DNA from: Escherichia phage SRT7
Reading direction: 5' to 3' (one strand)
DNA length: 39,883 nucleotides
Sequence record: NC_048002.1
Shown here: positions 1-39,883 of the stretch, one piece after another
Position numbering within the stretch: the stretch's first letter is position 1
Layout of the letters: every line of letters begins with the position of its first letter
Position numbers and translations under genes: made by a program
Notes under the pieces: generated by a model
Databases searched by the model: none
What the model was told of the DNA's origin: nothing
Seen by the model: only the letters and a program-made list of their open reading frames with translations

Positions 1-175
1 AGGGACTGAGGCATAACCAAATGTCACCAAAGGTCTCCCAAATGTCACCAAATGTCTCACCGCACCACCTCAGGAGAACCAAAGGTGAACTGAAAGAGGA
101 ACCAAAGGGGAAAGGGACACCAAAGGTGAACTGAAAGAGGCCTATGGGGGAACTTTGGGAGTTGTATCTTTGAGA
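1..175. repeat. Direct terminal repeat, 175 bp, identical to 39709-39883 (phage right-end copy in conventional orientation)
   Basis: First 175 nt match the last 175 nt of the window exactly; contains short CCAAAGG repeats. Confidence 0.95.
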
Positions 176-565
176 TAGTCACTCAGATTTTTCTGTAGGA
201 TTCTTAAAGGGACCTCCAAAGGTATCACCAAAGGGTACGGCCTAACCAAAGGTAGACCACAAGAGGCCATGAGAGACCCTTGGATGGTTAACGTTTAGGT
301 GGTCAGGTGTGAGTGATGTGATAGTGTGTATCATCATATCAGGAACACCTATAGACCCATTTGAGTACACCGTAGCGTTTACCTCTTTAGGATATAACTA
401 TAGGATAGCTATGTGCCTCTAAGTACCATTAGGATAGGGTGATTATAATAATATCCACCCTCTCATAAGGACACTCTAAGTAATCTGTTAATGGTCATAA
501 TGGTCTTGAATGAATACTTATGGTGAATAACTATAATGATAACTTAAGGTAGTCTTTGAGTACCC

Positions 566-587
566 TCTCCCTATAGTGTGGGTTAAT
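566..587 (-). promoter_or_regulatory. Phage RNAP promoter (phiOR-like), downstream of terminase gene
   Basis: Minus strand reads ATTAACCCACACTATAGGGAGA; one of 12 near-identical copies. Confidence 0.85.
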
Positions 588-690
588 GCAAACCTATTGA
601 TTCATAAGGAATTTCTAAAAGAGGCACATCCTTGTGTCCTCTCATAGTTATTCACTTAAAGTGCATAAGCACTCAATGTGACCTAAGGTA

Positions 691-2442
691 TTACCATCCC
701 ATGATGTTACCACTAGACAAGTCGTCATCCTCATAGTAGACATCAAGTGCACCAAAGGTCATCTGGTGGATGTGCTTGTTGCTCACTAAGGACGACTCCA
801 TGTGGTGCTCAAGGAACTCCAGCACCTTCTCTTCTTCAACCTTAACGCTGTCCAACTTCATGGACTCACGAAGGAACTCTACGCCTAACGCTAAGGCATC
901 CAGCCTATCGTCATGCTTAAGGGCTCCCTTAACGCGCGTGATGCGTGTGAACTGGTGGAAGAGACTGTAGGACACATCGGGTTTACCATCCTTGTCACGA
1001 GCTGTCTGATAGTCCTCACGGATGACCTCATCACGAATGACAAGACGGTGAGTCGTTAAGACTGGCTCTAAGGTATCGCAGATGCGCAACTCCTTCATCC
1101 CTCGTGCACGAATCTCCTCAAGTGTAGCAGGATGATACTGTAGCAGGATTGGCTGGAATACCTTACCGAACATGCCGTCACCGAAGTTGGACTCAAAGAC
1201 CACTGTCTGTACTTTCCACTTCTTGGCAATCTTGGCTAACTCAATCAACGTCTTCTCTTCGTACCCGTCCTTGCCGCCAGCTTCCATCAGATAGATGTAG
1301 CCATTCAGCGCATACAGGACGCAATAACCCGTCTCATCCTTGCCTCGACCACTAGGGTCAATCACAAGAATCTTCTGGGTATACTCAGAGGAACGGTTAG
1401 AGCACTCATGGTAACTGTGCAGGGAATCGCCCTTAAGTCCCACGTTAGGAAGCTCGTCATTCACGTTCTGACGGTTCGGTAGCCATTGGTAATGCATTGG
1501 TGCCTTCTCGATGTCCAAGGCCGCTACGATGCAATCACGCATACGTAATGGGTACTTCTCGGCATCACTGAGGTTGGGGTTAAGCATGAACTGCAACGTG
1601 TAACCAGCCTTCCCATATTCAAGCTCACGCTCACGAAGGTCATCGTGGTCGAATCGCACAGGGTCGGTAGGTTGACCAGCAAGCATCTCAGGGTACTCGT
1701 CGTACTCCTCACGTAGCATCGGGGCCAGTCGCTGAGAGTAATACAAATCCTCTTCCTTGTTGCGTGGGTATTGAGCTGGCCAGATTGTGGTCGTGTAACC
1801 ACGGTTATCTTCCAGTTCCTTATAGAGAGTCATTTCGGTCTGTGGTGTACCCAAGTAGATAACCCGAGAGCTATCCAAAGGCTTCAGCAAGGCCGCAAAC
1901 TCCTGTACCAGAGTCCATAGCTTCTCACGAGCACCAGCAGTAGCACTGTTGCCGGGAACCTCTACGTCATCTGCTAGGATGATATCAGCACGACTACCAG
2001 TCAACTGACCAGTAATACCTACTGACTTCACGCTCGGACTATGGTCAGGCATAGCTGGTCCAACGTCAAAGCTAATCACACTGTCACGCTGTCCCGGACG
2101 AGGCTTAAGCTCATGAAGGAAAGGCAACAAGTCAATGATGTTCTTAATGAAGATACTGTTAGCATCCGCACGTTCCTTGGAGGCCGACACAATGAGGACC
2201 TTTAGTTGCGGGTTACGCCATAGCGTCCAGACCACAAAGGCACACAAGATGAACGACTTCCCGATACCTCGGAATGCCTGAAGGATGAACTTCTTGTTAC
2301 GCTCGTCAGCTACTACCTTCGCCATGTCAATCTGACACTTGGTTGGCTTGGGTAGATTCAGTGCCCTCCATAATACAAACAGGAAGGCAACGAAGTCTGA
2401 TTTGAGCTGTTGGATAATCTTATCGTTATCGTAGTCGCTCAC
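691..2442 (-). CDS. gp19: Terminase large subunit (T7 gp19-like)
   Basis: 583 aa; strong similarity to recalled T7 gp19; GTG start at 2442 preceded by AAGGAGA; last gene before right end. Confidence 0.93.
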
Positions 2443-2890
2443 TGTTGTTCTCCTTATGGTTAGCTATCAGTTTACGAATAGTGTCTTGAAGGGCTTTCTC
2501 CTTCAGGTCAGCAGCCTCTGTTATTTTGACAAGGCTTCTAACAGTTGACTCGTGTAGTTCGACGGGGATAACAGACTCGCATCGACCGTCACTGCTTCTG
2601 GCTGAGCCGGGGGCGCATACTTTGGCGTACAGCCGCCTGTTATCAGACTTAAGGTCAGCAATAACCCTATCAGTGCTGCCTTCCAGCGCGGAGTAGTCTT
2701 CTTGGTACTTAGCGCTAATCTTGTTGACCGCATCCTGAGTAGCTTGTTTAGCTTCTGTCTTCGTAACGTACTCATTGTGTATCTCCTCCTTCCATTTGGT
2801 CTCCACCTTGGTGCTACCAACGTTATACCCTAAGGCAAACACGCCGATTAACACTAGGATTGGGAGAGCCTTCTTTAAAATCTCCAGCAT
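2426..2890 (-). CDS. gp18.5: i-spanin (Rz-like, T7 gp18.5-like)
   Basis: 154 aa; N-terminal TM segment; similarity to T7 gp18.5; overlaps gene 19 start. Confidence 0.85.
2521..2775 (-). CDS. gp18.7: o-spanin (Rz1-like, T7 gp18.7-like), embedded in gp18.5 in another frame
   Basis: Internal ATG at 2775 gives MSTLRRQ..., 84 aa; AGGAGGA RBS; hydrophobic signal then Cys (LITGGC); matches T7 gp18.7 N-terminus. Confidence 0.7.
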   Translation of the reverse strand: MSTLRRQKLNKLLRMRSTRLALSTKKTTPRWKAALIGLLLTLSLITGGCTPKYAPPAQPEAVTVDASLLSPSNYTSQLLEALSK

Positions 2891-2944
2891 AATGCCTCCC
2901 GTCTTTTATCAGATTTCACGTAGGAACGCCTACAGTTGTGTTAA

Positions 2945-2992
2945 GCATTCATAAAGGCCACCACATGTAGTGACCTTGAGTATGCCTATCAG
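2945..2992 (-). promoter_or_regulatory. RNase III-type processing hairpin (R18.5-like), overlaps gene 18 stop
   Basis: Minus RNA CTGATAGG...AAGGTCAC-loop-GTGGCCTT; 8-bp upper stem; same motif family at 25527, 36021, 37847. Confidence 0.5.
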
Positions 2993-3261
2993 TTGAGCGT
3001 TGGTCGCTCGTCTTCGGTTAGACCATCGGAGCCTACCTGAGCGTTATAGTCGCCAAGTGCTCCAGCCAGTCCACCAAGGATGTTTGCATCAGGTTTCAGC
3101 TTAGCAATCTGGAACTTATGGCGCTCCAGCAGTTTACCTATGGCGTTATAGAGCTGAGGGGTTCTACGCTCAGGGTTCTGTAGGTCCATCAGCATCTGCT
3201 GTGCCATGTTGGTGTCCAGCATCTCAAGGAGAGACATAAGGGTTGCATCAGGTTTACTCAT
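2989..3261 (-). CDS. gp18: Terminase small subunit (T7 gp18-like)
   Basis: 90 aa; LLEMLDT...PQLYNAIGKLLERHKFQI matches T7 gp18. Confidence 0.9.
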   Translation of the reverse strand: MSKPDATLMSLLEMLDTNMAQQMLMDLQNPERRTPQLYNAIGKLLERHKFQIAKLKPDANILGGLAGALGDYNAQVGSDGLTEDERPTLN

Positions 3262-3460
3262 TGCGACCTCCTAATTCCATCTTCTTGTACTCAAGCCACT
3301 TGTCGAACATCTTGGAGCCAATCTGCACGAGGGTGTAGACGATAGCCGCCACGTAGAACCATTCGTTCAACGATAGGCCCCAAAAGGTACGCAAGGCGAC
3401 ATCTCCAGCAGCAGCCGCAGGAATGGCAATCGTACCATTGTTAAAATCCAATGACATCAT
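3254..3460 (-). CDS. gp17.5: Holin (T7 gp17.5-like, class II)
   Basis: 68 aa; MMSLDFNN...GLSLNEWFYVAAIVYTLVQIG matches T7 gp17.5. Confidence 0.88.
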   Translation of the reverse strand: MMSLDFNNGTIAIPAAAAGDVALRTFWGLSLNEWFYVAAIVYTLVQIGSKMFDKWLEYKKMELGGRNE

Positions 3461-3523
3461 GTGTCACCTCCTTATTGTGTGGGACTATCCGTGTCCCTGC
3501 TCGTGTTCCTTACGTTTGATTGA

Positions 3524-5359
3524 TTACAGAAGTTCCAGAACCTCCACCTTCTGTACCGGTCCTGCGGTACTCGACTGAAGCATCCTAATTGACGTCTCGG
3601 AAGGAGCATCATACTGCTGGCTCCAGCTACCCATCTGTGTATAGATTCTGATTCCCGGCTCAGGTAGGATTATGCCTACAACACTCTTTAACCCCGTGCC
3701 GGGGATGAAGTGTAGTCGCAGGTGGCGGTTGATAATATTCTCACCAAGGTCAATCTCCCCTTGGGATACTCCAAACGACCCCTCATACAATGTTCGTGGA
3801 GTATATTGGGAGAGTTTCACACGGTTCTCCAGAGAGAGGGTGCGGTTAGTCAGCTCAGTATACACCTGCTCGACTCGTGAAGCTAACACAGCGGCATCCA
3901 CCGAACCCGGATTGTTGACAACACCATGAGTCCTGATAACCCAGACAATCACGATGCCATTCATACGGGCTTCATTAATGTCCTTCTTGTATACGTCGTT
4001 CCACAGTGACGCGTCGAAACCTAACTGAGCACCACTGGTATCGTTAGTTGCACCTTTGTTGGAGCGCCCAGCGTTGTAGAATGCACCAGAGGCACTGGAG
4101 GCCAGCTCATTATCGGCAAGTGCAATCAGACCCTCAATGTTTGGTAGAGCTGACTTCTGAACGTCACCTACAGTAAACCCAGCGTCACCACGGAACACAG
4201 GAGCCTTAATGGAACCCGCATAGACACCGTTGAGGTCAGGTACGCGGAAAGTGGTCGTACCGTTACCTAAGGTATAACAACCACGTTTACCGGGGTCAGA
4301 CAGCCATACGGCGTCAGAGACAACCGGGAGGCGTCCTGCCAGTAACTCAGCTACTAGTGCAGGGAACTGGTTGCGGTTCAGCAGTTGACCGTCCCCATAC
4401 ACTGTACCCGGCTTAGCGTAAGTACGAGAGTTGTGGACCTCAAACTCACCAACCTGACGTACAGCCACTCCGTTAATCCGGTCAACCAGAGTGTTAAACT
4501 GAATTAGCTTATCGGATTCAGTCTTTGCGTTACTTGCAGATGTCGCAGCGTTGCCCTCAGATACAGCGGCCTGTTGAGCAGACGTGTTGGCTGCATCGCG
4601 GTAACCCATAGCGTCGTTGGCGTAACCACCAGCACGGTCAGCCTGTGCCTTAGCGTTCGCTACTTGTGCCTGAGAGTTACCCGCAGAGGTTGCAGACGCA
4701 TTAGCGCTATCCTCAGAGGTCAACGCCCAATGCTTAGCGGAATACTGACTGGAGACCACAGGTGTTCCTTTAGGGTTCTCAGCCCACTTCTGGGCTAACA
4801 GCTCGGAAGCCTTTGAGTTTGTCTCAGAGGTCTTGGCGTTGGTCTCGGACACCTTGGCTTTATTGGCGCTGTCGGCAGCACTACCAGACCAACGGTTCAT
4901 CTGGCCTACGGTAACAACGTCACCAGCGTCCACACCATCTGCCACGTTAACGATACGACGACCACGACCATCAAGGTTGCCATCGTTGTTAACGCCAATG
5001 GTATCAGCGGTCAGGTCTCGCGCTTCTTCAGCAACGTGCAGGGTCTGAATCTGAGATACGTTAAGGTCTGTAGCTCGCAGGATGGAACCATCACTGAAGT
5101 CAACCAGACGTTCACTTGCAGAAGTGTATCGACGAATCTCAATCTGTTGATAGTTATCGGCTGGGCCCCATGCCTTAGTCGTAGATATAAGGTTGCGGGT
5201 AGCGAAGCGATAATCGGTCACAACAACCAGCTCTTTACGGTCTTGACCAATGAGCGTTACCACCACGAACTTACGTGACAGGTACTCAAAGGGAATCGCA
5301 AAGTCAGTCGTGGTGCCATCTAATGGGTACGTATAAACTGTCTTAATGACGTTTGCCAT
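3524..5359 (-). CDS. gp17: Tail fibre protein (T7 gp17-like N-terminus, divergent C-terminal domain)
   Basis: 611 aa; N-terminal ~150 aa closely match T7 gp17; AGGAGG RBS; phi17 promoter upstream. Confidence 0.9.
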   Translation of the reverse strand: MANVIKTVYTYPLDGTTTDFAIPFEYLSRKFVVVTLIGQDRKELVVVTDYRFATRNLISTTKAWGPADNYQQIEIRRYTSASERLVDFSDGSILRATDLNVSQIQTLHVAEEARDLTADTIGVNNDGNLDGRGRRIVNVADGVDAGDVVTVGQMNRWSGSAADSANKAKVSETNAKTSETNSKASELLAQKWAENPKGTPVVSSQYSAKHWALTSEDSANASATSAGNSQAQVANAKAQADRAGGYANDAMGYRDAANTSAQQAAVSEGNAATSASNAKTESDKLIQFNTLVDRINGVAVRQVGEFEVHNSRTYAKPGTVYGDGQLLNRNQFPALVAELLAGRLPVVSDAVWLSDPGKRGCYTLGNGTTTFRVPDLNGVYAGSIKAPVFRGDAGFTVGDVQKSALPNIEGLIALADNELASSASGAFYNAGRSNKGATNDTSGAQLGFDASLWNDVYKKDINEARMNGIVIVWVIRTHGVVNNPGSVDAAVLASRVEQVYTELTNRTLSLENRVKLSQYTPRTLYEGSFGVSQGEIDLGENIINRHLRLHFIPGTGLKSVVGIILPEPGIRIYTQMGSWSQQYDAPSETSIRMLQSSTAGPVQKVEVLELL

Positions 5360-5399
5360 GTGGCCTCCTTATGAAAACTAGAGGGAGGACGTGATTGCC

Positions 5400-5421
5400 T
5401 CTCCCTATAGTGTGGGTTAAT
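5400..5421 (-). promoter_or_regulatory. Phage RNAP promoter (phi17-like)
   Basis: tctccctatagtgtgggttaat on plus strand, i.e. consensus promoter on minus strand. Confidence 0.88.
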
Positions 5422-5423
5422 GA

Positions 5424-8400
5424 TTACCAGCGCTCTGAACGCTTAGGTCGCTCGGTTGTGTAGATGTGCTCTTCGAAAGCACCCAGAAGTAGTCTCTGAG
5501 TAATCGGGTCGTTCGGGAGAACTTCCTTCATATTCTGATAGACACCTGTAGTGAACTCCGTGGAGTCGCGAGGGCCATTGGCACCTCCGAGGTTCCAGAG
5601 GTTCTGACCGAGAGACACCGTAGAGCCAACGTAGTTAGCCACAGGGAACTGTTGACCAATAGCACCCATCAGCTCAGCCGTACCGGAACGACCAGAGGAA
5701 GCCTTGTTAGGGTCTCGCTGTGGTGCATCCTTAGGACTGATAGTGGTACGCATGTACTGACTAGGGGTTAGACCTAATGGGCCAAGTAGCATATCGGCTA
5801 CACCTAATGGCGCACCAGTGATAGAGCTTCGGGAGGCCGCAGCGTAGGTAACCATCTCAGGCGATAAAGCCTTGAAGAGATAGGCCTCACGTTGGTTCTC
5901 AGGAAGACCAGCAGCTTTCATGTGTGACTGCATCACATAGAACGAACCAGCCAACATTCCAGAGATACCAGTAGACAACGCAGCATCCATAGCTCGACCA
6001 TCTCGAGTCGCCTGATAGTAAGTACGTAGGGTCTTACCATTGAGGGACTTAATGACGAACGTCTTAAACTGGAGAGCAGCACCCACAATCGGGCCCAACT
6101 GTTTCACGTTCTGAGCGTTCAGCTTGGAAGGACGAAGCATGGTCTCATCGGCTACCTTGTCAGCCATACGCCACAAGTCCATAGCCCGAGGGTCAAGGCT
6201 CATTGCGTGTTGGTCTGGGAAGCTCCACTTACCGTTAGCGTCCACCTTGGCGTGGTCTTTGAGGAACTGAATGATACCCTTGGACTGCTCAGGCGTGATG
6301 CTGGCAGACTTCAGGAAGTTCTCATTGAGCCACTTGGATGACTTACCAGTCGCAGCGTGTTCAATCAGGTTCCCAATGAGACCCTGACGTGCAGCGCTAA
6401 GCAGGTAGTTCGTGGTGCCTTGTAGCAGCTTACTCATAGGCCACGCAGCGGCAATCTCCTGAGTCCCGAACTTAAGGGAACCCAGAGCGTTTGCACCGAA
6501 TGAACCCATACCAGAGTTGTCACGAAGAGACTGAATGAGGTCTGCCCGTTGAGGGCGAATCATATTGTCCACTTCACGACCCATCAAGCCATACTCCAGC
6601 TTCTGAAGGTCAGTCCCGGAGACAGCCTTAGTGGAACGCATCATGTCACGAACCACAGGGATACCGTGGAACAGAGCACGAACGTTACCCTTGGCAATCA
6701 TACCACCAATCTCCGTCAGGTTCAGAAGACCCATGTAGGCGTTCTTAGCGACAAAGCTCAGGTCTTTAAGAACACCCATAGCCATGTCCACAGCGCCGTT
6801 AGGGTCACGACGAGCACGACCAGTGAGTAACTTCACGGTATCTTCGAGGGCGTTAGCGTCCTGCTTCAGCTTACCGGAAGGGTCACTCTTGGCTCGCTCA
6901 CGGATAGCGGTAATCTTATCCAGCAAGTCCTGAGTAGTCTGACCCGTAGAGTGAATCGCAATGTCACCATTGGTTCGACGGGCATAATTACGCAGCAGCT
7001 TGTTAGCGTCAAAGCTACGAAGGTCATTCAGGGAGAACATCGTACCATCTGGCAGTTGAGACTTGAAGCCCATGCTAAACCCATGACGGCTCTCAAGGAA
7101 GTTGTTCTTCCCGAGGTTCATAGAGTTCGACGCAGAGGCGATATCGTCCAGTGCAAGGTTGGTAGTAAACTCACCATTTACAATACCGAATGCCTTATCA
7201 TTGGCCCACTTCTCAACCATCTCAGGTGTAACTGCGGCTGGGCTATCCAGACCGTTCTTAGCGGCTACCATCTCGTCTACCACAGACTTCGTGTTAGGGT
7301 TGGACGCATAGTCAGCCAAGAAGTGGCGCTGCATGGCACCTTGAGCATCCTCAATGGAGTTCCCAAAGACATTACGGAATGCAGCCACCTTCTCAGGTAC
7401 ATAAGCCACCGGGAAGTATTTGCCGCTAAGTTTCGTCTTGTTCATCACAGGGATTGCTTTAGGGTTACCGAACATCGCAGGGTTAGACATAGCGTCTTCC
7501 TTGCTGGTGGTGAACCGGAAGATTTCATCACGCAGCTTGGATTCACCCTTGGTCAACTTAGAGACGCCAATACCATCTTCCTGTGCTTCCACTGCACGAC
7601 GCACCACGGTCTCACGTGCCAGAGCATCCCCACGGTTAGCGCCCATAGTCCACTCAGGGTCTTTGATTGCATCACGTGTGAACTGCTCAATAGCCGTTAG
7701 GTCGGACGTATCGGTGTAGTGCAGACGCTCAGCCACGTCAGAGGCAACCGTACCGGACTTACCGGAGCCGCCTTTAACGTAACCTGTAGTGGAACGCAGG
7801 AGGTCATAGGCAACACCACGGACTTCATCGTCGGCAGAGCGAGACAGGTGCAGGGAGATATCGGTCATGGAACCCATACGTACACCCATAGAGCCCTTAG
7901 TCACCTCAGGGTCTACCGAAGCAAACTGAGAGGCACTATTAGGGTTCAGAGGGTTACTGGTTGACAGCACTTGACCATCCGGCAGGACTACTTCGCCACT
8001 GTCGAGGGTTGCATATTGAGAGCCATTCGGAGAGGTCTTAAAGTCCAGACCCTCGGTACTCACAGCAGAGTTATCCGGTAGGCCACGCATGGCTGCATCA
8101 CGAGACTCAGCGCGAGCTGTTGCCGCAAGGACGCTCTCAGCTTCACGAGGGTTGGCACGATGTAACACACCAGTCAGGCCAGCACCGAACAGTAAGCCAC
8201 CACCAGCCGCCATCATGTAGTCTGCATGTCCACCACCAACACCCACACGTAAACCTTCAGAGGCTACGTTCAGAGCACCAGCTTGAGTACCTACAGTCAC
8301 CATACGACGACCTAGGGAGATACCCTTGGAAGCCGCACCAGCAATCGGGATGTAGCTCACAGGGTCTACAGCAGCACCAGCGAGAGCACCCACGAGGTGG

Positions 8401-9386
8401 GCACCCATACCAGCATCGGCTACAGAGTCCTGACGGTCCTGACGTTCCTTAGCCAGCTTAATCATCTCATCGAGAGTCTCAGCGTTGGACCCAAGGACAG
8501 ACTGAGCGTACTCAGCACGAAGACCACTCTCACGAATCTTTTGGATATCATCAGGAGTGAACGTGTAGCTGTTCCACTTGGATGGTGTAATAGTTGCAGA
8601 CCAAACGTCATACCCGTTGTCGCCAAGGGCTGCATCAGCCATCGTAGCTAGAGCGGAGTTCTGTACCTCAACCTTAGCCACGTCACCAGTCTTATAGAAT
8701 AACCCTTTGTCAGCTCCCTGAGGCTTATAGTTCTCCTCTGGCTGGTCGTTCTGTACTGCCCACGTATTGGCAGCAGTACGTTCGTTCAATTGGTCATACT
8801 TAAGGTTAGACGTGTCCATGTTGACGCTTGCAGTCTCTGGACCGGGAGCCCCACGAGTTACCTTAGAGGCTGGGGCTTCGACCTCATAGATTCCCTTTGC
8901 GAAGTCACCGAACTTCTCAATGGCTTCTGAGCGCAGGGACTTAGCGGAACCTACCAGTTTACGGATGTACAGGCGACCTTCATCACCAATGCTACCGTAG
9001 TCCTGCTTATCGTAGGCTTCAATCTGAGGCATACCAGTCGGGCCTTCCCCAACGTTATACATCAGGGCGGCTCGCAGCTCATCACCATTAGACTTCTTAA
9101 CGAAGCCAGCAAGCAACTTAGCAGCAGCCGGGATTGCTTTCTCAGGGTTGTAACGGTCATCAGCCGGGTTGTCCTCTTTGAAGACATTGAGTCCCATAGC
9201 CCGACCAGTACCAGCAGTCATCTGCATGATACCCTTAGGTCCTGTAGGTGACTTAGCGTTAGCGTTAAAGCTGGACTCATTGAACGTTAAGTGTCGAAGG
9301 AGGTCATAAGAGACCCCGTTGGCATCGGCAGCTTGACGAATCAGTCCATCGTATTGGTTAGGGATAGTTTTGTCATATTTAGCCAT
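5424..9386 (-). CDS. gp16: Internal virion protein D (T7 gp16-like) with N-terminal lytic transglycosylase domain
   Basis: 1320 aa; N-terminus MAKYDK...GLIRQAADANGVSYDLLR matches T7 gp16. Confidence 0.92.
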   Translation of the reverse strand: MAKYDKTIPNQYDGLIRQAADANGVSYDLLRHLTFNESSFNANAKSPTGPKGIMQMTAGTGRAMGLNVFKEDNPADDRYNPEKAIPAAAKLLAGFVKKSNGDELRAALMYNVGEGPTGMPQIEAYDKQDYGSIGDEGRLYIRKLVGSAKSLRSEAIEKFGDFAKGIYEVEAPASKVTRGAPGPETASVNMDTSNLKYDQLNERTAANTWAVQNDQPEENYKPQGADKGLFYKTGDVAKVEVQNSALATMADAALGDNGYDVWSATITPSKWNSYTFTPDDIQKIRESGLRAEYAQSVLGSNAETLDEMIKLAKERQDRQDSVADAGMGAHLVGALAGAAVDPVSYIPIAGAASKGISLGRRMVTVGTQAGALNVASEGLRVGVGGGHADYMMAAGGGLLFGAGLTGVLHRANPREAESVLAATARAESRDAAMRGLPDNSAVSTEGLDFKTSPNGSQYATLDSGEVVLPDGQVLSTSNPLNPNSASQFASVDPEVTKGSMGVRMGSMTDISLHLSRSADDEVRGVAYDLLRSTTGYVKGGSGKSGTVASDVAERLHYTDTSDLTAIEQFTRDAIKDPEWTMGANRGDALARETVVRRAVEAQEDGIGVSKLTKGESKLRDEIFRFTTSKEDAMSNPAMFGNPKAIPVMNKTKLSGKYFPVAYVPEKVAAFRNVFGNSIEDAQGAMQRHFLADYASNPNTKSVVDEMVAAKNGLDSPAAVTPEMVEKWANDKAFGIVNGEFTTNLALDDIASASNSMNLGKNNFLESRHGFSMGFKSQLPDGTMFSLNDLRSFDANKLLRNYARRTNGDIAIHSTGQTTQDLLDKITAIRERAKSDPSGKLKQDANALEDTVKLLTGRARRDPNGAVDMAMGVLKDLSFVAKNAYMGLLNLTEIGGMIAKGNVRALFHGIPVVRDMMRSTKAVSGTDLQKLEYGLMGREVDNMIRPQRADLIQSLRDNSGMGSFGANALGSLKFGTQEIAAAWPMSKLLQGTTNYLLSAARQGLIGNLIEHAATGKSSKWLNENFLKSASITPEQSKGIIQFLKDHAKVDANGKWSFPDQHAMSLDPRAMDLWRMADKVADETMLRPSKLNAQNVKQLGPIVGAALQFKTFVIKSLNGKTLRTYYQATRDGRAMDAALSTGISGMLAGSFYVMQSHMKAAGLPENQREAYLFKALSPEMVTYAAASRSSITGAPLGVADMLLGPLGLTPSQYMRTTISPKDAPQRDPNKASSGRSGTAELMGAIGQQFPVANYVGSTVSLGQNLWNLGGANGPRDSTEFTTGVYQNMKEVLPNDPITQRLLLGAFEEHIYTTERPKRSERW

Positions 9387-9404
9387 CTCAGGGTCTCCTT
9401 ATGG

Positions 9405-11822
9405 TTAGTCAATTAGACGGTTAATCTTCGCTTTGGTGTCCTTAGGTGCCTTGGCGGTTTTCCGCTTAGGCTTTGGTGCGATAGGCTCACCGGACTGGAG
9501 GTCCTTACGAATCTCACCACCGTAGATGCTGTTAGGCACCTGAGCTTTCTTAGCGCGTACACGTTTAGAGCCAGCTTCACGAGCAGACTTAGCCGCCGTG
9601 ATAGGTGCTCGCTTATTGGCGTCCTTCAGGGCCTGTTCAAGTTTAGCCTTGTCCTTCGCCTGTTGCTCAGCAGCACGTTTAGCGTTCGCATCGTCTTCGG
9701 CCTTCTGTGCCTCAATCATATCAGCGCGAGAGATAATCTTAGGCATCTGACCAGCAGCACCAGTGATAAGCACGATATCTTGGTCAGCGTTGTAGTTCAC
9801 ATTAACGTAGGCGCTTGAGATTTTACCCTCGGTAGCCACTTGGTTAATGAACCCTTCCATGTGACGCTTGCCGTTGGTTGCATCAAACCCGTTGCCATTC
9901 TCAAGGAATGACGTAGGGATAGCACCCTGTAGGCGACCAGCAGTGTTCCCAGAGCCACCGGCGCTAAACGTGGTAGTGAACCCCTCAGCCATCCTATCGG
10001 CGGCTTTAAGGGCTTTCCGTGTGTCTCCGTGGTCGTGCATCTCAGCGAGGTACACTTGGTAAGCTGCACCAGCCTCATCGTGGCTCATGTAGTTCAGGTG
10101 CGGATACTGACCGGAGTTCGTCAGGAAATTCTCATAGGAGGCAGCACCTTTATCAGGCTTCTTACTCAGAGAGTTTCGCTCACGTTCGCCTTTAACGAAC
10201 TGCTCGTTAGTCAGGCCGTACTTCTTCATGGTGTACATCTGGGCAATCAGCTCGCCCTGCTCAGGGAATAACTTAACGAACCCCGCAGGGTCAGCCTCGT
10301 AGTACGCCTTGAGTTGGTCCAGCTCGGTCCCTTTAAGTTCAGCACCACGAAGGATAGCACCAGACAAATCGTTGGTTGCAGCTTCAACGCTTGGAGCCAT
10401 AACCTTCTGAGGCCACCCGGTCTTCCCGGAGACACTCGCCAGCTTCATCCACTGTTGAGCCTTTTGCTCAGGGGACAGGTTCGGGTCATTCATGATATCA
10501 TTACGATACTTGTTGAATGCGTTCGTGAAGTCTTCCTCTTTGTACTCACCAGTGTTGTCGTCGGTAGGCATCGTTGAGGTACTCAAAGGAACCGCAAAGT
10601 CACCATTCATCGCTCGCGTAATGTTTCCGTACACGTTTGTCTCACGGTTGAACTTCTGGTTGGCCTTATCATTCTCAGTTGTCTTCTTAGCCGTCTCACG
10701 CGCAAGTCGGTCCTTAAGGGACTGCTCAACACGGTCGATACGGTCTAGGGCTGCTGTTTGTGCGCTACCCGGCTGCATCTTGTTGTAGAAGTCCCGCTGC
10801 TTACGCAACTCCTCCAGACCCAGATTGATGTCGGTAGAGCGCTCAATACCGCCCATAGTTGACTCAAAGATACTCGCACGTTCACGGTCCTGTGTCATTA
10901 AGGATTGGTTAGCGTTAGCGAGATATGAATCCCACGACTCCTTACCTACGTAGTCCTTAATCTTCACACGGCTACCGTATAGTTCAACTTCCTGTTCGCC
11001 AAGAGCTACCAGAGCGGCACCACCTTGCGCATGATTGGAAGTGTTCTTTACGGCATCTAGTAATACAGACTCGCGCTGCTTATCATTCAATAGGGCACCC
11101 TGACGGGTCTGCTCCAGATAGCCAGTCACCGAGGTCGCATATTGTTCACCGTTCGTCGCATTAAGACCGTGGAGTGAACCACTTAAAGTCTGCTTAGCGT
11201 TGACGATTGCAGCATTCTCGTTGAACTGAGCCTTATGTGAATCCCACACGTCATTCGTTGAGATTTCACGTTGCTGAATGTTGGACGCTAAGCCGAACTG
11301 GAAGTGCTCGTCGTTGGTGTCGATACCGTACAGCTTGGCATCCTGCTCAGCGAAGAGCTTGCGCAACTCGGCTTTGTCCTTGTTCATCTGGGCTTCATCT
11401 TCCTGACTGAACGACCCATACTTACCGTCTTTGATTCTCTGCTGAATCTCAGCGTCTGCCCGGAACGAAGCGTTAGACCCCATGTTCTCACGCATGAACT
11501 GCATGGCGAACTTGTTGTCTTGGTAACGCAAGGTCCCATCGTTGAACGCCTTACGATATTCATCAGGATTCTCACGAGCGAACTTGGTCAGCCATTCGGC
11601 CTGTTGCTTGCCAGCTTTCTCCTGTTCGTCCTCGTAGCGCCCAAAGGCAGCACCAGCCGACTTCCCGAAGTTCTCAAGGGAATCCAGAAGACCACTCTTG
11701 ACGTTGTTCGGTGTGCCAACCTGTGCAGCCTGATAGTTAGCCCCAGCGAGGGAGCCACCACGCAGACGCGAGGCAGCAGCTTGAGGATTACTCTGGAGAG
11801 CTGTTTGAATACGACTAGCCAT
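9405..11822 (-). CDS. gp15: Internal virion protein C (T7 gp15-like)
   Basis: 805 aa; position between gp14 and gp16; size and composition. Confidence 0.85.
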   Translation of the reverse strand: MASRIQTALQSNPQAAASRLRGGSLAGANYQAAQVGTPNNVKSGLLDSLENFGKSAGAAFGRYEDEQEKAGKQQAEWLTKFARENPDEYRKAFNDGTLRYQDNKFAMQFMRENMGSNASFRADAEIQQRIKDGKYGSFSQEDEAQMNKDKAELRKLFAEQDAKLYGIDTNDEHFQFGLASNIQQREISTNDVWDSHKAQFNENAAIVNAKQTLSGSLHGLNATNGEQYATSVTGYLEQTRQGALLNDKQRESVLLDAVKNTSNHAQGGAALVALGEQEVELYGSRVKIKDYVGKESWDSYLANANQSLMTQDRERASIFESTMGGIERSTDINLGLEELRKQRDFYNKMQPGSAQTAALDRIDRVEQSLKDRLARETAKKTTENDKANQKFNRETNVYGNITRAMNGDFAVPLSTSTMPTDDNTGEYKEEDFTNAFNKYRNDIMNDPNLSPEQKAQQWMKLASVSGKTGWPQKVMAPSVEAATNDLSGAILRGAELKGTELDQLKAYYEADPAGFVKLFPEQGELIAQMYTMKKYGLTNEQFVKGERERNSLSKKPDKGAASYENFLTNSGQYPHLNYMSHDEAGAAYQVYLAEMHDHGDTRKALKAADRMAEGFTTTFSAGGSGNTAGRLQGAIPTSFLENGNGFDATNGKRHMEGFINQVATEGKISSAYVNVNYNADQDIVLITGAAGQMPKIISRADMIEAQKAEDDANAKRAAEQQAKDKAKLEQALKDANKRAPITAAKSAREAGSKRVRAKKAQVPNSIYGGEIRKDLQSGEPIAPKPKRKTAKAPKDTKAKINRLID

Positions 11823-11834
11823 AATTAGACCTCC

Positions 11835-12371
11835 TTATTTCTTCCCGCCGGAAGCATACGATTGAAGTGCACCAGAACCAGCAGCAAGACCAACACCAAG
11901 TGCTTGTGACAGTTTTGACTGACCCTTTTGTTCGTTGCGTTGATTAAGTTTAACCTGTGAGTTCACAGAGTCTTGACGGGCAACGTTACCAGCAAACATT
12001 GACTGATAGTCTCGCTTGAAGTTCTCGTTGACCATTGCGTTGGCTCGGATGGACTCAGCGTCCGTAATGCGCTGTACTCGGTCCATTGAGTTACCTCCAA
12101 GAAGTCCTTCACCAATAGCGGCCCTAACAGCACCTTGGGTCTGGATAGCTTGAAGGTTGTTATTCGTAATCTCGTTGGAAGCCTCTTCGTACTTAGAGCG
12201 AATGTCCAAGTTTGTCGAAGCGTTCTCCCAGCGAGCCTGTTTCATTAGCTCAGCGTTCTGACGACGAGAGGCATCGGTCTGTTGACCAATCATCTTCGCG
12301 GTGTCATATGAACCCTTAATTGAGCTTGCAGCGCTCATAGCCGCCATACCAATCATCACAGGCCAGCACAT
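11835..12371 (-). CDS. gp14: Internal virion protein B (T7 gp14-like)
   Basis: 178 aa; MCW start and similarity to T7 gp14. Confidence 0.85.
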   Translation of the reverse strand: MCWPVMIGMAAMSAASSIKGSYDTAKMIGQQTDASRRQNAELMKQARWENASTNLDIRSKYEEASNEITNNNLQAIQTQGAVRAAIGEGLLGGNSMDRVQRITDAESIRANAMVNENFKRDYQSMFAGNVARQDSVNSQVKLNQRNEQKGQSKLSQALGVGLAAGSGALQSYASGGKK

Positions 12372-12373
12372 AG

Positions 12374-12781
12374 CTACCTCCTTATGGTGAACAGTTGGAA
12401 TTGACCATCGGCTGTAAATGTGTCTTCGAATACAGCGCCGATAGCCTTAAGGAACCGGATGTGAGACTTGTTTCCTATCCAAACGTAGTTCCAGAGAACT
12501 GGATAGCTGGCAAGCATCTTATCACGGTATTCGACGATACACTTAAAGAACTCTACCTTATGTTGTCTGTTAAGTCTCCACACTTGGTCTGACGTAACGA
12601 ACCACACTTGGTCTCCACAGTTTCCACCGATAGCAAGCGGGAACCCGGAGAGGTCTAAGGTCACACATTCGGAAGCATCCGGGAAAGCGGGTTCATGTCC
12701 AGCAGCCTTAGCTTCCATAGTATCATGGTGTGACGGGGTGAATAACTCAAAGTCATTACTTACAGTATTCCTAATGAACAT
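12374..12781 (-). CDS. gp13: Internal virion protein A (T7 gp13-like)
   Basis: 135 aa; FTPSHHD..EAKAAG..PDASECVTL..GFPLAIGGNCGDQ motif as in T7 gp13. Confidence 0.85.
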   Translation of the reverse strand: MFIRNTVSNDFELFTPSHHDTMEAKAAGHEPAFPDASECVTLDLSGFPLAIGGNCGDQVWFVTSDQVWRLNRQHKVEFFKCIVEYRDKMLASYPVLWNYVWIGNKSHIRFLKAIGAVFEDTFTADGQFQLFTIRR

Positions 12782-12807
12782 AATGTAATCCTCTTATGAA
12801 TTAGGTC

Positions 12808-12829
12808 TCTCCCTATAGTGTGGGTTAAT
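12808..12829 (-). promoter_or_regulatory. Phage RNAP promoter (phi13-like)
   Basis: Consensus 22-mer on minus strand. Confidence 0.88.
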
Positions 12830-12853
12830 GCACACCACAAGGAGAGCCTATTG

Positions 12854-15268
12854 TTAGATACCTGAAGTGCGGGACGTGTAGGCACCTTCCCAACCACAGC
12901 CGATAACGTTCAGTGGAGTTGTGTGGTCACTGAGAATACGCACAGTGTTGTACAAGGCGTTGCCAGCTACAGGGAATCGGAACTGACCAGTACCTAACGA
13001 CAACCATCCGACCCTTACGTTGTCCGAGCCTAATCGTCCCCCACCCATCGTATAGGTCCACAGTCGGCTAAGGTTCTCAACCTCAACGTCAAACGCTCCA
13101 GTGTTCTCATAGTTCAACCACGCTCGGCGTAACTGTAAGCGCCCGGTGTCTTCGGTAGAGATTGTCCCATCGTCTGCGGTCTTCTTAATGAGGAACTTAC
13201 TGAAGACATAGCGGAAGTCGAAGTTGAACCCAATGTACATCTTGACACCCTCAAGATTCCCATCGTAGACCAGCTTTGGCGCATTGTTCCAACCCACCTC
13301 TGGCTCCTCGAATCTCCACACTTTACCGTCAGGAGCTACAGAACTAATTGTTCCCTTTTCGAACTTCATGTCGTAGATGGTCATGAGGTCGATGGTGGTC
13401 TCGTTATAGTCCTCGTTGTAGGTTCCCGTTGGAATCGTGTATGGGACCTTAGCGTCCAGATAGATTCGATATGGCTCATCAGCGAAGTCCACGGTGTCCT
13501 TAGTGAACGGGATGTATCCCATGAAGACATTCTCCCCGTTCTCCATAATGACGAACATGTTGCTGTTGATGGAGCTTGCAGCAAGAATACGCACATTACT
13601 GCCGAACTCCCAATGTGACCAAGAGGCCTGACGGAGTTCTTCGTTGAGGTACAGGAACTTGTAGATGTAGATGCGAGACTCTGCACCAGACGTTAAGACA
13701 CTCGCGAAGTTCTCCGTAGAGGACCCATGAATGTTGAACACACCGTTCGGGATGTAGCTCGGTACGTGGGCTGTCATGTCCTCAGCGTTCTTGACGGCAC
13801 TCACATCCTGCACAGCGTAATACCGTGAGATTGACGTGAAGGTGGCTCGTGGTGACGCAAAGTAGACGTTACGCCCGATACCGTAAGGACGCGCCCGGTC
13901 ATACACATCGAACTGAGTCGTCAGGTTCAATTCAATGGTCTTGCTAGTCAGGACCCCAGAGGCACTCATGGTGAACTGAGCTTCATCAGACCACAGGAGC
14001 AGCTCCTCAGTGAACGGTACGGCATACTTCAGGATGGACACTCGGTTGTGCGATACTGCCACATCAATCGGGTCATCATCACTAAGGTTAGCCACACTGG
14101 ATGGGAAGAAGTTAAAGTAACGAGCTGTGCGGGAAAGAATAACGTTCTCACCAGAAAGGAACCCTAAACGATTTCGATAGAAGAACACATCGTTAATCGT
14201 AGAGCCGACGAAGGATGGGAAAGGGTTGGTATCATCATCCCCAGACTTACGGTCATTCCAATCGAGAGGCTTAAGGTCAAAGTTACCATCAGCCGCACGA
14301 ATCAGTGCATGTGGCATTGTCTCTTTGACGAACGTTAGGTCTTGGTTCCACCCAATGACTTCCTTCCAGACCTTACGGTCAGCGTCATACTGAACGTAGT
14401 ACGCATCGGCTGTCTTTGAGGTATCGCCAACGATGTGCACTAAGTAGCCATCAGGGGCAACCGGAGGTAACTTGGCGAACGTCTGGGCGTAGTGACTCAC
14501 CGGGTAGATGAGCTGGTCTGCGTAACCATCCTTCGTCGAGAAGTCCGTGATGTCAACTCCAGCAGGTGACTCAATGTAAATGTAACCTTGACCAACTGTC
14601 ACCGTCCACGTGCCGTTATTCAACTTAGCGAGGTTGGTGCGTAGCTGTGTGGCAAGGCTTTCAGCAATCACCTGAGCATCGGTCTGCTTTGAGTGTGCTG
14701 GCTGGGAACCATCAGGAAGGTCCAGTTTGGCTTGCTGTCCACCGTTAAGGTTAACGTAAAGGCTACGACCGTACTGACCACCACGTACCACAATAAGTAC
14801 GCTCTCCTTCTCCTTGAAGGTTCCACCGTTGGACTTATCCGTAGTGTTTCGACCTACAGTCTTCTTGTTGTTTGCAATGAAGGTGTAGTCGGCAATGGTA
14901 ATCATGCGCAGGTCATCGCGAGGGTTAGGTGACTGGATGTAGGACATGTCGCCACGGACCAGATACTCCTTCCCAGACAGGTCGAATACCTTAACGTCGC
15001 TCCCGGAGAAACACGCATAATACTGTTCGTACTCGTCTCGGTTAATCAGGTGGACATACGGATATTCCCCGATGTGTCCCTTAGGCCCAAGGTTCTTAGT
15101 GAACACGATAGGAGAGCGCTTCTGGAGACCTTCAGACTCTGAAGACCATCCGTTAATCTGTTCGCTACCCTGCTCGGCAAATCGTAGAATCTCCGGCTGT
15201 TGACTAATACCGCTCTTGAGGTTCTTAACGGTCTGACTTACTAATGATGTGGAACTAAAACGAGCCAT
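12854..15268 (-). CDS. gp12: Tail tubular protein B (T7 gp12-like)
   Basis: 804 aa; N-terminus ...KNLKSGISQQPEILRF matches T7 gp12. Confidence 0.92.
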   Translation of the reverse strand: MARFSSTSLVSQTVKNLKSGISQQPEILRFAEQGSEQINGWSSESEGLQKRSPIVFTKNLGPKGHIGEYPYVHLINRDEYEQYYACFSGSDVKVFDLSGKEYLVRGDMSYIQSPNPRDDLRMITIADYTFIANNKKTVGRNTTDKSNGGTFKEKESVLIVVRGGQYGRSLYVNLNGGQQAKLDLPDGSQPAHSKQTDAQVIAESLATQLRTNLAKLNNGTWTVTVGQGYIYIESPAGVDITDFSTKDGYADQLIYPVSHYAQTFAKLPPVAPDGYLVHIVGDTSKTADAYYVQYDADRKVWKEVIGWNQDLTFVKETMPHALIRAADGNFDLKPLDWNDRKSGDDDTNPFPSFVGSTINDVFFYRNRLGFLSGENVILSRTARYFNFFPSSVANLSDDDPIDVAVSHNRVSILKYAVPFTEELLLWSDEAQFTMSASGVLTSKTIELNLTTQFDVYDRARPYGIGRNVYFASPRATFTSISRYYAVQDVSAVKNAEDMTAHVPSYIPNGVFNIHGSSTENFASVLTSGAESRIYIYKFLYLNEELRQASWSHWEFGSNVRILAASSINSNMFVIMENGENVFMGYIPFTKDTVDFADEPYRIYLDAKVPYTIPTGTYNEDYNETTIDLMTIYDMKFEKGTISSVAPDGKVWRFEEPEVGWNNAPKLVYDGNLEGVKMYIGFNFDFRYVFSKFLIKKTADDGTISTEDTGRLQLRRAWLNYENTGAFDVEVENLSRLWTYTMGGGRLGSDNVRVGWLSLGTGQFRFPVAGNALYNTVRILSDHTTPLNVIGCGWEGAYTSRTSGI

Positions 15269-15283
15269 AGCGCCCTCCTTATA

Positions 15284-15874
15284 TTATCGGCTAATCTGAC
15301 CCTGAACGAACGTATCGCCATCCAGCATGTTGTAGACACCGTAATCCATTTCGTACTCCATGCACATCTGACGGGCCTCCAGCTCCTCATCTGCCAGCAT
15401 AGCCTCAACCTCAGCGGCCCCAAAGAATGAACTGTTGAATCGACGAGCAGCCTTGGTCACGATGTACGTTCGGAAACACTCAGGCATCTCATCGTAGTCA
15501 CGAAGTTTAATCATGGTCACTGTGATGCTATTGTCGAACCTGTCGGTCTTGTTCACACGGTCATAAACGTAACCACCACGGTTAACGTAAGGAGTCGCAG
15601 ACCCCTCTTGGAATATCGAAAGGAAGTCGTCGCTGTAGACAATTAGTTTACTGAAAGCATCTGGCATCAGTACAGCACCTTCCTCAATGTTGAATGTCCA
15701 GCCTCGTGATTGAACCTGACGGTTAATCTTATCGAGGACTCGACGGGCGTTCGCTACATCAGCGTTAGCGTCACCCTCAAGGGTAGAGACTGGAGGTTCA
15801 CCGATAGCAGCCAGAATGTCATTCACAGCGTACAGCTCAGCCCCTGTCTCAACGTTCATATCAAAAGCGCGCAT
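15284..15874 (-). CDS. gp11: Tail tubular protein A (T7 gp11-like)
   Basis: Start moved to internal ATG at 15874 (MRAFDMNVE..., 196 aa) with AGGAGG RBS; matches T7 gp11 N-terminus; the track N-terminal extension runs into the terminator. Confidence 0.9.
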
Positions 15875-15895
15875 AAAGCACCTCCTGTTGTCAAG

Positions 15896-15938
15896 CAAAA
15901 AACCCCTCAAGCATCCCGAAGGACACCCAAGGGGTTTC
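15896..15938 (-). terminator. T-phi-like terminator for phage RNAP, downstream of capsid gene
   Basis: Minus RNA AACCCCUUGGGUGUCCUUCGGGAUGCUUGAGGGGUUUUUUG: GU-rich hairpin plus U6; same position as T7 T-phi. Confidence 0.85.
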
Positions 15939-15940
15939 TG

Positions 15941-17136
15941 TTAGTTAGTCGTTTCGCCAGCCTCCAGAGCGGCCTTAGCAGCCCTGTTTGCAGCACGAGT
16001 GCGAGCGGCTTTCTGTTGTGGCGTAAGCTCCTCAACGACAACCTCCGGTGCATCAGCCATTAGGGCACTGAATTGGACCGGAGGAGGACTTGGAGTTACA
16101 CCAGTTTGAAAACCAGTGCACCAGCAGCTTCTGGGCGCAGACCGCCGTGACCCATCGCGTACTTAGCGATAATCTGGTCAGCCTGATACTCGGCACGACG
16201 AGCACGTTCCAGAGCCAAATCACGCAGCTTCACAGTACCGACCGCAGAACGGTGATGGAACAGGCCAGCCACGTTATCCTCAGCAACCTTAACGGTAGAG
16301 CTGGAGGTAGCCGGGAATGCGTGTTTCTGGTTGGTCGGAGCATCGTCCTTATCGTCACCTGCACCACCTGCGGTGAAGTGCGGAACCTCGACAACCTCGA
16401 AGCCCATTACGTTACGGATAGAACCAGTTTCCGGGTCAATCAGCGCAGCGTAGTTAGCAGCGTTAGGCATCAGGGCCGCCAGAATCGCAGAGTAGTACTC
16501 CGGCTTGGTGTAGAACACACGGTCACCAGCAGGTACGTAGTTGGAGGTCAGCTTAGCGCGAGCCTGAGTCAGGCCAGCAATCAGGGCTTTACCCAGAGCC
16601 ACGGAGTCAGCTTCCAGAGCGTCTTTCAGGCCACCTTCCAGAGTCAGTACGGACGGCTTACCCAGACCCGCGATGTTCTCATCAGAGGCCGCTGGCAGGT
16701 TACACAGAGCCGCAGCTTCAGCCAGAACGGAGCCATCAGCAGCCATCGCCAGAGATTCACCGAGCTGTGCGGTGTACTCAGCGGAAACGTCATAGTGGTT
16801 CATTGCGTCTTCGATGTCGTAAATCAGAACGTCAGCAGTCAGGAGACCATCAATGTTGATGACCTTCTCGGTGTGCTTGATGTCTTTACGTTTATCGTCG
16901 AGGTTCTCACCCGGTTGCAGATAGGCTGCACGAGTACGACCCAGCACAGGGAACTGCGCGGATTTACCGGAAGCAATGGAGCGAACCATATGTCGGTTAG
17001 CGGTCACGGATGCGCGAGTAAACGCGGTCAGTACTTCACCTGCGAATACCTTCAGGAACAGAGCCAGTTTGTCTGCTGCGGATTGACCTTTACCTTGGTT
17101 AGTACCAATCTGCTGTCCACCAGTTGCGTTTGCCAT
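15941..17136 (-). CDS. gp10B: Minor capsid protein 10B, made by -1 frameshift near the end of 10A
   Basis: Slippery G GTT TTC at 16109-16115; -1 frame open 55 codons to TAA at 15941; predicted 398 aa as in T7. Confidence 0.7.
16096..17136 (-). CDS. gp10A: Major capsid protein 10A
   Basis: 346 aa; MANATGGQQIGTNQGKG... near-identical in many blocks to T7 gp10A; strong RBS. Confidence 0.97.
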   Translation of the reverse strand: MANATGGQQIGTNQGKGQSAADKLALFLKVFAGEVLTAFTRASVTANRHMVRSIASGKSAQFPVLGRTRAAYLQPGENLDDKRKDIKHTEKVINIDGLLTADVLIYDIEDAMNHYDVSAEYTAQLGESLAMAADGSVLAEAAALCNLPAASDENIAGLGKPSVLTLEGGLKDALEADSVALGKALIAGLTQARAKLTSNYVPAGDRVFYTKPEYYSAILAALMPNAANYAALIDPETGSIRNVMGFEVVEVPHFTAGGAGDDKDDAPTNQKHAFPATSSSTVKVAEDNVAGLFHHRSAVGTVKLRDLALERARRAEYQADQIIAKYAMGHGGLRPEAAGALVFKLV

Positions 17137-17241
17137 GTTGAATCTCCTTCTATAAGTTTATCGAAAGTGTTTGTTGGGAGCTTACTCGCAGTGTTCCATA
17201 GTCGGCTACCTAATGGTCGGCTCTATGGGTCTTACTTTCTG

Positions 17242-17263
17242 TCTCCCTATAGTGTGGGTTAAT
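17242..17263 (-). promoter_or_regulatory. Phage RNAP promoter (phi10-like)
   Basis: Consensus 22-mer; ~110-nt leader ending AGAAGGAGATTCAACATG. Confidence 0.9.
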
Positions 17264-17268
17264 GCAAA

Positions 17269-18192
17269 TTACCAATGGAAGTTACTTGCAGCAACCTTAG
17301 CGGCTACCTCATTGCGGTACTTTGCGTCTGAGCGGTAGCGGCTATCTGACATCGCCTTGACCATATCTGCCTGTGTCTCGAAGCCTTCTACCTTAGCGGT
17401 AACGGCCTTACTCGGAGTGGCACGAGTGGTCACTGAACGTTCGGCAGGTTTACCGAAACGCTTAGCGCGGGATTGACCCGTAGCATTCAGGAGGGCCTTA
17501 ACGGTTCCCAAATCGCGGCGCATAATGGCCTCTTGGAGAGACTCAAAGCCGTCCGGGTCGTTGGTTTCCATGTGGGTAATCAACTTGTCGAACTGCTCAG
17601 CACCGCCAGCGAGGTCACGAATCTGAGACACGTAGCCCTCAACGAGAGCTTCCTGTCCCTTGATGTAACTGTCAACGAAAGCCTTAGAGTAGCCAGCAGC
17701 AGCCAGTTCCTCATAGGTTGCATCCGTGAGACCATCACCTTGATATTCTTCTTGAATACGCGCAATGGACTCGATAGGCAAACCACGCTCAGCAGCCTGA
17801 TTGACCATCTCTTGGAAGCCCTCTTCGTGCTGACCCAGCAGATCAGATGATTCGACTAGTTCGCTTGGGACTTCACCCAGAGGCGTAAACTCACCGTCTT
17901 CACCATCAGTGCCCTCAGGGGTCTGCTCAGTGCTTTCACCGTCAACGGTGGTCTCACCATTCTCAGCGTTTACTCGAACCTGCATCCGGCTCTCATCTGC
18001 TTCAGAAGCAAACTTATCGCCAGACTGATAGAGGTCTGGTTCGTTCTGGTCAAGCTCAATAGAGTCATCGCCATCACGTACCGCAACGTCCATCTCCAAC
18101 ATGTTCTGTCGGTGCTCCTCAATGTTGTTACTTGACATAACCGCATTGTTAACACCTAATGACGCATAAACGTCAGCATTTGATTCAGCCAT
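17269..18192 (-). CDS. gp9: Capsid assembly (scaffolding) protein (T7 gp9-like)
   Basis: 307 aa, highly acidic; N-terminus MAESNADVYAS matches T7 gp9. Confidence 0.92.
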   Translation of the reverse strand: MAESNADVYASLGVNNAVMSSNNIEEHRQNMLEMDVAVRDGDDSIELDQNEPDLYQSGDKFASEADESRMQVRVNAENGETTVDGESTEQTPEGTDGEDGEFTPLGEVPSELVESSDLLGQHEEGFQEMVNQAAERGLPIESIARIQEEYQGDGLTDATYEELAAAGYSKAFVDSYIKGQEALVEGYVSQIRDLAGGAEQFDKLITHMETNDPDGFESLQEAIMRRDLGTVKALLNATGQSRAKRFGKPAERSVTTRATPSKAVTAKVEGFETQADMVKAMSDSRYRSDAKYRNEVAAKVAASNFHW

Positions 18193-18271
18193 TTAGTGGA
18201 CTCCTTTAAGTTGAACGATAGGGAAGACTGAGGACTCTAACCTCTAGACTGGACTCATTTCAAACCAGTGG

Positions 18272-18293
18272 TCTCCCTATAGTGTGGGTTAAT
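18272..18293 (-). promoter_or_regulatory. Phage RNAP promoter (phi9-like)
   Basis: Consensus 22-mer on minus strand. Confidence 0.88.
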
Positions 18294-18301
18294 GCAATTT
18301 G

Positions 18302-19924
18302 TTACGCTCCCGGCATTCCAGGTTGCATCCCTACAGTGTCGGCAGCGTTAGCCATCGCCTCTGGACTTGCTGTAGCCTGTTGAGCCATACCAGCGCCACC
18401 AGCAGCAGCCATACTTTGAGTAGCCGTTTCCATACCACGTTGGGCCATAGCAGCTTGCTTCTCTTCTTCGGACATAAGGAGACCTGTGGTATCCAGCCCA
18501 ATAGAGTTCGCAATGCGCAGCTTAAGGTTGTACAGGTTGAGGTCCGGGTCCTGAGCGAGAGCGCCAAGGCCAGCACATGCGTTGATGAACTGCTCAATCT
18601 TATTCATGTCCTGACCGCGACCAATAGCTTCCAGACCAGTACTAATGGTCGGCTCTACGGCTTCGGCAGGTAACTCAGGAATCTGTTGCGTAGCTTGAAG
18701 TTGAGTCAATAAGACTCGTACCAGAGGCAATTGGAGTTCCTGAGACAGAATAGAATAGACACCACCTAAGGTATCTTCTAGTTCAGACGCAACGTATCGA
18801 ATCTCTTCGGCAGTCACTCGCTCGCCAGTACGTTGAACCGCACTGTTAAGCATAAAGGCAAACGACAAGCGACCTTCAATCTGGTCGGCAATACTCTTGG
18901 CAATCGTAAAGTCGGCAGTCTTCTCAAGTTGCAGGAAGTCAATGTCTGCACGAATACCCGGAACGTAGTCACCAGTAGCCGCCTTTGTGAGACGACGAGG
19001 CTGTGTGATACCTGCTGGGTTTACCAGACCGATTACCTTGGAGCTAATCATAGCGAACTTAATGATAGCCTCTTGGATATTCTCTAGGGACTTGAGGTCT
19101 CCCAGATACTCTTCACAATAGGATCGGCCATAAGACTCACCGTCGATGCGTACCATTCGAATCGGAATATACGGACAGGCAGTCGTTGGGTATTGTGCAT
19201 CGGTCCCATCGAGTTCGACTCCATCAACCTCTTCGTACTTCAAGAAGTCACCAGATTCGTCGTCAAGGTAGATGTGAGTATACACGTCGATTACCTCTTC
19301 ACCTTCCTTGTCACCGCTGTTAGCCACCACAGTCTTACGGACATCCTCAGGAAGGGCACCAAACGCAATCTGGTCGCGTGTTACGATTTGCAATACGTTA
19401 CCGTAGGCATCTCGTTGAACAACGTAAGCACCCAACCTGTAGAGCTTCATAGGGTTATATTTACCAGACTCAGGCTCGGGCAGGAAGAGCAGCGTGTTAC
19501 CGGATACCACCAGTTGCTTTAGTGCCTCAAAGAGAGTCACTCGGTAACTATTGGATTCCATGTAGTTCATGATGACACGCTCGACCATCGAGAGACCCTC
19601 GTCAACCTTAGCGAGTGCCGCTGGGTCTTCGAGTAGCTGCTTAGCTTCATATTCACTAATGGTCAGCTTCATCCACGTCTGCATCGGGAACAAGGCCAGC
19701 ATCAACTTGGACGCTAGGTTGTTTAACCCTCGGGCACCTACGGACTGCCACGGAGTAGCATAATCGGTAGACGAGTTGTCGGAGTCCTTAGGGAACAACG
19801 AGGGAATCGTTACTACCGCACAGTTCTCCGCACGAGTGATATAAGGTGCGCGGTCGTTGCTCAATCGGTCATAAACCGTCTTGGCCCCGTTAGCTGCAAA
19901 CCCTTCACGCTTTTGAGTAGCCAT
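18302..19924 (-). CDS. gp8: Portal / head-tail connector protein (T7 gp8-like)
   Basis: 540 aa; long identical blocks with recalled T7 gp8. Confidence 0.95.
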   Translation of the reverse strand: MATQKREGFAANGAKTVYDRLSNDRAPYITRAENCAVVTIPSLFPKDSDNSSTDYATPWQSVGARGLNNLASKLMLALFPMQTWMKLTISEYEAKQLLEDPAALAKVDEGLSMVERVIMNYMESNSYRVTLFEALKQLVVSGNTLLFLPEPESGKYNPMKLYRLGAYVVQRDAYGNVLQIVTRDQIAFGALPEDVRKTVVANSGDKEGEEVIDVYTHIYLDDESGDFLKYEEVDGVELDGTDAQYPTTACPYIPIRMVRIDGESYGRSYCEEYLGDLKSLENIQEAIIKFAMISSKVIGLVNPAGITQPRRLTKAATGDYVPGIRADIDFLQLEKTADFTIAKSIADQIEGRLSFAFMLNSAVQRTGERVTAEEIRYVASELEDTLGGVYSILSQELQLPLVRVLLTQLQATQQIPELPAEAVEPTISTGLEAIGRGQDMNKIEQFINACAGLGALAQDPDLNLYNLKLRIANSIGLDTTGLLMSEEEKQAAMAQRGMETATQSMAAAGGAGMAQQATASPEAMANAADTVGMQPGMPGA

Positions 19925-19939
19925 TGGTCACCTCCCGGT

Positions 19940-20227
19940 TTACAGGTTGATGCCACCGCCACCAGAGCGGGATACACTCAGCGACTTCTTGCCACCAGCT
20001 CGGGCCTTCTTACGGTCACTTTCGGTGCTCGCATCGGTCTCCGTTTCGGTGGTCGTTGGGGTTGCTACCTCTACCGCAGCCGCAGGTGGAATAACCTCCT
20101 GTTGAGCAATCTCAGGGGCGGTAGGTTGAGCACCAAGACCCACAGCTCCAGCTACTTGTTTAACAGGGCGTGTGACGGCTTTACGTACCTTCTTAAAGGC
20201 TTTCTTGAAAGATGAACCGAATCCCAT
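19940..20227 (-). CDS. gp7.3: Tail assembly protein (T7 gp7.3-like)
   Basis: Start moved to ATG at 20227 (MGFGSSFKK..., 95 aa) with AAGGAGA RBS; C-terminus RKKARAGGKKSLSV..GGGINL matches T7 gp7.3. Confidence 0.8.
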   Translation of the reverse strand: MGFGSSFKKAFKKVRKAVTRPVKQVAGAVGLGAQPTAPEIAQQEVIPPAAAVEVATPTTTETETDASTESDRKKARAGGKKSLSVSRSGGGGINL

Positions 20228-20237
20228 GATGGTCTCC

Positions 20238-20471
20238 TTATTTCTTAGTTGATGTTTTGGCCTTGATAGCCGCTCGGATACCACCAGACCCACTAGTGGT
20301 CTTATTGATGGTTGCAGACTTAACGCCTGTCTCAGAGGTGGACTTATCGTCCTCTGGTGCTTGGCCTCCGAACTCAACACCCTGAGTATTCTCAGCGGTC
20401 AATGGGGCTGGGTCAATTGCACGTTGGGTGACCTCTTGTTTAGGCATCTTAACTTTAGGTGAGAAACACAT
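20238..20471 (-). CDS. gp6.7: Head protein (T7 gp6.7-like)
   Basis: 77 aa; MCFSPK N-terminus and VEFGG motif as in T7 gp6.7. Confidence 0.75.
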   Translation of the reverse strand: MCFSPKVKMPKQEVTQRAIDPAPLTAENTQGVEFGGQAPEDDKSTSETGVKSATINKTTSGSGGIRAAIKAKTSTKK

Positions 20472-20473
20472 AG

Positions 20474-20716
20474 TTAGTCCTCCCGGTTGTTGCGAATCTC
20501 CATCATGTCAATTACCAGAGACCCATGCTCACAGCCAGCAATGAAGCCAGCGATGTATGCCTCAGAGAACCCAGAGGCTCTCAAGGTCTCCAGCTTGTTA
20601 GACTTGGAGAGATACGAGTAGTTAAGCACAACTTGTAGATACTCCTTGACCAAACGGGGTACGTCAGGTACATCATTAGGATTCTCTAAGATGTGCTGGA
20701 TAGGCTTGAGTGACAT
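20474..20716 (-). CDS. Hypothetical protein at T7 gene 6.5 position
   Basis: 80 aa ORF directly downstream of phi6.5-like promoter. Confidence 0.65.
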   Translation of the reverse strand: MSLKPIQHILENPNDVPDVPRLVKEYLQVVLNYSYLSKSNKLETLRASGFSEAYIAGFIAGCEHGSLVIDMMEIRNNRED

Positions 20717-20803
20717 AAAGTCCTCCTTAAGTTATTGGTAATACATAATCATAAACTCTTAAATAGAACTTTAAGTAGCTTACAATAGGGTCTTTAAGTG
20801 TAC

Positions 20804-20825
20804 TCTCCCTATAGTGTGGGTTAAT
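20804..20825 (-). promoter_or_regulatory. Phage RNAP promoter (phi6.5-like)
   Basis: Consensus 22-mer on minus strand. Confidence 0.88.
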
Positions 20826-20846
20826 ACACAAAGACCCTATAATCAG

Positions 20847-20963
20847 TTACTTAGGCTCGGTCAGCCATTTGTACGCTAACCAGCTTGCAGACCACAGGCA
20901 CTTAGCTAAGCCACCCATGAAAATCAGAATGCTGACGTACTTGAGGATGATGGTGGGTTCCAT
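20847..20963 (-). CDS. Small hydrophobic peptide (38 aa) at gene 6.3 position
   Basis: Hand translation MEPTIILKYVSILIFMGGLAKCLWSASWLAYKWLTEPK; AAGGAG RBS; overlaps 3' end of gene 6 in another frame. Confidence 0.4.
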   Translation of the reverse strand: MEPTIILKYVSILIFMGGLAKCLWSASWLAYKWLTEPK

Positions 20964-21853
20964 AAGTAAATCTCCTTGTCAATAAAGTTATACTCTTCGA
21001 ATCGCAAGATGCGAGCCATACGCGCCTGAGCGATTACACCATCTTCATCCATACCAGCCTTAGCTGCGATGCTTACAATGCACTCCCACAAACTCCGACC
21101 ATCTGGGTCCGACTTGACCCACTTAGTCACCTCCTGTCCTTTGTTCTTGCCGGACTTAAGGATAGACGTTACGGGTTCCGTGAAGAACGGTTCATTCAGG
21201 AACTCTTCAGCCGTATCGCCCCATCCCGGAATCCCACCGTAACCATCAGTAATATCGCCCTTGATGGTCTGATAGAGGTGCCAGAAGTCGGCAGACTTAA
21301 GGTCCTGCACGAGGATGTTACCAGTCGTACACCACAGGAAGTCCACGTTAGGTATGGTCTTAAAGTCCTTGTCACAGGAGACCAATACAGCCTTATCGAA
21401 GCCAAACTCGGAGTGACCTGAACCAAGTATACCCATAACGTCATCACCTTCTAGTTTGTCCTCTCGGATGCATATATAGTCAGGGTTATTGAATAACGCT
21501 TCGAGGAACTCAAAGTAACCTACAGGTTTCTTCGTGGCCTTTCGGTTGGACTTGTAGTTCTCGTCAACGAGGACCTTACGCCAGTTGATTGAGTCAGTGA
21601 ACGCAAGGACAATCTTGGCAGTTGCCCAGCCTTTCTTACGGGTACGATAGGTCTCGATAGAGCTGAACAGGAACTCACGAGCCTTGGCGTGGTCACAACA
21701 ACGCTGCCAAATCTCCTCTTCCCACGAAGCGTCGAACTCAGCCGCAGACATAGCTTGGAACACCAGCCAGTCACCATCCATGACCAGTAGTCCCTTCTCT
21801 CGTGGCTGAGTCTTTCGGTAGTCGTAGAAGTCCTTAAGTGTCATTAAGCTCAT
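20924..21853 (-). CDS. gp6: 5'-3' exonuclease (T7 gp6-like)
   Basis: 309 aa; GLLVMDGDWLVFQAMSAAEFDASWEEEIW and C-terminal blocks match T7 gp6. Confidence 0.93.
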   Translation of the reverse strand: MSLMTLKDFYDYRKTQPREKGLLVMDGDWLVFQAMSAAEFDASWEEEIWQRCCDHAKAREFLFSSIETYRTRKKGWATAKIVLAFTDSINWRKVLVDENYKSNRKATKKPVGYFEFLEALFNNPDYICIREDKLEGDDVMGILGSGHSEFGFDKAVLVSCDKDFKTIPNVDFLWCTTGNILVQDLKSADFWHLYQTIKGDITDGYGGIPGWGDTAEEFLNEPFFTEPVTSILKSGKNKGQEVTKWVKSDPDGRSLWECIVSIAAKAGMDEDGVIAQARMARILRFEEYNFIDKEIYLWNPPSSSSTSAF

Positions 21854-22242
21854 GAAAGCTCCTTAGCGGTGCTCATGGCAACCGGAACGATATCTAGCAG
21901 CTTGCGCTCAGGGTCGAGAGTTGGGCCAGCAGCGTGAACCCAAGTGGTCACAACGCGAGTCTCACGGCGTTCTTCGAGAACGTTAATCTCTTCACCGTAG
22001 GTCTCGAACCCATCGTATGCGGTAGTATAACCATCAATGGTCAGACGCTTACCGACATACATCGCCAGAACCACAGCCAGCTCGCGGTCGTCGTCCAGCT
22101 CATCTTCGGCTCGCTCAGCGGTCACGTCAAGGAACATCGTAGCGTCCACCATATCGTGCTTCAGGCGACCACCTTCCTCGCACTCACCACACTCCATGAT
22201 GTAGTGCCACAGGGACAAGTTGTCTTTCTTAGTGAGAATCAT
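21850..22242 (-). CDS. Hypothetical protein (130 aa) at the gene 5.9 locus
   Basis: ATG at 22242 with GGAGG RBS; ATGA overlaps with gp5.7 stop and gp6 start; no resemblance to recalled 52-aa T7 gp5.9. Confidence 0.7.
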   Translation of the reverse strand: MILTKKDNLSLWHYIMECGECEEGGRLKHDMVDATMFLDVTAERAEDELDDDRELAVVLAMYVGKRLTIDGYTTAYDGFETYGEEINVLEERRETRVVTTWVHAAGPTLDPERKLLDIVPVAMSTAKELS

Positions 22243-22448
22243 ACACAACCTCCGTTAGCTTTCAGGAACTTAACACCAGACGCAGTGATTTCCCACGCGC
22301 CACCATTACGTCCACTCGCAGTCAAACACGAAAGGTGGCCCCGAGAGGCCGCCTCCGCTACCAGTGCCATGTTGTTACGCACATAGTTTGACTGAAAGGA
22401 CTTAGGGCACTGCTTGATTGCAGCCAGTACTTTCAGATAGTCAGACAT
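22239..22448 (-). CDS. gp5.7: T7 gp5.7-like protein
   Basis: 69 aa; MSDYLKVLAAIKQCPKSFQSNYVRNN...GRNGGAWEITASG nearly identical to T7 gp5.7. Confidence 0.9.
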   Translation of the reverse strand: MSDYLKVLAAIKQCPKSFQSNYVRNNMALVAEAASRGHLSCLTASGRNGGAWEITASGVKFLKANGGCV

Positions 22449-22744
22449 TATTTCACCACCCGTACAGTTGCTGGTGATGCTTTGAAGAGACGCTTATCGC
22501 CAATCTCTTCGAACATCTCCTTGACACCCTCACGGATGGACTTACGGATAATGAACGCTACCGCACCGTCCGGGCCACCAGTTAACGCCTGAACCAGAAG
22601 TTCCTTATTGGTGTGGTCAACGTCCTCTCGTGCCGCTACCTGTTTGGCGATGCGCTGAATGGTCTCTTTGAGTTGTTCCTCTTCAACTGAACCCAGCTTC
22701 ACGGTTACGTCGAATGATACTTTGAATTTCTTAGTGATAGCCAT
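22448..22744 (-). CDS. gp5.5: T7 gp5.5-like protein
   Basis: Start at ATG 22744 (MAITKKFKVSFDV..., 98 aa) with GAGGAGA RBS; matches T7 gp5.5; stop overlaps gp5.7 start as TAATG. Confidence 0.85.
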   Translation of the reverse strand: MAITKKFKVSFDVTVKLGSVEEEQLKETIQRIAKQVAAREDVDHTNKELLVQALTGGPDGAVAFIIRKSIREGVKEMFEEIGDKRLFKASPATVRVVK

Positions 22745-22907
22745 GTTGTTTCTCCTCTGTCGGTTCTTCATGTAATTTAAGGTTCTCCCGCACGTCTTTC
22801 GCACAGGAGCCTGATAAGTTCGGACAATAGTTACTGGTCCCATGACCGTCCCACCACGATTGTTTCATCAGGTCTATAACTTCTTGTCTCGTAAAGTTCT
22901 GCTTCAT
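22731..22907 (-). CDS. Hypothetical small protein (58 aa) at gene 5.3 position
   Basis: ATG at 22907, 10 nt after DNA polymerase stop; overlaps gp5.5 start by 14 nt. Confidence 0.5.
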   Translation of the reverse strand: MKQNFTRQEVIDLMKQSWWDGHGTSNYCPNLSGSCAKDVRENLKLHEEPTEEKQHGYH

Positions 22908-22917
22908 GCTATCTACC

Positions 22918-25110
22918 TTAGTGGCACTCAAGCCAGTTCTTACCGATTTTACCTTCAGTGTCCAGCACACAGCGGAACTTAAAGGCTTCTCCGACGATAC
23001 GCATTGCTTTCTGAGCGATTCTCACCGCATCTTCGGCAATCTCCTGTGTACGGCAAGCAATCTGCACCTCATCGTGCACCCACGCCATGTACGCAAAGTC
23101 ACCATCCCAGCCATGCTTATAGCCAGCCTCGACCATCAGACGCTCGGTCTCGATAATCCAGAGCTTACAAATAAGCGCACCTGCGGATTGCAGTAATGTG
23201 TTCAACGCTGCGTGTGGATAACGAACGTGGACCTTGCGACCATCAAGGCCCTTAATCCAACGACGCTTCCACTTAACCTGCTGCTCGCCGCCGACCCACT
23301 TAGATGACTCAACGAGGGTCTGTTGGATTGACTCACGGAGCGCTGCGATTGCTGGAGTGTTCTCAAGGAACTTGGTCTTAAGGCGCTTACCTTCAGCCTT
23401 ATCCCCACCAACAATCTGCCCGGTCTTCTCATCACCAGCTCCGTAAAGGAACCCATAGATGAACGTCTTGGCGTTGTCACGGCACATCTCGTGGTACTCA
23501 TTGTGCTTATCACGTTCAACGTTAGGTGCTAAATCAGCAGCCACTGCGTTTACCCAATGAATGTCACCATTGAGGATAATGTCACCATAAGCTCCACCAT
23601 CAAATGGAGCCATGAAGTGAGCAAGGCAACGAAGCTCCAGACCACTAGCATCAATACCAGCTTGGACCCAAGGTAAACCAGTGATACCGTCAAGATGATG
23701 CTCAGCACCAAAGGCTGCACGACAAGGCTTACCGTAAGGTGCTCGCCCGGAAGGGACCTGAGCCAGATTAGGAAAAGCGTGAGTAGCACGACCAGTAACA
23801 GCACCATTAGGGTTAACGCTACCATGAATTTTACCGTCCTCTGCAACGTAACGAAGCCAAGCCTTGTCGCCTTCCGCTGCCTGTCCGATCCGTTTCTGAA
23901 TGGTCAAGTAATCTCGGATAAGTTCAATAGCCTTCTGCTTCTCAGGGTCATCCACATGAACCTTCATGAGCTGCTCATCGTCCACAATTGGTGCACCCTT
24001 TTCGGTGAACTCAGTCGGAACCCATCCAGCTTCCTGAAGTTTCTTGGCTATGTGGTCTCGGGATGTTGGGGTGAACTCAACGTACACTACAGGAGTATAC
24101 GGAGCACCCTCAACGTAATCGCGGGTGTCCAGCTCACAAGGTTCTCGACCTTCACGTTGAGCTTTGTTCTTCGGTTTCTTGAAGATACCACCAGCTTTCG
24201 GATACTTAACGCGAGGTATGGGCTGACCTTGACACGGACCGTTGCGCCACTCAAGGAGAGGCTTACCGGAGACCGGATGTCTGAACGGTTCGGTCCCGCC
24301 TTTAGGTTCCCACCAGACACCAAAGGTATCTATGAGTTTCTGACGGAGCTGAGCACGTTCGGCTGACCACTCGACGTAGCACTCTTCGATAGACTTAGCG
24401 TCAAACGGGAAGCCATTGCGCTCCTGCTTCGCTAACAGCCACGCCGCATCGTGCTCGATAGAGATGGACCAACCAGACTTATTCCAAAACTCCTCACTGG
24501 AGAACTGAACGATGTCAAAGATACTCGATGTCGGGAAGTAGTGTTTGTCCTGCAAGAAGTACTCAAAGAGTTTCTTGGTGACCACAACGTCCTGAACGTT
24601 ATACTCCATCATGTCTTCGTTGAAGTACAACCATTCCATACCCGGCTCGTAGGCTTCACCCTCAGCCTCCAGACGAGCCTTGAAGTCGTCCTTGTACTCA
24701 CCCTTCATCTCACCCAGACGATAGCCCCACGCCTCCAGAGCTTGGCTCCCGTAGCGCTTACCGGGCAACTTACCGGAACGCAGCAGACCCATATCGGTGT
24801 CCTTCAGGTTCGCGTGAAGTAAACGCCCGATGACTAAGGTGTCGATGTTGGCTTCTTTCGGAATGTGGAAGTCACGGTCAAGGATTAACTTAGCGAGCTT
24901 CTCAAGGGCCGGGATGTCGTACTTCGTCCCGTTGTGCATTACGATGCAACCACCACGATTGACCTCAGCTTCGAGAGCGTCAAGGAAAGCAGAGAAGTCA
25001 CCCGGACGATACCGGACGTACTGGTCTGTGTGGTAATCGTAGATAACACCGCAATGGAACTTAGAGACTTTCTCAAGGAGATTGTCTGCTTCGATATCCA
25101 TTACTAACAT
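22918..25110 (-). CDS. gp5: DNA polymerase (T7 gp5-like, family A)
   Basis: Start moved to ATG 25110 (MLVMDIEADN..., 730 aa) with AAGGAGA RBS; extensive identity to T7 gp5. Confidence 0.95.
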   Translation of the reverse strand: MLVMDIEADNLLEKVSKFHCGVIYDYHTDQYVRYRPGDFSAFLDALEAEVNRGGCIVMHNGTKYDIPALEKLAKLILDRDFHIPKEANIDTLVIGRLLHANLKDTDMGLLRSGKLPGKRYGSQALEAWGYRLGEMKGEYKDDFKARLEAEGEAYEPGMEWLYFNEDMMEYNVQDVVVTKKLFEYFLQDKHYFPTSSIFDIVQFSSEEFWNKSGWSISIEHDAAWLLAKQERNGFPFDAKSIEECYVEWSAERAQLRQKLIDTFGVWWEPKGGTEPFRHPVSGKPLLEWRNGPCQGQPIPRVKYPKAGGIFKKPKNKAQREGREPCELDTRDYVEGAPYTPVVYVEFTPTSRDHIAKKLQEAGWVPTEFTEKGAPIVDDEQLMKVHVDDPEKQKAIELIRDYLTIQKRIGQAAEGDKAWLRYVAEDGKIHGSVNPNGAVTGRATHAFPNLAQVPSGRAPYGKPCRAAFGAEHHLDGITGLPWVQAGIDASGLELRCLAHFMAPFDGGAYGDIILNGDIHWVNAVAADLAPNVERDKHNEYHEMCRDNAKTFIYGFLYGAGDEKTGQIVGGDKAEGKRLKTKFLENTPAIAALRESIQQTLVESSKWVGGEQQVKWKRRWIKGLDGRKVHVRYPHAALNTLLQSAGALICKLWIIETERLMVEAGYKHGWDGDFAYMAWVHDEVQIACRTQEIAEDAVRIAQKAMRIVGEAFKFRCVLDTEGKIGKNWLECH

Positions 25111-25120
25111 AGTGTTCTCC

Positions 25121-25498
25121 TTACAGTGAGGACGATGGGATTGAGCGATAGTTATCCGCACTGACCCACGTCATTGCTTTGTGAGTTAACAGGCGAGCGC
25201 CTACGCGCATGGCAAACTGTTGAACCAGAATGCGACCATCCTTAACGTCGGATACACGATAGGCAACCTTAGACGTGCGACCCTCTACCCAATCACCCGG
25301 ACGGAACGGGTTGTGTACCTTAGCGTCAAACGCTTCTGCGATGAACTTAGGTTTCACCCAAGACTTACCATCCCAAGACCACCCAAGGTTGTGCAGAACG
25401 GCAACCGCACCATTCTTACGTGACTCCACGGCCTCAGCCGATTTCAGTTCGGATTGCAGCTTAACGATTTCTTCACGGATAGTATGAATGTTACGCAT
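25121..25498 (-). CDS. Hypothetical protein at gene 4.7 position
   Basis: 125 aa; AAAGGAG RBS; preceded by RNase III-type hairpin as T7 gene 4.7 is by R4.7. Confidence 0.7.
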   Translation of the reverse strand: MRNIHTIREEIVKLQSELKSAEAVESRKNGAVAVLHNLGWSWDGKSWVKPKFIAEAFDAKVHNPFRPGDWVEGRTSKVAYRVSDVKDGRILVQQFAMRVGARLLTHKAMTWVSADNYRSIPSSSL

Positions 25499-25526
25499 AA
25501 TTTGTACTCCTTTGTAATTAATAGAT

Positions 25527-25570
25527 AATCATAAAGGCCACCTTTCGATGACCTTGAGTTTACCTATCAG
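25527..25570 (-). promoter_or_regulatory. RNase III-type processing hairpin (R4.7-like)
   Basis: Minus RNA CTGATAGG...AAGGTCATC-GAAA-GGTGGCCTT, 9-bp stem with GNRA-like loop; overlaps stop of upstream ORF. Confidence 0.5.
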
Positions 25571-25845
25571 CTACTCAGCTCATCCAGATACGCCTTAGCG
25601 AACGCTTTGGTACGCGCTTCATCACGTTCTGGGATTGCTTTCTGTACTTGCTTGGTCAGGAGACCTAACAGGCGAGCTGCCTGAGTGTCATCTAACGTGG
25701 TACGTTGAGTGTGCATTTTCGGTGACGTACGGTCCTTCCAGCGGTAGACCATAGTGACCTTACCATTACGGACGTTAACGTGGATGCGACGATTGAAGTG
25801 GTCAACCGTATCGGACAGGTGCAGGGTCTGGGATGATTTAGACAT
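25567..25845 (-). CDS. Hypothetical protein (92 aa) at gene 4.5 position
   Basis: ATG with TAAGGAGA RBS; stop embedded in conserved CTGATAGG motif. Confidence 0.65.
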   Translation of the reverse strand: MSKSSQTLHLSDTVDHFNRRIHVNVRNGKVTMVYRWKDRTSPKMHTQRTTLDDTQAARLLGLLTKQVQKAIPERDEARTKAFAKAYLDELSS

Positions 25846-25856
25846 TATGTGTCTCC

Positions 25857-25922
25857 TTACGAGTTTGCGATGAGGATAAATACGAGACCGAGAGCTACGC
25901 CCAGCAGAAAGTAACCGTCCAT
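25857..25922 (-). CDS. Tiny hydrophobic peptide (21 aa), speculative
   Basis: MDGYFLLGVALGLVFILIANS; ATG 1 nt after upstream stop (TAAGATG); fills the gap between neighbours. Confidence 0.3.
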   Translation of the reverse strand: MDGYFLLGVALGLVFILIANS

Positions 25923-25923
25923 C

Positions 25924-26133
25924 TTAGAAGAACTCCTTCAGTTTCTGAGCCTGAGCAGCAACCTTAGCGGCCTCTGCGGTATTATCCATTGAGCCTTGAG
26001 TTAACTCTTGAACACGGCGAGCCAGCTTCTGGGCCATAGCTGCTTCAGTACGTGCCTTTGCGTTCAGACGCTTGGCTTCAACGTTGTACATTTTGATTAC
26101 TAACTTTCCGAGGGACTTAATGAACTTAAACAT
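25924..26133 (-). CDS. Hypothetical protein (69 aa) at gene 4.3 position
   Basis: AAGGAG RBS; directly downstream of phi4.3-like promoter. Confidence 0.65.
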   Translation of the reverse strand: MFKFIKSLGKLVIKMYNVEAKRLNAKARTEAAMAQKLARRVQELTQGSMDNTAEAAKVAAQAQKLKEFF

Positions 26134-26164
26134 AATGGACTCCTTAAAGTAGTTGATGGGAAGT

Positions 26165-26186
26165 GTTCCCTATAGTGTGGGTTAAT
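26165..26186 (-). promoter_or_regulatory. Phage RNAP promoter (phi4.3-like; GGGAAC initiating variant)
   Basis: Minus ATTAACCCACACTATAGGGAAC. Confidence 0.8.
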
Positions 26187-26263
26187 GTCGTGAAGGACAG
26201 ACACAAGGTCTATCCCAAGGGCAGTTGCATTGTGTGGTCAGCTTCCAGTCAGGTTCTAGTTGA

Positions 26264-28092
<1,829 letters not shown>

Positions 28093-28109
28093 AGAGTCCT
28101 CCTATAGAA

Positions 28110-28559
28110 TTACTTAGCCGTCACCAGCTCGTTTGTGTCAAGCCAACGCTTCACGTCAAAACTCGGACAAGCCTTAGCAGCAAAGTCACGGTGGCCCTTA
28201 ATGGCTACACCGGGGAACTTAACTTTCAGTTCGTCCAGAAGTTTACGCAGGGTAGCCATCTGCTGAGGCGTAAAGTTAGCCTGTGGCTGCATCTTATCGT
28301 CAACACCACCAACCAAGCAGATGCCTACGGATGAGTCGTTCTGACCTACCGTATGTGCACCAACCTGATTAACGTCACGACCAGTCTCGATAGTACCATC
28401 GCGTCGAATGATGAAGTGATAACCAACATCCAGAAAGCCACGCTCTTTATGCCACTGACGGATTTCACGCAGACCAATGTTCATGGTGGGCTTAGTTGCC
28501 GCACAGTGGACAATCAGGGTCTTGGTAGCTGCTCGTTCCTTGAACTTTACGTTAGCCAC
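28110..28559 (-). CDS. gp3.5: Lysozyme / N-acetylmuramoyl-L-alanine amidase (T7 gp3.5-like)
   Basis: GTG start at 28559 (MANVKFKERA..., 149 aa) with AAGGTGG RBS; HCAATKP...REIRQWHKE..DVGYHFII matches T7 gp3.5. Confidence 0.92.
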   Translation of the reverse strand: MANVKFKERAATKTLIVHCAATKPTMNIGLREIRQWHKERGFLDVGYHFIIRRDGTIETGRDVNQVGAHTVGQNDSSVGICLVGGVDDKMQPQANFTPQQMATLRKLLDELKVKFPGVAIKGHRDFAAKACPSFDVKRWLDTNELVTAK

Positions 28560-28785
28560 GAGACACCACCTTAGCTTCAATCTCAACCAGCGTCACCATC
28601 TCATCAGGCTTGATGCTGTAACGGGAACCAGTGGTCAGGTCAACGGATGCTACCCACGCACAGTCACCGTCATGATCTGTCTTAATCATGATGACACCGT
28701 TTGGGTGCTCAAAGGTCACACCAGCGCGGATAGAACCGTAGGCTACCTTGCGCTCTTCAGGGTGTTTATTGGTCAGTTTAATCAT
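28552..28785 (-). CDS. Hypothetical protein (77 aa) between endonuclease I and lysozyme genes
   Basis: ATG overlaps gp3 stop (ATGA); stop overlaps gp3.5 GTG start; GAGGGG RBS; no gene at this position in recalled T7 map. Confidence 0.6.
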   Translation of the reverse strand: MIKLTNKHPEERKVAYGSIRAGVTFEHPNGVIMIKTDHDGDCAWVASVDLTTGSRYSIKPDEMVTLVEIEAKVVSRG

Positions 28786-29231
28786 TTTCGTTTCCCCTCT
28801 TTAAGTTTATCGAATGGTACTTCACGCTTAGGCTCCTTTAGCCAACTTACCGGAATCAACTTGTCAGCGAACTGAATGTTGTGCTTCTCGCAAAATTCCG
28901 CATAACTGGTAGGAGACCCCTTGTAAATCTTGGTGCGACTGCTTGAGAACACCATGCGAATATCCAGTTCAGGATACTGTTCGCGAATCAATAGATGCTT
29001 CTTGCGGTCTTCGGCTTCCCAGAGCCCTTTGGTTTCCACGAAGATACCATTAGGTAACAGGAAGTCAGGCGTGTAATGGTGATTACTGGCTGGCACCACA
29101 TAGGGAACCTTCCAGACCTCATAGTCGAACTTCACGCCCTTGGCCTCAAGCTGCTTTGAGACCTTATCCTCAAGGCCGGAGCGGTATGCCCCGACCCGAA
29201 GATTACCTTTCGCAGCGTATGGATTAGCCAC
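28782..29231 (-). CDS. gp3: Endonuclease I, Holliday junction resolvase (T7 gp3-like)
   Basis: 149 aa; GTG start; FRSGLEDKVSKQLE..VPYV.PASNH.YTPDFLLPNGIFVETKGLWE matches T7 gp3. Confidence 0.93.
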   Translation of the reverse strand: MANPYAAKGNLRVGAYRSGLEDKVSKQLEAKGVKFDYEVWKVPYVVPASNHHYTPDFLLPNGIFVETKGLWEAEDRKKHLLIREQYPELDIRMVFSSSRTKIYKGSPTSYAEFCEKHNIQFADKLIPVSWLKEPKREVPFDKLKEGKRK

Positions 29232-29239
29232 GGTAGACC

Positions 29240-29944
29240 TTAGAAGTCGTCGTTGTCGTCAGCTTGACCATCGGACTCATCACCCTGTTGCCAAGACTGC
29301 TCATCACGTTGACCCTGCGACTGCTGAGCTTCGTAGCCACCTTCCTCGGTGTCGTCGCCCCAATCATCACCACCACCAGCGCCACCCGCAGCCAGCTCGA
29401 CCAGCATTACGCTAGACAGTTGCAGCTTAACGGAAGCGCCAACGGTAGGGTTCCAAGTGTAAGGCATCAGGCTGTACTTCAGCTTCAGCTTAGAGCCACC
29501 GCCAATGAAAGCTGGCAGGTCTTCGATGCGTTTACCTTTGGAGTCCACGATGGTCACGTTAATGGCCTTGGTCTCTTTGGTCTTCTTGTCTGTGTAGGAC
29601 GCATAGCAAGAGAACTTAAAGGTAGTCGTACCGTCACCGTTGTCGATGAACGGTAGGTCACCTTCATACGGCAGCAGCGGTTTCTTGCCACGCTGTACCT
29701 GCGGTGGGTTCTCTTCGTACTCTGCCTTGCGCTGAGCGAAGTGCTCTTCGTGCGCCTTAACGATTTCGTCAATCATGGCTTGACAACGCGGGTTCTTATT
29801 GTCGATGGTCAGGTTGACCTTATAGACACCACGAGGATTACCGAAGCCACGCTCTTCGTTGCCATAGTCAGGCTTGGTCAGGTACGCATACGGTTCACAA
29901 ATACCCAGAGCGGTAGTCAGGATTGCTTTACGATTGAATGACAT
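29240..29944 (-). CDS. gp2.5: Single-stranded DNA-binding protein (T7 gp2.5-like)
   Basis: 234 aa; EPYAYL.KPDYGNEERGFGNPRGVYKV and acidic C-terminus ending DF as in T7 gp2.5. Confidence 0.95.
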   Translation of the reverse strand: MSFNRKAILTTALGICEPYAYLTKPDYGNEERGFGNPRGVYKVNLTIDNKNPRCQAMIDEIVKAHEEHFAQRKAEYEENPPQVQRGKKPLLPYEGDLPFIDNGDGTTTFKFSCYASYTDKKTKETKAINVTIVDSKGKRIEDLPAFIGGGSKLKLKYSLMPYTWNPTVGASVKLQLSSVMLVELAAGGAGGGDDWGDDTEEGGYEAQQSQGQRDEQSWQQGDESDGQADDNDDF

Positions 29945-30018
29945 AATGAATCTCCTTTAAGTTAACGTTGGGTTGGGACAGGGAGCATAAAGCAGAGCGC
30001 CACTCGAATGGTGTGCTG

Positions 30019-30040
30019 TGTCCCTATAGTGTGGGTTATT
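30019..30040 (-). promoter_or_regulatory. Phage RNAP promoter (phi2.5-like; variant -17..-13 and GGGACA)
   Basis: Minus TAATAACCCACACTATAGGGACA; overlaps 3' end of gene 2. Confidence 0.75.
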
Positions 30041-30221
30041 AGACGGCTGGACGAACTCGGAGCACCTCAAAGCCTACCGGAGTATACTTAAAGGTTGCCA
30101 AATCGTGTGCCTCTTCGAGAGACCCTGCGAATACAGGCACCTCCAGCTCGCCATCAACGTAACTGAGCGTCACGAAGTACTTCTTATCGGTTGGGACGAG
30201 GCGTCCCTTCTCAATGGTCAT
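30039..30221 (-). CDS. gp2: Host RNA polymerase inhibitor (T7 gp2-like)
   Basis: Start at ATG 30221 (MTIEKGR..., 60 aa) with AAGGAGAAAGG RBS; C-terminus VGFEVLRVRP resembles T7 gp2. Confidence 0.75.
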   Translation of the reverse strand: MTIEKGRLVPTDKKYFVTLSYVDGELEVPVFAGSLEEAHDLATFKYTPVGFEVLRVRPAV

Positions 30222-30313
30222 TGGCCTTTCTCCTTCCAATGGTTGTACATAGCGAGGTAGTTCACGTCGCCAGTGCGTTCAAACATCATCTCGCACCACT
30301 CACTTGGCTTCAT
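30218..30313 (-). CDS. Small protein (31 aa) at gene 1.8 position, speculative
   Basis: ATG at 30313 overlaps gp1.7 stop; stop overlaps gp2 start; weak RBS. Confidence 0.4.
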   Translation of the reverse strand: MKPSEWCEMMFERTGDVNYLAMYNHWKEKGQ

Positions 30314-30794
30314 AACACTCTGCCTTGTGCTTCTCAAACAGTTCCTTATAGAACTCAGCTTTCGCGAGGTCTTTATGGATGTTCGCTTGGTCAGACTTCT
30401 TGCCAGCGCGTAGGCGGTACTTAAGGGTATTGCCCATACAGAACCCACGGAACTGCTCAACGGTCATCGACCGGGCAATCACCTCAATGGATTCCAGACC
30501 GTCGAACACTTGGTAGTGACTTGGCTGTTTAACCGCTGGGTCTTCGCCCGGAGATGCCCCATCAACCTGTTTAACAGGGATGCTTCCCTTTAGGATTGCC
30601 TCTTGGCGGACAAGACTTCTGCGAGCCTCACTCAATGTCTTGAACGTACCGTTCCCGGTAGCAGCTCCGACCATAGGGCACGTTGAGCAGCCAACACCAC
30701 GACACGACATTTCGCTACAGGTTGCCGTACCAGCTTTCAGTTGGTTCTGCGAAACGATATTGCGCAGGGTCTCGATAGTGTATGGCTTAGTCAT
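30300..30794 (-). CDS. gp1.7: gp1.7-like protein (putative nucleotide kinase, DUF3310-like C-terminus)
   Basis: 164 aa; C-terminal HY...GLESIEVI...FCMGNTLKYRLRAG motif; N-terminal Cys cluster; AAAGGAG RBS. Confidence 0.65.
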   Translation of the reverse strand: MTKPYTIETLRNIVSQNQLKAGTATCSEMSCRGVGCSTCPMVGAATGNGTFKTLSEARRSLVRQEAILKGSIPVKQVDGASPGEDPAVKQPSHYQVFDGLESIEVIARSMTVEQFRGFCMGNTLKYRLRAGKKSDQANIHKDLAKAEFYKELFEKHKAECYEAK

Positions 30795-31053
30795 TGATAA
30801 TCTCCTTTACGGTTGCAATGAACAGACGAACGCGAGGCCACTTTGAGACAACAACTGGTACTTCCGGGCGCTCACCTTTGGAGGCACTAACCAGAAGACC
30901 ATTGGTCATAATTGCGTGGACGCTAGGCGCGAACGAATGGAACGTACCGAAGCGAGGAATCTTGGCGTGTTTCTCGGAGGCGAACGCAGTTGAGCGGTCT
31001 ACCCGTCGAGCGCTAAAGATACCGTTGGCTTTGTTGAAGTGTAAACGAATCAT
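30787..31053 (-). CDS. Hypothetical protein (88 aa) at gene 1.6 position
   Basis: Same length as T7 gp1.6; RBS GGAGAAC; overlaps gp1.7 start. Confidence 0.65.
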   Translation of the reverse strand: MIRLHFNKANGIFSARRVDRSTAFASEKHAKIPRFGTFHSFAPSVHAIMTNGLLVSASKGERPEVPVVVSKWPRVRLFIATVKEIIND

Positions 31054-31063
31054 AATGTTCTCC

Positions 31064-31150
31064 TTATGGTGGCGTTAAGTCATCGTCATTGTCAGTAAGT
31101 GACAGAATGAACAACATTAAGAATGCAATAGATAACACGAAATTTATCAT
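31064..31150 (-). CDS. Small hydrophobic peptide (28 aa) at gene 1.5 position, speculative
   Basis: MINFVLSIAFLMLFILSLTDNDDDLTPP; ATG 7 nt after GGGAGA start of phi1.5 transcript. Confidence 0.4.
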   Translation of the reverse strand: MINFVLSIAFLMLFILSLTDNDDDLTPP

Positions 31151-31157
31151 AACGTAG

Positions 31158-31179
31158 TCTCCCTATAGTGTGGGTTAAT
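31158..31179 (-). promoter_or_regulatory. Phage RNAP promoter (phi1.5-like)
   Basis: Consensus 22-mer on minus strand. Confidence 0.88.
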
Positions 31180-31182
31180 AGG

Positions 31183-31296
31183 CTAGTCATCTAGTGGGCA
31201 GTAGTCGGACAGTTTGTCTTTAGCCCACTTGTGGCCTACCCAAAGTCCAAATATGAATACCAGCACGAGGCTGAGCGAGATTTCTAAAGGTGTCAT
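31183..31296 (-). CDS. Small membrane-type protein (37 aa) at gene 1.4 position, speculative
   Basis: MTPLEISLSLVLVFIFGLWVGHKWAKDKLSDYCPLDD; AAGGATT RBS. Confidence 0.45.
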   Translation of the reverse strand: MTPLEISLSLVLVFIFGLWVGHKWAKDKLSDYCPLDD

Positions 31297-31311
31297 AGCG
31301 TAATCCTTAAG

Positions 31312-31357
31312 TTGTAGAAACGACAAAAGGCCCACCCGTTAAGGTAGACCTTTTAGC
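31312..31357 (-). terminator. Hairpin plus U-tract after ligase gene (TE-like early terminator candidate)
   Basis: Minus RNA AAAAGGUCUACC-UUAACG-GGUGGGCCUUUU then GUCGUUUCU; 12-bp stem with GU pairs; stem resembles the RNase III hairpin family. Confidence 0.6.
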
Positions 31358-31360
31358 GTC

Positions 31361-32422
31361 TTACATCTTCACCGTTGGGTCACTTTCAGTCCCTCGCCAG
31401 CAATCCCAGCTAGGGTGACGGAGCGAGCCATCTTCGGTGTATTCCATGAACTTTACTTGGCATTGCCAGCCCTCGTAGGGGTTCATGTACCAGCATCCAG
31501 CTTCGTTAGCGTTACACTCAGTGGTGTACTCCTTAACGCGCTTCGTGAACTCGTCCATCAAATCCTGAGAGATGTTATTAGCGTCAACCGTGACACCGTT
31601 CTCAAGTTGTACTTGGAAGCCGATAACCTTACCTTCGTTAGCGAGACCCGGAGTGCCCCAATTGAGACCAACAACTACGCCATCGGCTTCGTCTTCTGGC
31701 TTCATCTTCCACCAGCCAGTTTTCTTACCGCGACGATAAGTCCCTGTTGGGTCCTTAATGATGAGACCCTCATGGCCCTCTGCACGTTTCTCTGCGTAGA
31801 GTTCGTTCAGGGACTGCATGTCATACACATCGTAGGTCTCAGCGAGTTCCCAAGAGACTTCAGGGAAGTGGTCACGCAGCACCATAATCATCTGCTGACA
31901 GTGGACCTGCATTAAGCAGTTCATCACGTCGATATCTTCACCAGACTCAACTTTGTCGAGCGGCAGGATAGCATAGAGGCGAACGCACAGGTGCTCAACG
32001 GAGAGGTTGAATGGTTGCTTGTTCTTAGACTTCCACACATCGTGGAACACACGGTGCTCGGTGAACTCAAAGTTGTTCAGCTTGAGCCACTTGGTACGCA
32101 GCAATCCAGAGCCCTTCTGGAACGACACACCTTTGACCATCAGTTCACCATCAAGCATGAACCCTTCCGGGTAAATCCAGCGGTCATCCTTCAGGAGCTT
32201 CTCCCAGCGACGGTCGTAACCGTTCAGGTGCTCCAGTGCAGGGATGGTCTTCGCTACACGGGACAGCCACAGGCCACGAGCGTCATCGGCTACCACAATG
32301 TTACCACGAACGCCATCATACTTAACGTCAGCAATAAGTGAACCGTTCTTCTCAAGAGCTTTCTCTACGGCAGACTGGACGAAACTTACAGCTTTATATG
32401 GGTTGGTTTTAATAGATGTCAT
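31361..32422 (-). CDS. gp1.3: ATP-dependent DNA ligase (T7 gp1.3-like)
   Basis: Start at ATG 32422 (MTSIKTNPYKAVSF..., 353 aa) overlapping gp1.2 stop; KYDGVRG adenylation motif; matches T7 ligase. Confidence 0.93.
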   Translation of the reverse strand: MTSIKTNPYKAVSFVQSAVEKALEKNGSLIADVKYDGVRGNIVVADDARGLWLSRVAKTIPALEHLNGYDRRWEKLLKDDRWIYPEGFMLDGELMVKGVSFQKGSGLLRTKWLKLNNFEFTEHRVFHDVWKSKNKQPFNLSVEHLCVRLYAILPLDKVESGEDIDVMNCLMQVHCQQMIMVLRDHFPEVSWELAETYDVYDMQSLNELYAEKRAEGHEGLIIKDPTGTYRRGKKTGWWKMKPEDEADGVVVGLNWGTPGLANEGKVIGFQVQLENGVTVDANNISQDLMDEFTKRVKEYTTECNANEAGCWYMNPYEGWQCQVKFMEYTEDGSLRHPSWDCWRGTESDPTVKM

Positions 32423-32643
32423 TGTTTGATTTCCTTCATGAATTGTGGGTTGTATTGCTCGATGATTTTCCATGCGTATAACTTAGCGGTAGTCTCGCCA
32501 TCTTTCGCATAAGGTTGTTCGAGACGTCCAAGCTCAAGGCCGAACGCATCACAAATAACTGTAACGTGCAACATCCGGCAATCGTCATAGTACATGATCA
32601 TTTCCAGACCAGTGAACCAGAGTGCATCTTTCAGGCTAACCAT
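32419..32643 (-). CDS. gp1.2: gp1.2-like protein (dGTPase inhibitor family)
   Basis: 74 aa; position and YYDDC motif resemble T7 gp1.2 (IYDDW). Confidence 0.6.
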   Translation of the reverse strand: MVSLKDALWFTGLEMIMYYDDCRMLHVTVICDAFGLELGRLEQPYAKDGETTAKLYAWKIIEQYNPQFMKEIKQ

Positions 32644-32653
32644 AAGTCACCTC

Positions 32654-32842
32654 TCAGTAGTCGCGGTATTGTTTACCACAGGAAGTGTACTTGCGTTCCA
32701 TCTTATCGGCAATGTGGTCGAAGACTTCACGCTTCTCAGAGCGGTCAGCTTTACGGTCACGCTTGTTTAACTTAGCGCCTTTACGACCAGTGAAACCTTC
32801 AGTTGGAGCCTTGCGAGTGATGCGCTCGAAATTGGTATTCAT
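32654..32842 (-). CDS. gp1.1: gp1.1-like basic protein
   Basis: 62 aa, lysine/arginine rich; NFE...GRKGAKLNKRDRK resembles T7 gp1.1. Confidence 0.7.
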   Translation of the reverse strand: MNTNFERITRKAPTEGFTGRKGAKLNKRDRKADRSEKREVFDHIADKMERKYTSCGKQYRDY

Positions 32843-32882
32843 AATGTGTTCCTTAAAGTGTTCGAAAGGGGAGAGCGGATTG

Positions 32883-32904
32883 TCTCCCTATAGTGTGGGT
32901 TAAT
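32883..32904 (-). promoter_or_regulatory. Phage RNAP promoter (phi1.1B-like)
   Basis: Consensus 22-mer; transcript 5' end can form GGGAGA-loop-UCUCCC hairpin. Confidence 0.88.
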
Positions 32905-32908
32905 ATAC

Positions 32909-33187
32909 TTAGCGGGTGGTCTCAATAACTATGCGACCGAGTACATCATGCTTCTTAAAGATGAACTCTTTACGAGACCCATCGGTGTGCGTCTGTGTCA
33001 GTACATACAGCAGAGGACCTCGTGGGGACCACTTCAGTTTACTGACTGTCTTGCCGCAAGGCCCAAGTCCCAACACAAAGTCTGTCTTGTGGAGGCGACC
33101 ATCAGGCTTCACAGCATAGAACAGCACGCGGGTAACTTTAGGTATCTTAAAGAGTTTCTTTAGGTATGAAAAGATTGAAGTAATCAT
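32909..33187 (-). CDS. Hypothetical protein (92 aa) between the two phi1.1-type promoters
   Basis: ATG at 33187 with GAGG RBS; no counterpart in recalled T7 map. Confidence 0.55.
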   Translation of the reverse strand: MITSIFSYLKKLFKIPKVTRVLFYAVKPDGRLHKTDFVLGLGPCGKTVSKLKWSPRGPLLYVLTQTHTDGSRKEFIFKKHDVLGRIVIETTR

Positions 33188-33203
33188 GTTTGTAAACCTC
33201 GTT

Positions 33204-33242
33204 GGTTAACTTTAAGTATCTTTATGTTTAACTTTAAGTATT
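33204..33242. repeat. AT-rich segment with two copies of TTAACTTTAAGTAT downstream of phi1.1A (candidate primary origin region)
   Basis: Direct repeats at 33205-33218 and 33228-33241; position mirrors the T7 primary origin. Confidence 0.4.
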
Positions 33243-33281
33243 GGGACCATCCGGCATCGCATCTAGGCGATAGGCCATCTG

Positions 33282-33303
33282 GTTCCCTATAGTGTGGGTT
33301 AAT
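33282..33303 (-). promoter_or_regulatory. Phage RNAP promoter (phi1.1A-like; GGGAAC variant)
   Basis: Minus ATTAACCCACACTATAGGGAAC. Confidence 0.8.
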
Positions 33304-33348
33304 GATAAGACCCTGAAGATTCAAGGCCTTAGGTATTAACCGACGCTG

Positions 33349-35997
33349 TTAGGCGAACGCAAAGTCAGACTTTAAGATTTCCTGAAGATTCAGAGACCCT
33401 TTAGCTGGAATCGCTGGCATCTTCTCAAGCTGACTTTCGTGAAGCTGGTCGTAGAACTGGTCGTAGAACTCTTGGATTACGTCATGCTCCTCATAGGTCT
33501 CCACAAGGGTCTCACGTACTGCGTTAAACAGGTTGCGAGCGTCTGCGGCTACCGTACCGAAGCTATCGTGAATCAGAGCGAACGACTTAATGCCATACTT
33601 ATTGTGACCGTGCACTACCGTCTGACGCAGGTGGCTACCATCCATGCTGTGCACGAAGTTAGGCGCAATCCCGGACTCCTGTTTGTGTGCGTCAATCCCG
33701 CTATCCTTTGTTGTGTTGATGGTCAGAGCCATGCGAATCTTACCAAGGAAAATCAGGTCGAGACGCTTCTGGACTGGCTTCTTGTACTCCTGCCACACAG
33801 GGAACCCATCAGGAGTAACCCAATGTACAGCACAGCGGTTGCGCAGGATTGTCCCGTCCTTATCCTTCACCTCAGCGGCTAACAGCTTAGCAGCACTCTG
33901 GAGCCACTTCATGGCATCAACCGCAGCCACCACAGTGACACTTACAGCTTCCCAGATGAGCTTCGCCATGTAACCTGCGGCTTGGTTCGGCTGGGTAAAC
34001 ATGAGGCCCTTCCCGTTGTCAATAGCTGGACGGATGGTGTCCTCCAGTACTTGGTCACGGAAGCCATACTCTTTGGAACCATACGCCAGCGTCATGACAG
34101 AACGTTTAGTGACCCCACGGTTGACCCCAAAGGCCAGCCACTGACCAGCCAGCTCGCGAGTACCCAGCTTAGGCTTCTCGGTAATCTCACCAGTGGTCTT
34201 ATTGGTAATCACTTCGATTTCGTTGTCGGTCCCGCCGATAGCATCAGCCTGAAGACGGATGTTAACCTTGTCGGAGACGATACGATAGATATCCTGCACG
34301 GTCTCGCTCGGTAGCAGGTTAACTGCACGACCACCAACCTCATCACGCAGCATAGCAGAGAAGTGCTGAATCCCTGAGCATGAGCCATCGAAGGCCAGCG
34401 GCAGAGAGGACACGTAGGACTTACCGTGACGGAACGCTCCAGCGTACTCAAAGCAGAACGCGAGGAAACAGAACGGTGAATCTTGCTCGGCCCACCAAAG
34501 GTTCTCTAAAGGAGCCTCAGCGCAAGCCATAATATCTGCGTGGTGACTCTCAATGAAGTCGATGCGCTCCGGGAATGGGACCTTATCAACACCTGCGGTA
34601 TTCGCACCGTGAATCTTCAGCCAGTACATTCCGTCCTCACCGATAGGCTTGCCAGTGGCGAACGTCAGGAGGCCCTTTGTCATATCGTTGCCCTGTGGGT
34701 TAAACATCGGGCAAGCATACACGCGACCGCGCCAGTCTAGGTTGTACGGGAACCAGATTGCCTTAAACTGTGCAAACTTATTGGCCTGACCGAGAGCGAA
34801 CTCGAGGGACAGGCGCTTAGACACGCGAGCCTTATCCTGACGATACACGGCTGCGGCTGCTTTCTTCCACGACTTGAGAGACGCTTCATTCGTGTCGATG
34901 TCCTCAGGTTTCTCCGGGAGTTCTTTACGCTCCAGCGCTGGGATATCCTCCACCGGACAGTTCTTCCAGTTGACCACCTGATTGACGACCGCCAGAACCT
35001 TCGTGTTAATCTTCCACGCTGTATTCTGAGCGATGTTTACCGCTTCATATACCTCAGGCATAGACACATCGTTGTAGCGCATGAGAGCCTTACGAGAGCC
35101 TACACGAATCAACTGAATCGGCTTACGACCAGCCGCCCAATAGCCGCCACCTTCGATGGACGTCCAAGGTTTCGGAGGGACTACACAAGGTTGATACATT
35201 GGTGCGATTGCAGCCAGTGCCCCAGCGCGTTTACTGATAGCTTCTACCCATTCGTCAGCCAGAAAGACAAACTGACCGTCTGACTTAACGTTCCCGGCGT
35301 TCATACGCTCGACCTCAACGAGACCTGTAGACTCAATAAGCAATTCAAGCATCTTGATACCTGTGTGCTCCAGCTCCTCGGTGGTCCAGTGCTCCCACGT
35401 GGATTTAAGCTCTTTGCGCTCAATCATCTGTTTCTCTACGACCTGCATGTAAGCCTTTTTGTAGAGCAAGCCGTTGCGCTTGTTGAGCCCGTCCTCTACG
35501 TACTTCTTAAAGAACTTGGCTTCCTCATCACGGATACGACCGAAGCGTAACTCATCTTCGATTGCACGACCTATGGCGAACGCTACGTTCTGCATTGATG
35601 CCAGTTCCTGCTTGGCTACCTGTGCCAGTGTCTGCTTGACCACGATTGCCGCACAGTTGTCGGCTTTGATTGCCGCTGTGGTCTTTGTAGCTACGTGCTT
35701 ACGTCCTTTCTTCACGCGCATCTCTTCGTGCCACTCAGTGAAACGAGCAGACAACCGAGGGATTAACGTCTGGACTACACCTTTAGCCGCTGCGTTATCT
35801 GCAAACTCGCCAGCCTCAATCTGACGCTGTAACTGCTTATGGAAACGCTTCTCACCTTCCGTGTATGCCTCGTGCTCTAACTCAAGTTGAACAGCCGCCA
35901 GATGTTCGCCGTAATGGTCTGCCAATACGTTGAACGGTTCGATATCGTGTTTGATATCAGAAAAGTCATTCACTGCCGGATTAATTACGTTGCTCAT
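33349..35997 (-). CDS. gp1: Single-subunit DNA-dependent RNA polymerase (T7 gp1-like)
   Basis: 882 aa; extensive identity to T7 RNAP including catalytic HDSFGT and C-terminal FAFA. Confidence 0.97.
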   Translation of the reverse strand: MSNVINPAVNDFSDIKHDIEPFNVLADHYGEHLAAVQLELEHEAYTEGEKRFHKQLQRQIEAGEFADNAAAKGVVQTLIPRLSARFTEWHEEMRVKKGRKHVATKTTAAIKADNCAAIVVKQTLAQVAKQELASMQNVAFAIGRAIEDELRFGRIRDEEAKFFKKYVEDGLNKRNGLLYKKAYMQVVEKQMIERKELKSTWEHWTTEELEHTGIKMLELLIESTGLVEVERMNAGNVKSDGQFVFLADEWVEAISKRAGALAAIAPMYQPCVVPPKPWTSIEGGGYWAAGRKPIQLIRVGSRKALMRYNDVSMPEVYEAVNIAQNTAWKINTKVLAVVNQVVNWKNCPVEDIPALERKELPEKPEDIDTNEASLKSWKKAAAAVYRQDKARVSKRLSLEFALGQANKFAQFKAIWFPYNLDWRGRVYACPMFNPQGNDMTKGLLTFATGKPIGEDGMYWLKIHGANTAGVDKVPFPERIDFIESHHADIMACAEAPLENLWWAEQDSPFCFLAFCFEYAGAFRHGKSYVSSLPLAFDGSCSGIQHFSAMLRDEVGGRAVNLLPSETVQDIYRIVSDKVNIRLQADAIGGTDNEIEVITNKTTGEITEKPKLGTRELAGQWLAFGVNRGVTKRSVMTLAYGSKEYGFRDQVLEDTIRPAIDNGKGLMFTQPNQAAGYMAKLIWEAVSVTVVAAVDAMKWLQSAAKLLAAEVKDKDGTILRNRCAVHWVTPDGFPVWQEYKKPVQKRLDLIFLGKIRMALTINTTKDSGIDAHKQESGIAPNFVHSMDGSHLRQTVVHGHNKYGIKSFALIHDSFGTVAADARNLFNAVRETLVETYEEHDVIQEFYDQFYDQLHESQLEKMPAIPAKGSLNLQEILKSDFAFA

Positions 35998-36020
35998 TAT
36001 TGCCTCGCTTGTTTAAGAAT

Positions 36021-36072
36021 CTTCACTCTCAGAGGCCACCGCTTGGCGACCTCTTGAAGTGTAGACTATCAG
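36021..36072 (-). promoter_or_regulatory. RNase III-type processing hairpin (R1-like) between kinase and RNAP genes
   Basis: Minus RNA CTGATAG...GAGGUCGCC-AAGC-GGUGGCCUC with lower stem CACU/AGUG; overlaps kinase stop. Confidence 0.5.
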
Positions 36073-37223
36073 CCCATAAACATTGCGTCAAGACGCTTAT
36101 CAATATCAAGCGGTCTGCCCATATTGATTTGCTCTACCATTCGGTTGTGGCGCTCCACGTTCTTCTCATGGATGACCCGGATGCCGTTCCTGTGGTGAAT
36201 CTTAAGACCCTCAGGGATTGCCCACTTCACACCGCGACCACAGATGTACTTAGCGTCCGGCTTAATTCCTACCACCAGTTCCCACGCTCGGTCATCATCC
36301 TTGCGAACCATATTGGCTTTCGCTTGGCGTTCTTCACGCTCGGCTCTAATCTTAGCCAGTTGAATCTTACGGCGGCGATGTGCCTTTCGGTTCTCCAGCT
36401 TGTTCAACTTACGGAGGTGACGTTGTTGCCACTTCTCAATAGCTTCCTCAAGTTTCATCGCTTGGATTTCCTCAAGTAGCGCCTCAAAGTCTACCCGGAA
36501 GTCATCCGGCTCACCGAGACCGTTTGTGTAGCTCACCGGGTCAGTGATGACGATGTTGTCGTTATGGTCCAGCATCACGTTACCTTCATGCATGTCGAAG
36601 CCAGCCACCCCATAGAAGAACTCGCGGATGTGCGCTGCGGTTCCCTGTAGACCCTGAGTGACCTCATCGTATGCCTCGCAGAAGTCCCATGCGTCACTGT
36701 CGCGATTCAGAATCTGAGTCTTCACGATGTTGTACTGGTCGAGGACTTCAGGTGACTTTGCACTGTATGGCTTAAGGTGGTCCAGAACGACCGTGTAACA
36801 GGCATCATGTCGTGCAATCGCATGGATTACTGGCAACCCTTGTAGACCCGGATTAGCTCGGCAGAATGCAGCGTACGCAGCGCCTGAGTCTTCTTTCTTA
36901 AAGCCCACCTTAATGACGCGACCCGGCAGACTTACGTGGCTGAATACTGCACTGAAGAATCCATTCCCTAGGAACGTATAGCCCAGCTCGCGAGCCATCG
37001 CCACCAGCGAACCCCACCAGTCCTGTGAGTTAACGAACTCGGTATCGTCCACGCCACAGCCGCAATCAGTCTCGTAGTTTACAAGGTCAGCAAGAATACC
37101 CACGAGACCCGGTTGGCGTTCATCGAGTCGGTCGATAGGTAGCGCTTTCAGTGCTTTCATTCGGTACTCAAGTGCTTGATACACGGTAGGGACCACGTGA
37201 TGTGCTGCGTTCATTGGGTTCAT
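36069..37223 (-). CDS. gp0.7: Serine/threonine protein kinase, host shut-off (T7 gp0.7-like)
   Basis: 384 aa; NGHFSA/NGFFSA, RVIKVGFKKEDSGAAY, FDMH.GN, ITDPVS and C-terminal DKQLDAMLMG-type blocks as in T7 gp0.7. Confidence 0.9.
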   Translation of the reverse strand: MNPMNAAHHVVPTVYQALEYRMKALKALPIDRLDERQPGLVGILADLVNYETDCGCGVDDTEFVNSQDWWGSLVAMARELGYTFLGNGFFSAVFSHVSLPGRVIKVGFKKEDSGAAYAAFCRANPGLQGLPVIHAIARHDACYTVVLDHLKPYSAKSPEVLDQYNIVKTQILNRDSDAWDFCEAYDEVTQGLQGTAAHIREFFYGVAGFDMHEGNVMLDHNDNIVITDPVSYTNGLGEPDDFRVDFEALLEEIQAMKLEEAIEKWQQRHLRKLNKLENRKAHRRRKIQLAKIRAEREERQAKANMVRKDDDRAWELVVGIKPDAKYICGRGVKWAIPEGLKIHHRNGIRVIHEKNVERHNRMVEQINMGRPLDIDKRLDAMFMG

Positions 37224-37247
37224 TTCAGTTACTCCAGAGGTTGACTA

Positions 37248-37604
37248 TTAGAATGTTACAGATTCGTGGATTGTGCGGGTTACAGTGATGCCACCGGCAA
37301 GCTCTACAGCGTAGCGAATAGCCTCCTCTTTGGTGCGGAAGTCCCGTCCAGATACATGATAGGTGTCACCATTAACCACGTTATCAGGCTTACGGGCTAC
37401 GCTCACGGCATTAGATAGACTAAGCACTCCGTTGCGGTAATCCGTCACCCACTTATTGAGGCTCGGGACGGACACGCCAAGCTCAACAGCCAAACTTGTA
37501 GTTCCTGTCTTCCCGCGAGGGCCATCCGGTAGTGCAAGGTAACGCTGTACGGCTGCAATGCGGAAACCTACGGTGTACATAATGCGAGTATTGATGGTAG
37601 TCAT
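37248..37604 (-). CDS. Hypothetical helix-turn-helix protein (118 aa), early region
   Basis: GGAGA RBS; segment FRIAAVQRYL...GTTSLAVELGVSVPSLNKWVTDY resembles IS3 OrfA / HTH_Tnp_1-type DNA-binding motifs. Confidence 0.7.
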   Translation of the reverse strand: MTTINTRIMYTVGFRIAAVQRYLALPDGPRGKTGTTSLAVELGVSVPSLNKWVTDYRNGVLSLSNAVSVARKPDNVVNGDTYHVSGRDFRTKEEAIRYAVELAGGITVTRTIHESVTF

Positions 37605-37625
37605 TTGGTATCTCCAGAATATTAA

Positions 37626-37823
37626 TTAGTGAGTTGCTACGTAAAACATCCCGACCTTATTGGCCTTAAAGCGCCCATTCGGTTCCCGTACAGTGAATCG
37701 CGGCAGGACGTACCATTTGAAGTACGCTAGGTTCGCGCTGTGTACAATGAGACCCTTACGGAAGTCTCGCACAAAGAGAGCCACAATGGCTGCGTACACT
37801 GCTATGATGAAAGCTATAGTCAT
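37626..37823 (-). CDS. Small membrane protein (65 aa), early region
   Basis: N-terminal hydrophobic helix TIAFIIAVYAAIVALFV; GGAGACC RBS. Confidence 0.65.
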   Translation of the reverse strand: MTIAFIIAVYAAIVALFVRDFRKGLIVHSANLAYFKWYVLPRFTVREPNGRFKANKVGMFYVATH

Positions 37824-37846
37824 TCGCTAGGTCTCCATTAGGTTAT

Positions 37847-37886
37847 CTTTGAGCGCCCACCTGTGACGCTCTCGTTAGCCTATCAG
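37847..37886 (-). promoter_or_regulatory. RNase III-type processing hairpin (R0.5-like)
   Basis: Minus RNA CTGATAGG...GAGCGUCAC..GGGCGCUC; same CTGATAGG stop-containing motif as the other three copies. Confidence 0.45.
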
Positions 37887-38005
37887 TAACCACCTGTGAG
37901 TTTAACAGTAAGTGTCTCGGTGTCTGCCTCGAACTGAGCGCCACGCTTCAGTAGGTCGTAACAAACATCCATAAACCACTCGTAATCGTGACAACGTATA
38001 ATCAC
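37883..38005 (-). CDS. Small early protein (40 aa, GTG start), speculative
   Basis: GGGAGG 7 nt upstream of GTG; GTGA overlap with upstream ORF; stop sits in conserved CTGATAGG motif. Confidence 0.35.
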   Translation of the reverse strand: MIIRCHDYEWFMDVCYDLLKRGAQFEADTETLTVKLTGGY

Positions 38006-38154
38006 TCTACAACCTCCCATACAACCGTCCCACTAGGTAAGCGCTTGCCGAATCCTTGTTGGTTCCTGAAGCGTGCACGAGCGTCCCTTTCGTTGTACCC
38101 GTAGCATGTCATTGAGTAACACCAGCCCGGAACGTGGATAGAGTAGCGTTTCAT
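38002..38154 (-). CDS. Small early protein (50 aa)
   Basis: ATG overlaps upstream stop (ATGA); MKRYSIHVPGWCYSMTCYGYNERDARARF... Confidence 0.5.
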   Translation of the reverse strand: MKRYSIHVPGWCYSMTCYGYNERDARARFRNQQGFGKRLPSGTVVWEVVE

Positions 38155-38312
38155 TTGAATAGCCCCTCACGTTTATCATAATCGCGCTTGTTAGCGTCAT
38201 GCCATGCCTTAAGTTTAGCCATAGTTTCATCATGTGAGCGGTCGCCCAGTTGGTACAAGAGGCGATACATGACCATGATACTTTGAGAGATACCATAAGT
38301 TGGCTTGTTCAT
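38151..38312 (-). CDS. Small early protein (53 aa)
   Basis: ATG directly after SAMase stop (TAAATG) with GGGAGG RBS 8 nt upstream. Confidence 0.6.
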   Translation of the reverse strand: MNKPTYGISQSIMVMYRLLYQLGDRSHDETMAKLKAWHDANKRDYDKREGLFK

Positions 38313-38765
38313 TTAGATTACCTCCCAGATACGCCCTTCAGCGTCCATTGTGTAGCACTCACCCTCAGGTGCATCCACTTGCTGGAAGGAGCCATTCAGT
38401 CGAGTCGCCTTGTACCCCTCCAGACCCTTACAGAACAGTAGACCAGCGGTGTGAGTCTGTGACTTATAAACCATCACACAGTCTTGCTCAAAGTCATTAC
38501 AGGCCAAACGTGCCACGTTGATAGCTTGCGCCTTGTTGTCACACAATACACGATAGGTGCGCTCGGTGGTAGCGACCTCCTGACCCTCTTCACGATAGCA
38601 GCCAGTCAGACCAGTACACTCAAGGACACCGTAATATTCCGGCTCAGCCTGTAAGAGCGCCTTAAGGTCCAGTTGACGTGCCATGTTGACCATATCGGAC
38701 AGGTTAGCACGTGCAGCGGAGACCAGTACATAGAATTTGTTAGCTGGTTCGTTCGTGTAAATCAT
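38313..38765 (-). CDS. gp0.3: S-adenosyl-L-methionine hydrolase/lyase (T3 gp0.3-like SAMase, anti-restriction)
   Basis: 150 aa; EPAN.FYVLVSA...DLTGCYRE...KAQA.NVARLACN..EQDC..VYKSQTHTAGL matches recalled T3 SAMase; first gene after early promoters. Confidence 0.85.
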   Translation of the reverse strand: MIYTNEPANKFYVLVSAARANLSDMVNMARQLDLKALLQAEPEYYGVLECTGLTGCYREEGQEVATTERTYRVLCDNKAQAINVARLACNDFEQDCVMVYKSQTHTAGLLFCKGLEGYKATRLNGSFQQVDAPEGECYTMDAEGRIWEVI

Positions 38766-38990
38766 GATGTTTCTCCATAGGTTAGATTAGTGATTATCAT
38801 AATGGGACACTGGACGCTCATCTTGAGCCCGTCTCGCGGTAGTCTGTTACAGTGCCCATGAGTTAATCGCTATTGTCGCTATCGTTCTCATGAGTGTTGA
38901 TTATCCAAATTGTTAAAGAACATTCGGTTCATCCAGAGGGAATCACCTAGACCCTTTCAGTGTCGGTCATCACGTTGCTTGTTGGACACT

Positions 38991-39019
38991 AAGTTACTAC
39001 GCTAAGTACACATTGTCAA
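38991..39019 (-). promoter_or_regulatory. Candidate host sigma70 early promoter (A3-like)
   Basis: Minus TTGACA-17nt-TAACTT; near-duplicate of the promoter at 39153-39181. Confidence 0.5.
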
Positions 39020-39066
39020 GCTATTTGTTCACTTAGCGTAGCACCTTAAGTATCGTGCTAATCGTT

Positions 39067-39091
39067 CACCTCAGGTATTCGCGCTGAGGCA
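39067..39091 (-). promoter_or_regulatory. Stable hairpin in early leader (possible processing site)
   Basis: Plus cacctcag-gtattcgcg-ctgaggca; 8-bp stem on minus RNA including two GU pairs; followed by CATGTAG..TATCAG resembling the RNase III motif family. Confidence 0.35.
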
Positions 39092-39152
39092 CCGCATAGA
39101 CCATGTAGTTTATCAGTTCGGTCTCGCTGTACTGCTGTGTTGCTTGCTATCT

Positions 39153-39181
39153 AAGTTACTGCGTTTCGTTCTGCATGTCAA
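39153..39181 (-). promoter_or_regulatory. Candidate host sigma70 early promoter (A2-like)
   Basis: Minus TTGACA-17nt-TAACTT. Confidence 0.5.
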
Positions 39182-39305
39182 CACTTTATTTCGTTAGGTG
39201 GCTCTGCGTAGTTCCTTAGGCGTTCTATCGTGTGGACTCGAACCCGTCAACCTATCAGACCACTTAGAGACGCTATCGCAGCGTGTCGTCGTGTTGATGG
39301 ATGCT

Positions 39306-39334
39306 ATTAAGCCATAGACCGATGAGGATGTCAA
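39306..39334 (-). promoter_or_regulatory. Candidate host sigma70 early promoter (A1-like)
   Basis: Minus TTGACA-17nt-CTTAAT; spacing to A2/A3 candidates (~150 bp) mirrors T7 A1-A3. Confidence 0.4.
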
Positions 39335-39384
39335 CACTTAATGATAAACTTTATGAAATACTTTAAGTATGGGCTTATAGGTTA

Positions 39385-39406
39385 GCTCCTTATAGTGTGG
39401 GTTAAT
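39385..39406 (-). promoter_or_regulatory. Phage RNAP promoter (phiOL-like; AAGGAGC initiating variant)
   Basis: Minus ATTAACCCACACTATAAGGAGC, ~300 bp inside the left terminal repeat. Confidence 0.7.
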
Positions 39407-39708
39407 AGGCCGTGATAATAGCTATTGACTCTTTGGTCTCTTTAAGTTACCTTATAAGCGTACCACAGATAGACCGCTCTTTAACAATCTGACCAGTAGC
39501 ACCAGCATCACAGCAAAGATGCGACCAATAAGCCCTGAGAGCCTAGCTAATCACCTCTCTGATAAACTGATAGCAAACCATAAGCCATGAGACTGACGGT
39601 CTCTGATAAGCGTCACAGCGCTACTGAGAGTAAACCAAAGGATGGGCACCGACCAAAGGTGATGACCTGAGGTGACATTGAGTGATGACCTTATGATGTC
39701 CAACAGAT

Positions 39709-39883
39709 AGGGACTGAGGCATAACCAAATGTCACCAAAGGTCTCCCAAATGTCACCAAATGTCTCACCGCACCACCTCAGGAGAACCAAAGGTGAACTG
39801 AAAGAGGAACCAAAGGGGAAAGGGACACCAAAGGTGAACTGAAAGAGGCCTATGGGGGAACTTTGGGAGTTGTATCTTTGAGA
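39709..39883. repeat. Direct terminal repeat, 175 bp, identical to 1-175 (phage left-end copy)
   Basis: Exact match to the first 175 nt of the window. Confidence 0.95.

Follow-up and report, generated by a model that had tools for sequence, protein, structure and literature searches.

CCAAAGG repeats in and beside the terminal repeat of Escherichia phage SRT7, a probable Foetvirus version of the short-repeat arrays at T7-type genome ends

The genome ends of Escherichia phage SRT7 carry a one-strand cluster of CCAAAGG repeats that is very probably the Foetvirus equivalent of the CCTAAAG arrays found within and next to the terminal repeats (TRs) of phages T7 and T3. Short-repeat arrays at T7-like ends are already known as a kind; the CCTTTGG version, which is CCAAAGG in reverse complement, belongs to the lineage of this phage. 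Taken whole, our explanation is that the cluster is the Foetvirus version of these junction arrays and has an accessory role at the concatemer junction, and we put its probability at roughly 0.6.

The stretch of DNA analyzed, hereafter the window, is 39,883 bases long and comprises the complete genome of a T7-like podovirus (Autographiviridae, Studiervirinae, genus Foetvirus), whose closest relative is Escherichia phage P1723 (98.2% identity over 25 kb). Because its matches to relatives are all on the minus strand, as are the genes for the large terminase gp19 (691-2442), which adjoins position 1, and for the small terminase gp18 (2989-3261), which is near it, the window runs opposite to the conventional T7 map, as its reverse complement. 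The conventional right end is window 1-300, and the conventional left end is window 39600-39883. A TR of 175 bp is present as two identical copies, the conventional right-end copy at 1-175 and the conventional left-end copy at 39709-39883. On the conventional strand it starts with TCTCAAAGATAC and ends with CTCAGTCCCT, like the TRs of T7 and T3; a conserved block ending in AAAAATCTGAGTGACTA stands before its start (TCTCAAAG), and ATCTGTT follows its GTCCCT end, again as in T7 and T3. These termini and flanking blocks bear out the proposal of T7-type genome ends made in a first-pass annotation of the sequence. What that annotation called the left repeat copy, however, sits at the window's right end and is the left end only in the conventional orientation. 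In the GenBank record of P1723 (MT465573; L001/L002 in our set), there is a single TR copy, which begins at TCTGTT, and the annotated 192-bp TR of phage PPWS4 (NC_047819; L009/L010) ends 31 bp short of a conserved CTCCCT/ATCTGTT boundary, which suggests that the end annotation of both records is imprecise.

Seven copies of CCAAAGG lie on the plus strand within the first 260 bp, starting at 27, 79, 102, 120, 216, 228, and 246. This agrees with an earlier count of at least seven, and every copy is followed by T or G, as had been claimed. Four exact copies are inside the TR (27-33, 79-85, 102-108, and 120-126), and the second TR copy repeats them at 39735, 39787, 39810, and 39828. Three more (216-222, 228-234, and 246-252) lie in the unique sequence that adjoins the conventional right-end TR on its inner side, the SRR position of T7, and two (39635-39641 and 39653-39659) lie in the corresponding unique sequence at the conventional left end, the SRL position of T7; all of these are on the plus strand, and both flanking groups are the same in P1723. 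Two sites had previously been placed near 39645 and 39653; the latter was right, but the former is really at 39635-39641 and is followed by A. Likewise, an extended motif proposed for the copies in the first 260 bp holds for six of the seven, which read ACCAAAGG, but not for the copy at 216, which reads TCCAAAGG and starts with T instead of A. Within the window, the conserved repeat unit is 9 bp, A-CCAAA(G/T)G-T, and the bases further out vary. The core reads A-CCTTTGG-T in the conventional orientation and has nine exact copies and three CATTTGG variants on a single strand in three places: three exact copies at the SRR position, four together with the three variants in the TR, and two at the SRL position. 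The opposite strand of the junction has no CCAAAGG copies.

Two longer duplications had been described inside the TR, and both are there. The first, a 21-bp unit (CCAAAGGTGAACTGAAAGAGG), is found at 79-99 and 120-140 and becomes 22 bp with a leading A; this 22-bp repeat (ACCAAAGGTGAACTGAAAGAGG; plus strand, 78-99 and 119-140) has its copies 41 bp apart and its equivalents at 39786-39807 and 39827-39848. The second, AAATGTCACCAAA, at 19-31 and 40-52, lies within a 21-bp tandem unit (plus strand, 17-37 and 38-58; 95% identical) that contains CCAAATG at 17, 38, and 48 and CCAAAGG at 27, so that the units in 17-58 are spaced by 10, 11, and 10 bp. Judging by these 21-bp and 41-bp units, the repeats arose at least partly via local tandem duplication.

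The cluster is far denser than composition would produce. Counting both strands of the whole window, CCAAAGG has 24 matches, compared with 4.7 +/- 2.3 in shuffled sequences, and none of 100 shuffles reached 24. The 358-bp junction (TR counted once) holds nine copies, whereas the other 38.8 kb hold eight on the same strand and three on the opposite one, a same-strand density ~120-fold higher in the junction than in the rest (Poisson P ~3e-16). Equal frequency throughout the genome, the outcome that the first-pass annotation had named as fatal to its claim, was thus not what the k-mer enrichment check returned. Because the motif had been chosen after being seen, we also scanned all 360-bp windows for all 7-mers, and the commonest 7-mer reached at most four copies outside the junction, as against nine in it. 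Between 400 and 39400, the eight plus-strand and three minus-strand copies favor the strand opposite to that of the genes, a bias for which codons and composition probably account.

These results also bear on chance or faulty assembly as the source of the cluster, which is the least probable of the explanations considered. Assemblies of T7-like phages tend to go wrong in repeat regions near the TRs (PMC10438801), so exact counts of the units inside the TR need care and could be slightly wrong. However, the enrichment is far above chance, the independently deposited P1723 genome has identical flanking units and a similar TR, and the TR boundaries coincide exactly with the conserved T7-type termini. 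On these three grounds we rejected chance or artefact for the existence of the array.

To place the cluster among its relatives, we compared the window with T7, T3, phiYeO3-12, and PPWS4 from GenBank and with 33 T7-like IMG/VR loci found by a conserved block (AAAAATCTRARTGRSTATCTCA). The whole junction could be read in 15 genomes, the window included. In all 15 the commonest junction 7-mer is found to the left and to the right of the TR, and 12 of them have it within the TR as well; across the 15 junctions, 150 copies are on the conventional top strand and none is on the bottom strand. The groups of T7, T3, and phiYeO3-12 have CCTAAAG as this 7-mer, one further clade has CCTTATG, a single locus (L021, with eleven copies in its junction) has CTATCAG, and PPWS4 has CATTAGG, along with CCTCAAG. 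Among the junctions compared, only those of the window and P1723 have CCTTTGG. The comparison with the end architecture of T7 and T3 that had been recommended therefore reveals one-strand short-repeat arrays at equivalent places in T7, T3, phiYeO3-12, and other Studiervirinae. Since these relatives share the three-part, one-strand layout, we regard the CCAAAGG cluster as the Foetvirus member of a subfamily-wide feature.

The window has the traits of T7-type junction arrays, namely, the TR termini, copies in the TR and on both sides of it, a single strand, and enrichment. In both phages, arrays of a 7-bp core occupy the TR and both flanks, with the same boundaries, ATCTGTT, and phiOL- and phiOR-like promoters further in. 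In contrast, the traits of the T7/T3 subtype, a CCTAAAG core and a spacing of ~13 bp, are absent; the core of the window is CCTTTGG, and its copies are spaced by 18, 12, 23, and, in the TR, 10-11 bp, whereas the T7 and T3 groups space theirs by ~13 bp. The flanking copies are also fewer in the window (three and two, versus two and eight in T7), and its TR is 175 bp long, compared with 160 bp in T7. T3 and phiYeO3-12 (Teetrevirus) have the same three-part distribution on the same strand, but their core is CCTAAAG or CTTAAAG, their TR is 230-232 bp, and their spacing is 12-13 bp. No 160-bp stretch of the genome shows a stronger 10.5-bp AA/TT periodicity than the TR of the window (1-160), where its power is 1.15, the 99th percentile being 0.52. 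In T7- and T3-type junctions, however, the peak is at 12-13 bp, and we therefore rejected helical phasing as a trait of these junctions in general.

Dunn and Studier (1983) are said to have named the T7 short-repeat arrays SRL and SRR. Our comparison confirmed the CCTAAAG array sequences of T7 beside and inside its 160-bp TR. A full-text literature search for the T7 SRL/SRR repeats found no paper that describes these repeats or tests them experimentally, and the arrays carry no annotation in the GenBank records of T7 and T7M. Two metagenome scans yielded no further Foetvirus junctions, and the only close relative in the phage collection was P1723. A scan of IMG/VR for three spaced copies of CCTTTGG returned 118 loci, mostly unrelated, among which only one, L072 (IMGVR_UViG_3300018413_001333), encodes a T7-like terminase. 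This distant T7-like contig (gp19 43% identical) has, at 5780-5950, tandem 10-12-bp units, ATACCAAAGGA and ATACCTAAGGA, directly after the terminase gene; its CCAAAGG is on the coding strand, an orientation opposite to that in the window.

Flanks and TR interior differ in how far their repeats have changed. The window and P1723 have the same five flanking units, whereas their TR interiors are only 92% identical, compared with 98% genome-wide, and differ by unit-sized insertions and deletions and by conversions between CCTTTGG and CATTTGG. A similar pattern is seen in two IMG/VR loci, L018 and L033, in which gp19 is 98% identical and the flanking CCTTATG units are alike, but the TR-interior repeats differ. 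Conservation of the 7-mers relative to their surroundings depends on the lineage. In the T3 group, none of 63 columns within 7-mers is variable, compared with 136 of the 587 other columns (23%; p = 3e-7). In the T7 group, 43 of 91 columns within 7-mers vary, compared with 168 of 489 others, so that the 7-mers are no better conserved than the DNA around them, and in one member, L017, the array has been converted to CCTAACG.

The main rival explanation draws on this turnover. It holds that the array is a neutral by-product of slippage and unequal recombination in non-coding junction DNA, that the 7-mer is not read by anything, and that the TR interior needs only to be identical at both ends. The tandem 21-bp and 41-bp units would then be expected, as would the unit-sized indels and lowered identity that set apart the TR interiors of the window and P1723, the whole replacement of the TR-interior repeats between L018 and L033 despite their 98% identical gp19, the concerted conversion to CCTAACG in L017, and the lack of extra conservation in the 7-mer columns of the T7 group. 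However, slippage leaves unexplained why the same 7-mer stands in non-tandem, irregular copies inside the TR and on both sides of it. Neither does it account for the strand bias of 150 to 0 over 15 junctions, for the invariant 7-mers of the T3 group amid varying spacers, or for the conserved core and variable flanks within the window. The last of these, the retention of the core with its two nearest neighboring bases while the further flanks vary, points to partial constraint on the core, as do the invariant 7-mers of the T3 group and the flanking units shared with P1723. On balance, we consider a purely neutral origin unlikely, although it has more in its favor than any other rival.

If the repeats are read, the small terminase is a candidate reader. 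Direct-repeat arrays beside the cut site are typical of small-terminase (TerS) sites, and the CCAAAGG units could on this account be gp18 binding sites, in which case the change of 7-mer would record a change in TerS specificity. The R sites of lambda cosB and the pacL/pacR boxes of SPP1 resemble the window in having several short direct repeats beside a terminase cut site, which makes the analogy plausible; they differ in that the window has no homology to them and its gp18 no covariation with the repeats. Further points in favor are that gp18 is said to recognize PacB in the T7 concatemer (PMC9860248) and that CCTAAAG is common to T3 and T7, whose gp18 proteins are interchangeable (PMC3276506). 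The terminases of the compared genomes argue otherwise. gp18 is well conserved across all lineages despite their differing 7-mers, being 93-95% identical between genomes with CCTAAAG, CCTTATG, and CTCTGTGGATAAC repeats. One locus, L034 (IMGVR_UViG_651703085_000001), shares 95% gp18 identity with L033, from the CCTTATG clade, and 95% gp19 identity with T7; by these identities, it is a natural recombinant. Its ends are nonetheless T7-type, with CCTAAAG arrays and an 11-bp tandem CCCTCCTAAAG array in the TR. Conversely, the gp18 proteins of L018, L033, and L036 are at least 93% identical to that of L034, yet their TR repeats are different. The repeat sequence thus does not change with gp18, as TerS recognition would predict, and the conserved helix of gp18 fits recognition of the conserved boundary block better. 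We therefore rejected gp18 as the reader of the repeats, and regard an array of TerS sites as improbable.

Instead, the repeat type tracks the gp19 tree. Gene 19 adjoins the right end, so this agreement may reflect linkage only. A related idea is that the 7-mer arrays are lineage-specific address labels, read by a phage factor other than gp18, possibly gp19 or a gp19 complex. T3 and T7 do tell each other's DNA apart through gp19 together with the terminal sequences (PMC3276506), but because both have CCTAAAG, the 7-mer cannot be the discriminator between them. We consider the address-label reading improbable. If it were true, the arrays would favor, in a T7-like phage, the processing and packaging of its own concatemers over those of a co-infecting relative, and the change from CCTAAAG to CCTTTGG in Foetvirus would mark a changed packaging specificity.

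The elements that do look like sequence-specific signals are at the TR boundaries, where the sequence barely changes among the compared genomes. A conserved 36-bp block, CCCTTTAAGAATCCTACAGAAAAATCTGAGTGACTA (176-211, minus strand), lies directly before the TR start, TCTCA, and is near-identical in T7, T3, phiYeO3-12, PPWS4, and T7-like IMG/VR loci; it is a candidate right-end cleavage and recognition signal. At the other boundary, ATCTGTT (39702-39708, minus strand) directly follows the TR end to form a GTCCCT/ATCTGTT boundary. This heptamer corresponds in sequence and position to the class II pause and termination signal of the T7 concatemer junction and is distinct from the CCAAAGG repeats, of which it is a single-copy neighbor. 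The signal has been described as a seven-base element (bioRxiv 10.64898/2026.02.12.705533), and RNA polymerase pauses at the T7 concatemer junction (PMC3276506). Twelve of the 15 junctions carry ATCTGTT there and two carry ATCTGTA; in PPWS4, ATCTGTT comes 31 bp beyond the TR end as annotated. In T7, PacB and PacC together make up the Pac signal of the concatemer junction, the site of gp18 and gp19 action (PMC9860248), and recognition and cutting have been assigned to PacB and PacC (PMC9860248) and to the RNA polymerase pause at the junction (PMC3276506). The conserved boundary elements are natural candidates for the sequence-specific functions of PacB and PacC, and they are likelier signals for cutting and pausing than the 7-mers.

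Other features lie near these boundaries. An imperfect 24-nt inverted repeat (39664-39687/39720-39743) spans the left TR boundary and ATCTGTT, with a predicted DNA fold of -15.1 kcal/mol (z = -2.8). A conserved TR-boundary hairpin was rejected, as the inverted repeat is found only in the window and is absent from the 14 other junctions. Further in, the promoter closest to the conventional right end (567-591, minus strand) is phiOR-like, its relative position matching that of T7 phiOR, and the one closest to the conventional left end (39386-39410, minus strand) is phiOL-like, with the variant start TATAAGGAG as in T7 phiOL. Both belong to a 12-copy family of phage RNA polymerase promoters, ATTAACCCACACTATAGGGAG, on the minus strand (567-591, 5401-5425, 12809-12833, and so on to 39386-39410). 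A simple scan for sigma-70 promoters and terminators found none at either genome end. A second repeat family is present on the conventional left side, where TCTCTGATAA occurs at 39556-39565 and 39600-39609; on the conventional strand it reads TTATCAGAGA, and PPWS4 carries similar TTATCAGAG units. Between the phiOR-like promoter and the CCAAAGG units, at 385-436, are three 10-bp units, CTTTAGGATA, CTATAGGATA, and CATTAGGATA, one of which includes a T7-type CCTAAAG on the conventional strand.

The junction could also encode a small protein or produce a structured or otherwise functional RNA. Minus-strand ORFs of 41-42 amino acids overlap the region, and late transcription reads through the junction (PMC3276506). 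The small ORFs, however, do not share a reading frame, and no relatives were detected for them; the one at 242-370 has no similarity to T7 gp19.5, the window has no Rfam match, the TR is cut at the physical ends, and the spacing of the repeats is variable and not a multiple of three. A coding or RNA feature is accordingly very improbable, ranking just above chance and artefact.

We infer a role for the repeats in concatemer processing and packaging from their position only. The variation of the 7-mer by lineage, its lack of covariation with gp18, and the fast turnover of the TR interior speak against the idea that the repeats themselves are the sequence-specific packaging signal. The 36-bp block before TCTCA, for the right-end cut, and GTCCCT/ATCTGTT, for the left-end boundary and the RNA polymerase pause, are the likeliest sequence-specific signals at the junction. 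The repeats, which all point one way and lie between these signals and around them, would then be accessory DNA-level elements, which may help the gp18/gp19 terminase and the paused RNA polymerase-lysozyme complex to load on the junction or to organize it in a defined direction. This reading of the repeats as accessory, direction-giving elements of the concatemer junction is tentative, at somewhat less than even odds, and is the functional role that we favor among those considered.

The comparison makes predictions that can be tested, namely, that the strand and three-part distribution of the arrays are kept, that their sequence changes by lineage, and that gp18 does not covary with them. It also has practical bearing. 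Transducing particles and phagemids make use of T7-type junction sequences as their packaging signals (PMC9860248, PMC13236587), and the design of such signals for Studiervirinae other than T7 needs the conserved parts, the boundary blocks and ATCTGTT, to be separated from the lineage-specific 7-mer arrays. For SRT7 itself, the CCAAAGG arrays are an expected part of a T7-like genome end.

Follow-up and report, generated by a model that had tools for sequence, protein, structure and literature searches.

Probable promoter set of the gene 1 RNA polymerase of Escherichia phage SRT7: ACCCA-type specificity and a partial early/late gradient

T7 RNA polymerase (RNAP) carrying the substitutions N748D and Q758A ('DRA') forms a cognate and orthogonal pair with promoters that have ACCCA at positions -12 to -8, and experiments have shown this DRA-ACCCA pair to be orthogonal to the T7, K11-like and other pairs (PMC11880802). 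ACCCA is also listed as the cognate sequence of the T7(N4) loop graft from Temme et al. (PMC3458549; PMC11880802). An ICP3-type enzyme with the RMALTIN loop motif, RNAP No. 1575, transcribes in vitro from TAATTAACCCACACTATAGGGAGA, from which T7 RNAP does not transcribe (PMC13029058). With RNAP No. 1575 the change +5 G>C gave an in vitro output of 11.6%, compared to 8.3% for the consensus, and no other single substitution in the initially transcribed region altered the output more than 1.6-fold (PMC13029058). In the modelling literature on T7, lysozyme redirects the RNAP away from class II promoters and towards those of class III (PMC6938266). Pektosvirus is the reported sister genus of Foetvirus (PMC7693777), the genus of the phage analyzed here.

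The window, a stretch of 39,883 nucleotides of Escherichia phage SRT7 (NC_048002.1), carries 175-bp direct terminal repeats at both ends and thus represents the complete linear genome of this T7-like coliphage (Foetvirus, Studiervirinae) in reverse orientation. The closest GenBank record, P1723, has no regulatory features annotated. The features framing the promoter analysis are:

1..175, no strand: direct terminal repeat, identical to 39709-39883
39709..39883, no strand: the other copy of this repeat, at the genetic left end
33349..35997, minus strand: gene 1, single-subunit RNAP of 882 amino acids (Pfam RNA_pol and RPOL_N)
33718..33771, minus strand: codes for residues 743-760, the specificity loop QKRLDLIFLGKIRMALTI
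31324..31355, minus strand: TE-like intrinsic terminator, hairpin and U-run directly past the ligase gene (z = -5.8)
28110..28556, minus strand: gene 3.5 homologue of the T7 lysozyme family (Amidase_2)
15895..15940, minus strand: Tphi-like terminator in the gap between genes 10 and 11, hairpin and U-run …CTTGAGGGGTTTTTTG (z = -3.9)

The two terminators share their map positions with TE and Tphi of T7 and T3. The TE-like terminator is predicted to mark the end of early transcription by the host RNAP, and the gene 3.5 homologue is a candidate regulator of the phage RNAP.

An exact genome search for the 17-mer ATTAACCCACACTATAG revealed ten copies, all on the minus strand, while none were expected from shuffled sequences. 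When up to three mismatches were allowed, the genome scan returned 12 sites against 0.11 expected. The two additional sites are 30024-30040, AATAACCCACACTATAG, with -15 T>A, and 39390-39406, ATTAACCCACACTATAA, with +1 G>A, so the cores, which a preliminary description had called identical, are so at ten of the 12 sites. The 12 sites do lie where that description places them, all on the minus strand, and have the initiating regions that it gives. Its coordinates are consistently the low ends of the 22-bp element from -16 to +6, 5 nt below the low end of the 17-mer, and it is this element that is listed below. Eight of the 22-mers are identical and four have two mismatches apiece. The set is sharply bounded, as the next best match on either strand has six mismatches, and a scan of the genome with the 14-mer core added matches only at three mismatches, at about the chance rate. 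The 12 sites are:

39385..39406, minus strand: phiOL-like promoter, ATTAACCCACACTATAAGGAGC, variant with +1 G>A and +6 A>C
33282..33303, minus strand: phi1.05 promoter, variant GGGAAC (+5 G>A, +6 A>C), 45 nt past the gene 1 stop codon
32883..32904, minus strand: phi1.1 promoter, full 22-bp consensus despite its location in the class II region, the same in P1723
31158..31179, minus strand: phi1.5 promoter, full consensus, the first past the TE-like terminator
30019..30040, minus strand: phi2.5 promoter, variant AATAACC...GGGACA (-15 T>A, +5 G>C)
26165..26186, minus strand: phi4.3 promoter, variant GGGAAC (+5 G>A, +6 A>C)
20804..20825, minus strand: phi6.5 promoter, consensus, inside a strong hairpin at about 20785-20840 (z = -4.5)
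18272..18293, minus strand: phi9 promoter, consensus, directly preceded by TGC
17242..17263, minus strand: phi10 promoter, consensus, directly preceded by TGC, with the major capsid gene 111 nt downstream
12808..12829, minus strand: phi13 promoter, consensus, inside a strong hairpin at about 12802-12850 (z = -6.0)
5400..5421, minus strand: phi17 promoter, consensus, duplicated in P1723
566..587, minus strand: phiOR promoter, consensus, 103 nt past gene 19 and before the right terminal repeat

The initiating region is GGGAGA at eight sites (566, 5400, 12808, 17242, 18272, 20804, 31158 and 32883), GGGAAC at 33282 and 26165, GGGACA at 30019 and AGGAGC at 39385. From -14 to -1, the stretch for recognition and melting, no base varies among the 12 sites, each of which has ACCCA at -12 to -8, and seven of the eight variant bases fall at +1, +5 or +6, outside the recognition region. 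Position -17 is conserved only as a pyrimidine, with TGC or TGT at -19 to -17 in the late copies. All 12 sites are intergenic and co-directional with the genes, the phi2.5 site sharing 2 nt with the stop codon of gene 2. The distance to the next gene is 32-111 nt, except at phiOL (625 nt) and at phiOR, which has no downstream gene. The CACTATAAGGAG of phiOL is common to the phiOL promoters of T7, P1723 and Vibrio phage N4. Between the copy at 33282 and the next promoter lies a gene with the Pfam domain Phage_T3_1_05; by position this copy, previously named phi1.1A-like, corresponds to phi1.05 of T3 and K11.

Conservation was read directly from the sister genome P1723. The eight consensus cores showed no changes in 176 positions although their flanks diverge by up to 27% (phi1.5, for example, has 0 of 22 core positions changed and flanks diverged by about 27%), while the four variant cores showed three changes in 88 positions, among them an additional -4 T>C in phi4.3 of P1723.

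The gene 1 product is 71% identical to T7 RNAP, 77% to the RNAP of Pektosvirus MA6 and 63% to that of Vibrio N4, and its entire length can be aligned with the T7 RNAP structures PDB 1CEZ and 1QLN. In the loop alignment R745, D747, R755 and A757 correspond to R746, N748, R756 and Q758 of T7, and the enzyme thus has D, R and A at T7 positions 748, 756 and 758. The residue-base match with ACCCA can be read directly from the sequences; the experiments that support it were made with an enzyme of 63% identity and with engineered T7 RNAP. The loop QKRLDLIFLGKIRMALTI was found elsewhere only in P1723 among 50,697 phage records searched. It shares 12 of 18 residues with the N4 loop QKRIDCVILGTHRMALTI and likewise 12 of 18 with that of T3 (over Q744-I761). 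The whole beta-hairpin is not near-identical to the 'N4 subfamily' loop of Temme et al. Its N-terminal strand resembles that of T3 and not that of N4, so that the two enzymes may differ in fine specificity. Pektosvirus has kept the RLQP loop and promoters with T at -8, while SRT7 has RMAL and A at -8, so that base -8 changes together with residue 758. As judged from these sequences, the promoter set and the RNAP fall into the already characterized DRA-ACCCA (N4/ICP3-type) specificity class.

We conclude that the twelve elements very probably constitute the complete promoter set of the gene 1 single-subunit RNAP of this Foetvirus. The phage encodes a T7-type RNAP, the sites are syntenic with annotated T3 and T7 promoters, as is directly visible from the maps, the D/R/A residues fit ACCCA under an experimentally validated code, and an identical consensus is active in vitro with a Vibrio-phage enzyme. 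By homology with T7, the specificity loop would read ACCCA at -12 to -8 via D747, R755 and A757, and R745 would read the C at -7. The TATA at -4 to -1 would then melt and RNA would start at the following G, or at A in the case of phiOL, positions that we infer as the actual start sites. As -14 to -1 is invariant, all twelve sites should be bound. The differences in the variants, at +1, +5, +6 and -15, would most likely tune the efficiency of initiation and promoter clearance and would not act as an on/off class switch; relative strengths and any effect of lysozyme are likewise inferred. The timing of expression would come mainly from map position, given the left-to-right entry of the genome, and from the TE-like and Tphi-like terminators, with the gp3.5 lysozyme homologue possibly adding to it as in T7.

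With regard to the origin of this specificity, it is conceivable, if somewhat improbable, that Foetvirus re-specified its RNAP independently of the Vibrio phages. A T3/Pektosvirus-type ancestor (RLQP/ACCCT) may have changed to RMAL/ACCCA together with -8 T>A at all twelve promoters, the hybrid loop, with its T3-like N-terminal and N4-like C-terminal strand, converging on the N4/ICP3 consensus. Such a re-specification, if true, would be a natural coordinated switch of promoter specificity and predicts full cross-recognition between the E. coli phage RNAP and the Vibrio phage promoters. As a weaker addition to this reading, the TGC at -19 to -17, found only in late copies, might be an extra strength element that marks the real top tier.

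The sequences had also been described as a two-tier hierarchy mirroring the split between class II and class III promoters of T7. This is partly supported by the sequence data. All six late promoters, phi6.5 through phiOR, have no mismatches, as in T7, and the four variants (phiOL, phi1.05, phi2.5 and phi4.3) all fall within the leftmost 35% of the genetic map. On the other hand, not all middle-gene promoters deviate from the consensus, as the middle-region promoters phi1.1 and phi1.5 match it perfectly both here and in P1723, and the positional association taken alone is weak, with a hypergeometric p value of 0.03. In its strict form the hierarchy would consist of a discrete, weak class II tier formed by the variants and a strong class III tier formed by the consensus copies, in a T7-type program with weak, lysozyme-sensitive middle promoters. 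We consider this unlikely. It agrees with the distribution of the variants and with the patterns in T7, where all 11 left promoters have 2-7 mismatches and phi6.5-phiOR have none, and in Vibrio N4, where the nine left promoters have 1-3 mismatches and the late ones mostly none. The drift of variant but not consensus cores relative to P1723 points in the same direction, as do the encoded gp3.5 amidase homologue and the lysozyme-dependent shift between classes in the T7 modelling (PMC6938266). However, two exact consensus promoters precede middle genes and are kept so in P1723, and the changes lie at +5 and +6 (and +1 and -15), outside the binding region. RNAP No. 1575 makes more product with +5 G>C and is affected only up to 1.6-fold by the other changes (PMC13029058); 'variant' thus need not mean 'weaker'. 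T3, the closest analogue of the map, is also unclean, its phi6.5 and phi9 having 2-3 mismatches.

It is equally doubtful that the four variants are merely the outcome of near-neutral drift at the weakly constrained positions +5, +6 and -15, without regulatory meaning and with only the +1 A of phiOL functionally distinct. That the variation is confined to positions which matter little in the No. 1575 assays is consistent with drift, as are the two consensus promoters in the middle region and the changes between the sister genomes, phi2.5 having GGGACA here and GGGAAC in P1723 and phi4.3 gaining -4 C there. Against it, the gradient from variants on the left to consensus on the right recurs in T7 and Vibrio N4, which are independent lineages, GGGAAC is common to phi1.05 and phi4.3 and retained in P1723, and the variant cores change less than their flanks (three changes observed, about 7.7 expected). 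That the repeats are some other dispersed element (RNA processing, recombination or packaging signals, or parts of terminators) is highly implausible: the phi6.5 and phi13 copies do fall within strong hairpins resembling RNase III sites, but this arrangement of a promoter within an RNase III site is annotated in T3 and T7, with whose promoters the sites are syntenic, the remaining tested copies have no significant structure, Rfam gives no match, and experiments have shown the sequence to be an active promoter for a related polymerase.

The reading of the elements as the promoters of the gene 1 RNAP provides a complete promoter map for the genus Foetvirus, previously unannotated. The transcription program resembles that of T3 and T7 with a softer early/late promoter gradient, and is in this respect confirmatory for phage biology. 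This reading further gives the DRA-ACCCA class, already in use as an orthogonal pair in synthetic biology, its second natural lineage. The hybrid loop offers a natural check on the residue-base code (758 A with -8 A, 748 D with CC at -11 and -10), and the gene 1 enzyme could serve as a further orthogonal RNAP.

Compared to the known systems, the Vibrio phages N4, ICP3 and JSF (Chatterjeevirus) have the identical consensus ATTAACCCACACTATAGGGAGA from -16 to +6, and N4 and ICP3 share D/R/A at T7 positions 748/756/758 and the RMALTIN motif. N4 has 16 sites of the shared 22-bp consensus versus 12 here, the same arrangement of variant promoters on the left and consensus promoters on the right, a phiOL with +1 A and, at 7594-7615, exactly the 22-mer of the phi2.5 variant. 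It differs in its RNAP, which is only 63% identical, the N-terminal loop strand being T3-like in SRT7, in conserving TA at -18/-17 where SRT7 has only a pyrimidine at -17, in the relocation of the SSB gene in its gene order and in its host.

The promoter map of T3 (Teetrevirus) matches, with phiOL, 1.05, 1.1, 1.5, 2.5, 4.3, 6.5, 9, 10, 13, (17) and OR, and T3 also shares gene 1.05, the location of phi6.5 in the RNase III site R6.5 and of phi13 in R13, ATTAACCC at -16 to -9 and D at position 748. In contrast, T3 has T at -8, A at -2 and Q758 (RLQP), compared to -8 A, -2 T and A757 (RMAL) in SRT7, and A at -17, as N4 does, where SRT7 has a pyrimidine. It has the extra promoters phi1.3, 3.8 and 11, and its phi17 position is occupied by a non-functional T7-type sequence. 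T7 shares the 23-bp architecture, CACTATAG at -7 to +1 with GGGAGA downstream, the uniform consensus from phi6.5 to phiOR, the +1 A of phiOL, TE, Tphi and the lysozyme gene, but has CGACT (N/R/Q) in place of ACCCA (D/R/A). Of its 17 promoters, all 11 to the left of gene 6.5 deviate at 2-7 positions that include -2 and the binding region, whereas four of six left promoters deviate among the 12 of SRT7, and almost only at +1, +5 and +6.

Pektosvirus MA6 has the closest RNAP (77%), D at position 748 and AATTAACCC at -17 to -9, but its promoters are AATTAACCCTCACTATTGGGAGAC, with T at -8 and -1, and its loop is RLQP. Finally, the engineered 'DRA' T7 RNAP and the T7(N4) graft share the three base-contacting residues and the -12 to -8 pentamer with SRT7 (PMC11880802, PMC3458549), but they are engineered constructs that use the scaffold of T7 and, outside -12 to -8, its sequence, and are not natural enzymes or genomes.

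The exact 17-mer ATTAACCCACACTATAG occurs in ten copies, all on the minus strand, and in none of the shuffled sequences. A mismatch-tolerant search added exactly two more sites, 30024-30040 (AATAACCCACACTATAG) and 39390-39406 (...CACTATAA). When scored against the 22-mer spanning -16 to +6 relative to the start site, ATTAACCCACACTATAGGGAGA, eight sites had no mismatch and four had two, and no other sequence on either strand came closer than six mismatches. These counts bear out the twelve minus-strand sites and the 8/4 division into consensus and variant copies of the preliminary description, whose coordinates correspond to the low ends of the 22-mers. Its statement that the cores are identical holds for ten of the twelve, but not for 39390-39406 or for 30024-30040, where a change at -15 had been missed. 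No equivalents of the more diverged T7 promoters phi1.3, phi3.8, phi4c and phi4.7 or of T3 phi11 were found below six mismatches in the 22-mer scan, a scan with a 14-mer core returned only three-mismatch matches at chance level, and an Rfam scan of the whole window gave no family matches.

Promoters, terminators and candidate early promoters in the window (single coordinates are low ends of the 22-mers)
39385-39406, minus strand: phiOL, following the left repeat; variant, +1 G>A and +6 A>C
39306-39334, minus strand: candidate sigma-70 early promoter, TTGACA-17-CTTAAT, a short way downstream of phiOL
39222-39250, minus strand: candidate sigma-70 early promoter, TTGACG-17-TAGAAC, a short way downstream of phiOL
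33282, minus strand: phi1.05, 45 nt past gene 1; variant, +5 G>A and +6 A>C
32883, minus strand: phi1.1, 4 nt past the gene assigned by Pfam to Phage_T3_1_05; consensus
31324-31355, minus strand: TE-like terminator past the ligase gene (z = -5.8)
31158, minus strand: phi1.5, preceded by the ligase gene and a strong hairpin terminator; consensus
30019-30040, minus strand: phi2.5, at the junction of genes 2 and 2.5; variant, -15 T>A and +5 G>C
26165, minus strand: phi4.3, past gene 4; variant, +5 G>A and +6 A>C
20804, minus strand: phi6.5, upstream of gene 6.5; consensus
18272, minus strand: phi9, upstream of gene 9; consensus
17242, minus strand: phi10, upstream of gene 10; consensus
~15895-15940, minus strand: Tphi-like terminator past gene 10, ending CTTGAGGGGTTTTTTG (z = -3.9)
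12808, minus strand: phi13, upstream of gene 13; consensus
5400, minus strand: phi17, upstream of gene 17; consensus
566, minus strand: phiOR, past gene 19; consensus

Bases 1-175 of the 39,883-bp window recur exactly at 39709-39883 as a direct terminal repeat, which makes the window a whole linear T7-like genome. Since the minus strand carries all long ORFs, the sequence is the reverse complement of the T7 map in its usual orientation. The window matches Escherichia phage P1723 (Autographiviridae; Studiervirinae; Foetvirus SRT7) at 97% identity over 97-98% of its length, and the CDS coordinates of P1723 were transferred to obtain the gene map; the P1723 record has no annotated promoters. Other phage records reached only ~75% identity, over conserved genes. 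Scans of IMG/VR and metagenomes with the exact promoter found no further Foetvirus relatives, the matches being N4/ICP3-type contigs and one orphan site. The latter is an exact 22-mer with N4-type upstream bases (TTTTAATTAACCCACACTATAGGGAGAG) at 493-514, minus strand, of the 3.2-kb non-phage contig OLHG01009217.1, which has a 552-aa ORF with integrase-like features by eye and, at its end, a match to tRNA-Gly. This site may be due to chance or to an integrative element with a T7-like phage promoter.

All twelve sites are intergenic and each points into the next gene. The annotated T3 map shares phiOL, 1.05, 1.1, 1.5, 2.5, 4.3, 6.5, 9, 10, 13 and OR with the window, which differs in lacking phi1.3, 3.8 and 11 and in having a functional-looking phi17. 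As the order of sites follows the T3 map, the copy at 33282 that had been named phi1.1A-like is phi1.05; apart from two small corrections, the original observation was essentially right. The TE-like and Tphi-like terminators are positioned as in T7 and T3, and the Tphi-like one is similar to T7 Tphi in its 3' half. The candidate sigma-70 promoters, which a standard scan at default thresholds did not report, lie where T7 and K11 have A1-A3. Very stable minus-strand hairpins enclose phi6.5 (~20785-20840; z = -4.5) and phi13 (~12802-12850; z = -6.0), just as the annotated RNase III sites R6.5 and R13 enclose these promoters in T3, and read-through transcripts would probably be processed there.

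Gene 1 (33349-35997, minus strand) encodes an 882-aa protein, gp1, with Pfam RNA_pol/RPOL_N matches and an end-to-end alignment with the T7 RNAP of PDB 1CEZ/1QLN. It is 77% identical to the enzyme of Pektosvirus MA6, 71% to those of T7 and T3, 66% to that of K11 and 63% to that of Vibrio phage N4. T7 RNAP makes base-specific contacts through R746, N748, R756 and Q758 (2025 NAR study, PMC11880802); in the specificity loop of gp1, KRLDLIFLGKIRMALTIN, the corresponding residues are R, D, R and A. T7 RNAP carrying D/R/A at 748/756/758 is experimentally cognate and orthogonal for ACCCA at -12 to -8 (PMC11880802), and Table 2 of PMC11880802 lists the graft of the N4 loop made by Temme et al. (PMC3458549) as ACCCA-specific. 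ACCCA is present at all twelve sites, within ATTA-ACCCA-CACTATA (with -15 T>A in phi2.5). T3 and MA6, the latter from Pektosvirus, the sister genus of Foetvirus, combine the loop motif RLQP (T7 756-759) with T at -8, and the window and Vibrio N4 combine RMAL with A; loop motif and -8 base thus co-vary in nature too. With a T7-type RNAP gene in the genome, gp1 residues that match the ACCCA code and T3/T7-like positions, the identity of the twelve sites as phage-RNAP promoters is secure, as had been proposed.

P1723 has the same twelve sites and a duplicated phi17. The eight consensus cores show no change in 176 nt between the two genomes, with 60-nt flanks differing by 6.4% overall and by ~27% near phi1.5. 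The four variant cores have three changes in 88 nt where ~7.7 would be expected from flank divergence; phi2.5 starts with GGGACA in the window and GGGAAC in P1723, and base -4 of phi4.3 is T and C, respectively. By this comparison all twelve sites are under constraint, the consensus copies more tightly than the variants. The phi17 copies of P1723 (34489-34510 and 34815-34836) have identical flanks, and the N-terminus of its gp17 is split and duplicated (CDS 34551-34793 and 34877-36754); only one copy is present in the window. Divergence of ~27% was seen in the phi1.5/phi2.5 flanks (~31180-31240, ~31098-31157 and ~29959-30100), with promoter cores intact. A small hypothetical CDS upstream of gene 1.6 and an HNH endonuclease CDS downstream of gene 2.5 in P1723 have no match in the window (P1723 coordinates 8398-8583 and 10475-10948). 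The differences form a mosaic, concentrated at promoter-bounded modules.

The preliminary description saw in the variants a mirror of the class II/class III split of T7. All four variants are indeed among the six left promoters and all six right promoters are consensus, although this is weak evidence alone (hypergeometric p = 0.03). The T7 gradient is alike: phiOL and the ten class II promoters have 2-7 mismatches, and those from phi6.5 to phiOR have none. Vibrio N4 also has a left-to-right gradient, the drift in P1723 is confined to variant copies, and the window encodes a homologue of the gp3.5 amidase, which in T7 redirects the RNAP to class III promoters, away from class II (PMC6938266). 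However, phi1.1 and phi1.5 serve middle genes and match the consensus perfectly in P1723 as well as in the window, the T3 gradient itself is not clean, and all but one of the eight variant bases fall at +1, +5 or +6, leaving the binding and melting regions intact. With RNAP No. 1575 (2026 study, PMC13029058), an enzyme from a genome that shares 99.96% identity with Vibrio phage JSF35, output was 8.3% for the consensus, 11.6% for +5 G>C, 5.3% for +5 G>T and 5.9% for +3 G>A, and a -13 change reduced it to 2%; the effects of initially transcribed bases are thus modest and not uniformly negative. The split is a tendency, not a dichotomy, and we read the variants as tuning initiation and clearance by degrees, within a program for which map order and terminators are the main determinants. 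The sole variant likely to weaken its promoter strongly is the +1 A of phiOL, because T7 RNAP prefers G at this position. This A (CACTATAAGGAG) is found in the window (39385-39406), P1723 (312-323), T7 (398-409) and Vibrio N4 (172-183), unlike in T3 and K11, where phiOL keeps G; its sharing across different promoter specificities points to a special property of the left-end promoter that has been conserved.

A possible class III extension was rejected as an established recognition element. Bases -19 to -17 are TGC (four sites) or TGT (one) in five of the six late promoters (566, 12808, 17242, 18272 and 20804) and in none of the six early/middle ones; an in-register 3-mer in at least four of six random flanks arose in ~0.2% of simulated trials (~0.002), and -17 is a pyrimidine at all twelve sites. 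The upstream bases of phi6.5 and phi13, though, belong to RNase III-type stems, which argues against acceptance, and TGC/TGT may there partly reflect the stems.

The gp1 loop QKRLDLIFLGKIRMALTI (33718-33771, minus strand, residues 743-760) is a hybrid that joins a T3/MA6-like N-terminal strand, QKRLDLIFLG, to a Vibrio-N4-like C-terminal strand, RMALTI, and has 12 of 18 residues in common with either type. A search of 50,697 phage records found the same loop in P1723 alone. Its specificity may have arisen by convergence or ancient exchange. Recent horizontal transfer from a Vibrio phage was rejected, since gp1 and the N4 enzyme use different synonymous codons for R-M-A-L (GCT CTG vs GCG TTA) and the residues on either side resemble those of T3/MA6.

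The sequence analysis establishes how many promoter elements there are, where and on which strand they lie and how far they are conserved, as well as the RNAP gene, the terminators and the match of gp1 residues and promoter bases to a validated code. From T7/T3 biology, host RNAP would transcribe the early region, gene 1 included, as far as the TE-like terminator, and gp1 would then start at the G after TATA. The left promoters would act before the right ones because the left end enters first, Tphi would raise gene 9-10 messages, and gp3.5 may bias late transcription to the best-clearing promoters.

Our literature search found no description of Foetvirus, SRT7 or P1723 promoters, and the core sequence in one paper only, on an ICP3-type RNAP. 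The phi2.5 22-mer AATAACCCACACTATAGGGACA (30019-30040) is identical to one middle-region promoter of Vibrio N4 (7594-7615), and its GGGACA start matches '1575-3', the best in vitro promoter of PMC13029058. The V. cholerae phages N4 and ICP3 use exactly the same consensus as the window, with 16 sites at up to three mismatches in N4. RNAP No. 1575, which like gp1 carries the RMALTIN loop motif, transcribes in vitro from TAATTAACCCACACTATAGGGAGA, a promoter not used by T7 RNAP (PMC13029058). The promoter class is therefore already known and validated, and the window promoters are an ordinary T7-like phage feature within this characterised class, in which D/R/A in the loop pairs with ACCCA. What is new is its presence in a coliphage genus whose polymerase shares only 63% identity with the Vibrio enzymes.

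Follow-up and report, generated by a model that had tools for sequence, protein, structure and literature searches.

Four putative T7-type RNase III processing signals, each holding the stop codon of the upstream gene, in a T7-like coliphage genome

Four hairpin-forming elements on the minus strand of Escherichia phage SRT7 are most probably T7-type intercistronic RNase III processing signals, read as minus-strand RNA, with cleavage proposed by homology. The window analysed here (NC_048002.1, 39,883 nucleotides) is the complete genome of a T7-like coliphage (Studiervirinae, Foetvirus), and its genes lie on the minus strand. The assignment is supported by sequence, fold, homology to T7, synteny, strand specificity, covariation and placement of the stop codons. 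The positions correspond, as the first-pass annotation had proposed, to T7 R18.5, R4.7, R1 and R0.5: the elements lie between gp18 and 18.5, between gp4.5 and 4.7, between kinase 0.7 and the RNA polymerase gene, and in the small-ORF 0.5 region.

Gene names in the window follow the annotation of phage P1723, the closest public record (98% identity), which covers protein-coding genes only; gene context at the four hairpins comes from this annotation and from alignments with T7 (71% for RNA polymerase and 64% for gp18). An Rfam scan of the whole window returned no family at the gathering threshold, and T7 RNase III sites are apparently not modelled in Rfam. The T7 RefSeq and GenBank records, as served, list promoters and terminators and no RNase III sites; the T7 cut coordinates used here are therefore those reportedly given by Dunn and Studier in 1983. 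As a consistency check, all of these positions in T7 fall after a sequence resembling CCUUUAU and before one resembling GAUU, a motif that is also found in the window copies at 2945 and 25527.

All four elements were found on the minus strand where they had been placed. In each of them the upstream ORF (gp18, gp4.5, gp0.7 and a 40-aa ORF, respectively) indeed ends inside the element: the TGA of CTGATAG is its stop codon, and an in-frame TAG follows. Such tandem stops close only 6 of the 45 window genes, and four of these six are the genes upstream of the four hairpins. CTGATAG occurs seven times on the minus strand; four occurrences are gene stops with a hairpin of at least 7 bp located 11-14 nt later. 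The TGA-TAG sits in every case at the foot of a hairpin that consists of a lower stem, an asymmetric internal loop and an upper stem. This fold was obtained for all four copies as both the minimum free energy and the centroid structure, and it matches the folds of T7 R0.5, R1, R4.7 and R18.5, whose z-scores are similar to those of the window copies. The irregular hairpin of about two helical turns that characterizes RNase III signals of the T7 group is present in the window elements, marginally so in the copy at 37847, which has a 7-bp upper stem and a 7-nt loop.

Several details of the original description needed revision. The pattern proposed for the whole family, CTGATAGG...AAGGTC...GGTGGCCTT, holds for the copies at 2945 and 25527, whereas the copy at 36021 reads CTGATAGT...AGAGGTC...GGTGGCCTC and the copy at 37847 reads CTGATAGG...GAGAGCGTC...GGTGGGCGCTC. 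Upper stems, put at 7-9 bp, measure 10, 9, 10 and 7 bp in the copies at 2945, 25527, 36021 and 37847. A lower stem had been reported as visible in the copies at 2945 and 36021; it is present in all four and longest in the copy at 25527. The boundary drawn at 37847 cuts off the lower stem of the fourth element, whose 3' arm runs to about 37835.

The R18.5-type putative site (2939..2992, minus strand), assigned from sequence, fold and a covariance model, separates gene 18 (small terminase) from gene 18.5. Its upstream ORF (2989..3261) ends with TGA at 2991-2989, followed by TAG; the lower stem pairs 2988-2982 with 2948-2942, and the upper stem pairs 2977-2968 with 2963-2954. The fold has a free energy of -19.7 kcal/mol (z -2.6). 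A T7-only covariance model (R2), built from T7's own sites and containing no window sequence, matches this copy with 47.3 bits (E 1.2e-9), and alignment to T7 R18.5 predicts a cut between 2951 and 2950, after CCUUUAU and before GAAU. The R4.7-type putative site between genes 4.5 and 4.7 (25519..25570, minus strand) is assigned from the same three kinds of evidence. The stop of its upstream ORF (25567..25845), TGA at 25569-25567, is located inside the 10-bp lower stem (25569-25560 with 25528-25519); the upper stem pairs 25555-25547 with 25542-25534, the fold has a free energy of -24.4 kcal/mol (z -5.2), and the match to the T7-only model is 54.3 bits (E 1.6e-11). Here the cut would fall between 25531 and 25530.

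The R1-type putative site, which separates kinase gene 0.7 from RNA polymerase gene 1 (36014..36072, minus strand), is recognized by its fold and its alignment with T7 R1. Its upstream ORF (36069..37223) stops with TGA at 36071-36069. The lower stem is in two segments (36067-36063 with 36022-36018, and 36061-36057 with 36028-36024) and the upper stem pairs 36054-36045 with 36040-36031, giving -30.1 kcal/mol (z -5.1). The T7-only model matches this copy weakly (14.6 bits, E 0.55). The copy aligns position for position with T7 R1 and with 12 other phages, sharing CTGATAGTCT and GGTGGCCT with T7 R1, and its predicted cut is near 36029/36028.

The weakest and most degenerate of the four is the putative site in the R0.5 region (37835..37886, minus strand), between the 40-aa ORF and a 0.6A-like gene, which is assigned from its fold and from an orthologue in a Cronobacter phage. 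The upstream ORF (37883..38020) ends with TGA at 37885-37883; an interrupted lower stem (37882-37876 with 37845-37839) precedes the short upper stem (37871-37865 with 37857-37851), and the fold has a free energy of -20.1 kcal/mol (z -1.9). The outer 3' arm shares bases with the ribosome-binding site (GGAG) of the gene that follows, and the cut is predicted near 37848/37847. The T7-only covariance model gave no match to this copy; the orthologue in Cronobacter phage vB_CtuP_B1, located behind the same 40-aa gene, matches that model with 35.4 bits (E 3.8e-8). In a BLASTN search with the 0.5 region, informative relatives were limited to P1723 and a single Cronobacter phage, and the hairpin is kept in P1723 despite a 194-bp upstream deletion. 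The 40-aa ORF itself (37883..38005, minus strand), speculative when first called, now has independent support. It matches phrog_33188 over its full length (E 4.2e-12, 40 of 42 positions), its GTG start at 38005 overlaps the TGA of the preceding 50-aa ORF as GTGA, a GGAGG ribosome-binding site lies 7 nt upstream, and an annotated homologue (QQM14963.1) is present in Cronobacter phage vB_CtuP_B1.

RNA folding combined with covariance analysis, the check suggested at the outset, supports the two-stem RNA fold through covariation in related phages. For the R4.7 set, 99.0% of cells are paired, compared with 32-49% when the partners are slid; 10 of 19 pairs show compensation, and the observed score was reached in none of 500 shuffles. 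The R18.5 set is likewise 99.0% paired, with compensation in 13 of 17 pairs (7/7 in the lower stem), and the R1 set shows compensation in 6 of 17 pairs. Model matches in related phages lie on the transcribed strand in 254 of 255 cases (179/179 in 38 RNA-polymerase loci and 75/76 in gene-18 loci), and 75 of 80 gene-18 loci have a match that starts at the end of gene 18. A mixed covariance model (R1) also finds T7 R6.5, which was not among its seeds, with 37 bits. The concept of proximal and distal boxes for RNase III and a table of antideterminants have been published (PMC1540722). Box pairs were assessed by comparison only: the copies at 2945 and 36021 keep the GGUC/GGCC core of the mapped T7 sites, and the conserved U-G wobble in this core argues for a constraint on RNA rather than on DNA.

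Among other explanations, the one that survives best, although we regard it as very unlikely, is that the hairpins do no more than stabilise 3' ends or cause pausing, or act as weak intrinsic terminators, uncut by RNase III and similar to the T7 sites in structure only. The strong upper stems, behind which comes a short U run (CCUUUAU), would suit such elements, and downstream of the ligase gene a sequence-related element (31355-31324) does have the look of a terminator, its 14 pairs leading into UUUUGUCGUUU. However, a terminator scan that lists this TE-like element, as well as a Tphi-like one at 15924-15902, lists none of the four elements; moreover, a terminator has no use for a lower stem with covariation on the two sides of an internal loop, and homology to mapped T7 cleavage sites is strong at the sequence level.

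Still less probable is the proposal that TGATAG(T/A)CT is kept as the extended -10 of a host sigma-70 promoter, as in T7 minor promoters C and E, with the hairpin being incidental. In T7, the starts of the annotated E. coli promoters C (+1 at 3113) and E (+1 at 36836) are 7-8 nt downstream of TGATAGTCT and TGATATACT, sequences within T7 R1 and R18.5, and ahead of window gene 1 one can recognize by eye, as in T7 promoter C, TTGACG, a 17-nt spacer and TG-a-TAGTCT, a combination below the scan threshold. Yet the sigma-70 scan called nothing promoter-like at the four elements; in three of them the sequence is TGATAGG(C/T), not a -10 hexamer, and a promoter would leave the hairpin, the covariation and the strict placement of ORF stops unexplained. 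A sigma-70 promoter is, at most, a second function of the R1 copy.

We give equally little credence to the copies being DNA-level repeats (recombination or module boundaries, or remnants of duplication) that have no RNA function and carry the stop codon along: model matches are strictly on the transcribed strand, compensatory changes keep the pairing while the sequence changes, and the opposite strand would have A-C mismatches in place of the G-U pairs. Many T7-like phages do have two or three early-region copies of the R0.5 type, some with approximately 20 nt of the preceding coding sequence also duplicated, and copy identities within and between genomes are similar (55-74%), which makes orthology and paralogy indistinguishable and the homogenisation test uninformative; a function as a DNA boundary would be compatible with RNA processing but is no substitute for it.

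A stop codon within the hairpin is an ordinary and widely conserved trait of these sites that is already present in T7 R0.5, R1 and R18.5, and it is not new; our text searches of the literature found no paper that takes up this position of the stop in T7 RNase III sites. Stop and upper stem are 3-20 nt apart in about 100 related sites. Of 29 R1 sites, 28 have a distance of 13-14 nt; it is 7-20 nt in all 31 R4.7 sites, and mostly 7-8 nt in R0.5-type sites. For R18.5 it is 7 or 11 nt in 8/8 sites from polymerase loci; most of the 44 distinct gene-18 sequences have these values too, with four outliers at 8-26 nt. In related phages, 37% of such hairpins have the motif TGATA[AGT] in the 22 nt upstream of them, versus a background expectation of 1.6%, an enrichment of approximately 24-fold. 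TGATAG as such is not required, because T7-like R4.7 sites use TAA without a tandem partner.

If the four elements are RNase III signals, the long polycistronic phage transcripts would fold locally into two-stem hairpins of approximately 20 bp whose internal loop is asymmetric. A single cut by host RNase III would then follow CCUUUAU, or the equivalent sequence, on the 3' side of this loop. The upstream mRNA would keep the upper hairpin as its 3' end, where it would serve as a stability determinant, and the downstream mRNA would acquire a new 5' end, located 24-60 nt ahead of the start codon. Single-strand cleavage by RNase III is known to leave 3' hairpins that act as stability determinants (PMC3867540). 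The upstream gene extends right to the element: its stop falls within, or borders on, the 5' arm of the lower stem and is 11-14 nt away from the upper stem. A stop ahead of the upper stem would let ribosomes terminate before they unwind the protective upper hairpin. Such ribosome clearance, or a fail-safe provided by the tandem stop, may be the reason for the placement; simple genome compaction could give the same layout.

It seems unlikely that the stop in the 5' arm of the lower stem is a selected coupling device and not just the result of tight packing. If it were, a terminating ribosome would transiently melt the lower stem, cutting by RNase III would have to wait until the last ribosome is gone, and the tandem stop TGA-TAG would keep read-through ribosomes out of the protective upper hairpin; stop codon, processing site and 3' hairpin would together form a portable end-of-gene cassette, spread with small early genes by recombination. 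Several T7-like phages contain multiple R0.5-type copies, each of which closes a small ORF. These copies, the narrow stop-to-stem distances and the enrichment of TGATA[AGT] fit a coupling device or cassette without proving it. For this phage, the sites provide a map of likely mRNA processing points that can be used in annotation, transcript-stability modelling and engineering. For T7-like phages, they yield a rule drawn from more than 100 sites: there is covariation in both stems, and the stop codon of the upstream gene is found 3-20 nt ahead of the upper one; this comparative rule extends a textbook system and does not change it.

The family in the window exceeds four: a fifth member and three weaker candidates, all absent from the first-pass annotation, were identified. 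The fifth member is an R1.1-like site just after the RNA polymerase gene (33297..33341, minus strand), recognized by its fold and by its location at the position of T7 R1.1. Its upper stem is UAAGGCCUUGA/UCAGGGUCUUA, and its lower stem is GGUUAAU/AUUAACC, the 3' arm of which constitutes the first bases of the phage promoter at 33299 (-20.5 kcal/mol, z -5.8). There is no stop codon inside it; the TAA of the RNA polymerase gene is 17 nt before the upper stem. This site was a seed of mixed model R1, and the T7-only model gave no match to it. A candidate R0.3-like site ahead of gene 0.3, encoding SAM hydrolase (38785..38876, minus strand), is a longer hairpin ending in CCCAUUAUGAUAAUCAC, with fold z -2.0 and weak matches to the mixed model R1 (15 bits, E 0.15) and the T7-only model (13.8 bits, E 0.95). 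Fold and layout suggest a candidate R6.5-like site between genes 6 and 6.5 (20785..20840, minus strand), a long hairpin that encloses a phage promoter and matches mixed model R1 weakly (E 3). A candidate R13-like site between genes 12 and 13 (12802..12850, minus strand), a hairpin of approximately 20 bp that also encloses a phage promoter, is proposed by resemblance only. No counterpart of R1.3 or R3.8 was seen in the window.

In their 1983 account of T7, Dunn and Studier reportedly described signals R0.5, R1, R4.7 and R18.5, with R0.3, R1.1 and R1.3 belonging to the same sequence family. The T7 early precursor has five processing signals (PMC3867540), and T7 RNase III signals are named in the literature (PMC6938266, PMC3867540). 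The hairpin at the R1.1 position of the window differs from T7 R1.1 in having another stem sequence (AAGGCCUUGA/UCAGGGUCUU), a lower stem formed from the start of the phage promoter and no stop codon. The hairpin between window genes 6 and 6.5 spans a promoter in the way that T7 R6.5 does, and at T7 R13, compared by fold and layout, a hairpin encloses a promoter between genes 12 and 13 as it does in the window; both window hairpins were identified by resemblance only, and their architecture is unlike that of the four stop-containing elements. Stops of T7 genes 0.4, 0.7 and 18 take the form TGATAG or TGATAT in or adjoining the lower stem (gagTGATAGac at R0.5, gcTGATAGTc at R1 and cagTGATATac at R18.5). 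The window has C-TGA-TAG at all four elements, whereas T7 has a single TAA at R4.7 and TGA-TAT at R18.5. The 0.5-region copy of the window follows the phrog_33188 gene, not T7 gene 0.4, and its upper stem is shortened to 7 bp. In the copy at 25527, the upper stem AAGGUCAUC/GGUGGCCUU has next to the predicted cut the same pairs as T7 R1.1, namely AAGG/CCUU, then UC/GG, then AU/GU. Lower-stem sequences differ between the window and T7, with compensation. Gene neighbourhoods, the two-stem hairpin and the asymmetric internal loop are common to the window elements and T7 R0.5, R1, R4.7 and R18.5; the T7 sites have the same architecture and sequence, ACUCAAGGUC...GUGGCCUUUAU followed across the cut by GAUU, and the core ACUCAAGGUC...GUGGCCUUUAUGAUU with its conserved U-G wobble is shared by the window copies and T7.

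In each of the four minus-strand elements (the copies at 2945, 25527, 36021 and 37847) the upstream reading frame ends within the element: the TGA of CTGATAG is its stop codon and an in-frame TAG comes next. The genes terminated in this way are gene 18 (2989..3261), gene 4.5 (25567..25845), the kinase gene 0.7 (36069..37223) and a small 40-aa ORF ending at 37883, all on the minus strand. Tandem stops are rare in this genome (6/45 genes, four of the six at these elements), and TGA is the stop codon of 13 of the 45 genes. The first-pass annotation had located the elements correctly in the window sequence and had recognized the enclosed stops; its limit for the 37847 copy was too short, since that element runs further 3'. 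Folding revealed a lower stem, an asymmetric internal loop and an upper stem in all four (z scores against dinucleotide shuffles of -2.6, -5.2, -5.1 and -1.9, in the order above), including the two copies where no lower stem had been reported. Upper stems, proposed to have 7-9 bp, were computed as 10, 9, 10 and 7 bp, and the literal consensus proposed for the family is present in two copies and absent from the other two.

All long ORFs of the window lie on the minus strand in the gene order of T7, with 71% identity to T7 for RNA polymerase and 64% for gp18. A 4-kb piece is 97.9% identical to Escherichia phage P1723 (Autographiviridae, Studiervirinae, Foetvirus) and 70-77% identical to hundreds of T7-like phages. 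An exact direct terminal repeat of 175 bp occupies both ends (1-175 and 39709-39883) of the window, which is the complete linear genome of a T7-like phage. A phage promoter core, ATTAACCCACACTATAGGGAGA, also recurs twelve times on the minus strand (39402, 33299, 32900, 31175, 30036, 26182, 20821, 18289, 17259, 12825, 5417 and 583); it differs from both the T7 consensus TAATACGACTCACTATAGGGAGA and that of T3.

Of ten T7 cleavage sites considered, seven (R0.3, R0.5, R1, R1.1, R1.3, R4.7 and R18.5) have in common ACUCAAGGUC...GUGGCCUUUAU directly followed by GAUU, and these seven were used as seeds of a T7-only covariance model, with which the window was searched with filters off. Strong matches were the 4.7 copy, at 54.3 bits (E 1.6e-11), and the 18.5 copy, at 47.3 bits with an E of 1.2e-9. 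For the gene-1 copy the score was weak (14.6 bits, E 0.55), yet in every column this copy can be aligned with T7 R1 and with R1 sites from a dozen further phages. The 0.5-region copy went undetected by this model across the whole window, and is a weak, marginal member of the four. In Cronobacter phage vB_CtuP_B1, a more distinct site of the T7 type lies behind the homologue of the 40-aa gene (35.4 bits, E 3.8e-8 with the T7-only model) and shares the flanks ACGAGAG...CUCAAAGAU(U/A)ACC with the window copy. The standing of the 0.5-region copy as a putative RNase III site rests on this orthologue. At the vB_CtuP_B1 site (L122 517-585) the gene homologue actually stops at a TGA lying 3 nt further upstream, with the GTGATAG of the lower stem in another frame; thus, the motif can persist as a stem arm without being a stop.

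The speculative 40-aa ORF itself is supported independently of the hairpin. It starts with GTG at 38005, overlapping the preceding stop as GTGA, with GGAGG 7 nt upstream; it matches phrog_33188 over its full length (E 4e-12), and its homologue in vB_CtuP_B1 is annotated. In P1723, 194 bp corresponding to window 37913-38106 (minus) are absent (about 1761-1838), with GACA microhomology at the flanks. What remains is the beginning of the 50-aa ORF joined to the last part of the 40-aa one, a 25-aa fusion that keeps the same ending, CTGATAGG plus the hairpin.

A mixed model seeded with five window sites and the seven T7 sites was searched in 38 RNA polymerase-gene loci and 80 gene 18 loci, all from IMG/VR; T7 R6.5, which was not a seed, was recovered as a control. 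All 179 matches in the polymerase loci fell on the transcribed strand, and a match began at the end of gene 18 in 75 of the 80 gene 18 loci. Compensatory changes were found in the R4.7, R18.5 and R1 sets. Among 22 distinct sequences of R4.7 orthologues, standard pairs occupied 99.0% of cells (32-49% when the 3' partners were slid by 1-3 columns), both-sided changes occurred at 10/19 pairs, and the covariation score was reached by none of 500 shuffles. The 19 R18.5 sequences were likewise 99.0% paired, with 13/17 pairs compensated, including all seven of the lower stem, none of them broken; in the R1 set, 6/17 pairs were compensated. The conserved U-G wobble in GGUC/GGCC and the strict strand bias together point to RNA, not DNA, structure.

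We measured the gap between the end of the stop and the base that opens the upper stem, using matches preceded by an ORF of 45 codons or more. It is 13-14 nt in 28 of 29 R1 sites (context CTGATAGT or CTGATAAG) and 7-20 nt, with a mode of 13, in all 31 R4.7 sites, mostly after a single TAA. R18.5 sites of the polymerase loci have 7 or 11 nt (8/8), as do most of 44 distinct gene-18 sequences (four outliers, 8-26 nt), mostly in the context GTGATATA; R0.5-type sites mostly have 7-8 nt, with GTGATAGG or GTGATAGA. In 63 of 171 matches (37% versus 1.6% expected) a TGATA[AGT] precedes the upper stem by no more than 22 nt, and in 57 of these 63 it terminates an ORF that is 40 codons or longer. The stop-in-element arrangement is thus conserved and general across the family; the hexamer TGATAG is common at these sites, yet not obligatory.

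Early regions of many T7-like phages (L004-L041) contain two or three consecutive R0.5-type sites, for example L019 1579/1935/2228, L018 6919/7238 and L029 5113/5430, and in some cases about 20 nt of preceding coding sequence is duplicated too. Since each of these serial sites ends a small early ORF, they suggest that R0.5-type sites mark junctions of small-gene gain or swap.

The first-pass annotation overlooked a fifth family member, an R1.1-like hairpin (33297-33341, z -5.8) located 3' of the polymerase gene; the opening bases of a phage promoter form part of its lower stem. Further minus-strand candidates, likewise missed, are a weak R0.3-like hairpin (38785-38876) and long hairpins that enclose phage promoters where genes 6 and 6.5 (20785-20840) and genes 12 and 13 (12802-12850) meet, with layouts resembling T7 R6.5 and R13.

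Polycistronic T7 transcripts are cleaved by E. coli RNase III at such hairpins, the internal loop imposing cleavage of one strand, and the 3'-end hairpin that remains stabilizes the upstream mRNA (PMC3867540); recognition involves a proximal and a distal box (PMC1540722). The window phage also has a gene for the 0.7 kinase, which in T7 is described as stimulating RNase III (PMC4858673). Homology, synteny, strand bias and covariation make a well-supported case for interpreting the four elements as RNase III sites, with cleavage predicted between about 2951 and 2950, 25531 and 25530, 36029 and 36028, and 37848 and 37847. Such cuts would give genes 18.5, 4.7, 1 and the 0.6A-like gene leaders of 24-60 nt. 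With genes packed up to the element and translation stopping 7-14 nt before the upper stem, ribosomes would terminate without unwinding the protective upper hairpin, and the TAG after a leaky TGA may act as a fail-safe. Much the same stop placement would be expected from plain genome compaction, and we therefore do not claim selection for coupling of termination and processing.

An improbable rival reading is that the stop motif is kept as part of host sigma-70 promoters. In T7, transcription from the annotated minor promoters C and E, used by the E. coli polymerase, begins 7-8 nt downstream of TGATAGTCT and TGATATACT, the stop-codon motifs of R1 and R18.5 (3078-3113 and 36820-36836 in T7, L003), so that there the motif also serves as an extended -10. 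A C-like arrangement is kept before window gene 1 (36072-36100, minus; TTGACG, 17 nt, TG-a-TAGTCT), but a simple sigma-70 scan made no call at any of the four elements, the gene-1 copy included, and three of the four have TGATAGG, not a -10 element, at this place. A terminator scan found none of the four terminator-like, while detecting real TE-like and Tphi-like ones. The TE-like intrinsic terminator (31324-31355, minus), directly after the ligase gene, has a stem AAGGUCUACC...GGGUGGGCCUU resembling RNase III upper stems, but then UUUUGUCGUUU; the Tphi-like one (15902-15924, minus), after the capsid gene, is a 10-pair stem, then TTTTTTGC. DNA-level repeats are excluded as the main explanation: the strand bias, the G-U pairs and the compensatory changes all speak against them.

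Similar stops are found in T7 itself. The ten cleavage coordinates, attributed to Dunn & Studier 1983, always fall 3' of UAU or its equivalent in the T7 sequence. Gene 0.4 terminates as gagTGATAGac within R0.5, gene 0.7 as gcTGATAGTc within R1 and gene 18 as cagTGATATac within R18.5, while the TAA of gene 4.5 is directly 5' of the R4.7 lower stem. As these T7 genes end likewise, the window elements are counterparts of known T7 sites, stop included. They belong to a well-known kind, for which T7 already shows the stop-in-stem detail and its relatives share it.

Follow-up and report, generated by a model that had tools for sequence, protein, structure and literature searches.

The closest described system is gene 10 of phage T7, in which a -1 frameshift links 10A to the longer product 10B (Dunn and Studier 1983; Condron, Atkins and Gesteland 1991; cited in PMC5009743 and PMC4283147). 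The T7 site is a variant of the X_XXY_YYZ pattern in which X_XX is G_GU, and frameshifting also involves a CCCC sequence that lies within the Tphi terminator, over 200 nt 3' of the site, through an effect that is unexplained (PMC5009743). Here, we present evidence that a T7-type programmed -1 ribosomal frameshift very probably operates at the 3' end of the major capsid gene of a related phage. The first-pass annotation of this DNA had proposed a conserved frameshift of this kind, a reading that is supported by the identity of the site with that of T7, by a comparison of 86 loci and by the constraint that these loci reveal; the 10B product is a predicted one. The mechanism of the shift is already known. 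Judged by its defining features at the sequence level, all of which are present, the site is the same cassette in another Studiervirinae lineage. We found no publication on the frameshift in the Foetvirus lineage.

The window (the whole stretch of DNA analysed, 39,883 nucleotides) amounts essentially to a whole T7-like phage genome in reverse orientation. It contains 14 T7-type promoter cores, CACTATAGGGAGA, with at most two mismatches, where 0.85 would be expected by chance. All lie on the minus strand, and we read the window as the reverse complement of a T7-like genome. Exact cores occur at 566, 5400, 12808, 17242, 18272, 20804, 31158, and 32883, and the other six are near matches. The minus strand is the coding strand for gene 10 as well as for the phage promoters, and all coordinates given below refer to it unless otherwise indicated. 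The exact core at 17254..17242 lies 5' of gene 10 and is the equivalent of phi10, and a strong Shine-Dalgarno sequence, GAAGGAGA, is present at 17150..17143. Gene 10A itself, identified from the open reading frame (ORF) list and the sequence, occupies 17136..16096 in the 0 frame, ends with TAA at 16098..16096, and encodes a major capsid protein of 346 amino acids (aa) and 36.4 kDa. This protein matches the Pfam family Gp10A-like (PF21703, E 2e-104, with residues 61-342 covered) and the structure of T7 10A in the PDB (2xvr, E 1.8e-164). Among database records, Escherichia phage P1723 (Studiervirinae, Foetvirus SRT7) comes closest, with 99.4% identity in the capsid region.

The final codons of 10A are GCA CTG GTT TTC AAA CTG GTG TAA. 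They include the slippery heptamer G GTT TTC, which lies in phase at 16114..16108 and spans Val342 (GTT) and Phe343 (TTC). GTT is the fifth codon before the TAA, exactly as the first-pass annotation had it, and three codons separate TTC from the stop. When C16108 is read twice, the -1 frame remains open for 55 sense codons and closes with TAA at 15943..15941, so that the 10B-specific extension covers 15941..16108; translation from the re-read base thus bears out the 55 open codons claimed earlier. The further claim that this frame ends directly before the Tphi hairpin is also correct, a 19-bp hairpin beginning one base after the TAA. The interval first assigned to the feature, 15941-16115, captures it, although its upper end is one base too far and the minus strand was left unstated. 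After Phe343, the -1 frame reads QTGVTPSPPPVQFSALMADAPEVVVEELTPQQKAARTRAANRAAKAALEAGETTN. The predicted 10B therefore comprises 343 + 55 = 398 aa (41.7 kDa) and is 52 residues longer than 10A. Its predicted junction is ...EAAGALVF-QTGVTPSPPPVQF..., and its tail includes AANRAAKAALEAGETTN. A length of 398 aa, equal to that of T7 gp10B, had been predicted before, and the annotated T7 10B join of 1196 nt does encode 398 aa.

Under the proposed mechanism, most ribosomes would read GTT TTC AAA CTG GTG TAA and release the 346-aa 10A, while a minority would slip back by one base with tRNA-Val and tRNA-Phe on G GUU UUC. The Phe-tRNA would re-pair fully, from UUC to UUU, and the Val-tRNA only partly, from GUU to GGU. 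Shifted ribosomes would then decode CAA and 54 more codons, producing the 398-aa 10B with its 55-residue tail, which would join 10A in the capsid as a minor component. The gene 10 shift of T7 proceeds at a rate of about 10%; for the window, we infer both slippage at the heptamer and its rate. The canonical X XXY YYZ pattern has three identical bases at XXX and AAA or UUU at YYY. The heptamer departs from it, with G GU as X XX, and only its A-site half (U UUC) is able to re-pair fully.

GGTTTTC occurs only once on the coding strand of the 39.9-kb window, namely as this in-phase copy. Stops in the -1 frame of genes have a density of 0.094 per codon, at which 59 open codons have a probability of about 3e-3. 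Stop density was chosen as the null, as nested spurious ORFs and the genes that follow distort the open lengths after ORFs of at least 80 aa. The comparative evidence is far stronger than these chance figures from the window alone. One other candidate recoding site, the canonical heptamer GGGTTTG at 9890, is in phase and followed by a long -1 frame. It lies in a 93-aa ORF (9797..10078, minus strand) that is nested inside an 805-aa gene (9405..11822), and we therefore regard the ORF as spurious and reject the site.

We compared 86 loci, comprising the window, T7, T3, PPWS4, RN5i1, P1723, and 80 loci from IMG/VR. In 80 of them (all those that are not T3-type, the window included), NGTTTTC is found at the same codons, one of the 80 having GGTTTTA. 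The slip site of the six T3-type loci is C CCA AAG, which follows a few codons later. Counted from the slip site, open -1 frames measure 43 to 96 codons in 85 of the 86 loci and 19 codons in the exception; the +1 frame, which served as a control, is open for no more than 22 codons in all 86. The synonymous positions of the heptamer are also frozen. Among 72 unique related sequences, the Val codon is GTT in every one and the Phe codon is TTC in 71. By contrast, the third positions of two further invariant Val codons, located in the 45 codons before the heptamer, drift, with entropies of 1.37 and 1.41. This difference indicates a constraint on the slippery sequence at the nucleotide level.

A few loci carry variant heptamers. 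L081 has GGTTTTA, which replaces Phe with Leu in 10A; AGTTTTC is present in four loci (L002, L027, L067, and L085) and CGTTTTC in two (L038 and L046). All seven retain a long -1 tail. This suggests that heptamer position 1, and with it re-pairing in the P site, may matter little, and the tolerance of A or C there points to slippage in the A site as the essential step. Two other loci depart from the rest in the tail. L012 has a stop after 19 tail codons, where near-identical relatives have GAG in place of its TAG, and L080 lacks a portion of the conserved block (...AANKPAAAAEQ). Both look like natural truncations of 10B, consistent with a dispensable tail, and the early stop in L012 in particular means that 10B may be dispensable.

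Three unrelated tail modules are found behind one capsid C-terminus, each reached via a -1 shift. The T7-type module contains a basic block and follows NGTTTTC; the T3-type module is a Big_2 Ig-like domain that follows C CCA AAG (L005-L010); and the Klebsiella-phage-type module (L019, L029, and about 25 others) is 96 aa long. The slip site of gene 10 is fixed and the tail module behind it exchangeable. Within the T3-type group, L007 has a 0-frame TGA directly after C CCA AAG, so that its 10A ends ...LPK*, while the other T3-type loci continue for two or three more codons. The stop adjoining the slip site in L007 might itself promote shifting.

The tail of the window consists of a variable, Pro/Ala-rich first half followed by a conserved basic block, LTPxQKAARTRAANxAAK. 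This block, EELTPQQKAARTRAANRAAK, occupies tail residues 26-45 (15974..16033) and is 75% identical to the T7 10B tail. The first-pass annotation had noted a resemblance of the tail to the T7 10B extension, which holds for these 20 residues (15 of 20 identical, E 4e-8) and fails for the first 25, which are unrelated. The pattern LTPxQKAAxTRAxNKAxK was found in 42 of the loci examined. Among 28 unique sequences, the 20 codons of the block vary at 11 first, 8 second, and 20 third positions, and entropy is highest at the third position (1.24, versus 0.38 at position 1 and 0.38 at position 2). When the window is compared with the other sequences, pN/pS of the block is 0.24 in the 10B frame and 2.18 and 1.56 in the other two frames. 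A low ratio in one frame only, together with variation at all 20 third positions, is the signature of a protein-coding sequence and not of an RNA element. The codon pattern thus indicates that the tail is a translated and selected peptide.

Database comparisons of the tail gave few matches. It matches PHROG 12582, annotated as "head protein", with an E value of 5.5e-11. A match to the Pfam family TraC-like was weak (E 0.017), below the family cut-off, and was rejected. No solved structure in the PDB comparison extends over any T7-type tail. A tblastn search of phage genomes with the junction and tail returned P1723 only; the Ala/Pro-rich tail was presumably masked as low complexity.

Could the tail instead be a separate small gene, translated from its own start codon? 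An in-frame ATG is present at tail codon 17 (16058..16060), as seen in the ORF list and in the P1723 record, and it opens a 39-aa ORF (16060..15941; MADAPEVVV...ETTN). The P1723 record annotates this part of the tail as a 39-aa "putative minor capsid protein", several other T7-like records do likewise, PHROG 12582 and 20538 comprise short "head proteins" of this kind, and the gene table of the AP5 paper lists 10B as a separate ORF of 4.3 kDa. We nevertheless consider independent translation very unlikely. The 18 nt before the ATG (GTCCAATTCAGTGCCCTA) contain no Shine-Dalgarno-like motif, and the ATG itself is located inside the predicted hairpin described below. No ATG precedes the LTP motif in 16 of 33 unique T7-type tails, and in the remainder its position differs. 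What is conserved instead, in every locus, is unbroken continuity of the frame back to the heptamer, whose frozen synonymous sites a stand-alone ORF would not require.

It is about equally improbable that the open -1 frame is a relic that is no longer expressed, or a by-product of RNA constraints such as the terminator and the structure of the mRNA 3' end, with the heptamer being kept for the Val-Phe of the capsid protein. T7 10B is commonly considered dispensable, folding predicts extensive structure in the region, and the shortened tail of L012 and the deletion within the block of L080 would fit such a history. Against this stand the purifying signal confined to the 10B frame and the variability of every third position in the block, a codon-position pattern that speaks against a relic. 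The frame is also open in all but one of the 86 loci, across three unrelated types of tail, and GTT is retained in all 72 unique sequences while other Val codons drift.

Least probable of all is the production of 10B by another route, either through a slip elsewhere in the overlap or through transcriptional slippage at the T run by the phage RNA polymerase, for which four consecutive T are few. A shift could join both frames within a zone of 67 nt (16162..16096), in which GAT GGG T at 16152 and GCG CCC A at 16134 are in phase and formally re-pair in -1, but these sites are of the G/C type and lack P-site re-pairing, GGTTTTC is the only A/T-rich slip-capable site in the zone and the only one frozen at synonymous positions, and the same site is documented for T7 (PMC5009743).

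A programmed -1 shift at the heptamer remains by far the best explanation, and with it comes the matter of how such a site might be stimulated. To judge from the poor re-pairing in the P site and the A or C tolerated at position 1, a canonical X XXY YYZ heptamer is stronger than this one, which depends on stimulators. A candidate is a predicted two-helix hairpin (16103..16020) that starts 5 nt 3' of the heptamer; its 5' arm extends across the 10A stop codon and its 3' arm across the E-L-T-P codons of the tail. Its minimum free energy is -35.2 kcal/mol (z -4.0), and none of 200 shuffled sequences was equally stable. In a second test (z -4.3), its stability was above that of any window of the same length within gene 10. 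On the strength of these folding predictions, the hairpin may stimulate the gene 10 shift.

Similar structure is predicted in many relatives. For 19 lineage representatives that are less than 75% identical in the 90 nt after the heptamer, these 90 nt have a mean z of -2.0, with 12 of the 19 below -1.64, and pairing usually sets in 3-7 nt downstream of the heptamer. Covariation was assessed in an alignment, A1, of the 66 nt after the heptamer in eight sequences (L003, L011, L014, L018, L020, L021, L053, and L083) from a clade that includes Berlinvirus RN5i1. The hairpin of this clade begins 6 nt after GGTTTTC and has its 5' arm over the 10A stop, and 10 of its 19 pairs have changed on both sides. 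Pairing is retained in 99.3% of cells, compared with 31-51% in slid controls, and none of 500 shuffles reaches that value; eight sequences are a small sample, and one of them supplied the structure. Covariation is weak for the Klebsiella-phage-type hairpin, whose sequences vary too little.

For the lineage of the window, comparisons of the hairpin reached no further than P1723, which differs from it at one loop base, a synonymous change in the tail frame. A distant blastn search found the first 100 nt in common with P1723 only, and a degenerate pattern had no match in viral contigs. The single metagenome match, L086, arose by chance and is unrelated to the lineage. No Rfam family matches the region, and neither Rfam nor the publications that we searched mention a two-helix element of the A1 type.

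We tentatively propose that every T7-like phage has a lineage-specific two-helix hairpin located 4-7 nt after the heptamer, that its 5' arm runs across the 10A stop codon, that it is kept by compensatory change despite replacement of the tail, and that it is the local stimulator of the gene 10 shift. This generalization is possible, although the odds are somewhat against it. The hairpin of the window is the most stable example that we found (z -4.3). If the proposal is true, a lineage-specific hairpin would supply a local stimulator for a shift whose cis requirements in T7 have been described as an unexplained long-range effect. The recurrent hairpin is thus a mildly novel and testable lead on what stimulates a non-canonical heptamer, supported by covariation in one clade.

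A second element that may contribute to the shift is the terminator 3' of the tail. This Tphi-like intrinsic terminator (15896..15939, with the hairpin at 15939..15898) has a 19-bp stem, a UUCG loop, and a T run, and was recognized by folding, a terminator scan, and comparison with T7. It contains CCCC at 15934..15931, 174-177 nt after the heptamer, as does the Tphi of T7.

The main consequence of these findings concerns annotation: the correct model is a joined 398-aa 10B, and not a 39-aa gene. In the P1723 record (L001), the tail is annotated as an independent 39-aa gene at 2701-2820, corresponding to 16060..15941 of the window, and not as a frameshift join. The profiles of PHROG 12582 and 20538 have 52 and 38 positions, respectively, and these two "head protein" families were probably built from annotations that treat the tail as a gene. 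Correct 10B models would be useful for virion proteomics and for capsid-display engineering on the 10B C-terminus. We therefore regard the finding as a useful re-annotation rather than a discovery.

Compared with known systems, the locus is most similar to T7 gene 10. The capsid proteins are homologous (346 aa for 10A in the window and 345 aa in T7), and G GTT TTC lies at the same codons with AAA as the next codon in both (T7 tgG GTT TTC AAA). The -1 tail has 55 residues in the window and 56 in T7, with a 398-aa 10B in each case, and the tails have an LTPxQxAARTRAANxAxK block in common. In both phages, the 10B stop adjoins the Tphi terminator, which has the same CCCC...GGGGTTTTTTG arms. The two differ in the first 25 residues of the tail and in the RNA encoding them, which are unrelated, so that the predicted hairpin of the window differs in sequence from that of T7. 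The hairpin is also predicted to be more stable in the window, at -37.5 kcal/mol versus -30.2 kcal/mol over 90 nt. Furthermore, the 10B join is annotated in T7, and that of the window is predicted from the sequence.

The Klebsiella-phage-type loci (27 unique IMG/VR sequences, e.g., L029) resemble the window in that NGTTTTC occupies the same codons and is closely followed by a stable hairpin. They differ in their 96-aa tail, for which Pfam gave no match and which shows no similarity to that of the window. In T3, as is proposed for the window, ribosomes shift to the -1 frame near the end of the homologous capsid gene and make a minor capsid protein with a C-terminal extension. T3 differs in its slip site, C CCA AAG, a few codons on, and in its 91-aa tail, a Big_2 Ig-like domain (Pfam E 4.5e-10); the window has neither. 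A more distant parallel is Escherichia coli dnaX, where -1 frameshifting occurs by tandem slippage on A AAA AAG, with a Shine-Dalgarno sequence upstream and a hairpin within a few nucleotides 3' of the site. In the window, we see no Shine-Dalgarno-like stimulator 5' of the heptamer. The two share bacterial -1 tandem slippage and a 3' hairpin, which in the window is predicted. They differ in that the heptamer of the window is non-canonical, with G GU in place of XXX, and in the outcome of the shift, which truncates the product of dnaX and would extend that of gene 10.

Follow-up and report, generated by a model that had tools for sequence, protein, structure and literature searches.

The stem-loop that follows the primase/helicase gene of Escherichia phage SRT7 is most likely a by-product of the protein-coding tail of gene 4.2, a gene that overlaps the 3' end of gene 4 (we put the probability of this reading at roughly 0.7). 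The window, meaning the whole stretch of 39,883 nucleotides that was analyzed, is T7-like (genus Foetvirus, subfamily Studiervirinae), and its genes lie on the minus strand. Its closest relative is Escherichia phage P1723, with 97.9% identity over 801 nt around the hairpin. Genes 4.3, 4.5, 4.7, and 5 follow gene 4 in that order. The features on which the argument turns are these:

26264..27985, minus strand: gene 4, primase/helicase; stop TAG at 26266..26264, with the ATG placed at 27985 by analogy with the P1723 coding sequence.
26182..26550, minus strand: homologue of gene 4.2 (122 aa), read +1 with respect to gene 4; ATG at 26550..26548, stop TAA at 26184..26182.
26182..26263, minus strand: the part of gene 4.2 beyond gene 4, which reads ...QLEPDWKLTTQCNCPWDRPCVCPSRH up to the stop, with the pattern CxC-x6-CxC, and contains the hairpin.
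26194..26216, minus strand: the hairpin, with 5' arm GGGAUAGAC (26216..26208), loop CUUGU (26207..26203), and 3' arm GUCUGUCCU (26202..26194).
26165..26187, minus strand: phi4.3-type phage RNA polymerase promoter, -17 to +6, with the +1 G at 26170.
25924..26133, minus strand: gene 4.3, 69 aa, the first downstream gene (noted as "putative Protein 4.3" in P1723).

The minus-strand RNA reads ...CCCUU GGGAUAGAC CUUGU GUCUGUCCU UCACGAC AUUAACCCACACUAUAGGGAAC..., and the stem comprises 9 bp, including two G·U pairs, in a span of 23 nt. A preliminary description of this DNA had reported an 8-bp stem with one GU pair. That stem is present on the minus strand, where GGAUAGAC (26215..26208) pairs with GUCUGUCC (26202..26195), one of the pairs being U·G; a further G·U pair outside it (26216/26194) brings the total to 9 bp. 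The sequence and position reported for it, 26191-26215, were correct apart from the lower end, 26191, which overshoots the stem by 3-4 nt. The structure is specific to the sense strand, since on the antisense strand the G·U positions would be C-A mismatches. In the 35-nt context, the minimum free energy (MFE) is -12.0 kcal/mol, with z = -2.3 relative to dinucleotide shuffles (ViennaRNA). The same hairpin forms in a 131-nt context, without a lower stem, and the z-score of that segment is only -1.0.

The placement after gene 4 and just before a phi4.3-type promoter was also right. The hairpin lies 48 nt downstream of the gene 4 stop and 6 nt upstream of the promoter, and the window has 12 occurrences of the promoter 20-mer ATTAACCCACACTATAGGGA (26186..26167 here), none of them on the plus strand, whereas chance would give 0. 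Phi4.3 is annotated at the equivalent place in the T3 and BA14 records. The gene 4.2 stop TAA sits within the promoter, and the Shine-Dalgarno sequence of gene 4.3 (AAGGAG) is ~50 nt from the hairpin. Since the promoter +1 (26170) is downstream of the hairpin, only read-through transcripts from upstream contain it.

Gene 4.2 overlaps the last 287 nt of gene 4 and then runs 82 nt past the gene 4 stop. Its product matches the PHROG 5140 profile (E = 1e-43, residues 1-113) and Pfam DUF5480 (PF17576; 49.1 bits, against a cutoff of 25). Its arrangement is that of the gp4.2 family, with a +1 overlap with the 3' end of gene 4, an internal ATG, and an extension towards phi4.3, matching 12988..13326 in T7. 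Reading back into gene 4, the frame has no stop for 136 codons, and this region is the longest stop-free run in the gene 4 +1 frame, where a stop otherwise occurs about every 25 codons. Of the 24 loci examined, 23 have an intact ORF (117-140 aa); the 23 include KpV767 and Kpn17, which have late 1-nt deletions in the tail, and the 24th is Adeo. Gene 4 encodes His-Glu where gene 4.2 starts, and the ATG is formed only if His is encoded by CAT, the less used of its two codons in long ORFs (50 CAT to 112 CAC, 31% usage). CAT is nevertheless kept at this position in all eight of the eight lineages compared, with variable wobble bases around it, and a purine-rich stretch lies upstream of the conserved in-frame ATG. 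Independent initiation at this ATG would be the most likely route to the protein.

Homologous ORFs are annotated as gene 4.2 in T7, T3, BA14, and 285P, and nothing is annotated at this place in most GenBank records, including that of P1723. The gp4.2 ORFs of T7, T3, BA14, 285P, and K1F resemble that of SRT7 in starting within gene 4 (cATGAAGAAGG), in using the +1 frame, and in having a hydrophobic N-terminal two thirds. Like the SRT7 ORF, the known gp4.2 ORFs pass the gene 4 stop and end at or in the phi4.3 promoter. BA14 and 285P also share the tail of SRT7 (DW.LTTQC.CPWD.PCVCP), whereas the T7 tail, DRILDDFPDDYEKFRWRVPF, has no cysteines, and the T3-type (CPCGHSDCDG or CHCGHPDCDG) and K1F (CQCPEC) tails differ from it. 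T7 gp4.2 is dispensable (PMC11482910), and its over-expression is toxic, an effect relieved by stringent-like RNAP alleles (PMC13483052). AlphaFold2 modeling of gp4.2 from a seven-sequence alignment predicted two long helices in the hydrophobic N-terminal two thirds, with moderate confidence. It produced no confident model of the tail (pLDDT 39-60) and was uninformative for the Cys motif. The hydrophobicity may follow in part from the T/C-rich wobble bases of gene 4, which are the second codon positions of gene 4.2.

The hairpin had been assigned to the 3' untranslated end of the gene 4 message. It lies instead within what we regard as the coding tail of gene 4.2, and the sequence conservation around it shows three-base periodicity. 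The conserved tail in the gene 4 +1 frame reads ...DWKLTTQCNCPWDRPCVCPSRH up to the stop, and the tryptic peptide of this tail would be LTTQCNCPWDRPCVCPSR. Both hairpin arms are made of its codons: tGG GAT AGA C corresponds to W-D-R and GTC TGT CCT to V-C-P. A distant-mode search with the seemingly intergenic region returned ~100 Przondovirus phages whose matches cover just the stretch from the last gene 4 codons through the hairpin. A five-sequence alignment across Foetvirus, Przondovirus, and Berlinvirus, in which SRT7 was compared with KMI1 from Przondovirus and with the Berlinvirus phages K12P1.1 and Citrof5, revealed a conserved block of 60 nt whose differences fall at every third base. 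Among 14 unique sequences, the variable columns of the 19-codon block number 5/19, 4/19, and 16/19 at codon positions 1, 2, and 3, respectively (16/19 at the third position versus 9/38 at the first and second; Fisher P = 1.7e-5). Codon differences between pairs are overwhelmingly synonymous in the gene 4.2 frame, with synonymous to nonsynonymous counts of 8:0 for SRT7 versus Citrof5, 8:0 versus IME321, and 6:0 versus KMI1; in the other two frames, most codon differences are nonsynonymous. These patterns show that the conservation of the block across genera reflects purifying selection on the peptide; protein coding accounts for the conserved sequence around the hairpin. Translation of gene 4.2 is probable on evolutionary grounds, namely the three-base pattern of its codons, the excess of synonymous changes, and the retention of its ATG.

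The tail was found by tblastn in ~105 GenBank phage records. Its carriers are Przondovirus, Berlinvirus, and Foetvirus phages, the Kayfunavirus RDN8.1, and the Apdecimavirus Ayanbimpe, and the database proteins of BA14, 285P, and KMI4 bear the same tail. The comparative set consists mainly of GenBank phages; scans of IMG/VR gave few loci, and in a metagenome pattern scan, 3 of 43 loci were real homologues, the rest being chance matches to the degenerate pattern. The tail resembles a CxC...CxC metal-binding knuckle and may bind metal. A PDB sequence search with the tail returned no meaningful match.

Variants of the tail were seen in several phages. In KpV767, the tail frame is shifted by a GGG to GG change at the Trp-Asp junction, with the hairpin otherwise unchanged, and in Kpn17 one G is deleted near the tail stop, with the nucleotide sequence and hairpin otherwise unchanged. 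These deletions are either sequencing errors or natural losses of the peptide. In Klebsiella phage Adeo (1310..1603 of locus L018), an in-frame fusion immediately upstream of gene 5 joins a 4.7-like N-terminus to the sequence of the last ~10 gene 4 codons and the Cys tail, and a different tail follows Adeo's own gene 4. Two metagenome proteins have 4.3-like N-termini fused to the same Cys tail. The Cys tail module thus seems to move by recombination with its frame kept; the metagenome cases could be assembly chimeras. Outside the carriers of this tail, Teetrevirus gp4.2 proteins end in KGCPCGHSDCDGIMYH and YQCHCGHPDCDGGMYH in ~100 T3-like records, and that of K1F ends in a Cys/His cluster (KCQCPECDW..HH). 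These CxC...C/H tails of T3-type and K1F-type phages are analogous to that of SRT7. The gp4.2 tails of T7, PhiV-1, and one metagenome variant are free of Cys. The distribution of Cys/His ends across genera suggests a recurrent small metal-binding C-terminus.

A tail that is in the +1 frame of gene 4 and under protein-level selection might also be reached by a +1 frameshift near the end of gene 4. The Cys-rich tail would then replace the acidic C-terminus of gp4, and the hairpin would act as a downstream stimulator. In the alignment, the gene 4 ends of K12P1.1 and Citrof5 (GAC UUU UGA) do form a prfB-like slippery context. However, no shift-prone motif is conserved, the corresponding ends being UAC UAG in SRT7, UAU UGA in KMI1, and UUC UGA in T7. 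A hairpin 48 nt past the stop is too distant for a stimulator, and +1 frameshifts are normally stimulated by an upstream Shine-Dalgarno sequence and a slow codon. Two properties of gene 4.2 itself also speak against frameshifting: a conserved in-frame ATG with its purine-rich stretch is available 287 nt earlier, depending on a disfavored His codon in every lineage, and no stop interrupts the +1 frame over its 122 codons. With no slippery context conserved, frameshifting from gene 4 is unlikely, and we give this explanation of the tail very little weight.

We give marginally less weight still to a non-coding origin, in which the region is an untranslated spacer, the ORF an accident, and the hairpin a random inverted repeat. 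Chance hairpins of such a size do arise about once per kb, the region is unannotated in most GenBank records (P1723 included), and the AlphaFold confidence for the tail is low (pLDDT 39-60). A non-coding spacer nevertheless fails to explain the concentration of substitutions at third bases (P = 1.7e-5) and the 8:0 synonymous excess across four genera, and this reading is disfavored.

We compared the SRT7 hairpin with chance expectation. With a minimum stem of 9 bp, loops of 3-8 nt, and G·U allowed, the sense strand of the window yields 57 hairpins, or about one per kb, compared with 36 ± 8 in dinucleotide shuffles of the sense strand. An MFE of -12.0 kcal/mol or lower is reached by 7.9% of all 42-nt sense-strand windows. 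At the region level, 56% of random 110-nt segments of the genome hold a 42-nt window that folds at least as well (empirical P = 0.56). We then held the peptide CPWDRPCVCPSRH fixed and redrew its codons 1,500 times. The mean MFE of these recodings was -8.1 kcal/mol with phage codon usage and -10.6 kcal/mol with uniform usage, and the native -12.0 kcal/mol was matched by 8.6% and 31.5% of them, respectively (P = 0.09-0.32). The hairpin does exist, yet its strength does not exceed chance expectation for this T7-like phage, and the peptide sequence by itself nearly accounts for its structure.

The proposed origin of the hairpin follows from the composition of the tail. Cys, Pro, Trp, Gly, and Arg have G+C-rich codons that can in part pair with one another, and nearly every way of encoding the tail peptide would therefore be expected to fold, to about -8 to -11 kcal/mol; the native value of about -12 kcal/mol is within range. 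The hairpin may form transiently in read-through transcripts. Nothing in SRT7 indicates that it is selected or functional. In RDN8.1, most of the peptide is kept (CPWDRPCSCA), yet 6 of the 10 hairpin pairs are broken. The suggestion that the stem-loop could be a 3' stabilizer or processing site therefore finds no support in SRT7, where its stability is ordinary and within the constraint set by the peptide, the stem is short, and there is no U-tract.

Known RNA signals were also considered. An intrinsic terminator would show a T-rich run 0-2 nt after a G+C-rich stem. This reading was rejected, as the stem is followed by UCACGACAUUAACCC (tail TCACGACA), which is not a U-tract, and a terminator and sigma-70 scan of 25800..26700 called nothing at the hairpin. 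Tphi-type class I terminators are similar in being stem-loops in the sense transcript, whereas the SRT7 hairpin lacks a U-tract. SRT7 has a Tphi-like late terminator of its own at 15898..15939 (minus strand, read from 15939 to 15898), a G+C-rich hairpin with a 19-bp stem at -25.8 kcal/mol followed by TTTTT, which the hairpin after gene 4 does not resemble. The class II pause/termination signal of T7 RNA polymerase has an ATCTGTT core followed by a U-rich stretch. This core is absent here: SRT7 has GTCTGTCC / GUCUGUCC and the BA14 type has GTGTGTCC / GUGUGUCC, and even a TCTGT core is not conserved in BA14-type relatives. Compared with Rfam at E ≤ 10, the segment 25800..26700 had just two matches, both at chance level (E = 2.6-3) and away from the hairpin. 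A DNA cruciform or protein-binding palindrome was rejected because the G·U pairs, of which there are up to four in BA14, are C-A mismatches on the other strand.

T7 RNase III sites share with the SRT7 hairpin the property of being sense-strand hairpins in polycistronic late transcripts beside a phage promoter, as with T7 R4.7 beside phi4.7. They differ in size and shape. A T7 R site folds irregularly over about 60 nt; its two stems flank an internal loop and together make roughly two helical turns (about 20 bp). The SRT7 hairpin has only 9 bp in 23 nt, has no lower stem, and is inside an ORF, and we rejected this assignment. A hairpin of the expected kind is found 650 nt downstream, between genes 4.5 and 4.7 (25513..25574, minus strand). 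It spans 61 nt, has two stems and an internal loop, and folds at -23.4 kcal/mol (z = -3.8); 0 of 200 shuffles folded as well. This structure looks like the counterpart of T7 RNase III site R4.7, but it has no promoter copy beside it.

Hairpins do occur beside other promoter copies in the window. At 33306..33331 (minus strand), an 11-bp hairpin (-13.2 kcal/mol) stops 3 nt short of another promoter copy, 33284..33303. At 12807..12846 (minus strand), the 3' arm of a 16-bp stem (-24.3 kcal/mol) is itself the promoter copy at 12810..12829, so that this promoter would be paired with its upstream complement in read-through RNA. We folded the 90 nt upstream of all 12 promoter copies and found an adjacent hairpin only at phi4.3 and at 33306..33331, and an architecture with a hairpin before every promoter was thus rejected.

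The hairpins of related phages bear on a further explanation, in which the structure is dual-coded: a remnant of a selected RNA structure located at the end of the gene 4/4.2 message, just before phi4.3. Such an element would shield the mRNA upstream of it from 3'-to-5' exonucleases once an endonuclease has cut downstream, or it would itself be a processing site; its confinement to read-through transcripts, with the promoter +1 downstream, speaks for this role. Several relatives have stronger structures than SRT7. In Przondovirus, the stem continues as GCCC-A-UGGGAUAGAC...GUCUGUCCUG-ACA-GGGC and folds at -18 to -23 kcal/mol, and in Berlinvirus the same hairpin has 12-16 bp and folds at -16 to -23 kcal/mol. 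The hairpins of these two genera are in the top 0.02-0.7% of 42-nt windows, with region-level P values of 0.01-0.04. They are also more stable than synonymous recodings in Citrof5 (P = 0.0007-0.002), in KMI1 (P = 0.002-0.014), and in BA14 and 285P (P = 0.04-0.06). These P values are not independent, because the lineages are related. At the region level, the hairpin is unremarkable in RDN8.1 (P = 0.41), K1F (P = 0.53), and Adeo (P = 0.93).

The pattern of substitutions can be read in both directions. One compensatory change is present, in the BA14/285P clade, where Arg AGA has become Ala GCR and Val GTC has become GTG, converting G:C to C:G. Most other stem substitutions, several of them one-sided, preserve pairing (94.3% of cells paired), and the structure is specific to the sense RNA because of several G·U pairs. 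However, the covariation comes down to one event, and both-sided pair changes were as numerous in 246 of 500 shuffles. SRT7 itself has no lower stem, since the 3' flank (TCACGACAT / UCACGACAU) cannot pair, and what remains is statistically ordinary. The lower stem is lost where the promoter abuts the end of the gene 4.2 ORF. A 3' protective stem-loop is expected to combine stability above background with covariation. The SRT7 hairpin lacks this combination; the relatives exceed background in stability and have one covarying pair.

Hairpins are also present in phages with other tails. In T7, a hairpin of -19.5 kcal/mol lies between the gene 4 stop and phi4.3 (13279..13317; 580..618 of locus L005), though the 4.2 tail sequence is unrelated. 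It consists of 10 bp plus an inner stem, GACUUUCCAG...CUGGAGAGUC, and none of 1,500 synonymous recodings of the 4.2 frame was as stable (region-level P = 0.01). We found no description of this hairpin in the literature searched. The T3-type tails CPCGHSDCDG and CHCGHPDCDG have different hairpins, at -14.8 and -15.5 to -18.7 kcal/mol, respectively. Against a function at this position, the late RNase III sites listed for T7 are R3.8, R4.7, R6.5, and R13 only, with none at 4.3 (PMC6938266), and a heat-adapted T7 line remains viable after losing the segment from the C-terminus of 4.2 through gene 4.7 (PMC8923235). The literature searched contained no account of a transcript end or an RNase III site at phi4.3.

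Taking both sides together, we consider a selected RNA function unlikely for the hairpin family, and less likely for the SRT7 copy. A more specific form of this idea is slightly more doubtful again, namely that the SRT7 hairpin is the eroded top of a Studiervirinae dual-coded element ("R4.3") co-evolving with a Cys-rich, probably metal-binding tail. If this were true, the element would be an unrecognized site of mRNA processing or stability, strong in Przondovirus, Berlinvirus, and T7.

With the hairpin read as a by-product of the gene 4.2 tail, it matters little as an RNA element in SRT7, being ordinary and needing no special explanation. Comparative evidence instead suggests that the overlapping gene 4.2, "hypothetical" in T7 and mostly unannotated in its relatives, is real, with protein-level selection on its non-overlapping tail in at least four genera and ~105 genomes. 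The same evidence points to a small, putatively metal-binding motif as the conserved business end of gp4.2. More generally, conserved hairpins that appear to be intergenic can be the coding sequence of another frame.

What the first reader, a model, noticed from the sequence alone, without database searches (positions are those of the whole stretch)
28552..28785. 77-aa gene wedged between endonuclease I and lysozyme with overlapping start and stop
The ATG forms an ATGA overlap with the gene 3 stop, and the stop codon overlaps the GTG start of gene 3.5 (CGTGGCTAA). Such double coupling argues for a real translated gene. I recall no gene at this position in T7.
Basis: partly seen in the sequence, partly recalled or inferred. 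Interest (0 to 1): 0.4.

Follow-up and report, generated by a model that had tools for sequence, protein, structure and literature searches.

The report
Small accessory gene before phage lysozyme
The 77-codon reading frame is a real, conserved but dispensable small phage gene of unknown function, already catalogued as a hypothetical protein, that slots between two core T7-type genes without breaking their linked translation.

Summary
On the minus strand, an ATG at 28785 overlaps the endonuclease I stop (ATGA). The TAA at 28552-28554 overlaps the GTG start of the amidase/lysozyme gene (GTGGCTAA).

The gene is real:
- Its codon usage matches the phage only in this frame.
- dN/dS is 0.06-0.35.
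- The frame stays open in homologues down to about 30% identity.
- A confident all-beta, SH3-like model is predicted (pLDDT 82).

The window is Escherichia phage SRT7 or a near-identical phage. The same protein is already in UniProt as "uncharacterized protein" and matches PHROG families 6570 and 7832 (unknown function).

Homologues sit at this same junction in at least 13 T7-like phages or contigs, including Pectobacterium PP47 gp22, Morganella MP2 gp20 and Klebsiella MT09. In Yersinia phi80-18-like phages they sit elsewhere. Close relatives lack the gene precisely (P1723; PP81 versus PP47), and one copy is frameshifted, so it is dispensable.

Its 3' codons (E-[AK]-V-V) encode the ribosome-binding site for whatever gene follows, so it behaves as a plug-in cassette.

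No Pfam, NCBIfam, PADLOC or PDB sequence match gives a function. My best inference is a middle-expressed binding protein that targets a host factor. This is ordinary for T7-like phages, so interest is low.

The parts
28552..28785 (-). 77-aa accessory gene (8.5 kDa, pI 6.3), including its TAA stop. Protein: MIKLTNKHPEERKVAYGSIRAGVTFEHPNGVIMIKTDHDGDCAWVASVDLTTGSRYSIKPDEMVTLVEIEAKVVSRG
   Evidence: ORF list; codon usage and GC like the genome; dN/dS 0.06-0.35; phrog_7832 E=3.6e-6 and phrog_6570 E=4e-5 over the full length; AF2 pLDDT 82; 100% identical to UniProt A0A2Z5H3I5 of phage SRT7.
28794..28799 (-). Shine-Dalgarno-like GAGGGG for the 77-aa gene, inside the last codons of the endonuclease I gene
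   Evidence: Read from the sequence. In the relative P1723, which lacks the gene, the equivalent AAGGAGG serves the endolysin start.
28782..28785 (-). ATGA overlap: start of the 77-aa gene and stop of gene 3
   Evidence: The same 4-nt overlap occurs in L002, L003, L005-L010, L013 and L017.
28566..28572 (-). Shine-Dalgarno-like AAGGTGG for the amidase gene, encoded by codons A-K-V-V of the 77-aa gene, 6 nt before the GTG
   Evidence: Read from the sequence. An equivalent GAGGTGG is present at the 3' end of most family members, including phi80-18 g22, where the downstream gene is unrelated; MT09 has GAGGTTA.
28552..28559 (-). GTGGCTAA overlap: GTG start of the amidase gene and TAA stop of the 77-aa gene
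   Evidence: An 8-nt overlap (A/G)TGnCTA(A/G) is conserved in most homologues. Two exceptions: MP2 has a 4-nt ATGA overlap, and the frameshifted copy in L010 no longer overlaps the amidase gene.
28782..29231 (-). Gene 3, endonuclease I (upstream neighbour)
   Evidence: Pfam PF05367 E=4.7e-80.
28110..28559 (-). Gene 3.5, N-acetylmuramoyl-L-alanine amidase / T7-type lysozyme (downstream neighbour, GTG start)
   Evidence: Pfam PF01510 E=9.7e-17; phrog_822 E=1.8e-75.
30020..30044 (-). Nearest upstream phage-RNA-polymerase promoter (phi2.5-like; TAATAACCCACACTATAGGGAC on the minus strand). It heads the transcription unit 2.5 - 3 - 77aa - 3.5 - 36aa - 4
   Evidence: One of 12 copies of the repeat family. 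No sigma-70-like promoter or terminator on the minus strand between 27900 and 30100.
26166..26190 (-). Next phage promoter downstream, inside the end of the primase/helicase gene. It bounds the region that has no internal phage promoter

Best explanation
This is a genuine, dispensable accessory gene of T7-like phages. It belongs to the PP47 gp22 / MP2 gp20 / phrog_6570 group.

Shown:
- It lies in the middle (DNA-metabolism) transcription unit, downstream of the phi2.5-type phage promoter.
- Its ribosome-binding site sits in the last codons of gene 3, and its ATG overlaps the gene 3 stop.
- Its own last codons (E-A-K-V-V-S-R-G) encode the ribosome-binding site and overlap the start codon of the lysozyme gene. 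The cassette can therefore be inserted or lost 'start codon to start codon' without breaking the chain of coupled translation.
- It encodes an 8.5-kDa, near-neutral protein predicted to be all-beta, with an SH3-like small-barrel fold and no catalytic motif.

Inferred:
- Ribosomes finishing gene 3 reinitiate on this gene, and ribosomes finishing it reinitiate on gene 3.5.
- The protein works as a binding module against a host protein or defence factor during the middle phase and raises phage productivity on some hosts. This is how most characterised small class II T7 proteins act (gp2, gp4.5, gp5.5, gp5.7, gp5.9; from my own knowledge).
For: Real gene:
- Codon log-likelihood is +0.44 per codon in frame and negative in all five other frames; GC is 0.504 against 0.505 for the genome.
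- dN/dS is 0.06-0.35 across five pairs.
- Only this frame stays open in 11 homologous loci.

Family:
- Close relatives at 84-99% identity.
- Relatives at 51-54% and 38% identity.
- Profile-profile comparison between the SRT7-type and PP47/MP2/phi80-18-type sub-alignments gives 98.9% probability, E=2.9e-17.
- All 12 members tested match phrog_6570.

Same locus, endonuclease I | X | amidase:
- Nine distinct metagenomic contigs.
- Cultured phages MP2, MT09, PP47, MA6 and MA1A.

Dispensable:
- P1723, the closest match in the phage collection (about 91% nucleotide identity in the flanks), goes straight from endonuclease I to endolysin.
- PP81 lacks what PP47 has, through an exact ATG-to-ATG indel.
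- L010 carries a frameshifted copy.

Coupling signals at both ends.

Transcription unit.

Fold:
- AF2 pLDDT 82.4, pTM 0.70, eight strands.
- Foldseek finds many 70-87-aa uncharacterised phage proteins at TM 0.7-0.8.
- In the PDB, the nearest folds are eIF5A N-domain, ribosomal L2, FeoA and SH3/Tudor barrels.

Correlative phenotype: PMC7693777 reports gp22 as the only gene-content difference between PP47 and PP81. PP81 has a longer latent period and a burst of 64, against 163 for PP47.
Against: - No experiment shows translation or function.
- No significant match in Pfam, NCBIfam, PADLOC or PDB sequences.
- The PDB fold matches are weak (E about 0.1-1, TM about 0.5), so the fold class says only 'small beta-barrel'.
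- No domain fusions exist to hint at a partner; all members are 66-79 aa.
- PP47 and PP81 also differ by about 2% of their nucleotides, so the growth difference cannot be assigned to this gene.
- The host-factor-binding role rests only on analogy with other T7 class II small proteins.
Confidence: 0.7

Rival explanations
1. The gene mainly acts in cis as a translational spacer or tuner for the lysozyme gene. By placing a translated ORF, a weaker AAGGTGG ribosome-binding site and a GTG start in front of gene 3.5, it sets the amount of lysozyme. From my own knowledge, T7 lysozyme also inhibits the phage RNA polymerase, so its dose shapes timing and burst. The protein product would be secondary.
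For: - The most conserved stretch at nucleotide level is the 3' end, which carries the ribosome-binding site and the overlapping start.
- Lysozyme starts with GTG in the SRT7-type clade, but with ATG in P1723, which lacks the gene.
- PP47 and PP81 differ in latent period and burst, a phenotype of the kind that lysozyme dose would affect.
Against: - Purifying selection acts on the whole protein, and core residues (G22, F25, IK-TD, G40, L50, G53, S57) are conserved down to 30% identity.
- A confident folded domain is predicted.
- The family also sits upstream of an unrelated 60-aa gene in phi80-18-like phages, far from any lysozyme gene.
- No stable or covarying RNA structure surrounds the gene 3.5 start (z = -0.06).
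Confidence: 0.12
2. The protein is a free-standing SH3b-like cell-wall-binding or regulatory partner of the adjacent amidase. It would bind gp3.5 or peptidoglycan and modulate lysis or the lysozyme-RNA polymerase interaction.
For: - It is always directly upstream of, and translationally coupled to, the amidase gene in Studiervirinae.
- The fold is SH3-like.
- There is a weak Pfam hit to SH3_16 (E=0.14).
- A 77-aa structural neighbour in BFVD is labelled 'Endolysin' (rank 25).
Against: - The SH3_16 hit (12.4 bits) is far below the cut-off of 25.8 and is seen in only 1 of 12 members.
- The best PDB neighbours are translation-factor, KOW and Tudor-type barrels, not SH3b.
- Family members in phi80-18-like phages are not next to a lysis gene.
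- The constant position in Studiervirinae is explained by recombination within the conserved flanking genes: the segment replaced in P1723 extends into the first ~12 amidase codons.
- From my own knowledge, amidases of phages of Gram-negative hosts do not normally need a wall-binding module.
Confidence: 0.08
3. The ORF is a chance open frame in an intergenic spacer, or the real gene is the 132-aa ORF on the opposite strand (28477..28875, +).
For: A 132-aa antisense ORF spans the region. It is open in the four closest sequences.
Against: - The antisense frame has 2-5 stops in the 51-54%-identity and more distant homologues, and a negative codon score.
- It overlaps two well-established genes.
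- The sense frame is conserved, under purifying selection and predicted to fold.
Confidence: 0.01

Closest known systems
Pectobacterium phage PP47 gp22 (APW79759.1), with MA6 gp28 and MA1A gp33
   Same: A 79-aa hypothetical protein at the same site, endonuclease I | X | lysozyme, with the same 8-nt ATGGCTAA overlap onto the lysozyme start. It is homologous (tblastn MT09 to PP47 1e-7; profile-profile 98.9%). It is present or absent between near-identical phages (PP47 versus PP81), as with the window versus P1723.
   Different: Only about 30% identical to the window protein. It has a 2-nt gap rather than an ATGA overlap with gene 3. [quoted passage not shown]
Morganella phage vB_MmoP_MP2 gp20 (ANM46376.1) and the unannotated 75-aa ORF of Klebsiella phage MT09
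   Same: Same locus, same family, same predicted fold (BFVD TM 0.79-0.82 for MP2 gp20).
   Different: About 33% identity. MP2 has its own ribosome-binding site after a 21-nt gap, and a 4-nt overlap downstream.
PHROG families 6570 and 7832 (unknown function); Yersinia phage phi80-18 g22 and fHe-Yen3-01 homologue
   Same: Full-length HMM matches. Same size, the same C-terminal E-V-V-V ribosome-binding-site motif and the same 8-nt overlap with the next gene.
   Different: In these Melnykvirinae the gene sits between the helicase and a small ORF plus ligase, not next to a lysozyme.
Small class II accessory proteins of T7 (gp2, gp4.5, gp5.5, gp5.7, gp5.9)
   Same: They work in a similar setting: small, non-essential, middle-expressed, variably present between core genes. 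Each binds and neutralises one host protein (from my own knowledge).
   Different: No sequence or fold relationship was detected. No target is known for the 77-aa protein. The window holds no paralogue.
SH3-like small beta-barrels (eIF5A N-domain, ribosomal L2, KOW, Tudor, FeoA)
   Same: Foldseek probability up to 0.99, about 65-75 aligned residues.
   Different: E-values 0.1-1, TM about 0.5, 10-15% identity, and no sequence-level signal. This is a fold-class resemblance only and does not indicate function.

Membership tests
phrog_6570 / phrog_7832 (phage proteins of unknown function) | Full-length match to the family HMM | tested here: met
   Window protein: phrog_7832 E=3.6e-6 (residues 2-74 on profile positions 1-75 of 77) and phrog_6570 E=4e-5 (3-74 on 2-70 of 72). 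All 12 relatives match phrog_6570, best E=1.7e-27.
PP47 gp22-like genes of Studiervirinae | Sequence homology to PP47 gp22, MP2 gp20 and the MT09 ORF | tested here: met
   hhalign of independent sub-alignments A4 versus A9: probability 98.9%, E=2.9e-17, 69 columns. Chain of pairwise hits.
PP47 gp22-like genes of Studiervirinae | Position between endonuclease I and the amidase, translationally overlapping the amidase start | tested here: met
   for the window. for the relatives.
SH3-like small beta-barrel fold | Significant structural superposition on solved SH3-like, KOW or Tudor barrels | tested here: inconclusive
   Foldseek against PDB: best E=0.11, probability 0.99, TMq 0.48-0.57. The model is all-beta with 8 strands.
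SH3b cell-wall-binding domains (e.g. Pfam SH3_16) | HMM score above the Pfam gathering threshold | tested here: not met
   12.4 bits against a cut-off of 25.8, E=0.14, in 1 of 12 members.
Canonical T7 gene set | An orthologous gene at this position in T7 | tested here: not met
   In T7, gene 3 (10257-10706) abuts gene 3.5 (10706-11161).
Known defence-system proteins (PADLOC) | HMM match | tested here: not met
   No hit at E<=1 for 5 family members.
Known anti-defence proteins | Match to a curated anti-defence family, or a demonstrated counter-defence phenotype | not testable with these tools
   No anti-defence library was available. The motif was absent from the supplementary tables of the phage accessory-gene screen 10.1101/2023.04.06.535777.

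The most novel reading that the evidence does not exclude
The family could be a self-contained 'plug-in' translational cassette. It would carry the ribosome-binding site and overlapping start for any downstream gene, and spread among podophages by recombination in the flanking core genes. Its SH3-like product would be a previously unrecognised inhibitor of a host factor or defence (or a modulator of the lysozyme-RNA polymerase circuit). That activity would account for the roughly 2.5-fold larger burst and shorter latent period of PP47 compared with PP81.
Probability: 0.25. Interest if true: 0.45.

Novelty: already known. Interest (0 to 1): 0.22.

Why it matters
The gene adds one more conserved, dispensable small protein to the poorly understood accessory gene pool of T7-like phages.

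Two natural presence/absence pairs offer ready-made isogenic comparisons for finding its function: SRT7-like versus P1723, and PP47 versus PP81.

The arrangement also shows how an extra gene can be spliced into a chain of translationally coupled genes without disturbing it. That is useful for phage engineering.

It does not bear on any major open question.

Tried and rejected
Searches that found nothing:
- tblastn of the 77-aa protein against 50,697 phage records found nothing, even at E<=10. The SRT7 record itself seems to be absent from that collection. Relatives in cultured phages were reached only through the intermediate P0034.
- Scans of IMG/VR and JGI metagenome contigs, with the protein, with P0040 and with the close-clade alignment, found no relatives. 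The wider alignment was too variable to scan with.
- Pfam, NCBIfam, PADLOC, PDB-sequence and Rfam searches gave nothing significant.
- Literature searches and the supplements of the phage accessory-gene screen gave no functional data beyond PMC7693777.

Leads rejected:
- The exhaustive HMMER search returned long repeat proteins (cadherin-like, T9SS-sorted, beta-propeller-like) with 3-18 partial matches. Inspection showed these match only the short 'LIKTDxxGDxxW' hairpin motif repeated many times, so I rejected them as homologues.
- RNA structure sequestering the lysozyme start: z-score -0.06 and no covariation.
- A paralogue elsewhere in the window: none.
- The antisense 132-aa ORF.

Full report
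**1. What is in the sequence**

The window is a complete T7-like phage genome read in reverse.
- It has 175-nt terminal direct repeats.
- It carries 12 copies of a phage-polymerase promoter, ATTAACCCACACTATAGGGAG on the minus strand.
- The canonical gene order runs on the minus strand.

At 28552..28785 (minus strand) there is a 77-codon ORF.
- Its ATG (28785-28783) overlaps the TGA of the endonuclease I gene as ATGA. That gene is 28782..29231, Pfam Phage_endo_I, E=4.7e-80.
- Its TAA (28554-28552) lies within GTGGCTAA. The GTG there (28559-28557) starts the amidase/lysozyme gene, 28110..28559, Amidase_2 E=9.7e-17 and phrog_822 E=1.8e-75 (sequence).
- A GAGGGG ribosome-binding site lies 8 nt before the ATG.
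- An AAGGTGG site, encoded by codons A-K-V-V of the ORF, lies 6 nt before the lysozyme GTG.

T7 has no gene at this junction: gene 3 ends and gene 3.5 starts at nucleotide 10706.

**2. Is it a gene?**

Yes.
- Codon usage scored against the phage's large genes is +0.44 bits per codon in frame. It is -1.08 and -1.15 in the other sense frames and -0.20 to -0.74 antisense. GC (0.504) equals the genome's (0.505).
- Close relatives (99, 88 and 84% identity) give dN/dS of 0.06-0.54. Relatives at 51-54% identity give about 0.3.
- Across 11 homologous loci, only this frame is free of stops.
- The 132-aa ORF on the opposite strand (28477..28875) is interrupted in the more distant homologues, so it is spurious.
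- AlphaFold2, with a 12-sequence alignment, gives a confident all-beta model: pLDDT 82.4, pTM 0.70, eight strands.

**3. Identity and relatives**

Foldseek against BFVD returned UniProt A0A2Z5H3I5, 'Uncharacterized protein [Escherichia phage SRT7]', 77 aa and 100% identical. The window is therefore SRT7 (genus Foetvirus) or a near-identical phage, and the gene is already annotated as a hypothetical protein.

The protein matches phrog_7832 (E=3.6e-6) and phrog_6570 (E=4e-5) over its full length. Both families have unknown function. All 12 relatives tested match phrog_6570.

The exhaustive HMMER search and the profile searches found only about 15 clusters of small proteins (66-79 aa) and no domain fusions.

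Long repeat proteins match only the short 'LIKTDxxGDxxW' hairpin motif. I rejected them as homologues.

A profile-profile comparison of two independently built sub-alignments gives 98.9% probability, E=2.9e-17. One sub-alignment is the SRT7-type clade; the other is the PP47/MP2/phi80-18-type clade.

**4. Genomic context**

In Studiervirinae the gene is always endonuclease I | X | amidase.
- Metagenomic contigs: L002-L010 and L017.
- Cultured phages: Morganella MP2 gp20, Klebsiella MT09, Pectobacterium PP47 gp22, MA6 and MA1A.

In Melnykvirinae-type phages (Yersinia phi80-18 g22, fHe-Yen3-01, contig L016) it lies between the helicase and a small ORF plus ligase.

The upstream junction varies: an ATGA overlap, a 2-nt gap in PP47, and a 21-nt gap with its own ribosome-binding site in MP2. 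The 3' end is the constant feature. The C-terminal E-(A-K)-V-V codons spell GAGGTGG or AAGGTGG (GAGGTTA in MT09), and the stop usually overlaps the next start by 8 nt as (A/G)TGnCTA(A/G), whatever the downstream gene is. MP2 overlaps by 4 nt instead, and the frameshifted L010 copy no longer overlaps the amidase gene.

The gene thus carries the translation-initiation signals for its downstream neighbour.

**5. Dispensability and mobility**

- Phage P1723 is the closest match in the phage collection, with about 91% nucleotide identity in the flanks. It goes directly from endonuclease I to endolysin with an ATGA overlap.
- The segment that differs between the window and P1723 extends into the first ~12 amidase codons. 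This indicates exchange by recombination within the conserved flanking genes.
- PP81 (about 98% ANI to PP47, per PMC7693777) lacks the gene through an exact ATG-to-ATG indel.
- Contig L010 carries a frameshifted copy. Frame 0 ends early, and frame 2 restores ...EIEAKVVSRG.
- HNH endonuclease genes come and go at neighbouring junctions in the relatives, so this region is an indel hot spot.

**6. Expression**

The nearest upstream phage promoter is at 30020-30044, before gene 2.5. The next is at 26166-26190. No sigma-70-like promoter or terminator lies on the coding strand in between.

The gene is therefore co-transcribed with genes 2.5, 3, 3.5 and 4 in the middle (class II) unit.

No Rfam family matches the region. 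No significant or covarying RNA structure surrounds the lysozyme start (z = -0.06). Translational coupling is inferred from the overlaps; it has not been shown.

**7. Function**

No Pfam, NCBIfam, PADLOC or PDB-sequence match is significant.

Foldseek against the PDB gives only fold-class resemblance to SH3-like barrels: eIF5A N-domain, ribosomal L2, FeoA, SH3 and Tudor. E-values are 0.1-1 and TM is about 0.5.

Foldseek against BFVD finds dozens of 70-87-aa uncharacterised phage proteins at TM 0.6-0.8, including N4 gp21 and PaP3 ORF65. The fold is a common, unstudied small phage module.

The protein is 8.5 kDa with pI 6.3. It is neither strongly basic (nucleic-acid binder) nor strongly acidic (DNA mimic).

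The only phenotypic hint is correlative. PMC7693777 reports that gp22 is the sole gene-content difference between PP47 and PP81. PP81 has a longer latent period and a burst of 64, against 163 for PP47. The two phages also differ by about 2% of their nucleotides.

By analogy with the characterised class II small proteins of T7 (from my own knowledge), my best guess is a middle-phase binding protein that neutralises or redirects a host factor.

The rivals are less likely, for the reasons given under each. They are a cis-acting tuner of lysozyme translation and a partner of the amidase.

**8. Verdict**

The finding is correct, but it describes an ordinary feature of T7-like phages: a variable, small, hypothetical accessory gene already present in public annotation and in PHROGs.

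This analysis adds three modest points:
- The homology that links SRT7, PP47 gp22, MP2 gp20, MT09 and phi80-18 g22. The PP47 paper had reported no homologues outside Pektosvirus.
- The embedded downstream ribosome-binding site and start, which make the gene a plug-in cassette.
- The SH3-like fold prediction.

Noticed in passing
window 27982..28092 (-): A 36-aa, very hydrophobic ORF ([36 protein letters not shown]) lies between the amidase and the primase/helicase gene, and its stop overlaps the gene 4 ATG. The equivalent ORF in P1723 is annotated 'putative ATP-binding cassette, subfamily B', which is implausible for 36 residues. Its codon score is negative (-0.16) and its GC is low (0.43). There are no significant family hits. 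It could be a small membrane peptide next to the lysis enzyme, or it may not be a gene.
   Followed up: partly
window 28477..28875 (+): A 132-aa ATG ORF lies antisense to the 77-aa gene and to parts of genes 3 and 3.5. It is open only in the four closest sequences, carries 2-5 stops in more distant homologues, and has a negative codon score. It is spurious.
   Followed up: yes
window 1-175 and 39709-39883; promoters at 567, 5401, 12809, 17243, 18273, 20805, 26166, 30020, 31159, 32884, 33283 and 39386: Exact 175-nt terminal direct repeats show that the window is a whole genome in reverse orientation. There are 12 copies of a phage promoter, ATTAACCCACACTATAGGGAG (minus strand), which from memory looks intermediate between the T3 and T7 promoter consensus sequences.
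   Followed up: partly
L001 2021-2494 (P1723); L002 5694-6050; L017 3749-4108; L006 1725-2165: Free-standing HNH endonuclease genes occupy different junctions in close relatives: between genes 2.5 and 3 in P1723, and between the amidase and primase genes in L002 and L017. They are absent from the window at these sites. The gene 2.5-to-4 region is an insertion/deletion hot spot.
   Followed up: no
L010 6001-6260: A frameshifted copy of the 77-aa gene in a 39.6-kb T7-like contig seen in 3 samples. Frame 0 stops after 66 aa, and frame 2 restores ...VEIEAKVVSRG*. This is either decay of the gene in that lineage or an assembly error.
   Followed up: partly
window 29224-29231 and 28552-28559 (-): Gene 3 and gene 3.5 both start with the same octamer GTGGCTAA (GTG start, M-A-N...). 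Two neighbouring core genes using GTG is unusual, since relatives use ATG for the lysozyme (P1723, PP47, MT09).
   Followed up: no
proteins P0005, P0008-P0033: The motif I-K-T-D-x-x-G-D-x-x-W of the 77-aa protein recurs as the core of a roughly 40-50-aa repeat in many T9SS-sorted or beta-propeller-like bacterial surface proteins (e.g. 'VYLIKTDSNGDTLWTK'). This produced misleadingly good whole-protein E-values.
   Followed up: partly

Follow-up and report, generated by a model that had tools for sequence, protein, structure and literature searches.

A phage promoter and the AT-rich tract that follows it (33133-33242) would form, with a probability that we put at about 60%, a primary origin of replication of the T7/T3 type in Escherichia phage SRT7, primed by transcription and doubling as the leader of gene 1.05. 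This reading draws on the low stability of the tract, which contains the least stable 100-bp duplex of the genome, on the clustering of one motif at origin promoters, and on the initiation of T7 replication at phage promoters. SRT7 is a T7-like phage, and its genome (NC_048002.1, 39,883 nt, with genes on the minus strand) was analysed over its full length, hereafter called the window. In the order of transcription, the module comprises the phi1.05 promoter, a stable 5' hairpin, an AT-rich tract of about 110 bp, gene 1.05, the phi1.1 promoter and gene 1.1. Judged from its sequence, this is the arrangement found downstream of gene 1 in phages of the T3 and K11 types, within the T7 group (subfamily Studiervirinae). 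The layout is a known one, and the findings leave the understanding of T7-like phages unchanged. The features of the region are listed below.

33349..35997, minus strand: gene 1, phage RNA polymerase, 882 aa; upstream neighbour of gene 1.05 (ORF list)
33327..33336, minus strand: additional decamer copy ATACCTAAGG, between the gene 1 stop codon and the promoter (ATACYTAARG search)
33284-33302, minus strand: promoter of the phi1.05 type, exact match to the 12-member consensus TTAACCCACACTATAGGGA
33243..33287, minus strand: GC-rich hairpin at the 5' end of the transcript, GGGAACC...GGTCCC (RNA fold)
33133..33242, no strand assigned: AT-rich origin-like tract (duplex stability, GC content, position of the T3 rep_origin)
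33209..33239, minus strand: repeat triplet 1, made of ACTTAAAGT (33239-33231), ACATAAAGA (33227-33219) and ACTTAAAGT (33217-33209)
33197..33200, minus strand: Shine-Dalgarno sequence GAGG of gene 1.05, 9 nt 5' of the ATG (read from the sequence)
33135..33165, minus strand: repeat triplet 2, in codons 8-18, made of ACCTAAAGA (33165-33157), CTTTAAG (33152-33146) and ACCTAAAGT (33143-33135)
32909..33187, minus strand: gene 1.05, 92 aa, ATG start (PF25755, PHROGs, tblastn, dN/dS, AlphaFold2)
32885-32903, minus strand: promoter of the phi1.1 type, exact match to the same consensus
32654..32842, minus strand: gene 1.1, 62 aa, PF08200 Phage_1_1 (E 1.5e-9); downstream neighbour

Gene order and promoters

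The minus-strand promoter TTAACCCACACTATAGGGA was found in 12 copies in the window, against 0 expected by chance, and two of these, identical to each other, enclose gene 1.05. The first (33284-33302) lies 47 nt past the stop codon of gene 1, at a position equal to that of the annotated phi1.05 of T3, K11 and Kvp1; transcription would start at G 33287. The second (32885-32903) leads into a short leader without an AT-rich tract. The first-pass annotation had assigned both to the phi1.1 type. They are indeed phage promoters, but K11 and Kvp1, like T3, are annotated with phi1.05, gene 1.05, phi1.1 and gene 1.1 in that order. Therefore the two promoters of SRT7 are better called phi1.05 and phi1.1.

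The only close DNA relative of the window in the phage collection was P1723, an Escherichia phage of the genus Foetvirus (species Foetvirus SRT7), which is 97.6-98.3% identical over the gene 1.05 region and whose gene 1 orthologue is annotated as DNA-directed RNA polymerase. No other DNA-level match was obtained in this collection, even at the "distant" sensitivity setting. Between 32300 and 33700, an Rfam scan with E values up to 1 gave no match. No intrinsic terminator was detected between 32600 and 33450, and a sigma-70 promoter scan of the same interval returned one promoter-like match on the plus strand, at chance level.

Downstream of gene 1.1, the 74-aa ORF at the gene 1.2 position (32419-32643, minus strand) had no Pfam or PHROG family match. 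In P1723 (L001 4058-4481), the equivalents of genes 1.1 and 1.2 bear the names "FAD-dependent oxidoreductase" and "alpha-mannosidase", names that we rejected, as the proteins have only 62 and 74 aa. The ligase ORF in its longest form (370 aa, 31361-32473, minus strand) overlaps the preceding 74-aa ORF by 55 nt, and the P1723 ligase is shorter (1035 nt); the true start of the ligase therefore probably lies further downstream.

Gene 1.05 and its product

The first-pass annotation had described a 92-aa ORF with a ribosome-binding site between two promoters, and both the reading frame and its signals were recovered as described. It had also proposed a comparison with T3 gene 1.05-type ORFs, and the ORF is of this type: the product matched PF25755 Phage_T3_1_05 ("Enterobacteria phage T3 gene 1.05 protein") with 93 bits for a cut-off of 27 (E 1.1e-26), residues 17-89 aligning to positions 1-72 of the 73 in the profile. 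As expected of a member of this family, the gene lies between gene 1 (RNA polymerase) and gp1.1, and its product contains FVLGLGPCGK. In a 69-sequence alignment, L39, G40, G42, C44, G45 and Q65 were invariant, the GLGPCGK loop forming part of the conserved core. PHROGs 8103, 6440 and 6379, all of unknown function, also matched.

Relatives of gene 1.05 were detected by tblastn in 636 phage records, mostly of Klebsiella, Salmonella, Escherichia and Yersinia phages. Several of these records carry a 1.05 annotation, and the P1723 copy is already labelled "putative 1.05 protein". A protein search with the single sequence gave one match; it was repeated with the alignment as query and then returned 146 homologous proteins, all of which (146/146) carry PF25755 and many of which are 170-190 aa long. 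The dN/dS ratio of 0.15-0.16, calculated against P1723 and the ENA metagenome contig L074, indicates that gene 1.05 is a real protein-coding gene under purifying selection. The first-pass annotation had regarded it as an extra, inserted gene. It is absent from T7, where comparison confirmed that no gene stands between phi1.1A/B and gene 1.1, but its presence in 636 phage records and the same gene order in T3, K11 and Kvp1 point to an ordinary gene of the T3/K11 type rather than a local insertion.

The AlphaFold2 model of gp1.05, built from the 69-sequence alignment, had a mean pLDDT of 89.7 and shows a small beta-barrel of six strands, preceded by an N-terminal helix (residues 2-12) that is weakly predicted. 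It had no informative structural match: a search of BFVD returned uncharacterised members of the same family only, and a PDB profile search with gp1.05 gave nothing. PADLOC likewise gave nothing for this protein, NCBIfam gave a sub-threshold chance match only, and literature searches for gp1.05 yielded annotation tables only.

Most family members are "fusion" forms of 170-190 aa, such as those of Kvp1 (L004 186-743), K11 (L072 5869-6429) and proteins P0003-P0066. In long members, the 1.05 domain comes after an N-terminal hydrophobic segment and a long, charged stretch of helix-like character. The short forms, found here and in T3, have an amphipathic N-terminal helix only. Because the long forms carry a transmembrane-like segment and the short forms an amphipathic, Lys/Phe-rich N-terminus, gp1.05 is probably held at the membrane, by the short amphipathic helix in SRT7 and T3 and by a transmembrane helix and coiled coil in Kvp1 and K11.

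The leader, the AT-rich tract and the repeats

The transcript from phi1.05 would begin with the GC-rich hairpin. Folding of 33170-33288 gave -28.9 kcal/mol (z = -3.1), and a hairpin is present at the same place in K11-like and Kvp1-like leaders. The AT-rich tract then takes in the ribosome-binding site of gene 1.05 and its codons 1-18. The AT-rich character of the DNA downstream of the first promoter, already pointed out in the first-pass annotation, was confirmed: GC content falls to 0.27-0.28 across about 33140-33240, compared with 0.505 for the whole window. Nearest-neighbour free energies rank 33143-33242 as the least stable of all 100-bp duplexes in the window (z = 4.7). The four segments that come next in this ranking each lie just after a phage promoter, at positions corresponding to phiOR, phi6.5, phiOL and phi13 of T7.

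The plus-strand 14-mer TTAACTTTAAGTAT, which reads ATACTTAAAGTTAA on the minus strand, is present in exact copies at 33206-33219 and 33228-33241. The two copies start 22 bp apart, separated by a gap of 8 bp, and not 23 bp apart as first stated. An exact 14-nt direct repeat arose in 0/1000 dinucleotide-preserving shuffles of the 131-nt region, which supports the first description of the repeats; their number, however, had been underestimated. Both 14-mers form part of triplet 1, whose units are spaced by 12 and 10 bp, and the sense strand reads ATACTTAAAGT-TAAACATAAAG-ATACTTAAAGT. Triplet 2, 74 bp away and inside gene 1.05, is a degenerate copy of triplet 1, with its middle CTTTAAG unit (33152-33146) in the opposite polarity. 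Indeed, the 38-nt block 33130-33167 is identical to 33204-33241 at 29/38 positions, whereas the best of 1000 shuffles reached 25. The common unit is a 9-bp near-palindrome, ACTTWAAGT, of 4+1+4 structure (ACTT-W-AAGT) and a spacing of about 11 bp.

The decamer ATACYTAARG was found 9 times in the window for 0.23 expected (about 40-fold). Five copies lie on the same strand within 33136-33336, and another is found just after the phiOL-like promoter. Within the ORF, the two copies of ATACCTAAAG are 22 nt apart and are thus read in different frames, an arrangement that argues for a constraint acting at the level of DNA and not of protein. The idea that the in-ORF repeats simply follow from encoding a Lys/Phe-rich helix was rejected on account of the two reading frames and of the 38-nt match, which exceeded all shuffles.

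Among three close relatives, the leader and codons 1-18 differed by 3 changes/171 nt versus 20/222 nt in the rest of the gene. The low divergence runs on into gene 1, and it was therefore not retained as proof of selection on the repeats; it may instead reflect a recombination boundary.

Other features of the window were noted, all on the minus strand. At the phi6.5 position, the leader 20727-20826, which follows the promoter at 20806-20824, gave the lowest duplex stability in the window at lengths of 40 bp and 60 bp and displays the same strong-weak-strong pattern as the phi1.05 leader (CACTTAAAG, ATTGTAAG, CTACTTAAAGT) followed by ATTTAAG. In 39335-39434, a phiOL-like promoter (39387-39405, one mismatch to the consensus) is followed by ATACTTAAAGTATTTCATAAAGTT, much like the phi1.05 repeats; this tract ends at a TTGACA near 39330 that resembles the -35 element of a host early promoter, and it may double as an UP element. 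The tracts 442-547 and 12718-12817, also among the least stable, lie just downstream of the promoters at the phiOR position (568-586) and the phi13 position (12810-12828). The low-stability spot at 25479-25578 is not preceded by a promoter; it contains aaactcaaggtcatcgaaaggtggcctttatgatta, with a ribosome-binding site after it, and this sequence resembles the RNase III site motif of T7 and T3 (see T3 R1.1 and, in T7, the interval from phi1.1A to phi1.1B). At the left end of the genome (39640-39883), short direct repeats (ACCTTTGGT, ACATTTGGT, CCTTTGGTT) form an array that resembles those found beside the terminal repeat in T7-like phages.

A candidate origin and alternative roles of the repeats

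The T7 primary origin is the experimentally studied model of transcription-primed initiation. Replication of T7 starts at phi1.1A/B, phiOR and phi6.5 are usable as secondary origins, and each origin requires a phage promoter (PMC8373140). The transcript primes the DNA polymerase, after which the helicase-primase assembles (bioRxiv 10.1101/2024.07.25.605042). By analogy, transcription by the SRT7 RNA polymerase would proceed from the phi1.05-type promoter into the AT-rich tract and yield the RNA primer for the phage DNA polymerase, and the displaced strand would take up the helicase-primase. This tract also forms the leader of the gene 1.05 mRNA.

In its relation to both phi1.05 and gene 1.05, 33133-33242 is the positional equivalent of the rep_origin annotated in the T3 RefSeq record. 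When the window, T7, K11 and T3 were searched for CTT[AT]?AAG, clusters of at least two motifs within 30 nt were found only after phiOL, phi1.05/1.1B, phi6.5 and phiOR, with the sole exception of one cluster just upstream of T3 phiOR. The suggestion of the first-pass annotation that the repeats may mark the origin thus fits both the T3 rep_origin (5682-5758) and the location of the least stable duplex, although origin use in SRT7 is itself inferred. The recognition site of the T7 helicase-primase is a 5'-GTC-containing pentamer. When the T7 definition of this site (PMC12839067) was applied, no such pentamer was found inside the tract; a single sense-strand TGGTC (33249-33245) precedes it closely.

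Some observations count against an origin. The AT-rich tract after phiOL lies just upstream of the TTGACA near 39330, at the position of an UP element of a host promoter, and phages of the JA10 and Sibilus types carry gene 1.05 with no repeats in front of it. Moreover, the same heptamer stands directly 5' of GGAG at two other, ordinary ribosome-binding sites of the window, as in AACTTAAAGGAG (after promoters at 30039 and 18292), and it does so in T7 too; the motif may for this reason matter mainly in mRNA. It is indeed possible, if distinctly less probable than an origin, that the repeats act mainly as A/U-rich leader elements (translation enhancers or ribosome standby sites) for gene 1.05 and play no special part in replication. 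Kvp1- and K11-type leaders are in line with this, the last unit being fused with the Shine-Dalgarno sequence as CTTTAAGAGG and CTTAAAGAGG. So is the T7 gene 10 leader, which has a 9-nt A/U-rich enhancer 5' of its Shine-Dalgarno sequence (PMC8748333). This enhancer, TTAACTTTA ("epsilon" or Enh), is the same 9-mer as that contained in the plus-strand repeat TTAACTTTAAGTAT. However, the T7 element acts in mRNA, whereas in SRT7 the 9-mer is on the non-coding strand: the enhancer UUAACUUUA is absent from the mRNA just upstream of the gene 1.05 Shine-Dalgarno sequence, where the mRNA reads ACUUAAAGUUAA. Orientation need not matter, since the gene 10 enhancer may act via ribosomal protein S1 and not by base pairing (PMC8748333). 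The repeats may have a generic A/U-rich enhancer effect. Nevertheless, they lie 9 nt from GAGG without overlapping it, the second triplet is inside the coding region with two units in different frames, and the module occurs in either orientation in different lineages. Multi-copy clusters are also confined to the promoters with origin function in T7; late genes of high expression have a single copy only. A role in translation and a role as origin are compatible and do not exclude each other.

The two orientations, the palindromic 4+1+4 unit and the invariance of the cores in K11-like leaders, where the spacers vary, would suit iteron-like sites to which gp1.05 or a host factor, probably as a dimer, binds sequence-specifically and so organises initiation. 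With units every 10-12 bp and triplets 74 bp apart, such sites would share one helix face. We consider this unlikely. T7 has the repeats without gene 1.05, JA10 and Sibilus have the gene without repeats in front, and in its long forms gp1.05 has a transmembrane segment at the N-terminus. No initiator protein figures in published accounts of T7 initiation (PMC8373140; bioRxiv 10.1101/2024.07.25.605042). No cognate initiator with a recognisable DNA-binding domain was found encoded nearby, and gp1.05 has no such domain. Together with the presence of the repeats in T7 without the gene, this makes a reading as iterons with an initiator weak. Classical iterons measure 17-22 bp; the six 9-bp units in two triplets and the one decamer upstream are far shorter. 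It is similarly doubtful that ACTTWAAGT is a double-stranded DNA recognition element common to the replication promoters of Studiervirinae, where a bound dimeric protein (gp1.05 or a host factor) would place the switch from RNA to DNA. If true, this would add a site-specific component to T7-type initiation, usually described in terms of a promoter and AT-rich DNA only. Finally, the repeats might be a neutral local duplication in AT-rich DNA with no function of their own; exact copies number only two, and the three closest genomes are too alike here to reveal selection. This seems very improbable, given that neither the 14-mer repeat nor the 38-nt block match was reached by any shuffle, that the decamer is about 40 times commoner than expected, and that a homologous three-unit module exists in K11-like and Kvp1-like phages, which otherwise have no detectable DNA similarity to the region.

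Altogether, a transcription-primed origin remains our preferred reading, and it gives SRT7 a likely primary origin at about 33133-33242, of use for annotation and phage engineering. To delete gene 1.05 cleanly, one should spare its ribosome-binding site and first 18 codons, since the origin-like tract extends over both. ACTTWAAGT clusters appear to mark the promoters used as origins in T7, T3, K11 and SRT7, and could provide a cheap sequence cue for other T7-like genomes.

Comparison with related phages

T3 (NC_003298) resembles SRT7 in the order of parts, in the protein family and in an AT-rich, heptamer-repeat tract that overlaps the start of gene 1.05. Its RefSeq record places phi1.05 at 5642-5664, gene 1.05 at 5717-5989, phi1.1 at 5984-6006 and a rep_origin, "primary origin of DNA replication", at 5682-5758. 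This annotated origin starts at the first CTTTAAG unit, ends shortly beyond the last one and covers the first 42 nt of gene 1.05. The T3 protein has 90 aa against 92 in SRT7, has a similar Lys/Phe-rich N-terminus and is about 40% identical. On the sense strand, the heptamer is CTTTAAG in T3 and CTTAAAG in SRT7; the promoter sequences also differ, and the 5' hairpin is longer in SRT7 (45 nt).

The phi1.05 leader of the Klebsiella phage K11 (Przondovirus) is collinear with that of SRT7, from the hairpin arm through three sense-strand ACTTAAAG units, and its promoter core, CACACTATAGGGA, is like that of SRT7. K11 differs in that its last repeat merges with the Shine-Dalgarno sequence, that no second triplet is found inside the gene, and that its gp1.05, a 186-aa "fusion", carries a transmembrane helix and a coiled coil ahead of the 1.05 domain. 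Leaders were compared in a set of 56 distinct sequences from 65 loci (64 IMG/VR loci and this window). In K11-like leaders, the promoter and hairpin are accompanied by three sense-strand CTTAAAG units at intervals of about 11 bp; Kvp1-like leaders contain three CTTTAAG units instead. Among some 45 distinct K11-like leaders, the CTTAAAG cores were invariant and the spacers varied. In the same orientation, triplet 1 could be aligned to the K11 leader and its three CTTAAAG units (34/40 identical, score 46, 0/300 shuffles). With the three CTTTAAG units of Kvp1, it aligned only as the reverse complement (score 45, 0/300 shuffles). These alignments indicate that the same repeat module exists in both orientations across lineages, as expected from a palindromic unit.

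In T7, as in SRT7, gene 1 is directly followed by phage promoter(s) and then by an AT-rich tract. CTTAAG, CTTTAAG and CTTAAG come right after phi1.1B in the primary origin, spaced by 12 and 10 bp. T7 differs in having two tandem promoters, phi1.1A and phi1.1B, with no gene between them; gene 1.05 is missing and the tract precedes gene 1.1. Phages of the JA10 and Sibilus types show another arrangement, in which the repeats are absent in front of gene 1.05 and such units stand after the next promoter. CTTAAG and ACTTTAAG units were seen after the promoter downstream of gene 1.05 in Sibilus (L005 760-860) and JA10 (L009). Since the units of these phages stand after the next promoter and not before the gene, the repeat module is not tied to gene 1.05 and has moved relative to it between lineages.

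What the first reader, a model, noticed from the sequence alone, without database searches (positions are those of the whole stretch)
33720..33765. RNAP specificity-loop substitutions co-vary with the promoter sequence
Aligning the RNAP to T7 RNAP by counting back from the catalytic HDSFGT and C-terminal FAFA gives Asp at the position of T7 N748 (as in T3) and Ala at the position of T7 Q758 (sequence KIRMALTINT versus T7 QFRLQPTINT). All 12 promoters have C at -10 and -11 (T3-like) and A at -8, where both T7 and T3 have T. N748 and Q758 are the residues known to read -10/-11 and -8, so this polymerase probably has a promoter specificity distinct from both T7 and T3.
Basis: partly seen in the sequence, partly recalled or inferred. 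Interest (0 to 1): 0.55.

Follow-up and report, generated by a model that had tools for sequence, protein, structure and literature searches.

The report
Known N4-type phage RNAP–promoter pair
This T7-like coliphage (genus Foetvirus) has an RNA polymerase with Asp and Ala at the two DNA-reading positions and 12 matching promoters (…AACCCACACTATAG…), a polymerase–promoter pairing already described in nature and already exploited for orthogonal T7 expression systems, so it is real but ordinary.

Summary
The window is a T7-like phage genome on the minus strand. Its closest relative is Escherichia phage P1723, genus Foetvirus. The RNA polymerase (33349-35997, minus; 882 aa) aligns to T7 RNAP without gaps across the specificity loop. 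T7 N748 corresponds to D747, R756 to R755 and Q758 to A757. Twelve copies of YATTAACCCACACTATAGGGAGA lie in intergenic gaps, all on the coding strand, where chance predicts 0.11. All twelve have C at -11 and -10 and A at -8.

The interpretation, a specificity distinct from T7 and T3, is supported but not new. D748/R756/A758 paired with ACCCA at -12..-8 is a published natural class. The Vibrio phage N4 loop grafted into T7 RNAP (Temme 2012) and the minimal T7 N748D+Q758A mutant (Zhu 2025) both use ACCCA promoters orthogonally.

My comparisons add three points:
- A relative with 85% identity and an RMAI loop also uses ACCCA, as predicted.
- Its D/R/Q neighbours use ACCCT.
- With the loop masked, the RNAP tree places this lineage far from Vibrio N4 (63% identity), so the same solution arose at least twice.

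Verdict: a new member of a known kind, of low interest. This enzyme itself has not been tested.

The parts
33349..35997 (-). Gene 1: T7-like single-subunit RNA polymerase, 882 aa
   Evidence: ORF list and translation. Pfam PF00940 at 362 bits and PF14700 at 57.8 bits. Full-length match to T7 RNAP 1cez at 1436 bits. 71% identity to T7 and T3, 66% to K11.
33691..33786 (-). Specificity loop (beta-hairpin), window residues 738-769 = T7 739-770
   Evidence: Gap-free alignment to T7. Loop limits 739-770 taken from PMC8874028.
33757..33759 (-). D747 (GAC) = T7 N748 / T3 D749. Reads -11/-10.
   Evidence: N748D switches T7 RNAP to T3-type CC promoters (PMC3458549).
33733..33735 (-). R755 = T7 R756. Contacts G-9 on the template strand. 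Conserved.
   Evidence: R756:G-9 hydrogen bond from PMC8874028.
33724..33732 (-). M756-A757-L758 = T7 L757-Q758-P759. A757 replaces the Gln that hydrogen-bonds A-8 of the template strand.
   Evidence: Codons ATG GCT CTG. Q758:A-8 contact. Positions 757 and 758 are both coupled to promoter position -8.
33763..33765 (-). R745 = T7 R746. Contacts G-7 on the template strand. Conserved, matching C at -7 in all promoters.
35692..35718 (-). AT-rich recognition loop (window 94-102 = T7 93-101). Sequence KKGRK as in T3, whereas T7 has KRGKR.
   Evidence: Alignments. It goes with the T3-like ATTA at -16..-13 of the promoters. That it reads -17..-13 comes from established knowledge, not tested here.
39385..39407 (-). 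Promoter 1 (-17..+6), phiOL-like, near the left genome end. +1 is A instead of G.
   Evidence: The position matches P1723 site 319.
33282..33304 (-). Promoter 2, 62 nt downstream of the RNAP stop codon (phi1.05-like)
   Evidence: Synteny with the P1723 annotation.
32883..32905 (-). Promoter 3 (phi1.1-like)
31158..31180 (-). Promoter 4 (upstream of the gene 1.6 homologue)
30019..30041 (-). Promoter 5 (phi2.5-like, upstream of SSB ORF 29240-29944). A at -15.
26165..26187 (-). Promoter 6 (after primase/helicase 26264-28033; phi4.3-like)
20804..20826 (-). Promoter 7 (after exonuclease 20924-21853; phi6.5-like)
18272..18294 (-). Promoter 8 (phi9-like, between the gene 8 and gene 9 homologues)
17242..17264 (-). 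Promoter 9 (phi10-like, upstream of the major capsid gene 16096-17136)
12808..12830 (-). Promoter 10 (phi13-like, after the gene 12 homologue 12854-15268)
5400..5422 (-). Promoter 11 (phi17-like, between gene 16 at 5424-9386 and the tail fibre gene at 3524-5359)
566..588 (-). Promoter 12 (phiOR-like, after the terminase gene 691-2442)

Best explanation
The window is the genome of a T7-like coliphage of the genus Foetvirus. Its RNA polymerase and its 12 middle/late promoters form a matched pair of the known D748/R756/A758 : ACCCA class (T7 numbering), often called N4-type.

Mechanism, contact by contact:
- The specificity-loop hairpin sits in the major groove at -12 to -7.
- R745 and R755 keep the conserved contacts to template G-7 and G-9. 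The promoters accordingly have C at -7 and -9.
- D747, as in T3, selects C-11/C-10 where T7 has G-11/A-10.
- A757 removes the Gln that in T7 and T3 hydrogen-bonds the template adenine at -8. The promoters carry A at -8, which puts T on the template strand.
- The likely positive contact is hydrophobic, between A757 (helped by M756 and L758) and the thymine methyl.
- A T3-like AT-rich loop (KKGRK) goes with the T3-like ATTA at -16..-13.

Net result: the enzyme should use its own promoters and discriminate against T7 promoters strongly, and against T3 promoters mainly through -8.

Shown here: the residues, the promoters, and the covariation in relatives. Shown by others on T7 scaffolds: these two substitutions are sufficient for ACCCA-specific, orthogonal transcription. 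Inferred: the physical Ala-thymine contact, and the behaviour of this particular enzyme.
For: 1. Residue equivalences come from gap-free alignments.

2. All 12 promoters carry ACCCA, against a chance expectation of 0.11. All are on the coding strand and lie in the canonical T7-like intergenic positions.

3. Covariation in sequences I fetched:
- D/R/A with ACCCA: the window, P1723 (13 sites) and Vibrio N4 (14 sites).
- D/R/Q with ACCCT: T3, phiKp_31, Pectobacterium MA6 and L117.
- N/R/Q with CGACT: T7-like phages and Yepe2.
- K/N/K with GGACA or GGGCA: K11-like phages.
- E/R/R with AtCCC: L118.

4. A prediction was tested. P0040 is 85% identical and has the loop KVRMAITINT. I expected it to use ACCCA. 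Its contig L116 carries CATTAACCCACACTATTGGGAGA: 4 exact sites plus 3 variants.

5. A natural switch exists. Vibrio N4 and VP4 RNAPs differ at 17 residues, 10 of them in the loop, including A758Q and R746V. All 14 orthologous promoters differ exactly at -8 and -7.

6. Experiments in the literature:
- T7 N748D+Q758A is active on ACCCA and more than 200-fold orthogonal (PMC11880802).
- The T7(N4-loop) chimera is orthogonal to T7, T3 and K1F promoters (PMC3458549).
- The hydrogen bonds R756:G-9, Q758:A-8 and R746:G-7 are described in PMC8874028.
Against: - No transcription data exist for this enzyme or for P1723.
- The orthogonality data come from T7 scaffolds, and Zhu's four-pair set did not include the T3 promoter (ACCCT).
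- Discrimination between -8 A and -8 T rests on Temme's Figure 2C, whose numbers I could not read. The text says only 'highly orthogonal'.
- An Ala side chain cannot make base-specific hydrogen bonds, so the positive read-out of -8 is conjecture.
- Residues 753, 754, 756 and 758 also differ from T3 and T7 and may contribute.
Confidence: 0.85

Rival explanations
1. Relaxed rather than new specificity. Q-to-A simply deletes the -8 contact, so the enzyme is indifferent at -8 and would also use T3-type promoters. The A at -8 would then be fixed by history, not by read-out.
For: Ala has no hydrogen-bonding side chain. In Zhu's network some promoter nodes are shared by neighbouring residue classes.
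Against: - A-8 is invariant at 12/12 sites in the window, 13/13 in P1723, 14/14 in Vibrio N4 and at 6 of the 7 sites in L116, the seventh being out of register (ATTAACCCCACACTATT).
- The same pairing arose in two unrelated lineages.
- N4 and VP4 switched all 14 orthologous promoters together with residue 758.
- The T7(N4) chimera is reported as orthogonal to the T3 promoter.
Confidence: 0.1
2. A757 is a passenger. The change in -8 preference is made by the neighbouring substitutions M756 and L758 (and K753/I754), which reshape the hairpin.
For: - M at 757 accompanies A758 in all three natural D/R/A loops seen: RMAL, RMAI, and RMAL in Vibrio N4.
- Position 757 is itself coupled to -8 in the DCA.
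- P759L/S arose in laboratory evolution of T7 RNAP toward the T3 promoter.
Against: T7 RNAP with only N748D+Q758A, keeping L757 and P759, is already highly active and specific on ACCCA.
Confidence: 0.05
3. The repeated 23-mers are not phage-RNAP promoters but some other repeat.
For: None beyond the lack of direct transcript mapping.
Against: - The -7..+6 core CACTATAGGGAGA is identical to the T7 class III consensus.
- All sites are on the coding strand, in intergenic gaps, at the positions of phiOL, phi1.05 to phi17 and phiOR in relatives with annotated promoters.
Confidence: 0.01

Closest known systems
Vibrio phage N4 / ICP3 RNAP and promoters (Chatterjeevirus). This is the 'N4' specificity loop of Temme et al. 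2012 and the D/R/A:ACCCA class of Zhu et al. 2025.
   Same: - D748, R756, M757, A758 and L759.
- Promoter identical from -16 to +1 (ATTAACCCACACTATAG).
- The same class label applies, and its function has been shown in T7 scaffolds.
   Different: - Only 63% RNAP identity. The two sit in different clades, each with 100% bootstrap support.
- The rest of the loop is T3/T7-like (QKRLDLIFLGKI versus QKRIDCVILGTH).
- Nucleotide identity is not raised in the loop (61%), so this is an independent origin rather than a transferred loop.
- The host is E. coli rather than V. cholerae.
T3 RNAP with the T3 promoter (D/R/Q : ACCCT)
   Same: - D at 748 with C-11/C-10.
- AT-rich loop KKGRK with ATTA at -16..-13.
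- 71% identity.
   Different: - Q758 with T-8 in T3, versus A757 with A-8 here.
- T3 has A at -2 in its consensus; here it is T, as in T7.
T7 RNAP with the T7 promoter (N/R/Q : CGACT)
   Same: - The fold, the catalytic residues, and R746 and R756.
- Identical -7..+6 core CACTATAGGGAGA.
   Different: N748D and Q758A in the enzyme. The promoters differ at -15, -12, -11, -10 and -8.
K11 / KP32-type RNAPs (K/N/K : GGGCA or GGACA)
   Same: A at -8 in the promoter.
   Different: -8 is read by Lys, not Ala. -12..-10 is GGG or GGA, read by K748 and N756.
Escherichia phage P1723 (Foetvirus), MT465573
   Same: - Identical specificity loop and the same promoter consensus.
- 95% nucleotide identity across the RNAP gene and 97% across 25 kb.
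   Different: P1723 has one extra promoter copy, within a split tail-fibre region (34831), and a CACCATAG variant at the phi4.3 site. No promoters are annotated in the record.

Membership tests
T7-like single-subunit RNA polymerase (Pfam RNA_pol PF00940 + RPOL_N PF14700) | Both Pfam domains score above the curated cut-offs | tested here: met
   PF00940 at 362 bits (cut-off 22) and PF14700 at 57.8 bits (cut-off 30.1).
T7-like single-subunit RNA polymerase (Pfam RNA_pol PF00940 + RPOL_N PF14700) | Catalytic and functional residues conserved (T7 D537, K631, Y639, H784, D812) and the C-terminal FAFA | tested here: met
   The invariant columns in the four-way alignment include D537, K631, Y639, H783 and D811 in window numbering. 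The C-terminus is ...SDFAFA.
T7-like single-subunit RNA polymerase (Pfam RNA_pol PF00940 + RPOL_N PF14700) | Full-length collinear similarity to a solved T7 RNAP | tested here: met
   Window residues 3-882 align to 1cez_A residues 2-883 at 1436 bits.
D/R/A : ACCCA specificity class (Zhu et al. 2025; 'N4' subfamily of Temme et al. 2012) | Asp, Arg and Ala at the positions of T7 748, 756 and 758 | tested here: met
   D747, R755 and A757.
D/R/A : ACCCA specificity class (Zhu et al. 2025; 'N4' subfamily of Temme et al. 2012) | Cognate promoters in the same genome have ACCCA at -12..-8 | tested here: met
   12 of 12 sites.
D/R/A : ACCCA specificity class (Zhu et al. 2025; 'N4' subfamily of Temme et al. 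2012) | The enzyme transcribes ACCCA promoters selectively | not testable with these tools
   Shown only for T7 scaffolds carrying the same residues.
D/R/A : ACCCA specificity class (Zhu et al. 2025; 'N4' subfamily of Temme et al. 2012) | Common descent with the Vibrio N4 lineage. This is not required by the class definition. | tested here: not met
   With the loop masked, the NJ trees place the window with Pektosvirus-like RNAPs and place N4 with VP4 and T7-Ah, each at 100% bootstrap.
T3-type (D/R/Q : ACCCT) | Gln at 758 with T at -8 | tested here: not met
   Ala with A-8.
T7-type (N/R/Q : CGACT) | Asn at 748 with G-11/A-10, and Gln at 758 with T-8 | tested here: not met
   Asp with C-11/C-10, and Ala with A-8. 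No site in the window lies within 4 mismatches of the T7 consensus.
Genus Foetvirus (Studiervirinae) | High genome-wide nucleotide identity to a classified member | tested here: met
   97.4% identity over 97% of a 24.9-kb query to P1723, which is classified as Foetvirus.

The most novel reading that the evidence does not exclude
The Foetvirus-like lineage (window, P1723 and the 85%-identical P0040 phage) reached the same protein-DNA code as Vibrio phage N4 independently. That code is D748, M757, A758 and a hydrophobic residue at 759, read against ACCCA. Each lineage appears to have started from a D/R/Q : ACCCT ancestor. If so, Met-Ala-(Leu/Ile) is a preferred, possibly epistatically constrained, natural solution for reading a T:A pair at -8. 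In that case this full-length native coliphage enzyme could be a better-behaved ACCCA-specific orthogonal polymerase in E. coli than the T7(N4-loop) chimeras.
Probability: 0.6. Interest if true: 0.35.

Novelty: new member of a known kind. Interest (0 to 1): 0.22.

Why it matters
It matters little for basic biology. The residues that set promoter specificity in T7-like polymerases, and this particular Asp/Ala-ACCCA pairing, are already mapped, mined from genomes and engineered.

There are two modest points of value. First, the window gives an evolutionarily independent replicate of the 758A: -8A rule, with close D/R/Q: ACCCT relatives for comparison. That strengthens the published covariation code and points to residues 757 and 759 as co-adapted. 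Second, it is a native E. coli-phage enzyme with ACCCA specificity. It could be tried as an orthogonal expression polymerase in settings where loop-grafted T7 variants performed poorly; the split-polymerase N4 variant, for example, could not be rescued (PMC4299498).

Tried and rejected
- IMG/VR scan with a back-translated RMALTINT pattern. All 9 hits were chance matches at the starts of unrelated ORFs (MAF/LTINT...). It found no RNAP and missed Vibrio N4 because its loop ends ...TINI.

- Protein database search with only the C-terminal 199 aa. It returned mostly gene fragments. Only one extra identical loop turned up (P0001). The full-length query was the useful one.

- A simple anchored-regex promoter finder. 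It failed for loci whose promoters end CACTATT or have few copies (Kvp1-like and Yepe2-like groups). I replaced it with a de novo k-mer consensus and with annotated promoters.

- Loop transfer from a Vibrio N4-like phage. I rejected this because nucleotide identity in the loop (61%) is no higher than in the flanks (57-66%), and the loop backbone is T3/T7-like.

- Supplementary tables of Temme 2012 and Zhu 2025 are not held. I therefore could not read the measured cross-reactivity of D/R/A on ACCCT.

- I did not run a structure prediction. A model without DNA would not inform base read-out, and the loop aligns to 1cez without gaps.
Full report
WHAT THE WINDOW IS

All long ORFs lie on the minus strand in the order typical of T7-like phages. 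The closest GenBank phage is Escherichia phage P1723, at 94.9% nucleotide identity over the RNAP gene and 97.4% over 24.9 kb. P1723 is classified in Studiervirinae, genus Foetvirus.

The ORF at 33349-35997 (minus) encodes an 882-aa protein. It carries both Pfam domains of single-subunit RNA polymerases. It matches T7 RNAP (PDB 1cez) end to end. It is 71% identical to T7 and T3 RNAP and 66% to K11 RNAP. The catalytic residues and the C-terminal FAFA are present.

CHECKING THE OBSERVATION

Both phmmer and MAFFT align the C-terminal third to T7 without gaps, with window residue n equal to T7 residue n+1. The equivalences are:
- T7 R746 = R745
- N748 = D747
- R756 = R755
- L757 = M756
- Q758 = A757
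- P759 = L758

I confirmed the codons on the raw sequence: GAC at 33757-33759 and GCT at 33727-33729.

The promoter claim is also correct. ATTAACCCACACTATAG with up to 3 mismatches occurs 12 times, always on the minus strand, against 0.11 expected by chance. The consensus is YATTAACCCACACTATAGGGAGA. Every copy has ACCCA at -12..-8.

The sites fall in intergenic gaps at the canonical positions. These are the left end, just after gene 1, before the homologues of genes 1.1, 1.6, 2.5, 4.3, 6.5, 9, 10, 13 and 17, and after gene 19. No site in the window is within 4 mismatches of the T7 consensus. The twelve sites are the only matches to the T3 consensus, each at 3 or 5 mismatches including T-to-A at -8. 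Annotated T7, T3, Yepe2 and K11 promoters read in the same register give CGACT, ACCCT, CGACT and GGGCA/GGACA at -12..-8.

WHAT IS ALREADY KNOWN

The pairing is not new.

Zhu et al. 2025 (PMC11880802) mined T7-like RNAP-promoter pairs from phage genomes.
- Positions 748, 756, 757 and 758 are the ones coupled to -11..-8.
- They grouped natural enzymes by residues 748/756/758 and list D/R/A : ACCCA as one natural class.
- T7 RNAP with only N748D+Q758A is highly active on ACCCA and more than 200-fold orthogonal within a four-pair set.

Temme et al. 2012 (PMC3458549) had already grafted the 'N4' loop into T7 RNAP. The substitutions were 747I, 748D, 749C, 750V, 751I, 754T, 755H, 757M, 758A and 759L. 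They obtained a 40-fold-inducible polymerase for ACCCA promoters that is orthogonal to T7, T3 and K1F.

'N4' here means the T7-like Vibrio phage N4, not coliphage N4. Its promoter is listed as AATTAACCCACACTATA (PMC11617373). A further natural enzyme using TAATTAACCCACACTATAGGGACA has been characterised by in vitro transcription (PMC13029058). The T7 contacts R756:G-9, Q758:A-8 and R746:G-7 on the template strand are summarised in PMC8874028.

INDEPENDENT TESTS DONE HERE

I collected RNAP loci from IMG/VR, GenBank phages and public assemblies. For each I read both the loop and the promoters.

The classes behave as the published code predicts:

| Residues 748/756/758 | -12..-8 | Phages or loci |
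|---|---|---|
| D/R/A | ACCCA | window, P1723, Vibrio N4 |
| D/R/Q | ACCCT | T3, phiKp_31, Pectobacterium MA6, L117 |
| N/R/Q | CGACT | T7-like, Yepe2 |
| N/N/Q and N/H/Q | ACTAT | IMG/VR loci |
| K/N/K | GGACA or GGGCA | K11-like |
| K/N/F | GGTAG | IMG/VR loci |
| E/R/R | AtCCC | L118 |

A forward prediction held. The protein search found P0040, an RNAP 85% identical to the window's, with the loop KVRMAITINT (D/R/A). Its 39.6-kb contig carries CATTAACCCACACTATTGGGAGA as four exact sites plus three near-variants (two with a single substitution, one with an extra C that shifts the register). That differs from the promoter of the D/R/Q phage MA6 (ATTAACCCTCACTATTGGGAG) only at -8.

ORIGIN OF THE D/R/A STATE

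With the loop masked, NJ trees group window + P1723 + P0040 at 100% bootstrap. Their neighbours are D/R/Q, E/R/R and N/H/Q enzymes (P0041, P0042, MA1A and L004). Vibrio N4 groups with VP4 and Aeromonas T7-Ah, also at 100%. This agrees with the published placement of Foetvirus as sister to Pektosvirus (PMC7693777).

The window and Vibrio N4 enzymes are only 63% identical. The loop shows no excess nucleotide identity (61%), and its backbone is T3/T7-like. The D/R/A: ACCCA solution, including Met at 757, therefore arose at least twice, each time among D/R/Q: ACCCT relatives.

The Vibrio pair shows this clearly. N4 and VP4 genomes are about 94-95% identical. Their RNAPs differ at 17 residues, 10 of them in the loop (R746V, M757L, A758Q and others). 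All 14 orthologous promoters differ exactly at -8/-7, AC versus TG.

MECHANISM AND ITS LIMITS

The shown parts are the residue identities, the promoter set and the covariation, including independent replicates. The literature adds that N748D+Q758A suffices in T7.

The inferred part is how Ala reads -8. With A on the non-template strand, the template base is T. The likely contact is hydrophobic, between Ala (plus Met 756 and Leu 758) and the thymine methyl, combined with loss of the Gln-adenine hydrogen bonds that favour T-8 promoters.

How strongly this enzyme discriminates against T3 promoters is not known. The only direct evidence is Temme's statement of orthogonality for the chimera.

The T3-like AT-rich loop (KKGRK) matches the T3-like ATTA at -16..-13. 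L758 matches the P759L substitution that arose when T7 RNAP was evolved toward the T3 promoter.

VERDICT

This is a further natural member of a published and engineered specificity class, so its interest is low.

The most novel reading still open is convergent evolution of the Met-Ala-Leu/Ile motif in an enterobacterial lineage. There may also be practical value in a native coliphage ACCCA-specific polymerase.

Noticed in passing
L049 (Vibrio phage N4, NC_013651) versus L112 (Vibrio phage VP4, NC_007149): The genomes are about 94-95% identical. The RNAPs differ at 17 aa, 10 of them in the specificity loop (R746V, T754S, H755M, M757L, A758Q, T760K, I761L, I763M and others). All 14 orthologous promoters differ exactly at -8/-7 (AACCC-AC-ACTATAG versus AACCC-TG-ACTATAG). 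VP4 keeps one N4-type site at about 36602. This is a natural wholesale switch of the enzyme together with all its promoters between close relatives.
   Followed up: partly
L118 10001-12661 and its promoters (Logan SRR22752034 contig; protein P0042): An RNAP 77% identical to the window's has E/R/R at positions 748/756/758 (loop QKRVELTFLGSIRLRATVNT). It has 5 copies of AATTTAtCCCCACTATCGGGAGACA, that is C at -8 paired with Arg at 758. I did not check whether this class has been described.
   Followed up: no
window 21475-21487 (minus), inside the exonuclease ORF 20924-21853: A single AACCCTGACTATA, which is the VP4/Aeromonas-type promoter core with TG at -8/-7. It lies within coding sequence and is probably a chance match.
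   Followed up: no
window 39385-39407 (minus): The leftmost promoter copy (phiOL-like) has A instead of G at +1 (…CACTATAAGGAG). The same variant is present in P1723 at position 319.
   Followed up: partly
L048 (P1723) 34814-34836 and 13723-13745: P1723 has a 13th promoter copy, between two ORFs both annotated as tail fibre gp17. That site is absent from the window. It also has a CACCATAG variant at the phi4.3 site, where the window has the consensus.
   Followed up: no
L116, L113 and L114 (P0040 phage, Pectobacterium MA6, Yepe2): These relatives have T rather than A at -1 (CACTATTGGGAGA). The window and P1723 have the T7-like CACTATAGGGAGA. The -1 base therefore changed within the Foetvirus-like clade independently of -8.
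   Followed up: no
RefSeq records seen: Many T7-like RNAPs are labelled 'N4-like RNA polymerase' in RefSeq. The 'N4' loop of the synthetic-biology literature comes from the T7-like Vibrio phage N4, not from coliphage N4. This is a naming trap for anyone interpreting these annotations.
   Followed up: partly
P0038 and P0039: RNAPs about 100% identical to the window's occur on an ENA metagenome contig (10.6 kb) and on a 39.5-kb Logan assembly contig (cluster of 9 sequences). This phage has therefore been sequenced repeatedly in public runs.
   Followed up: no
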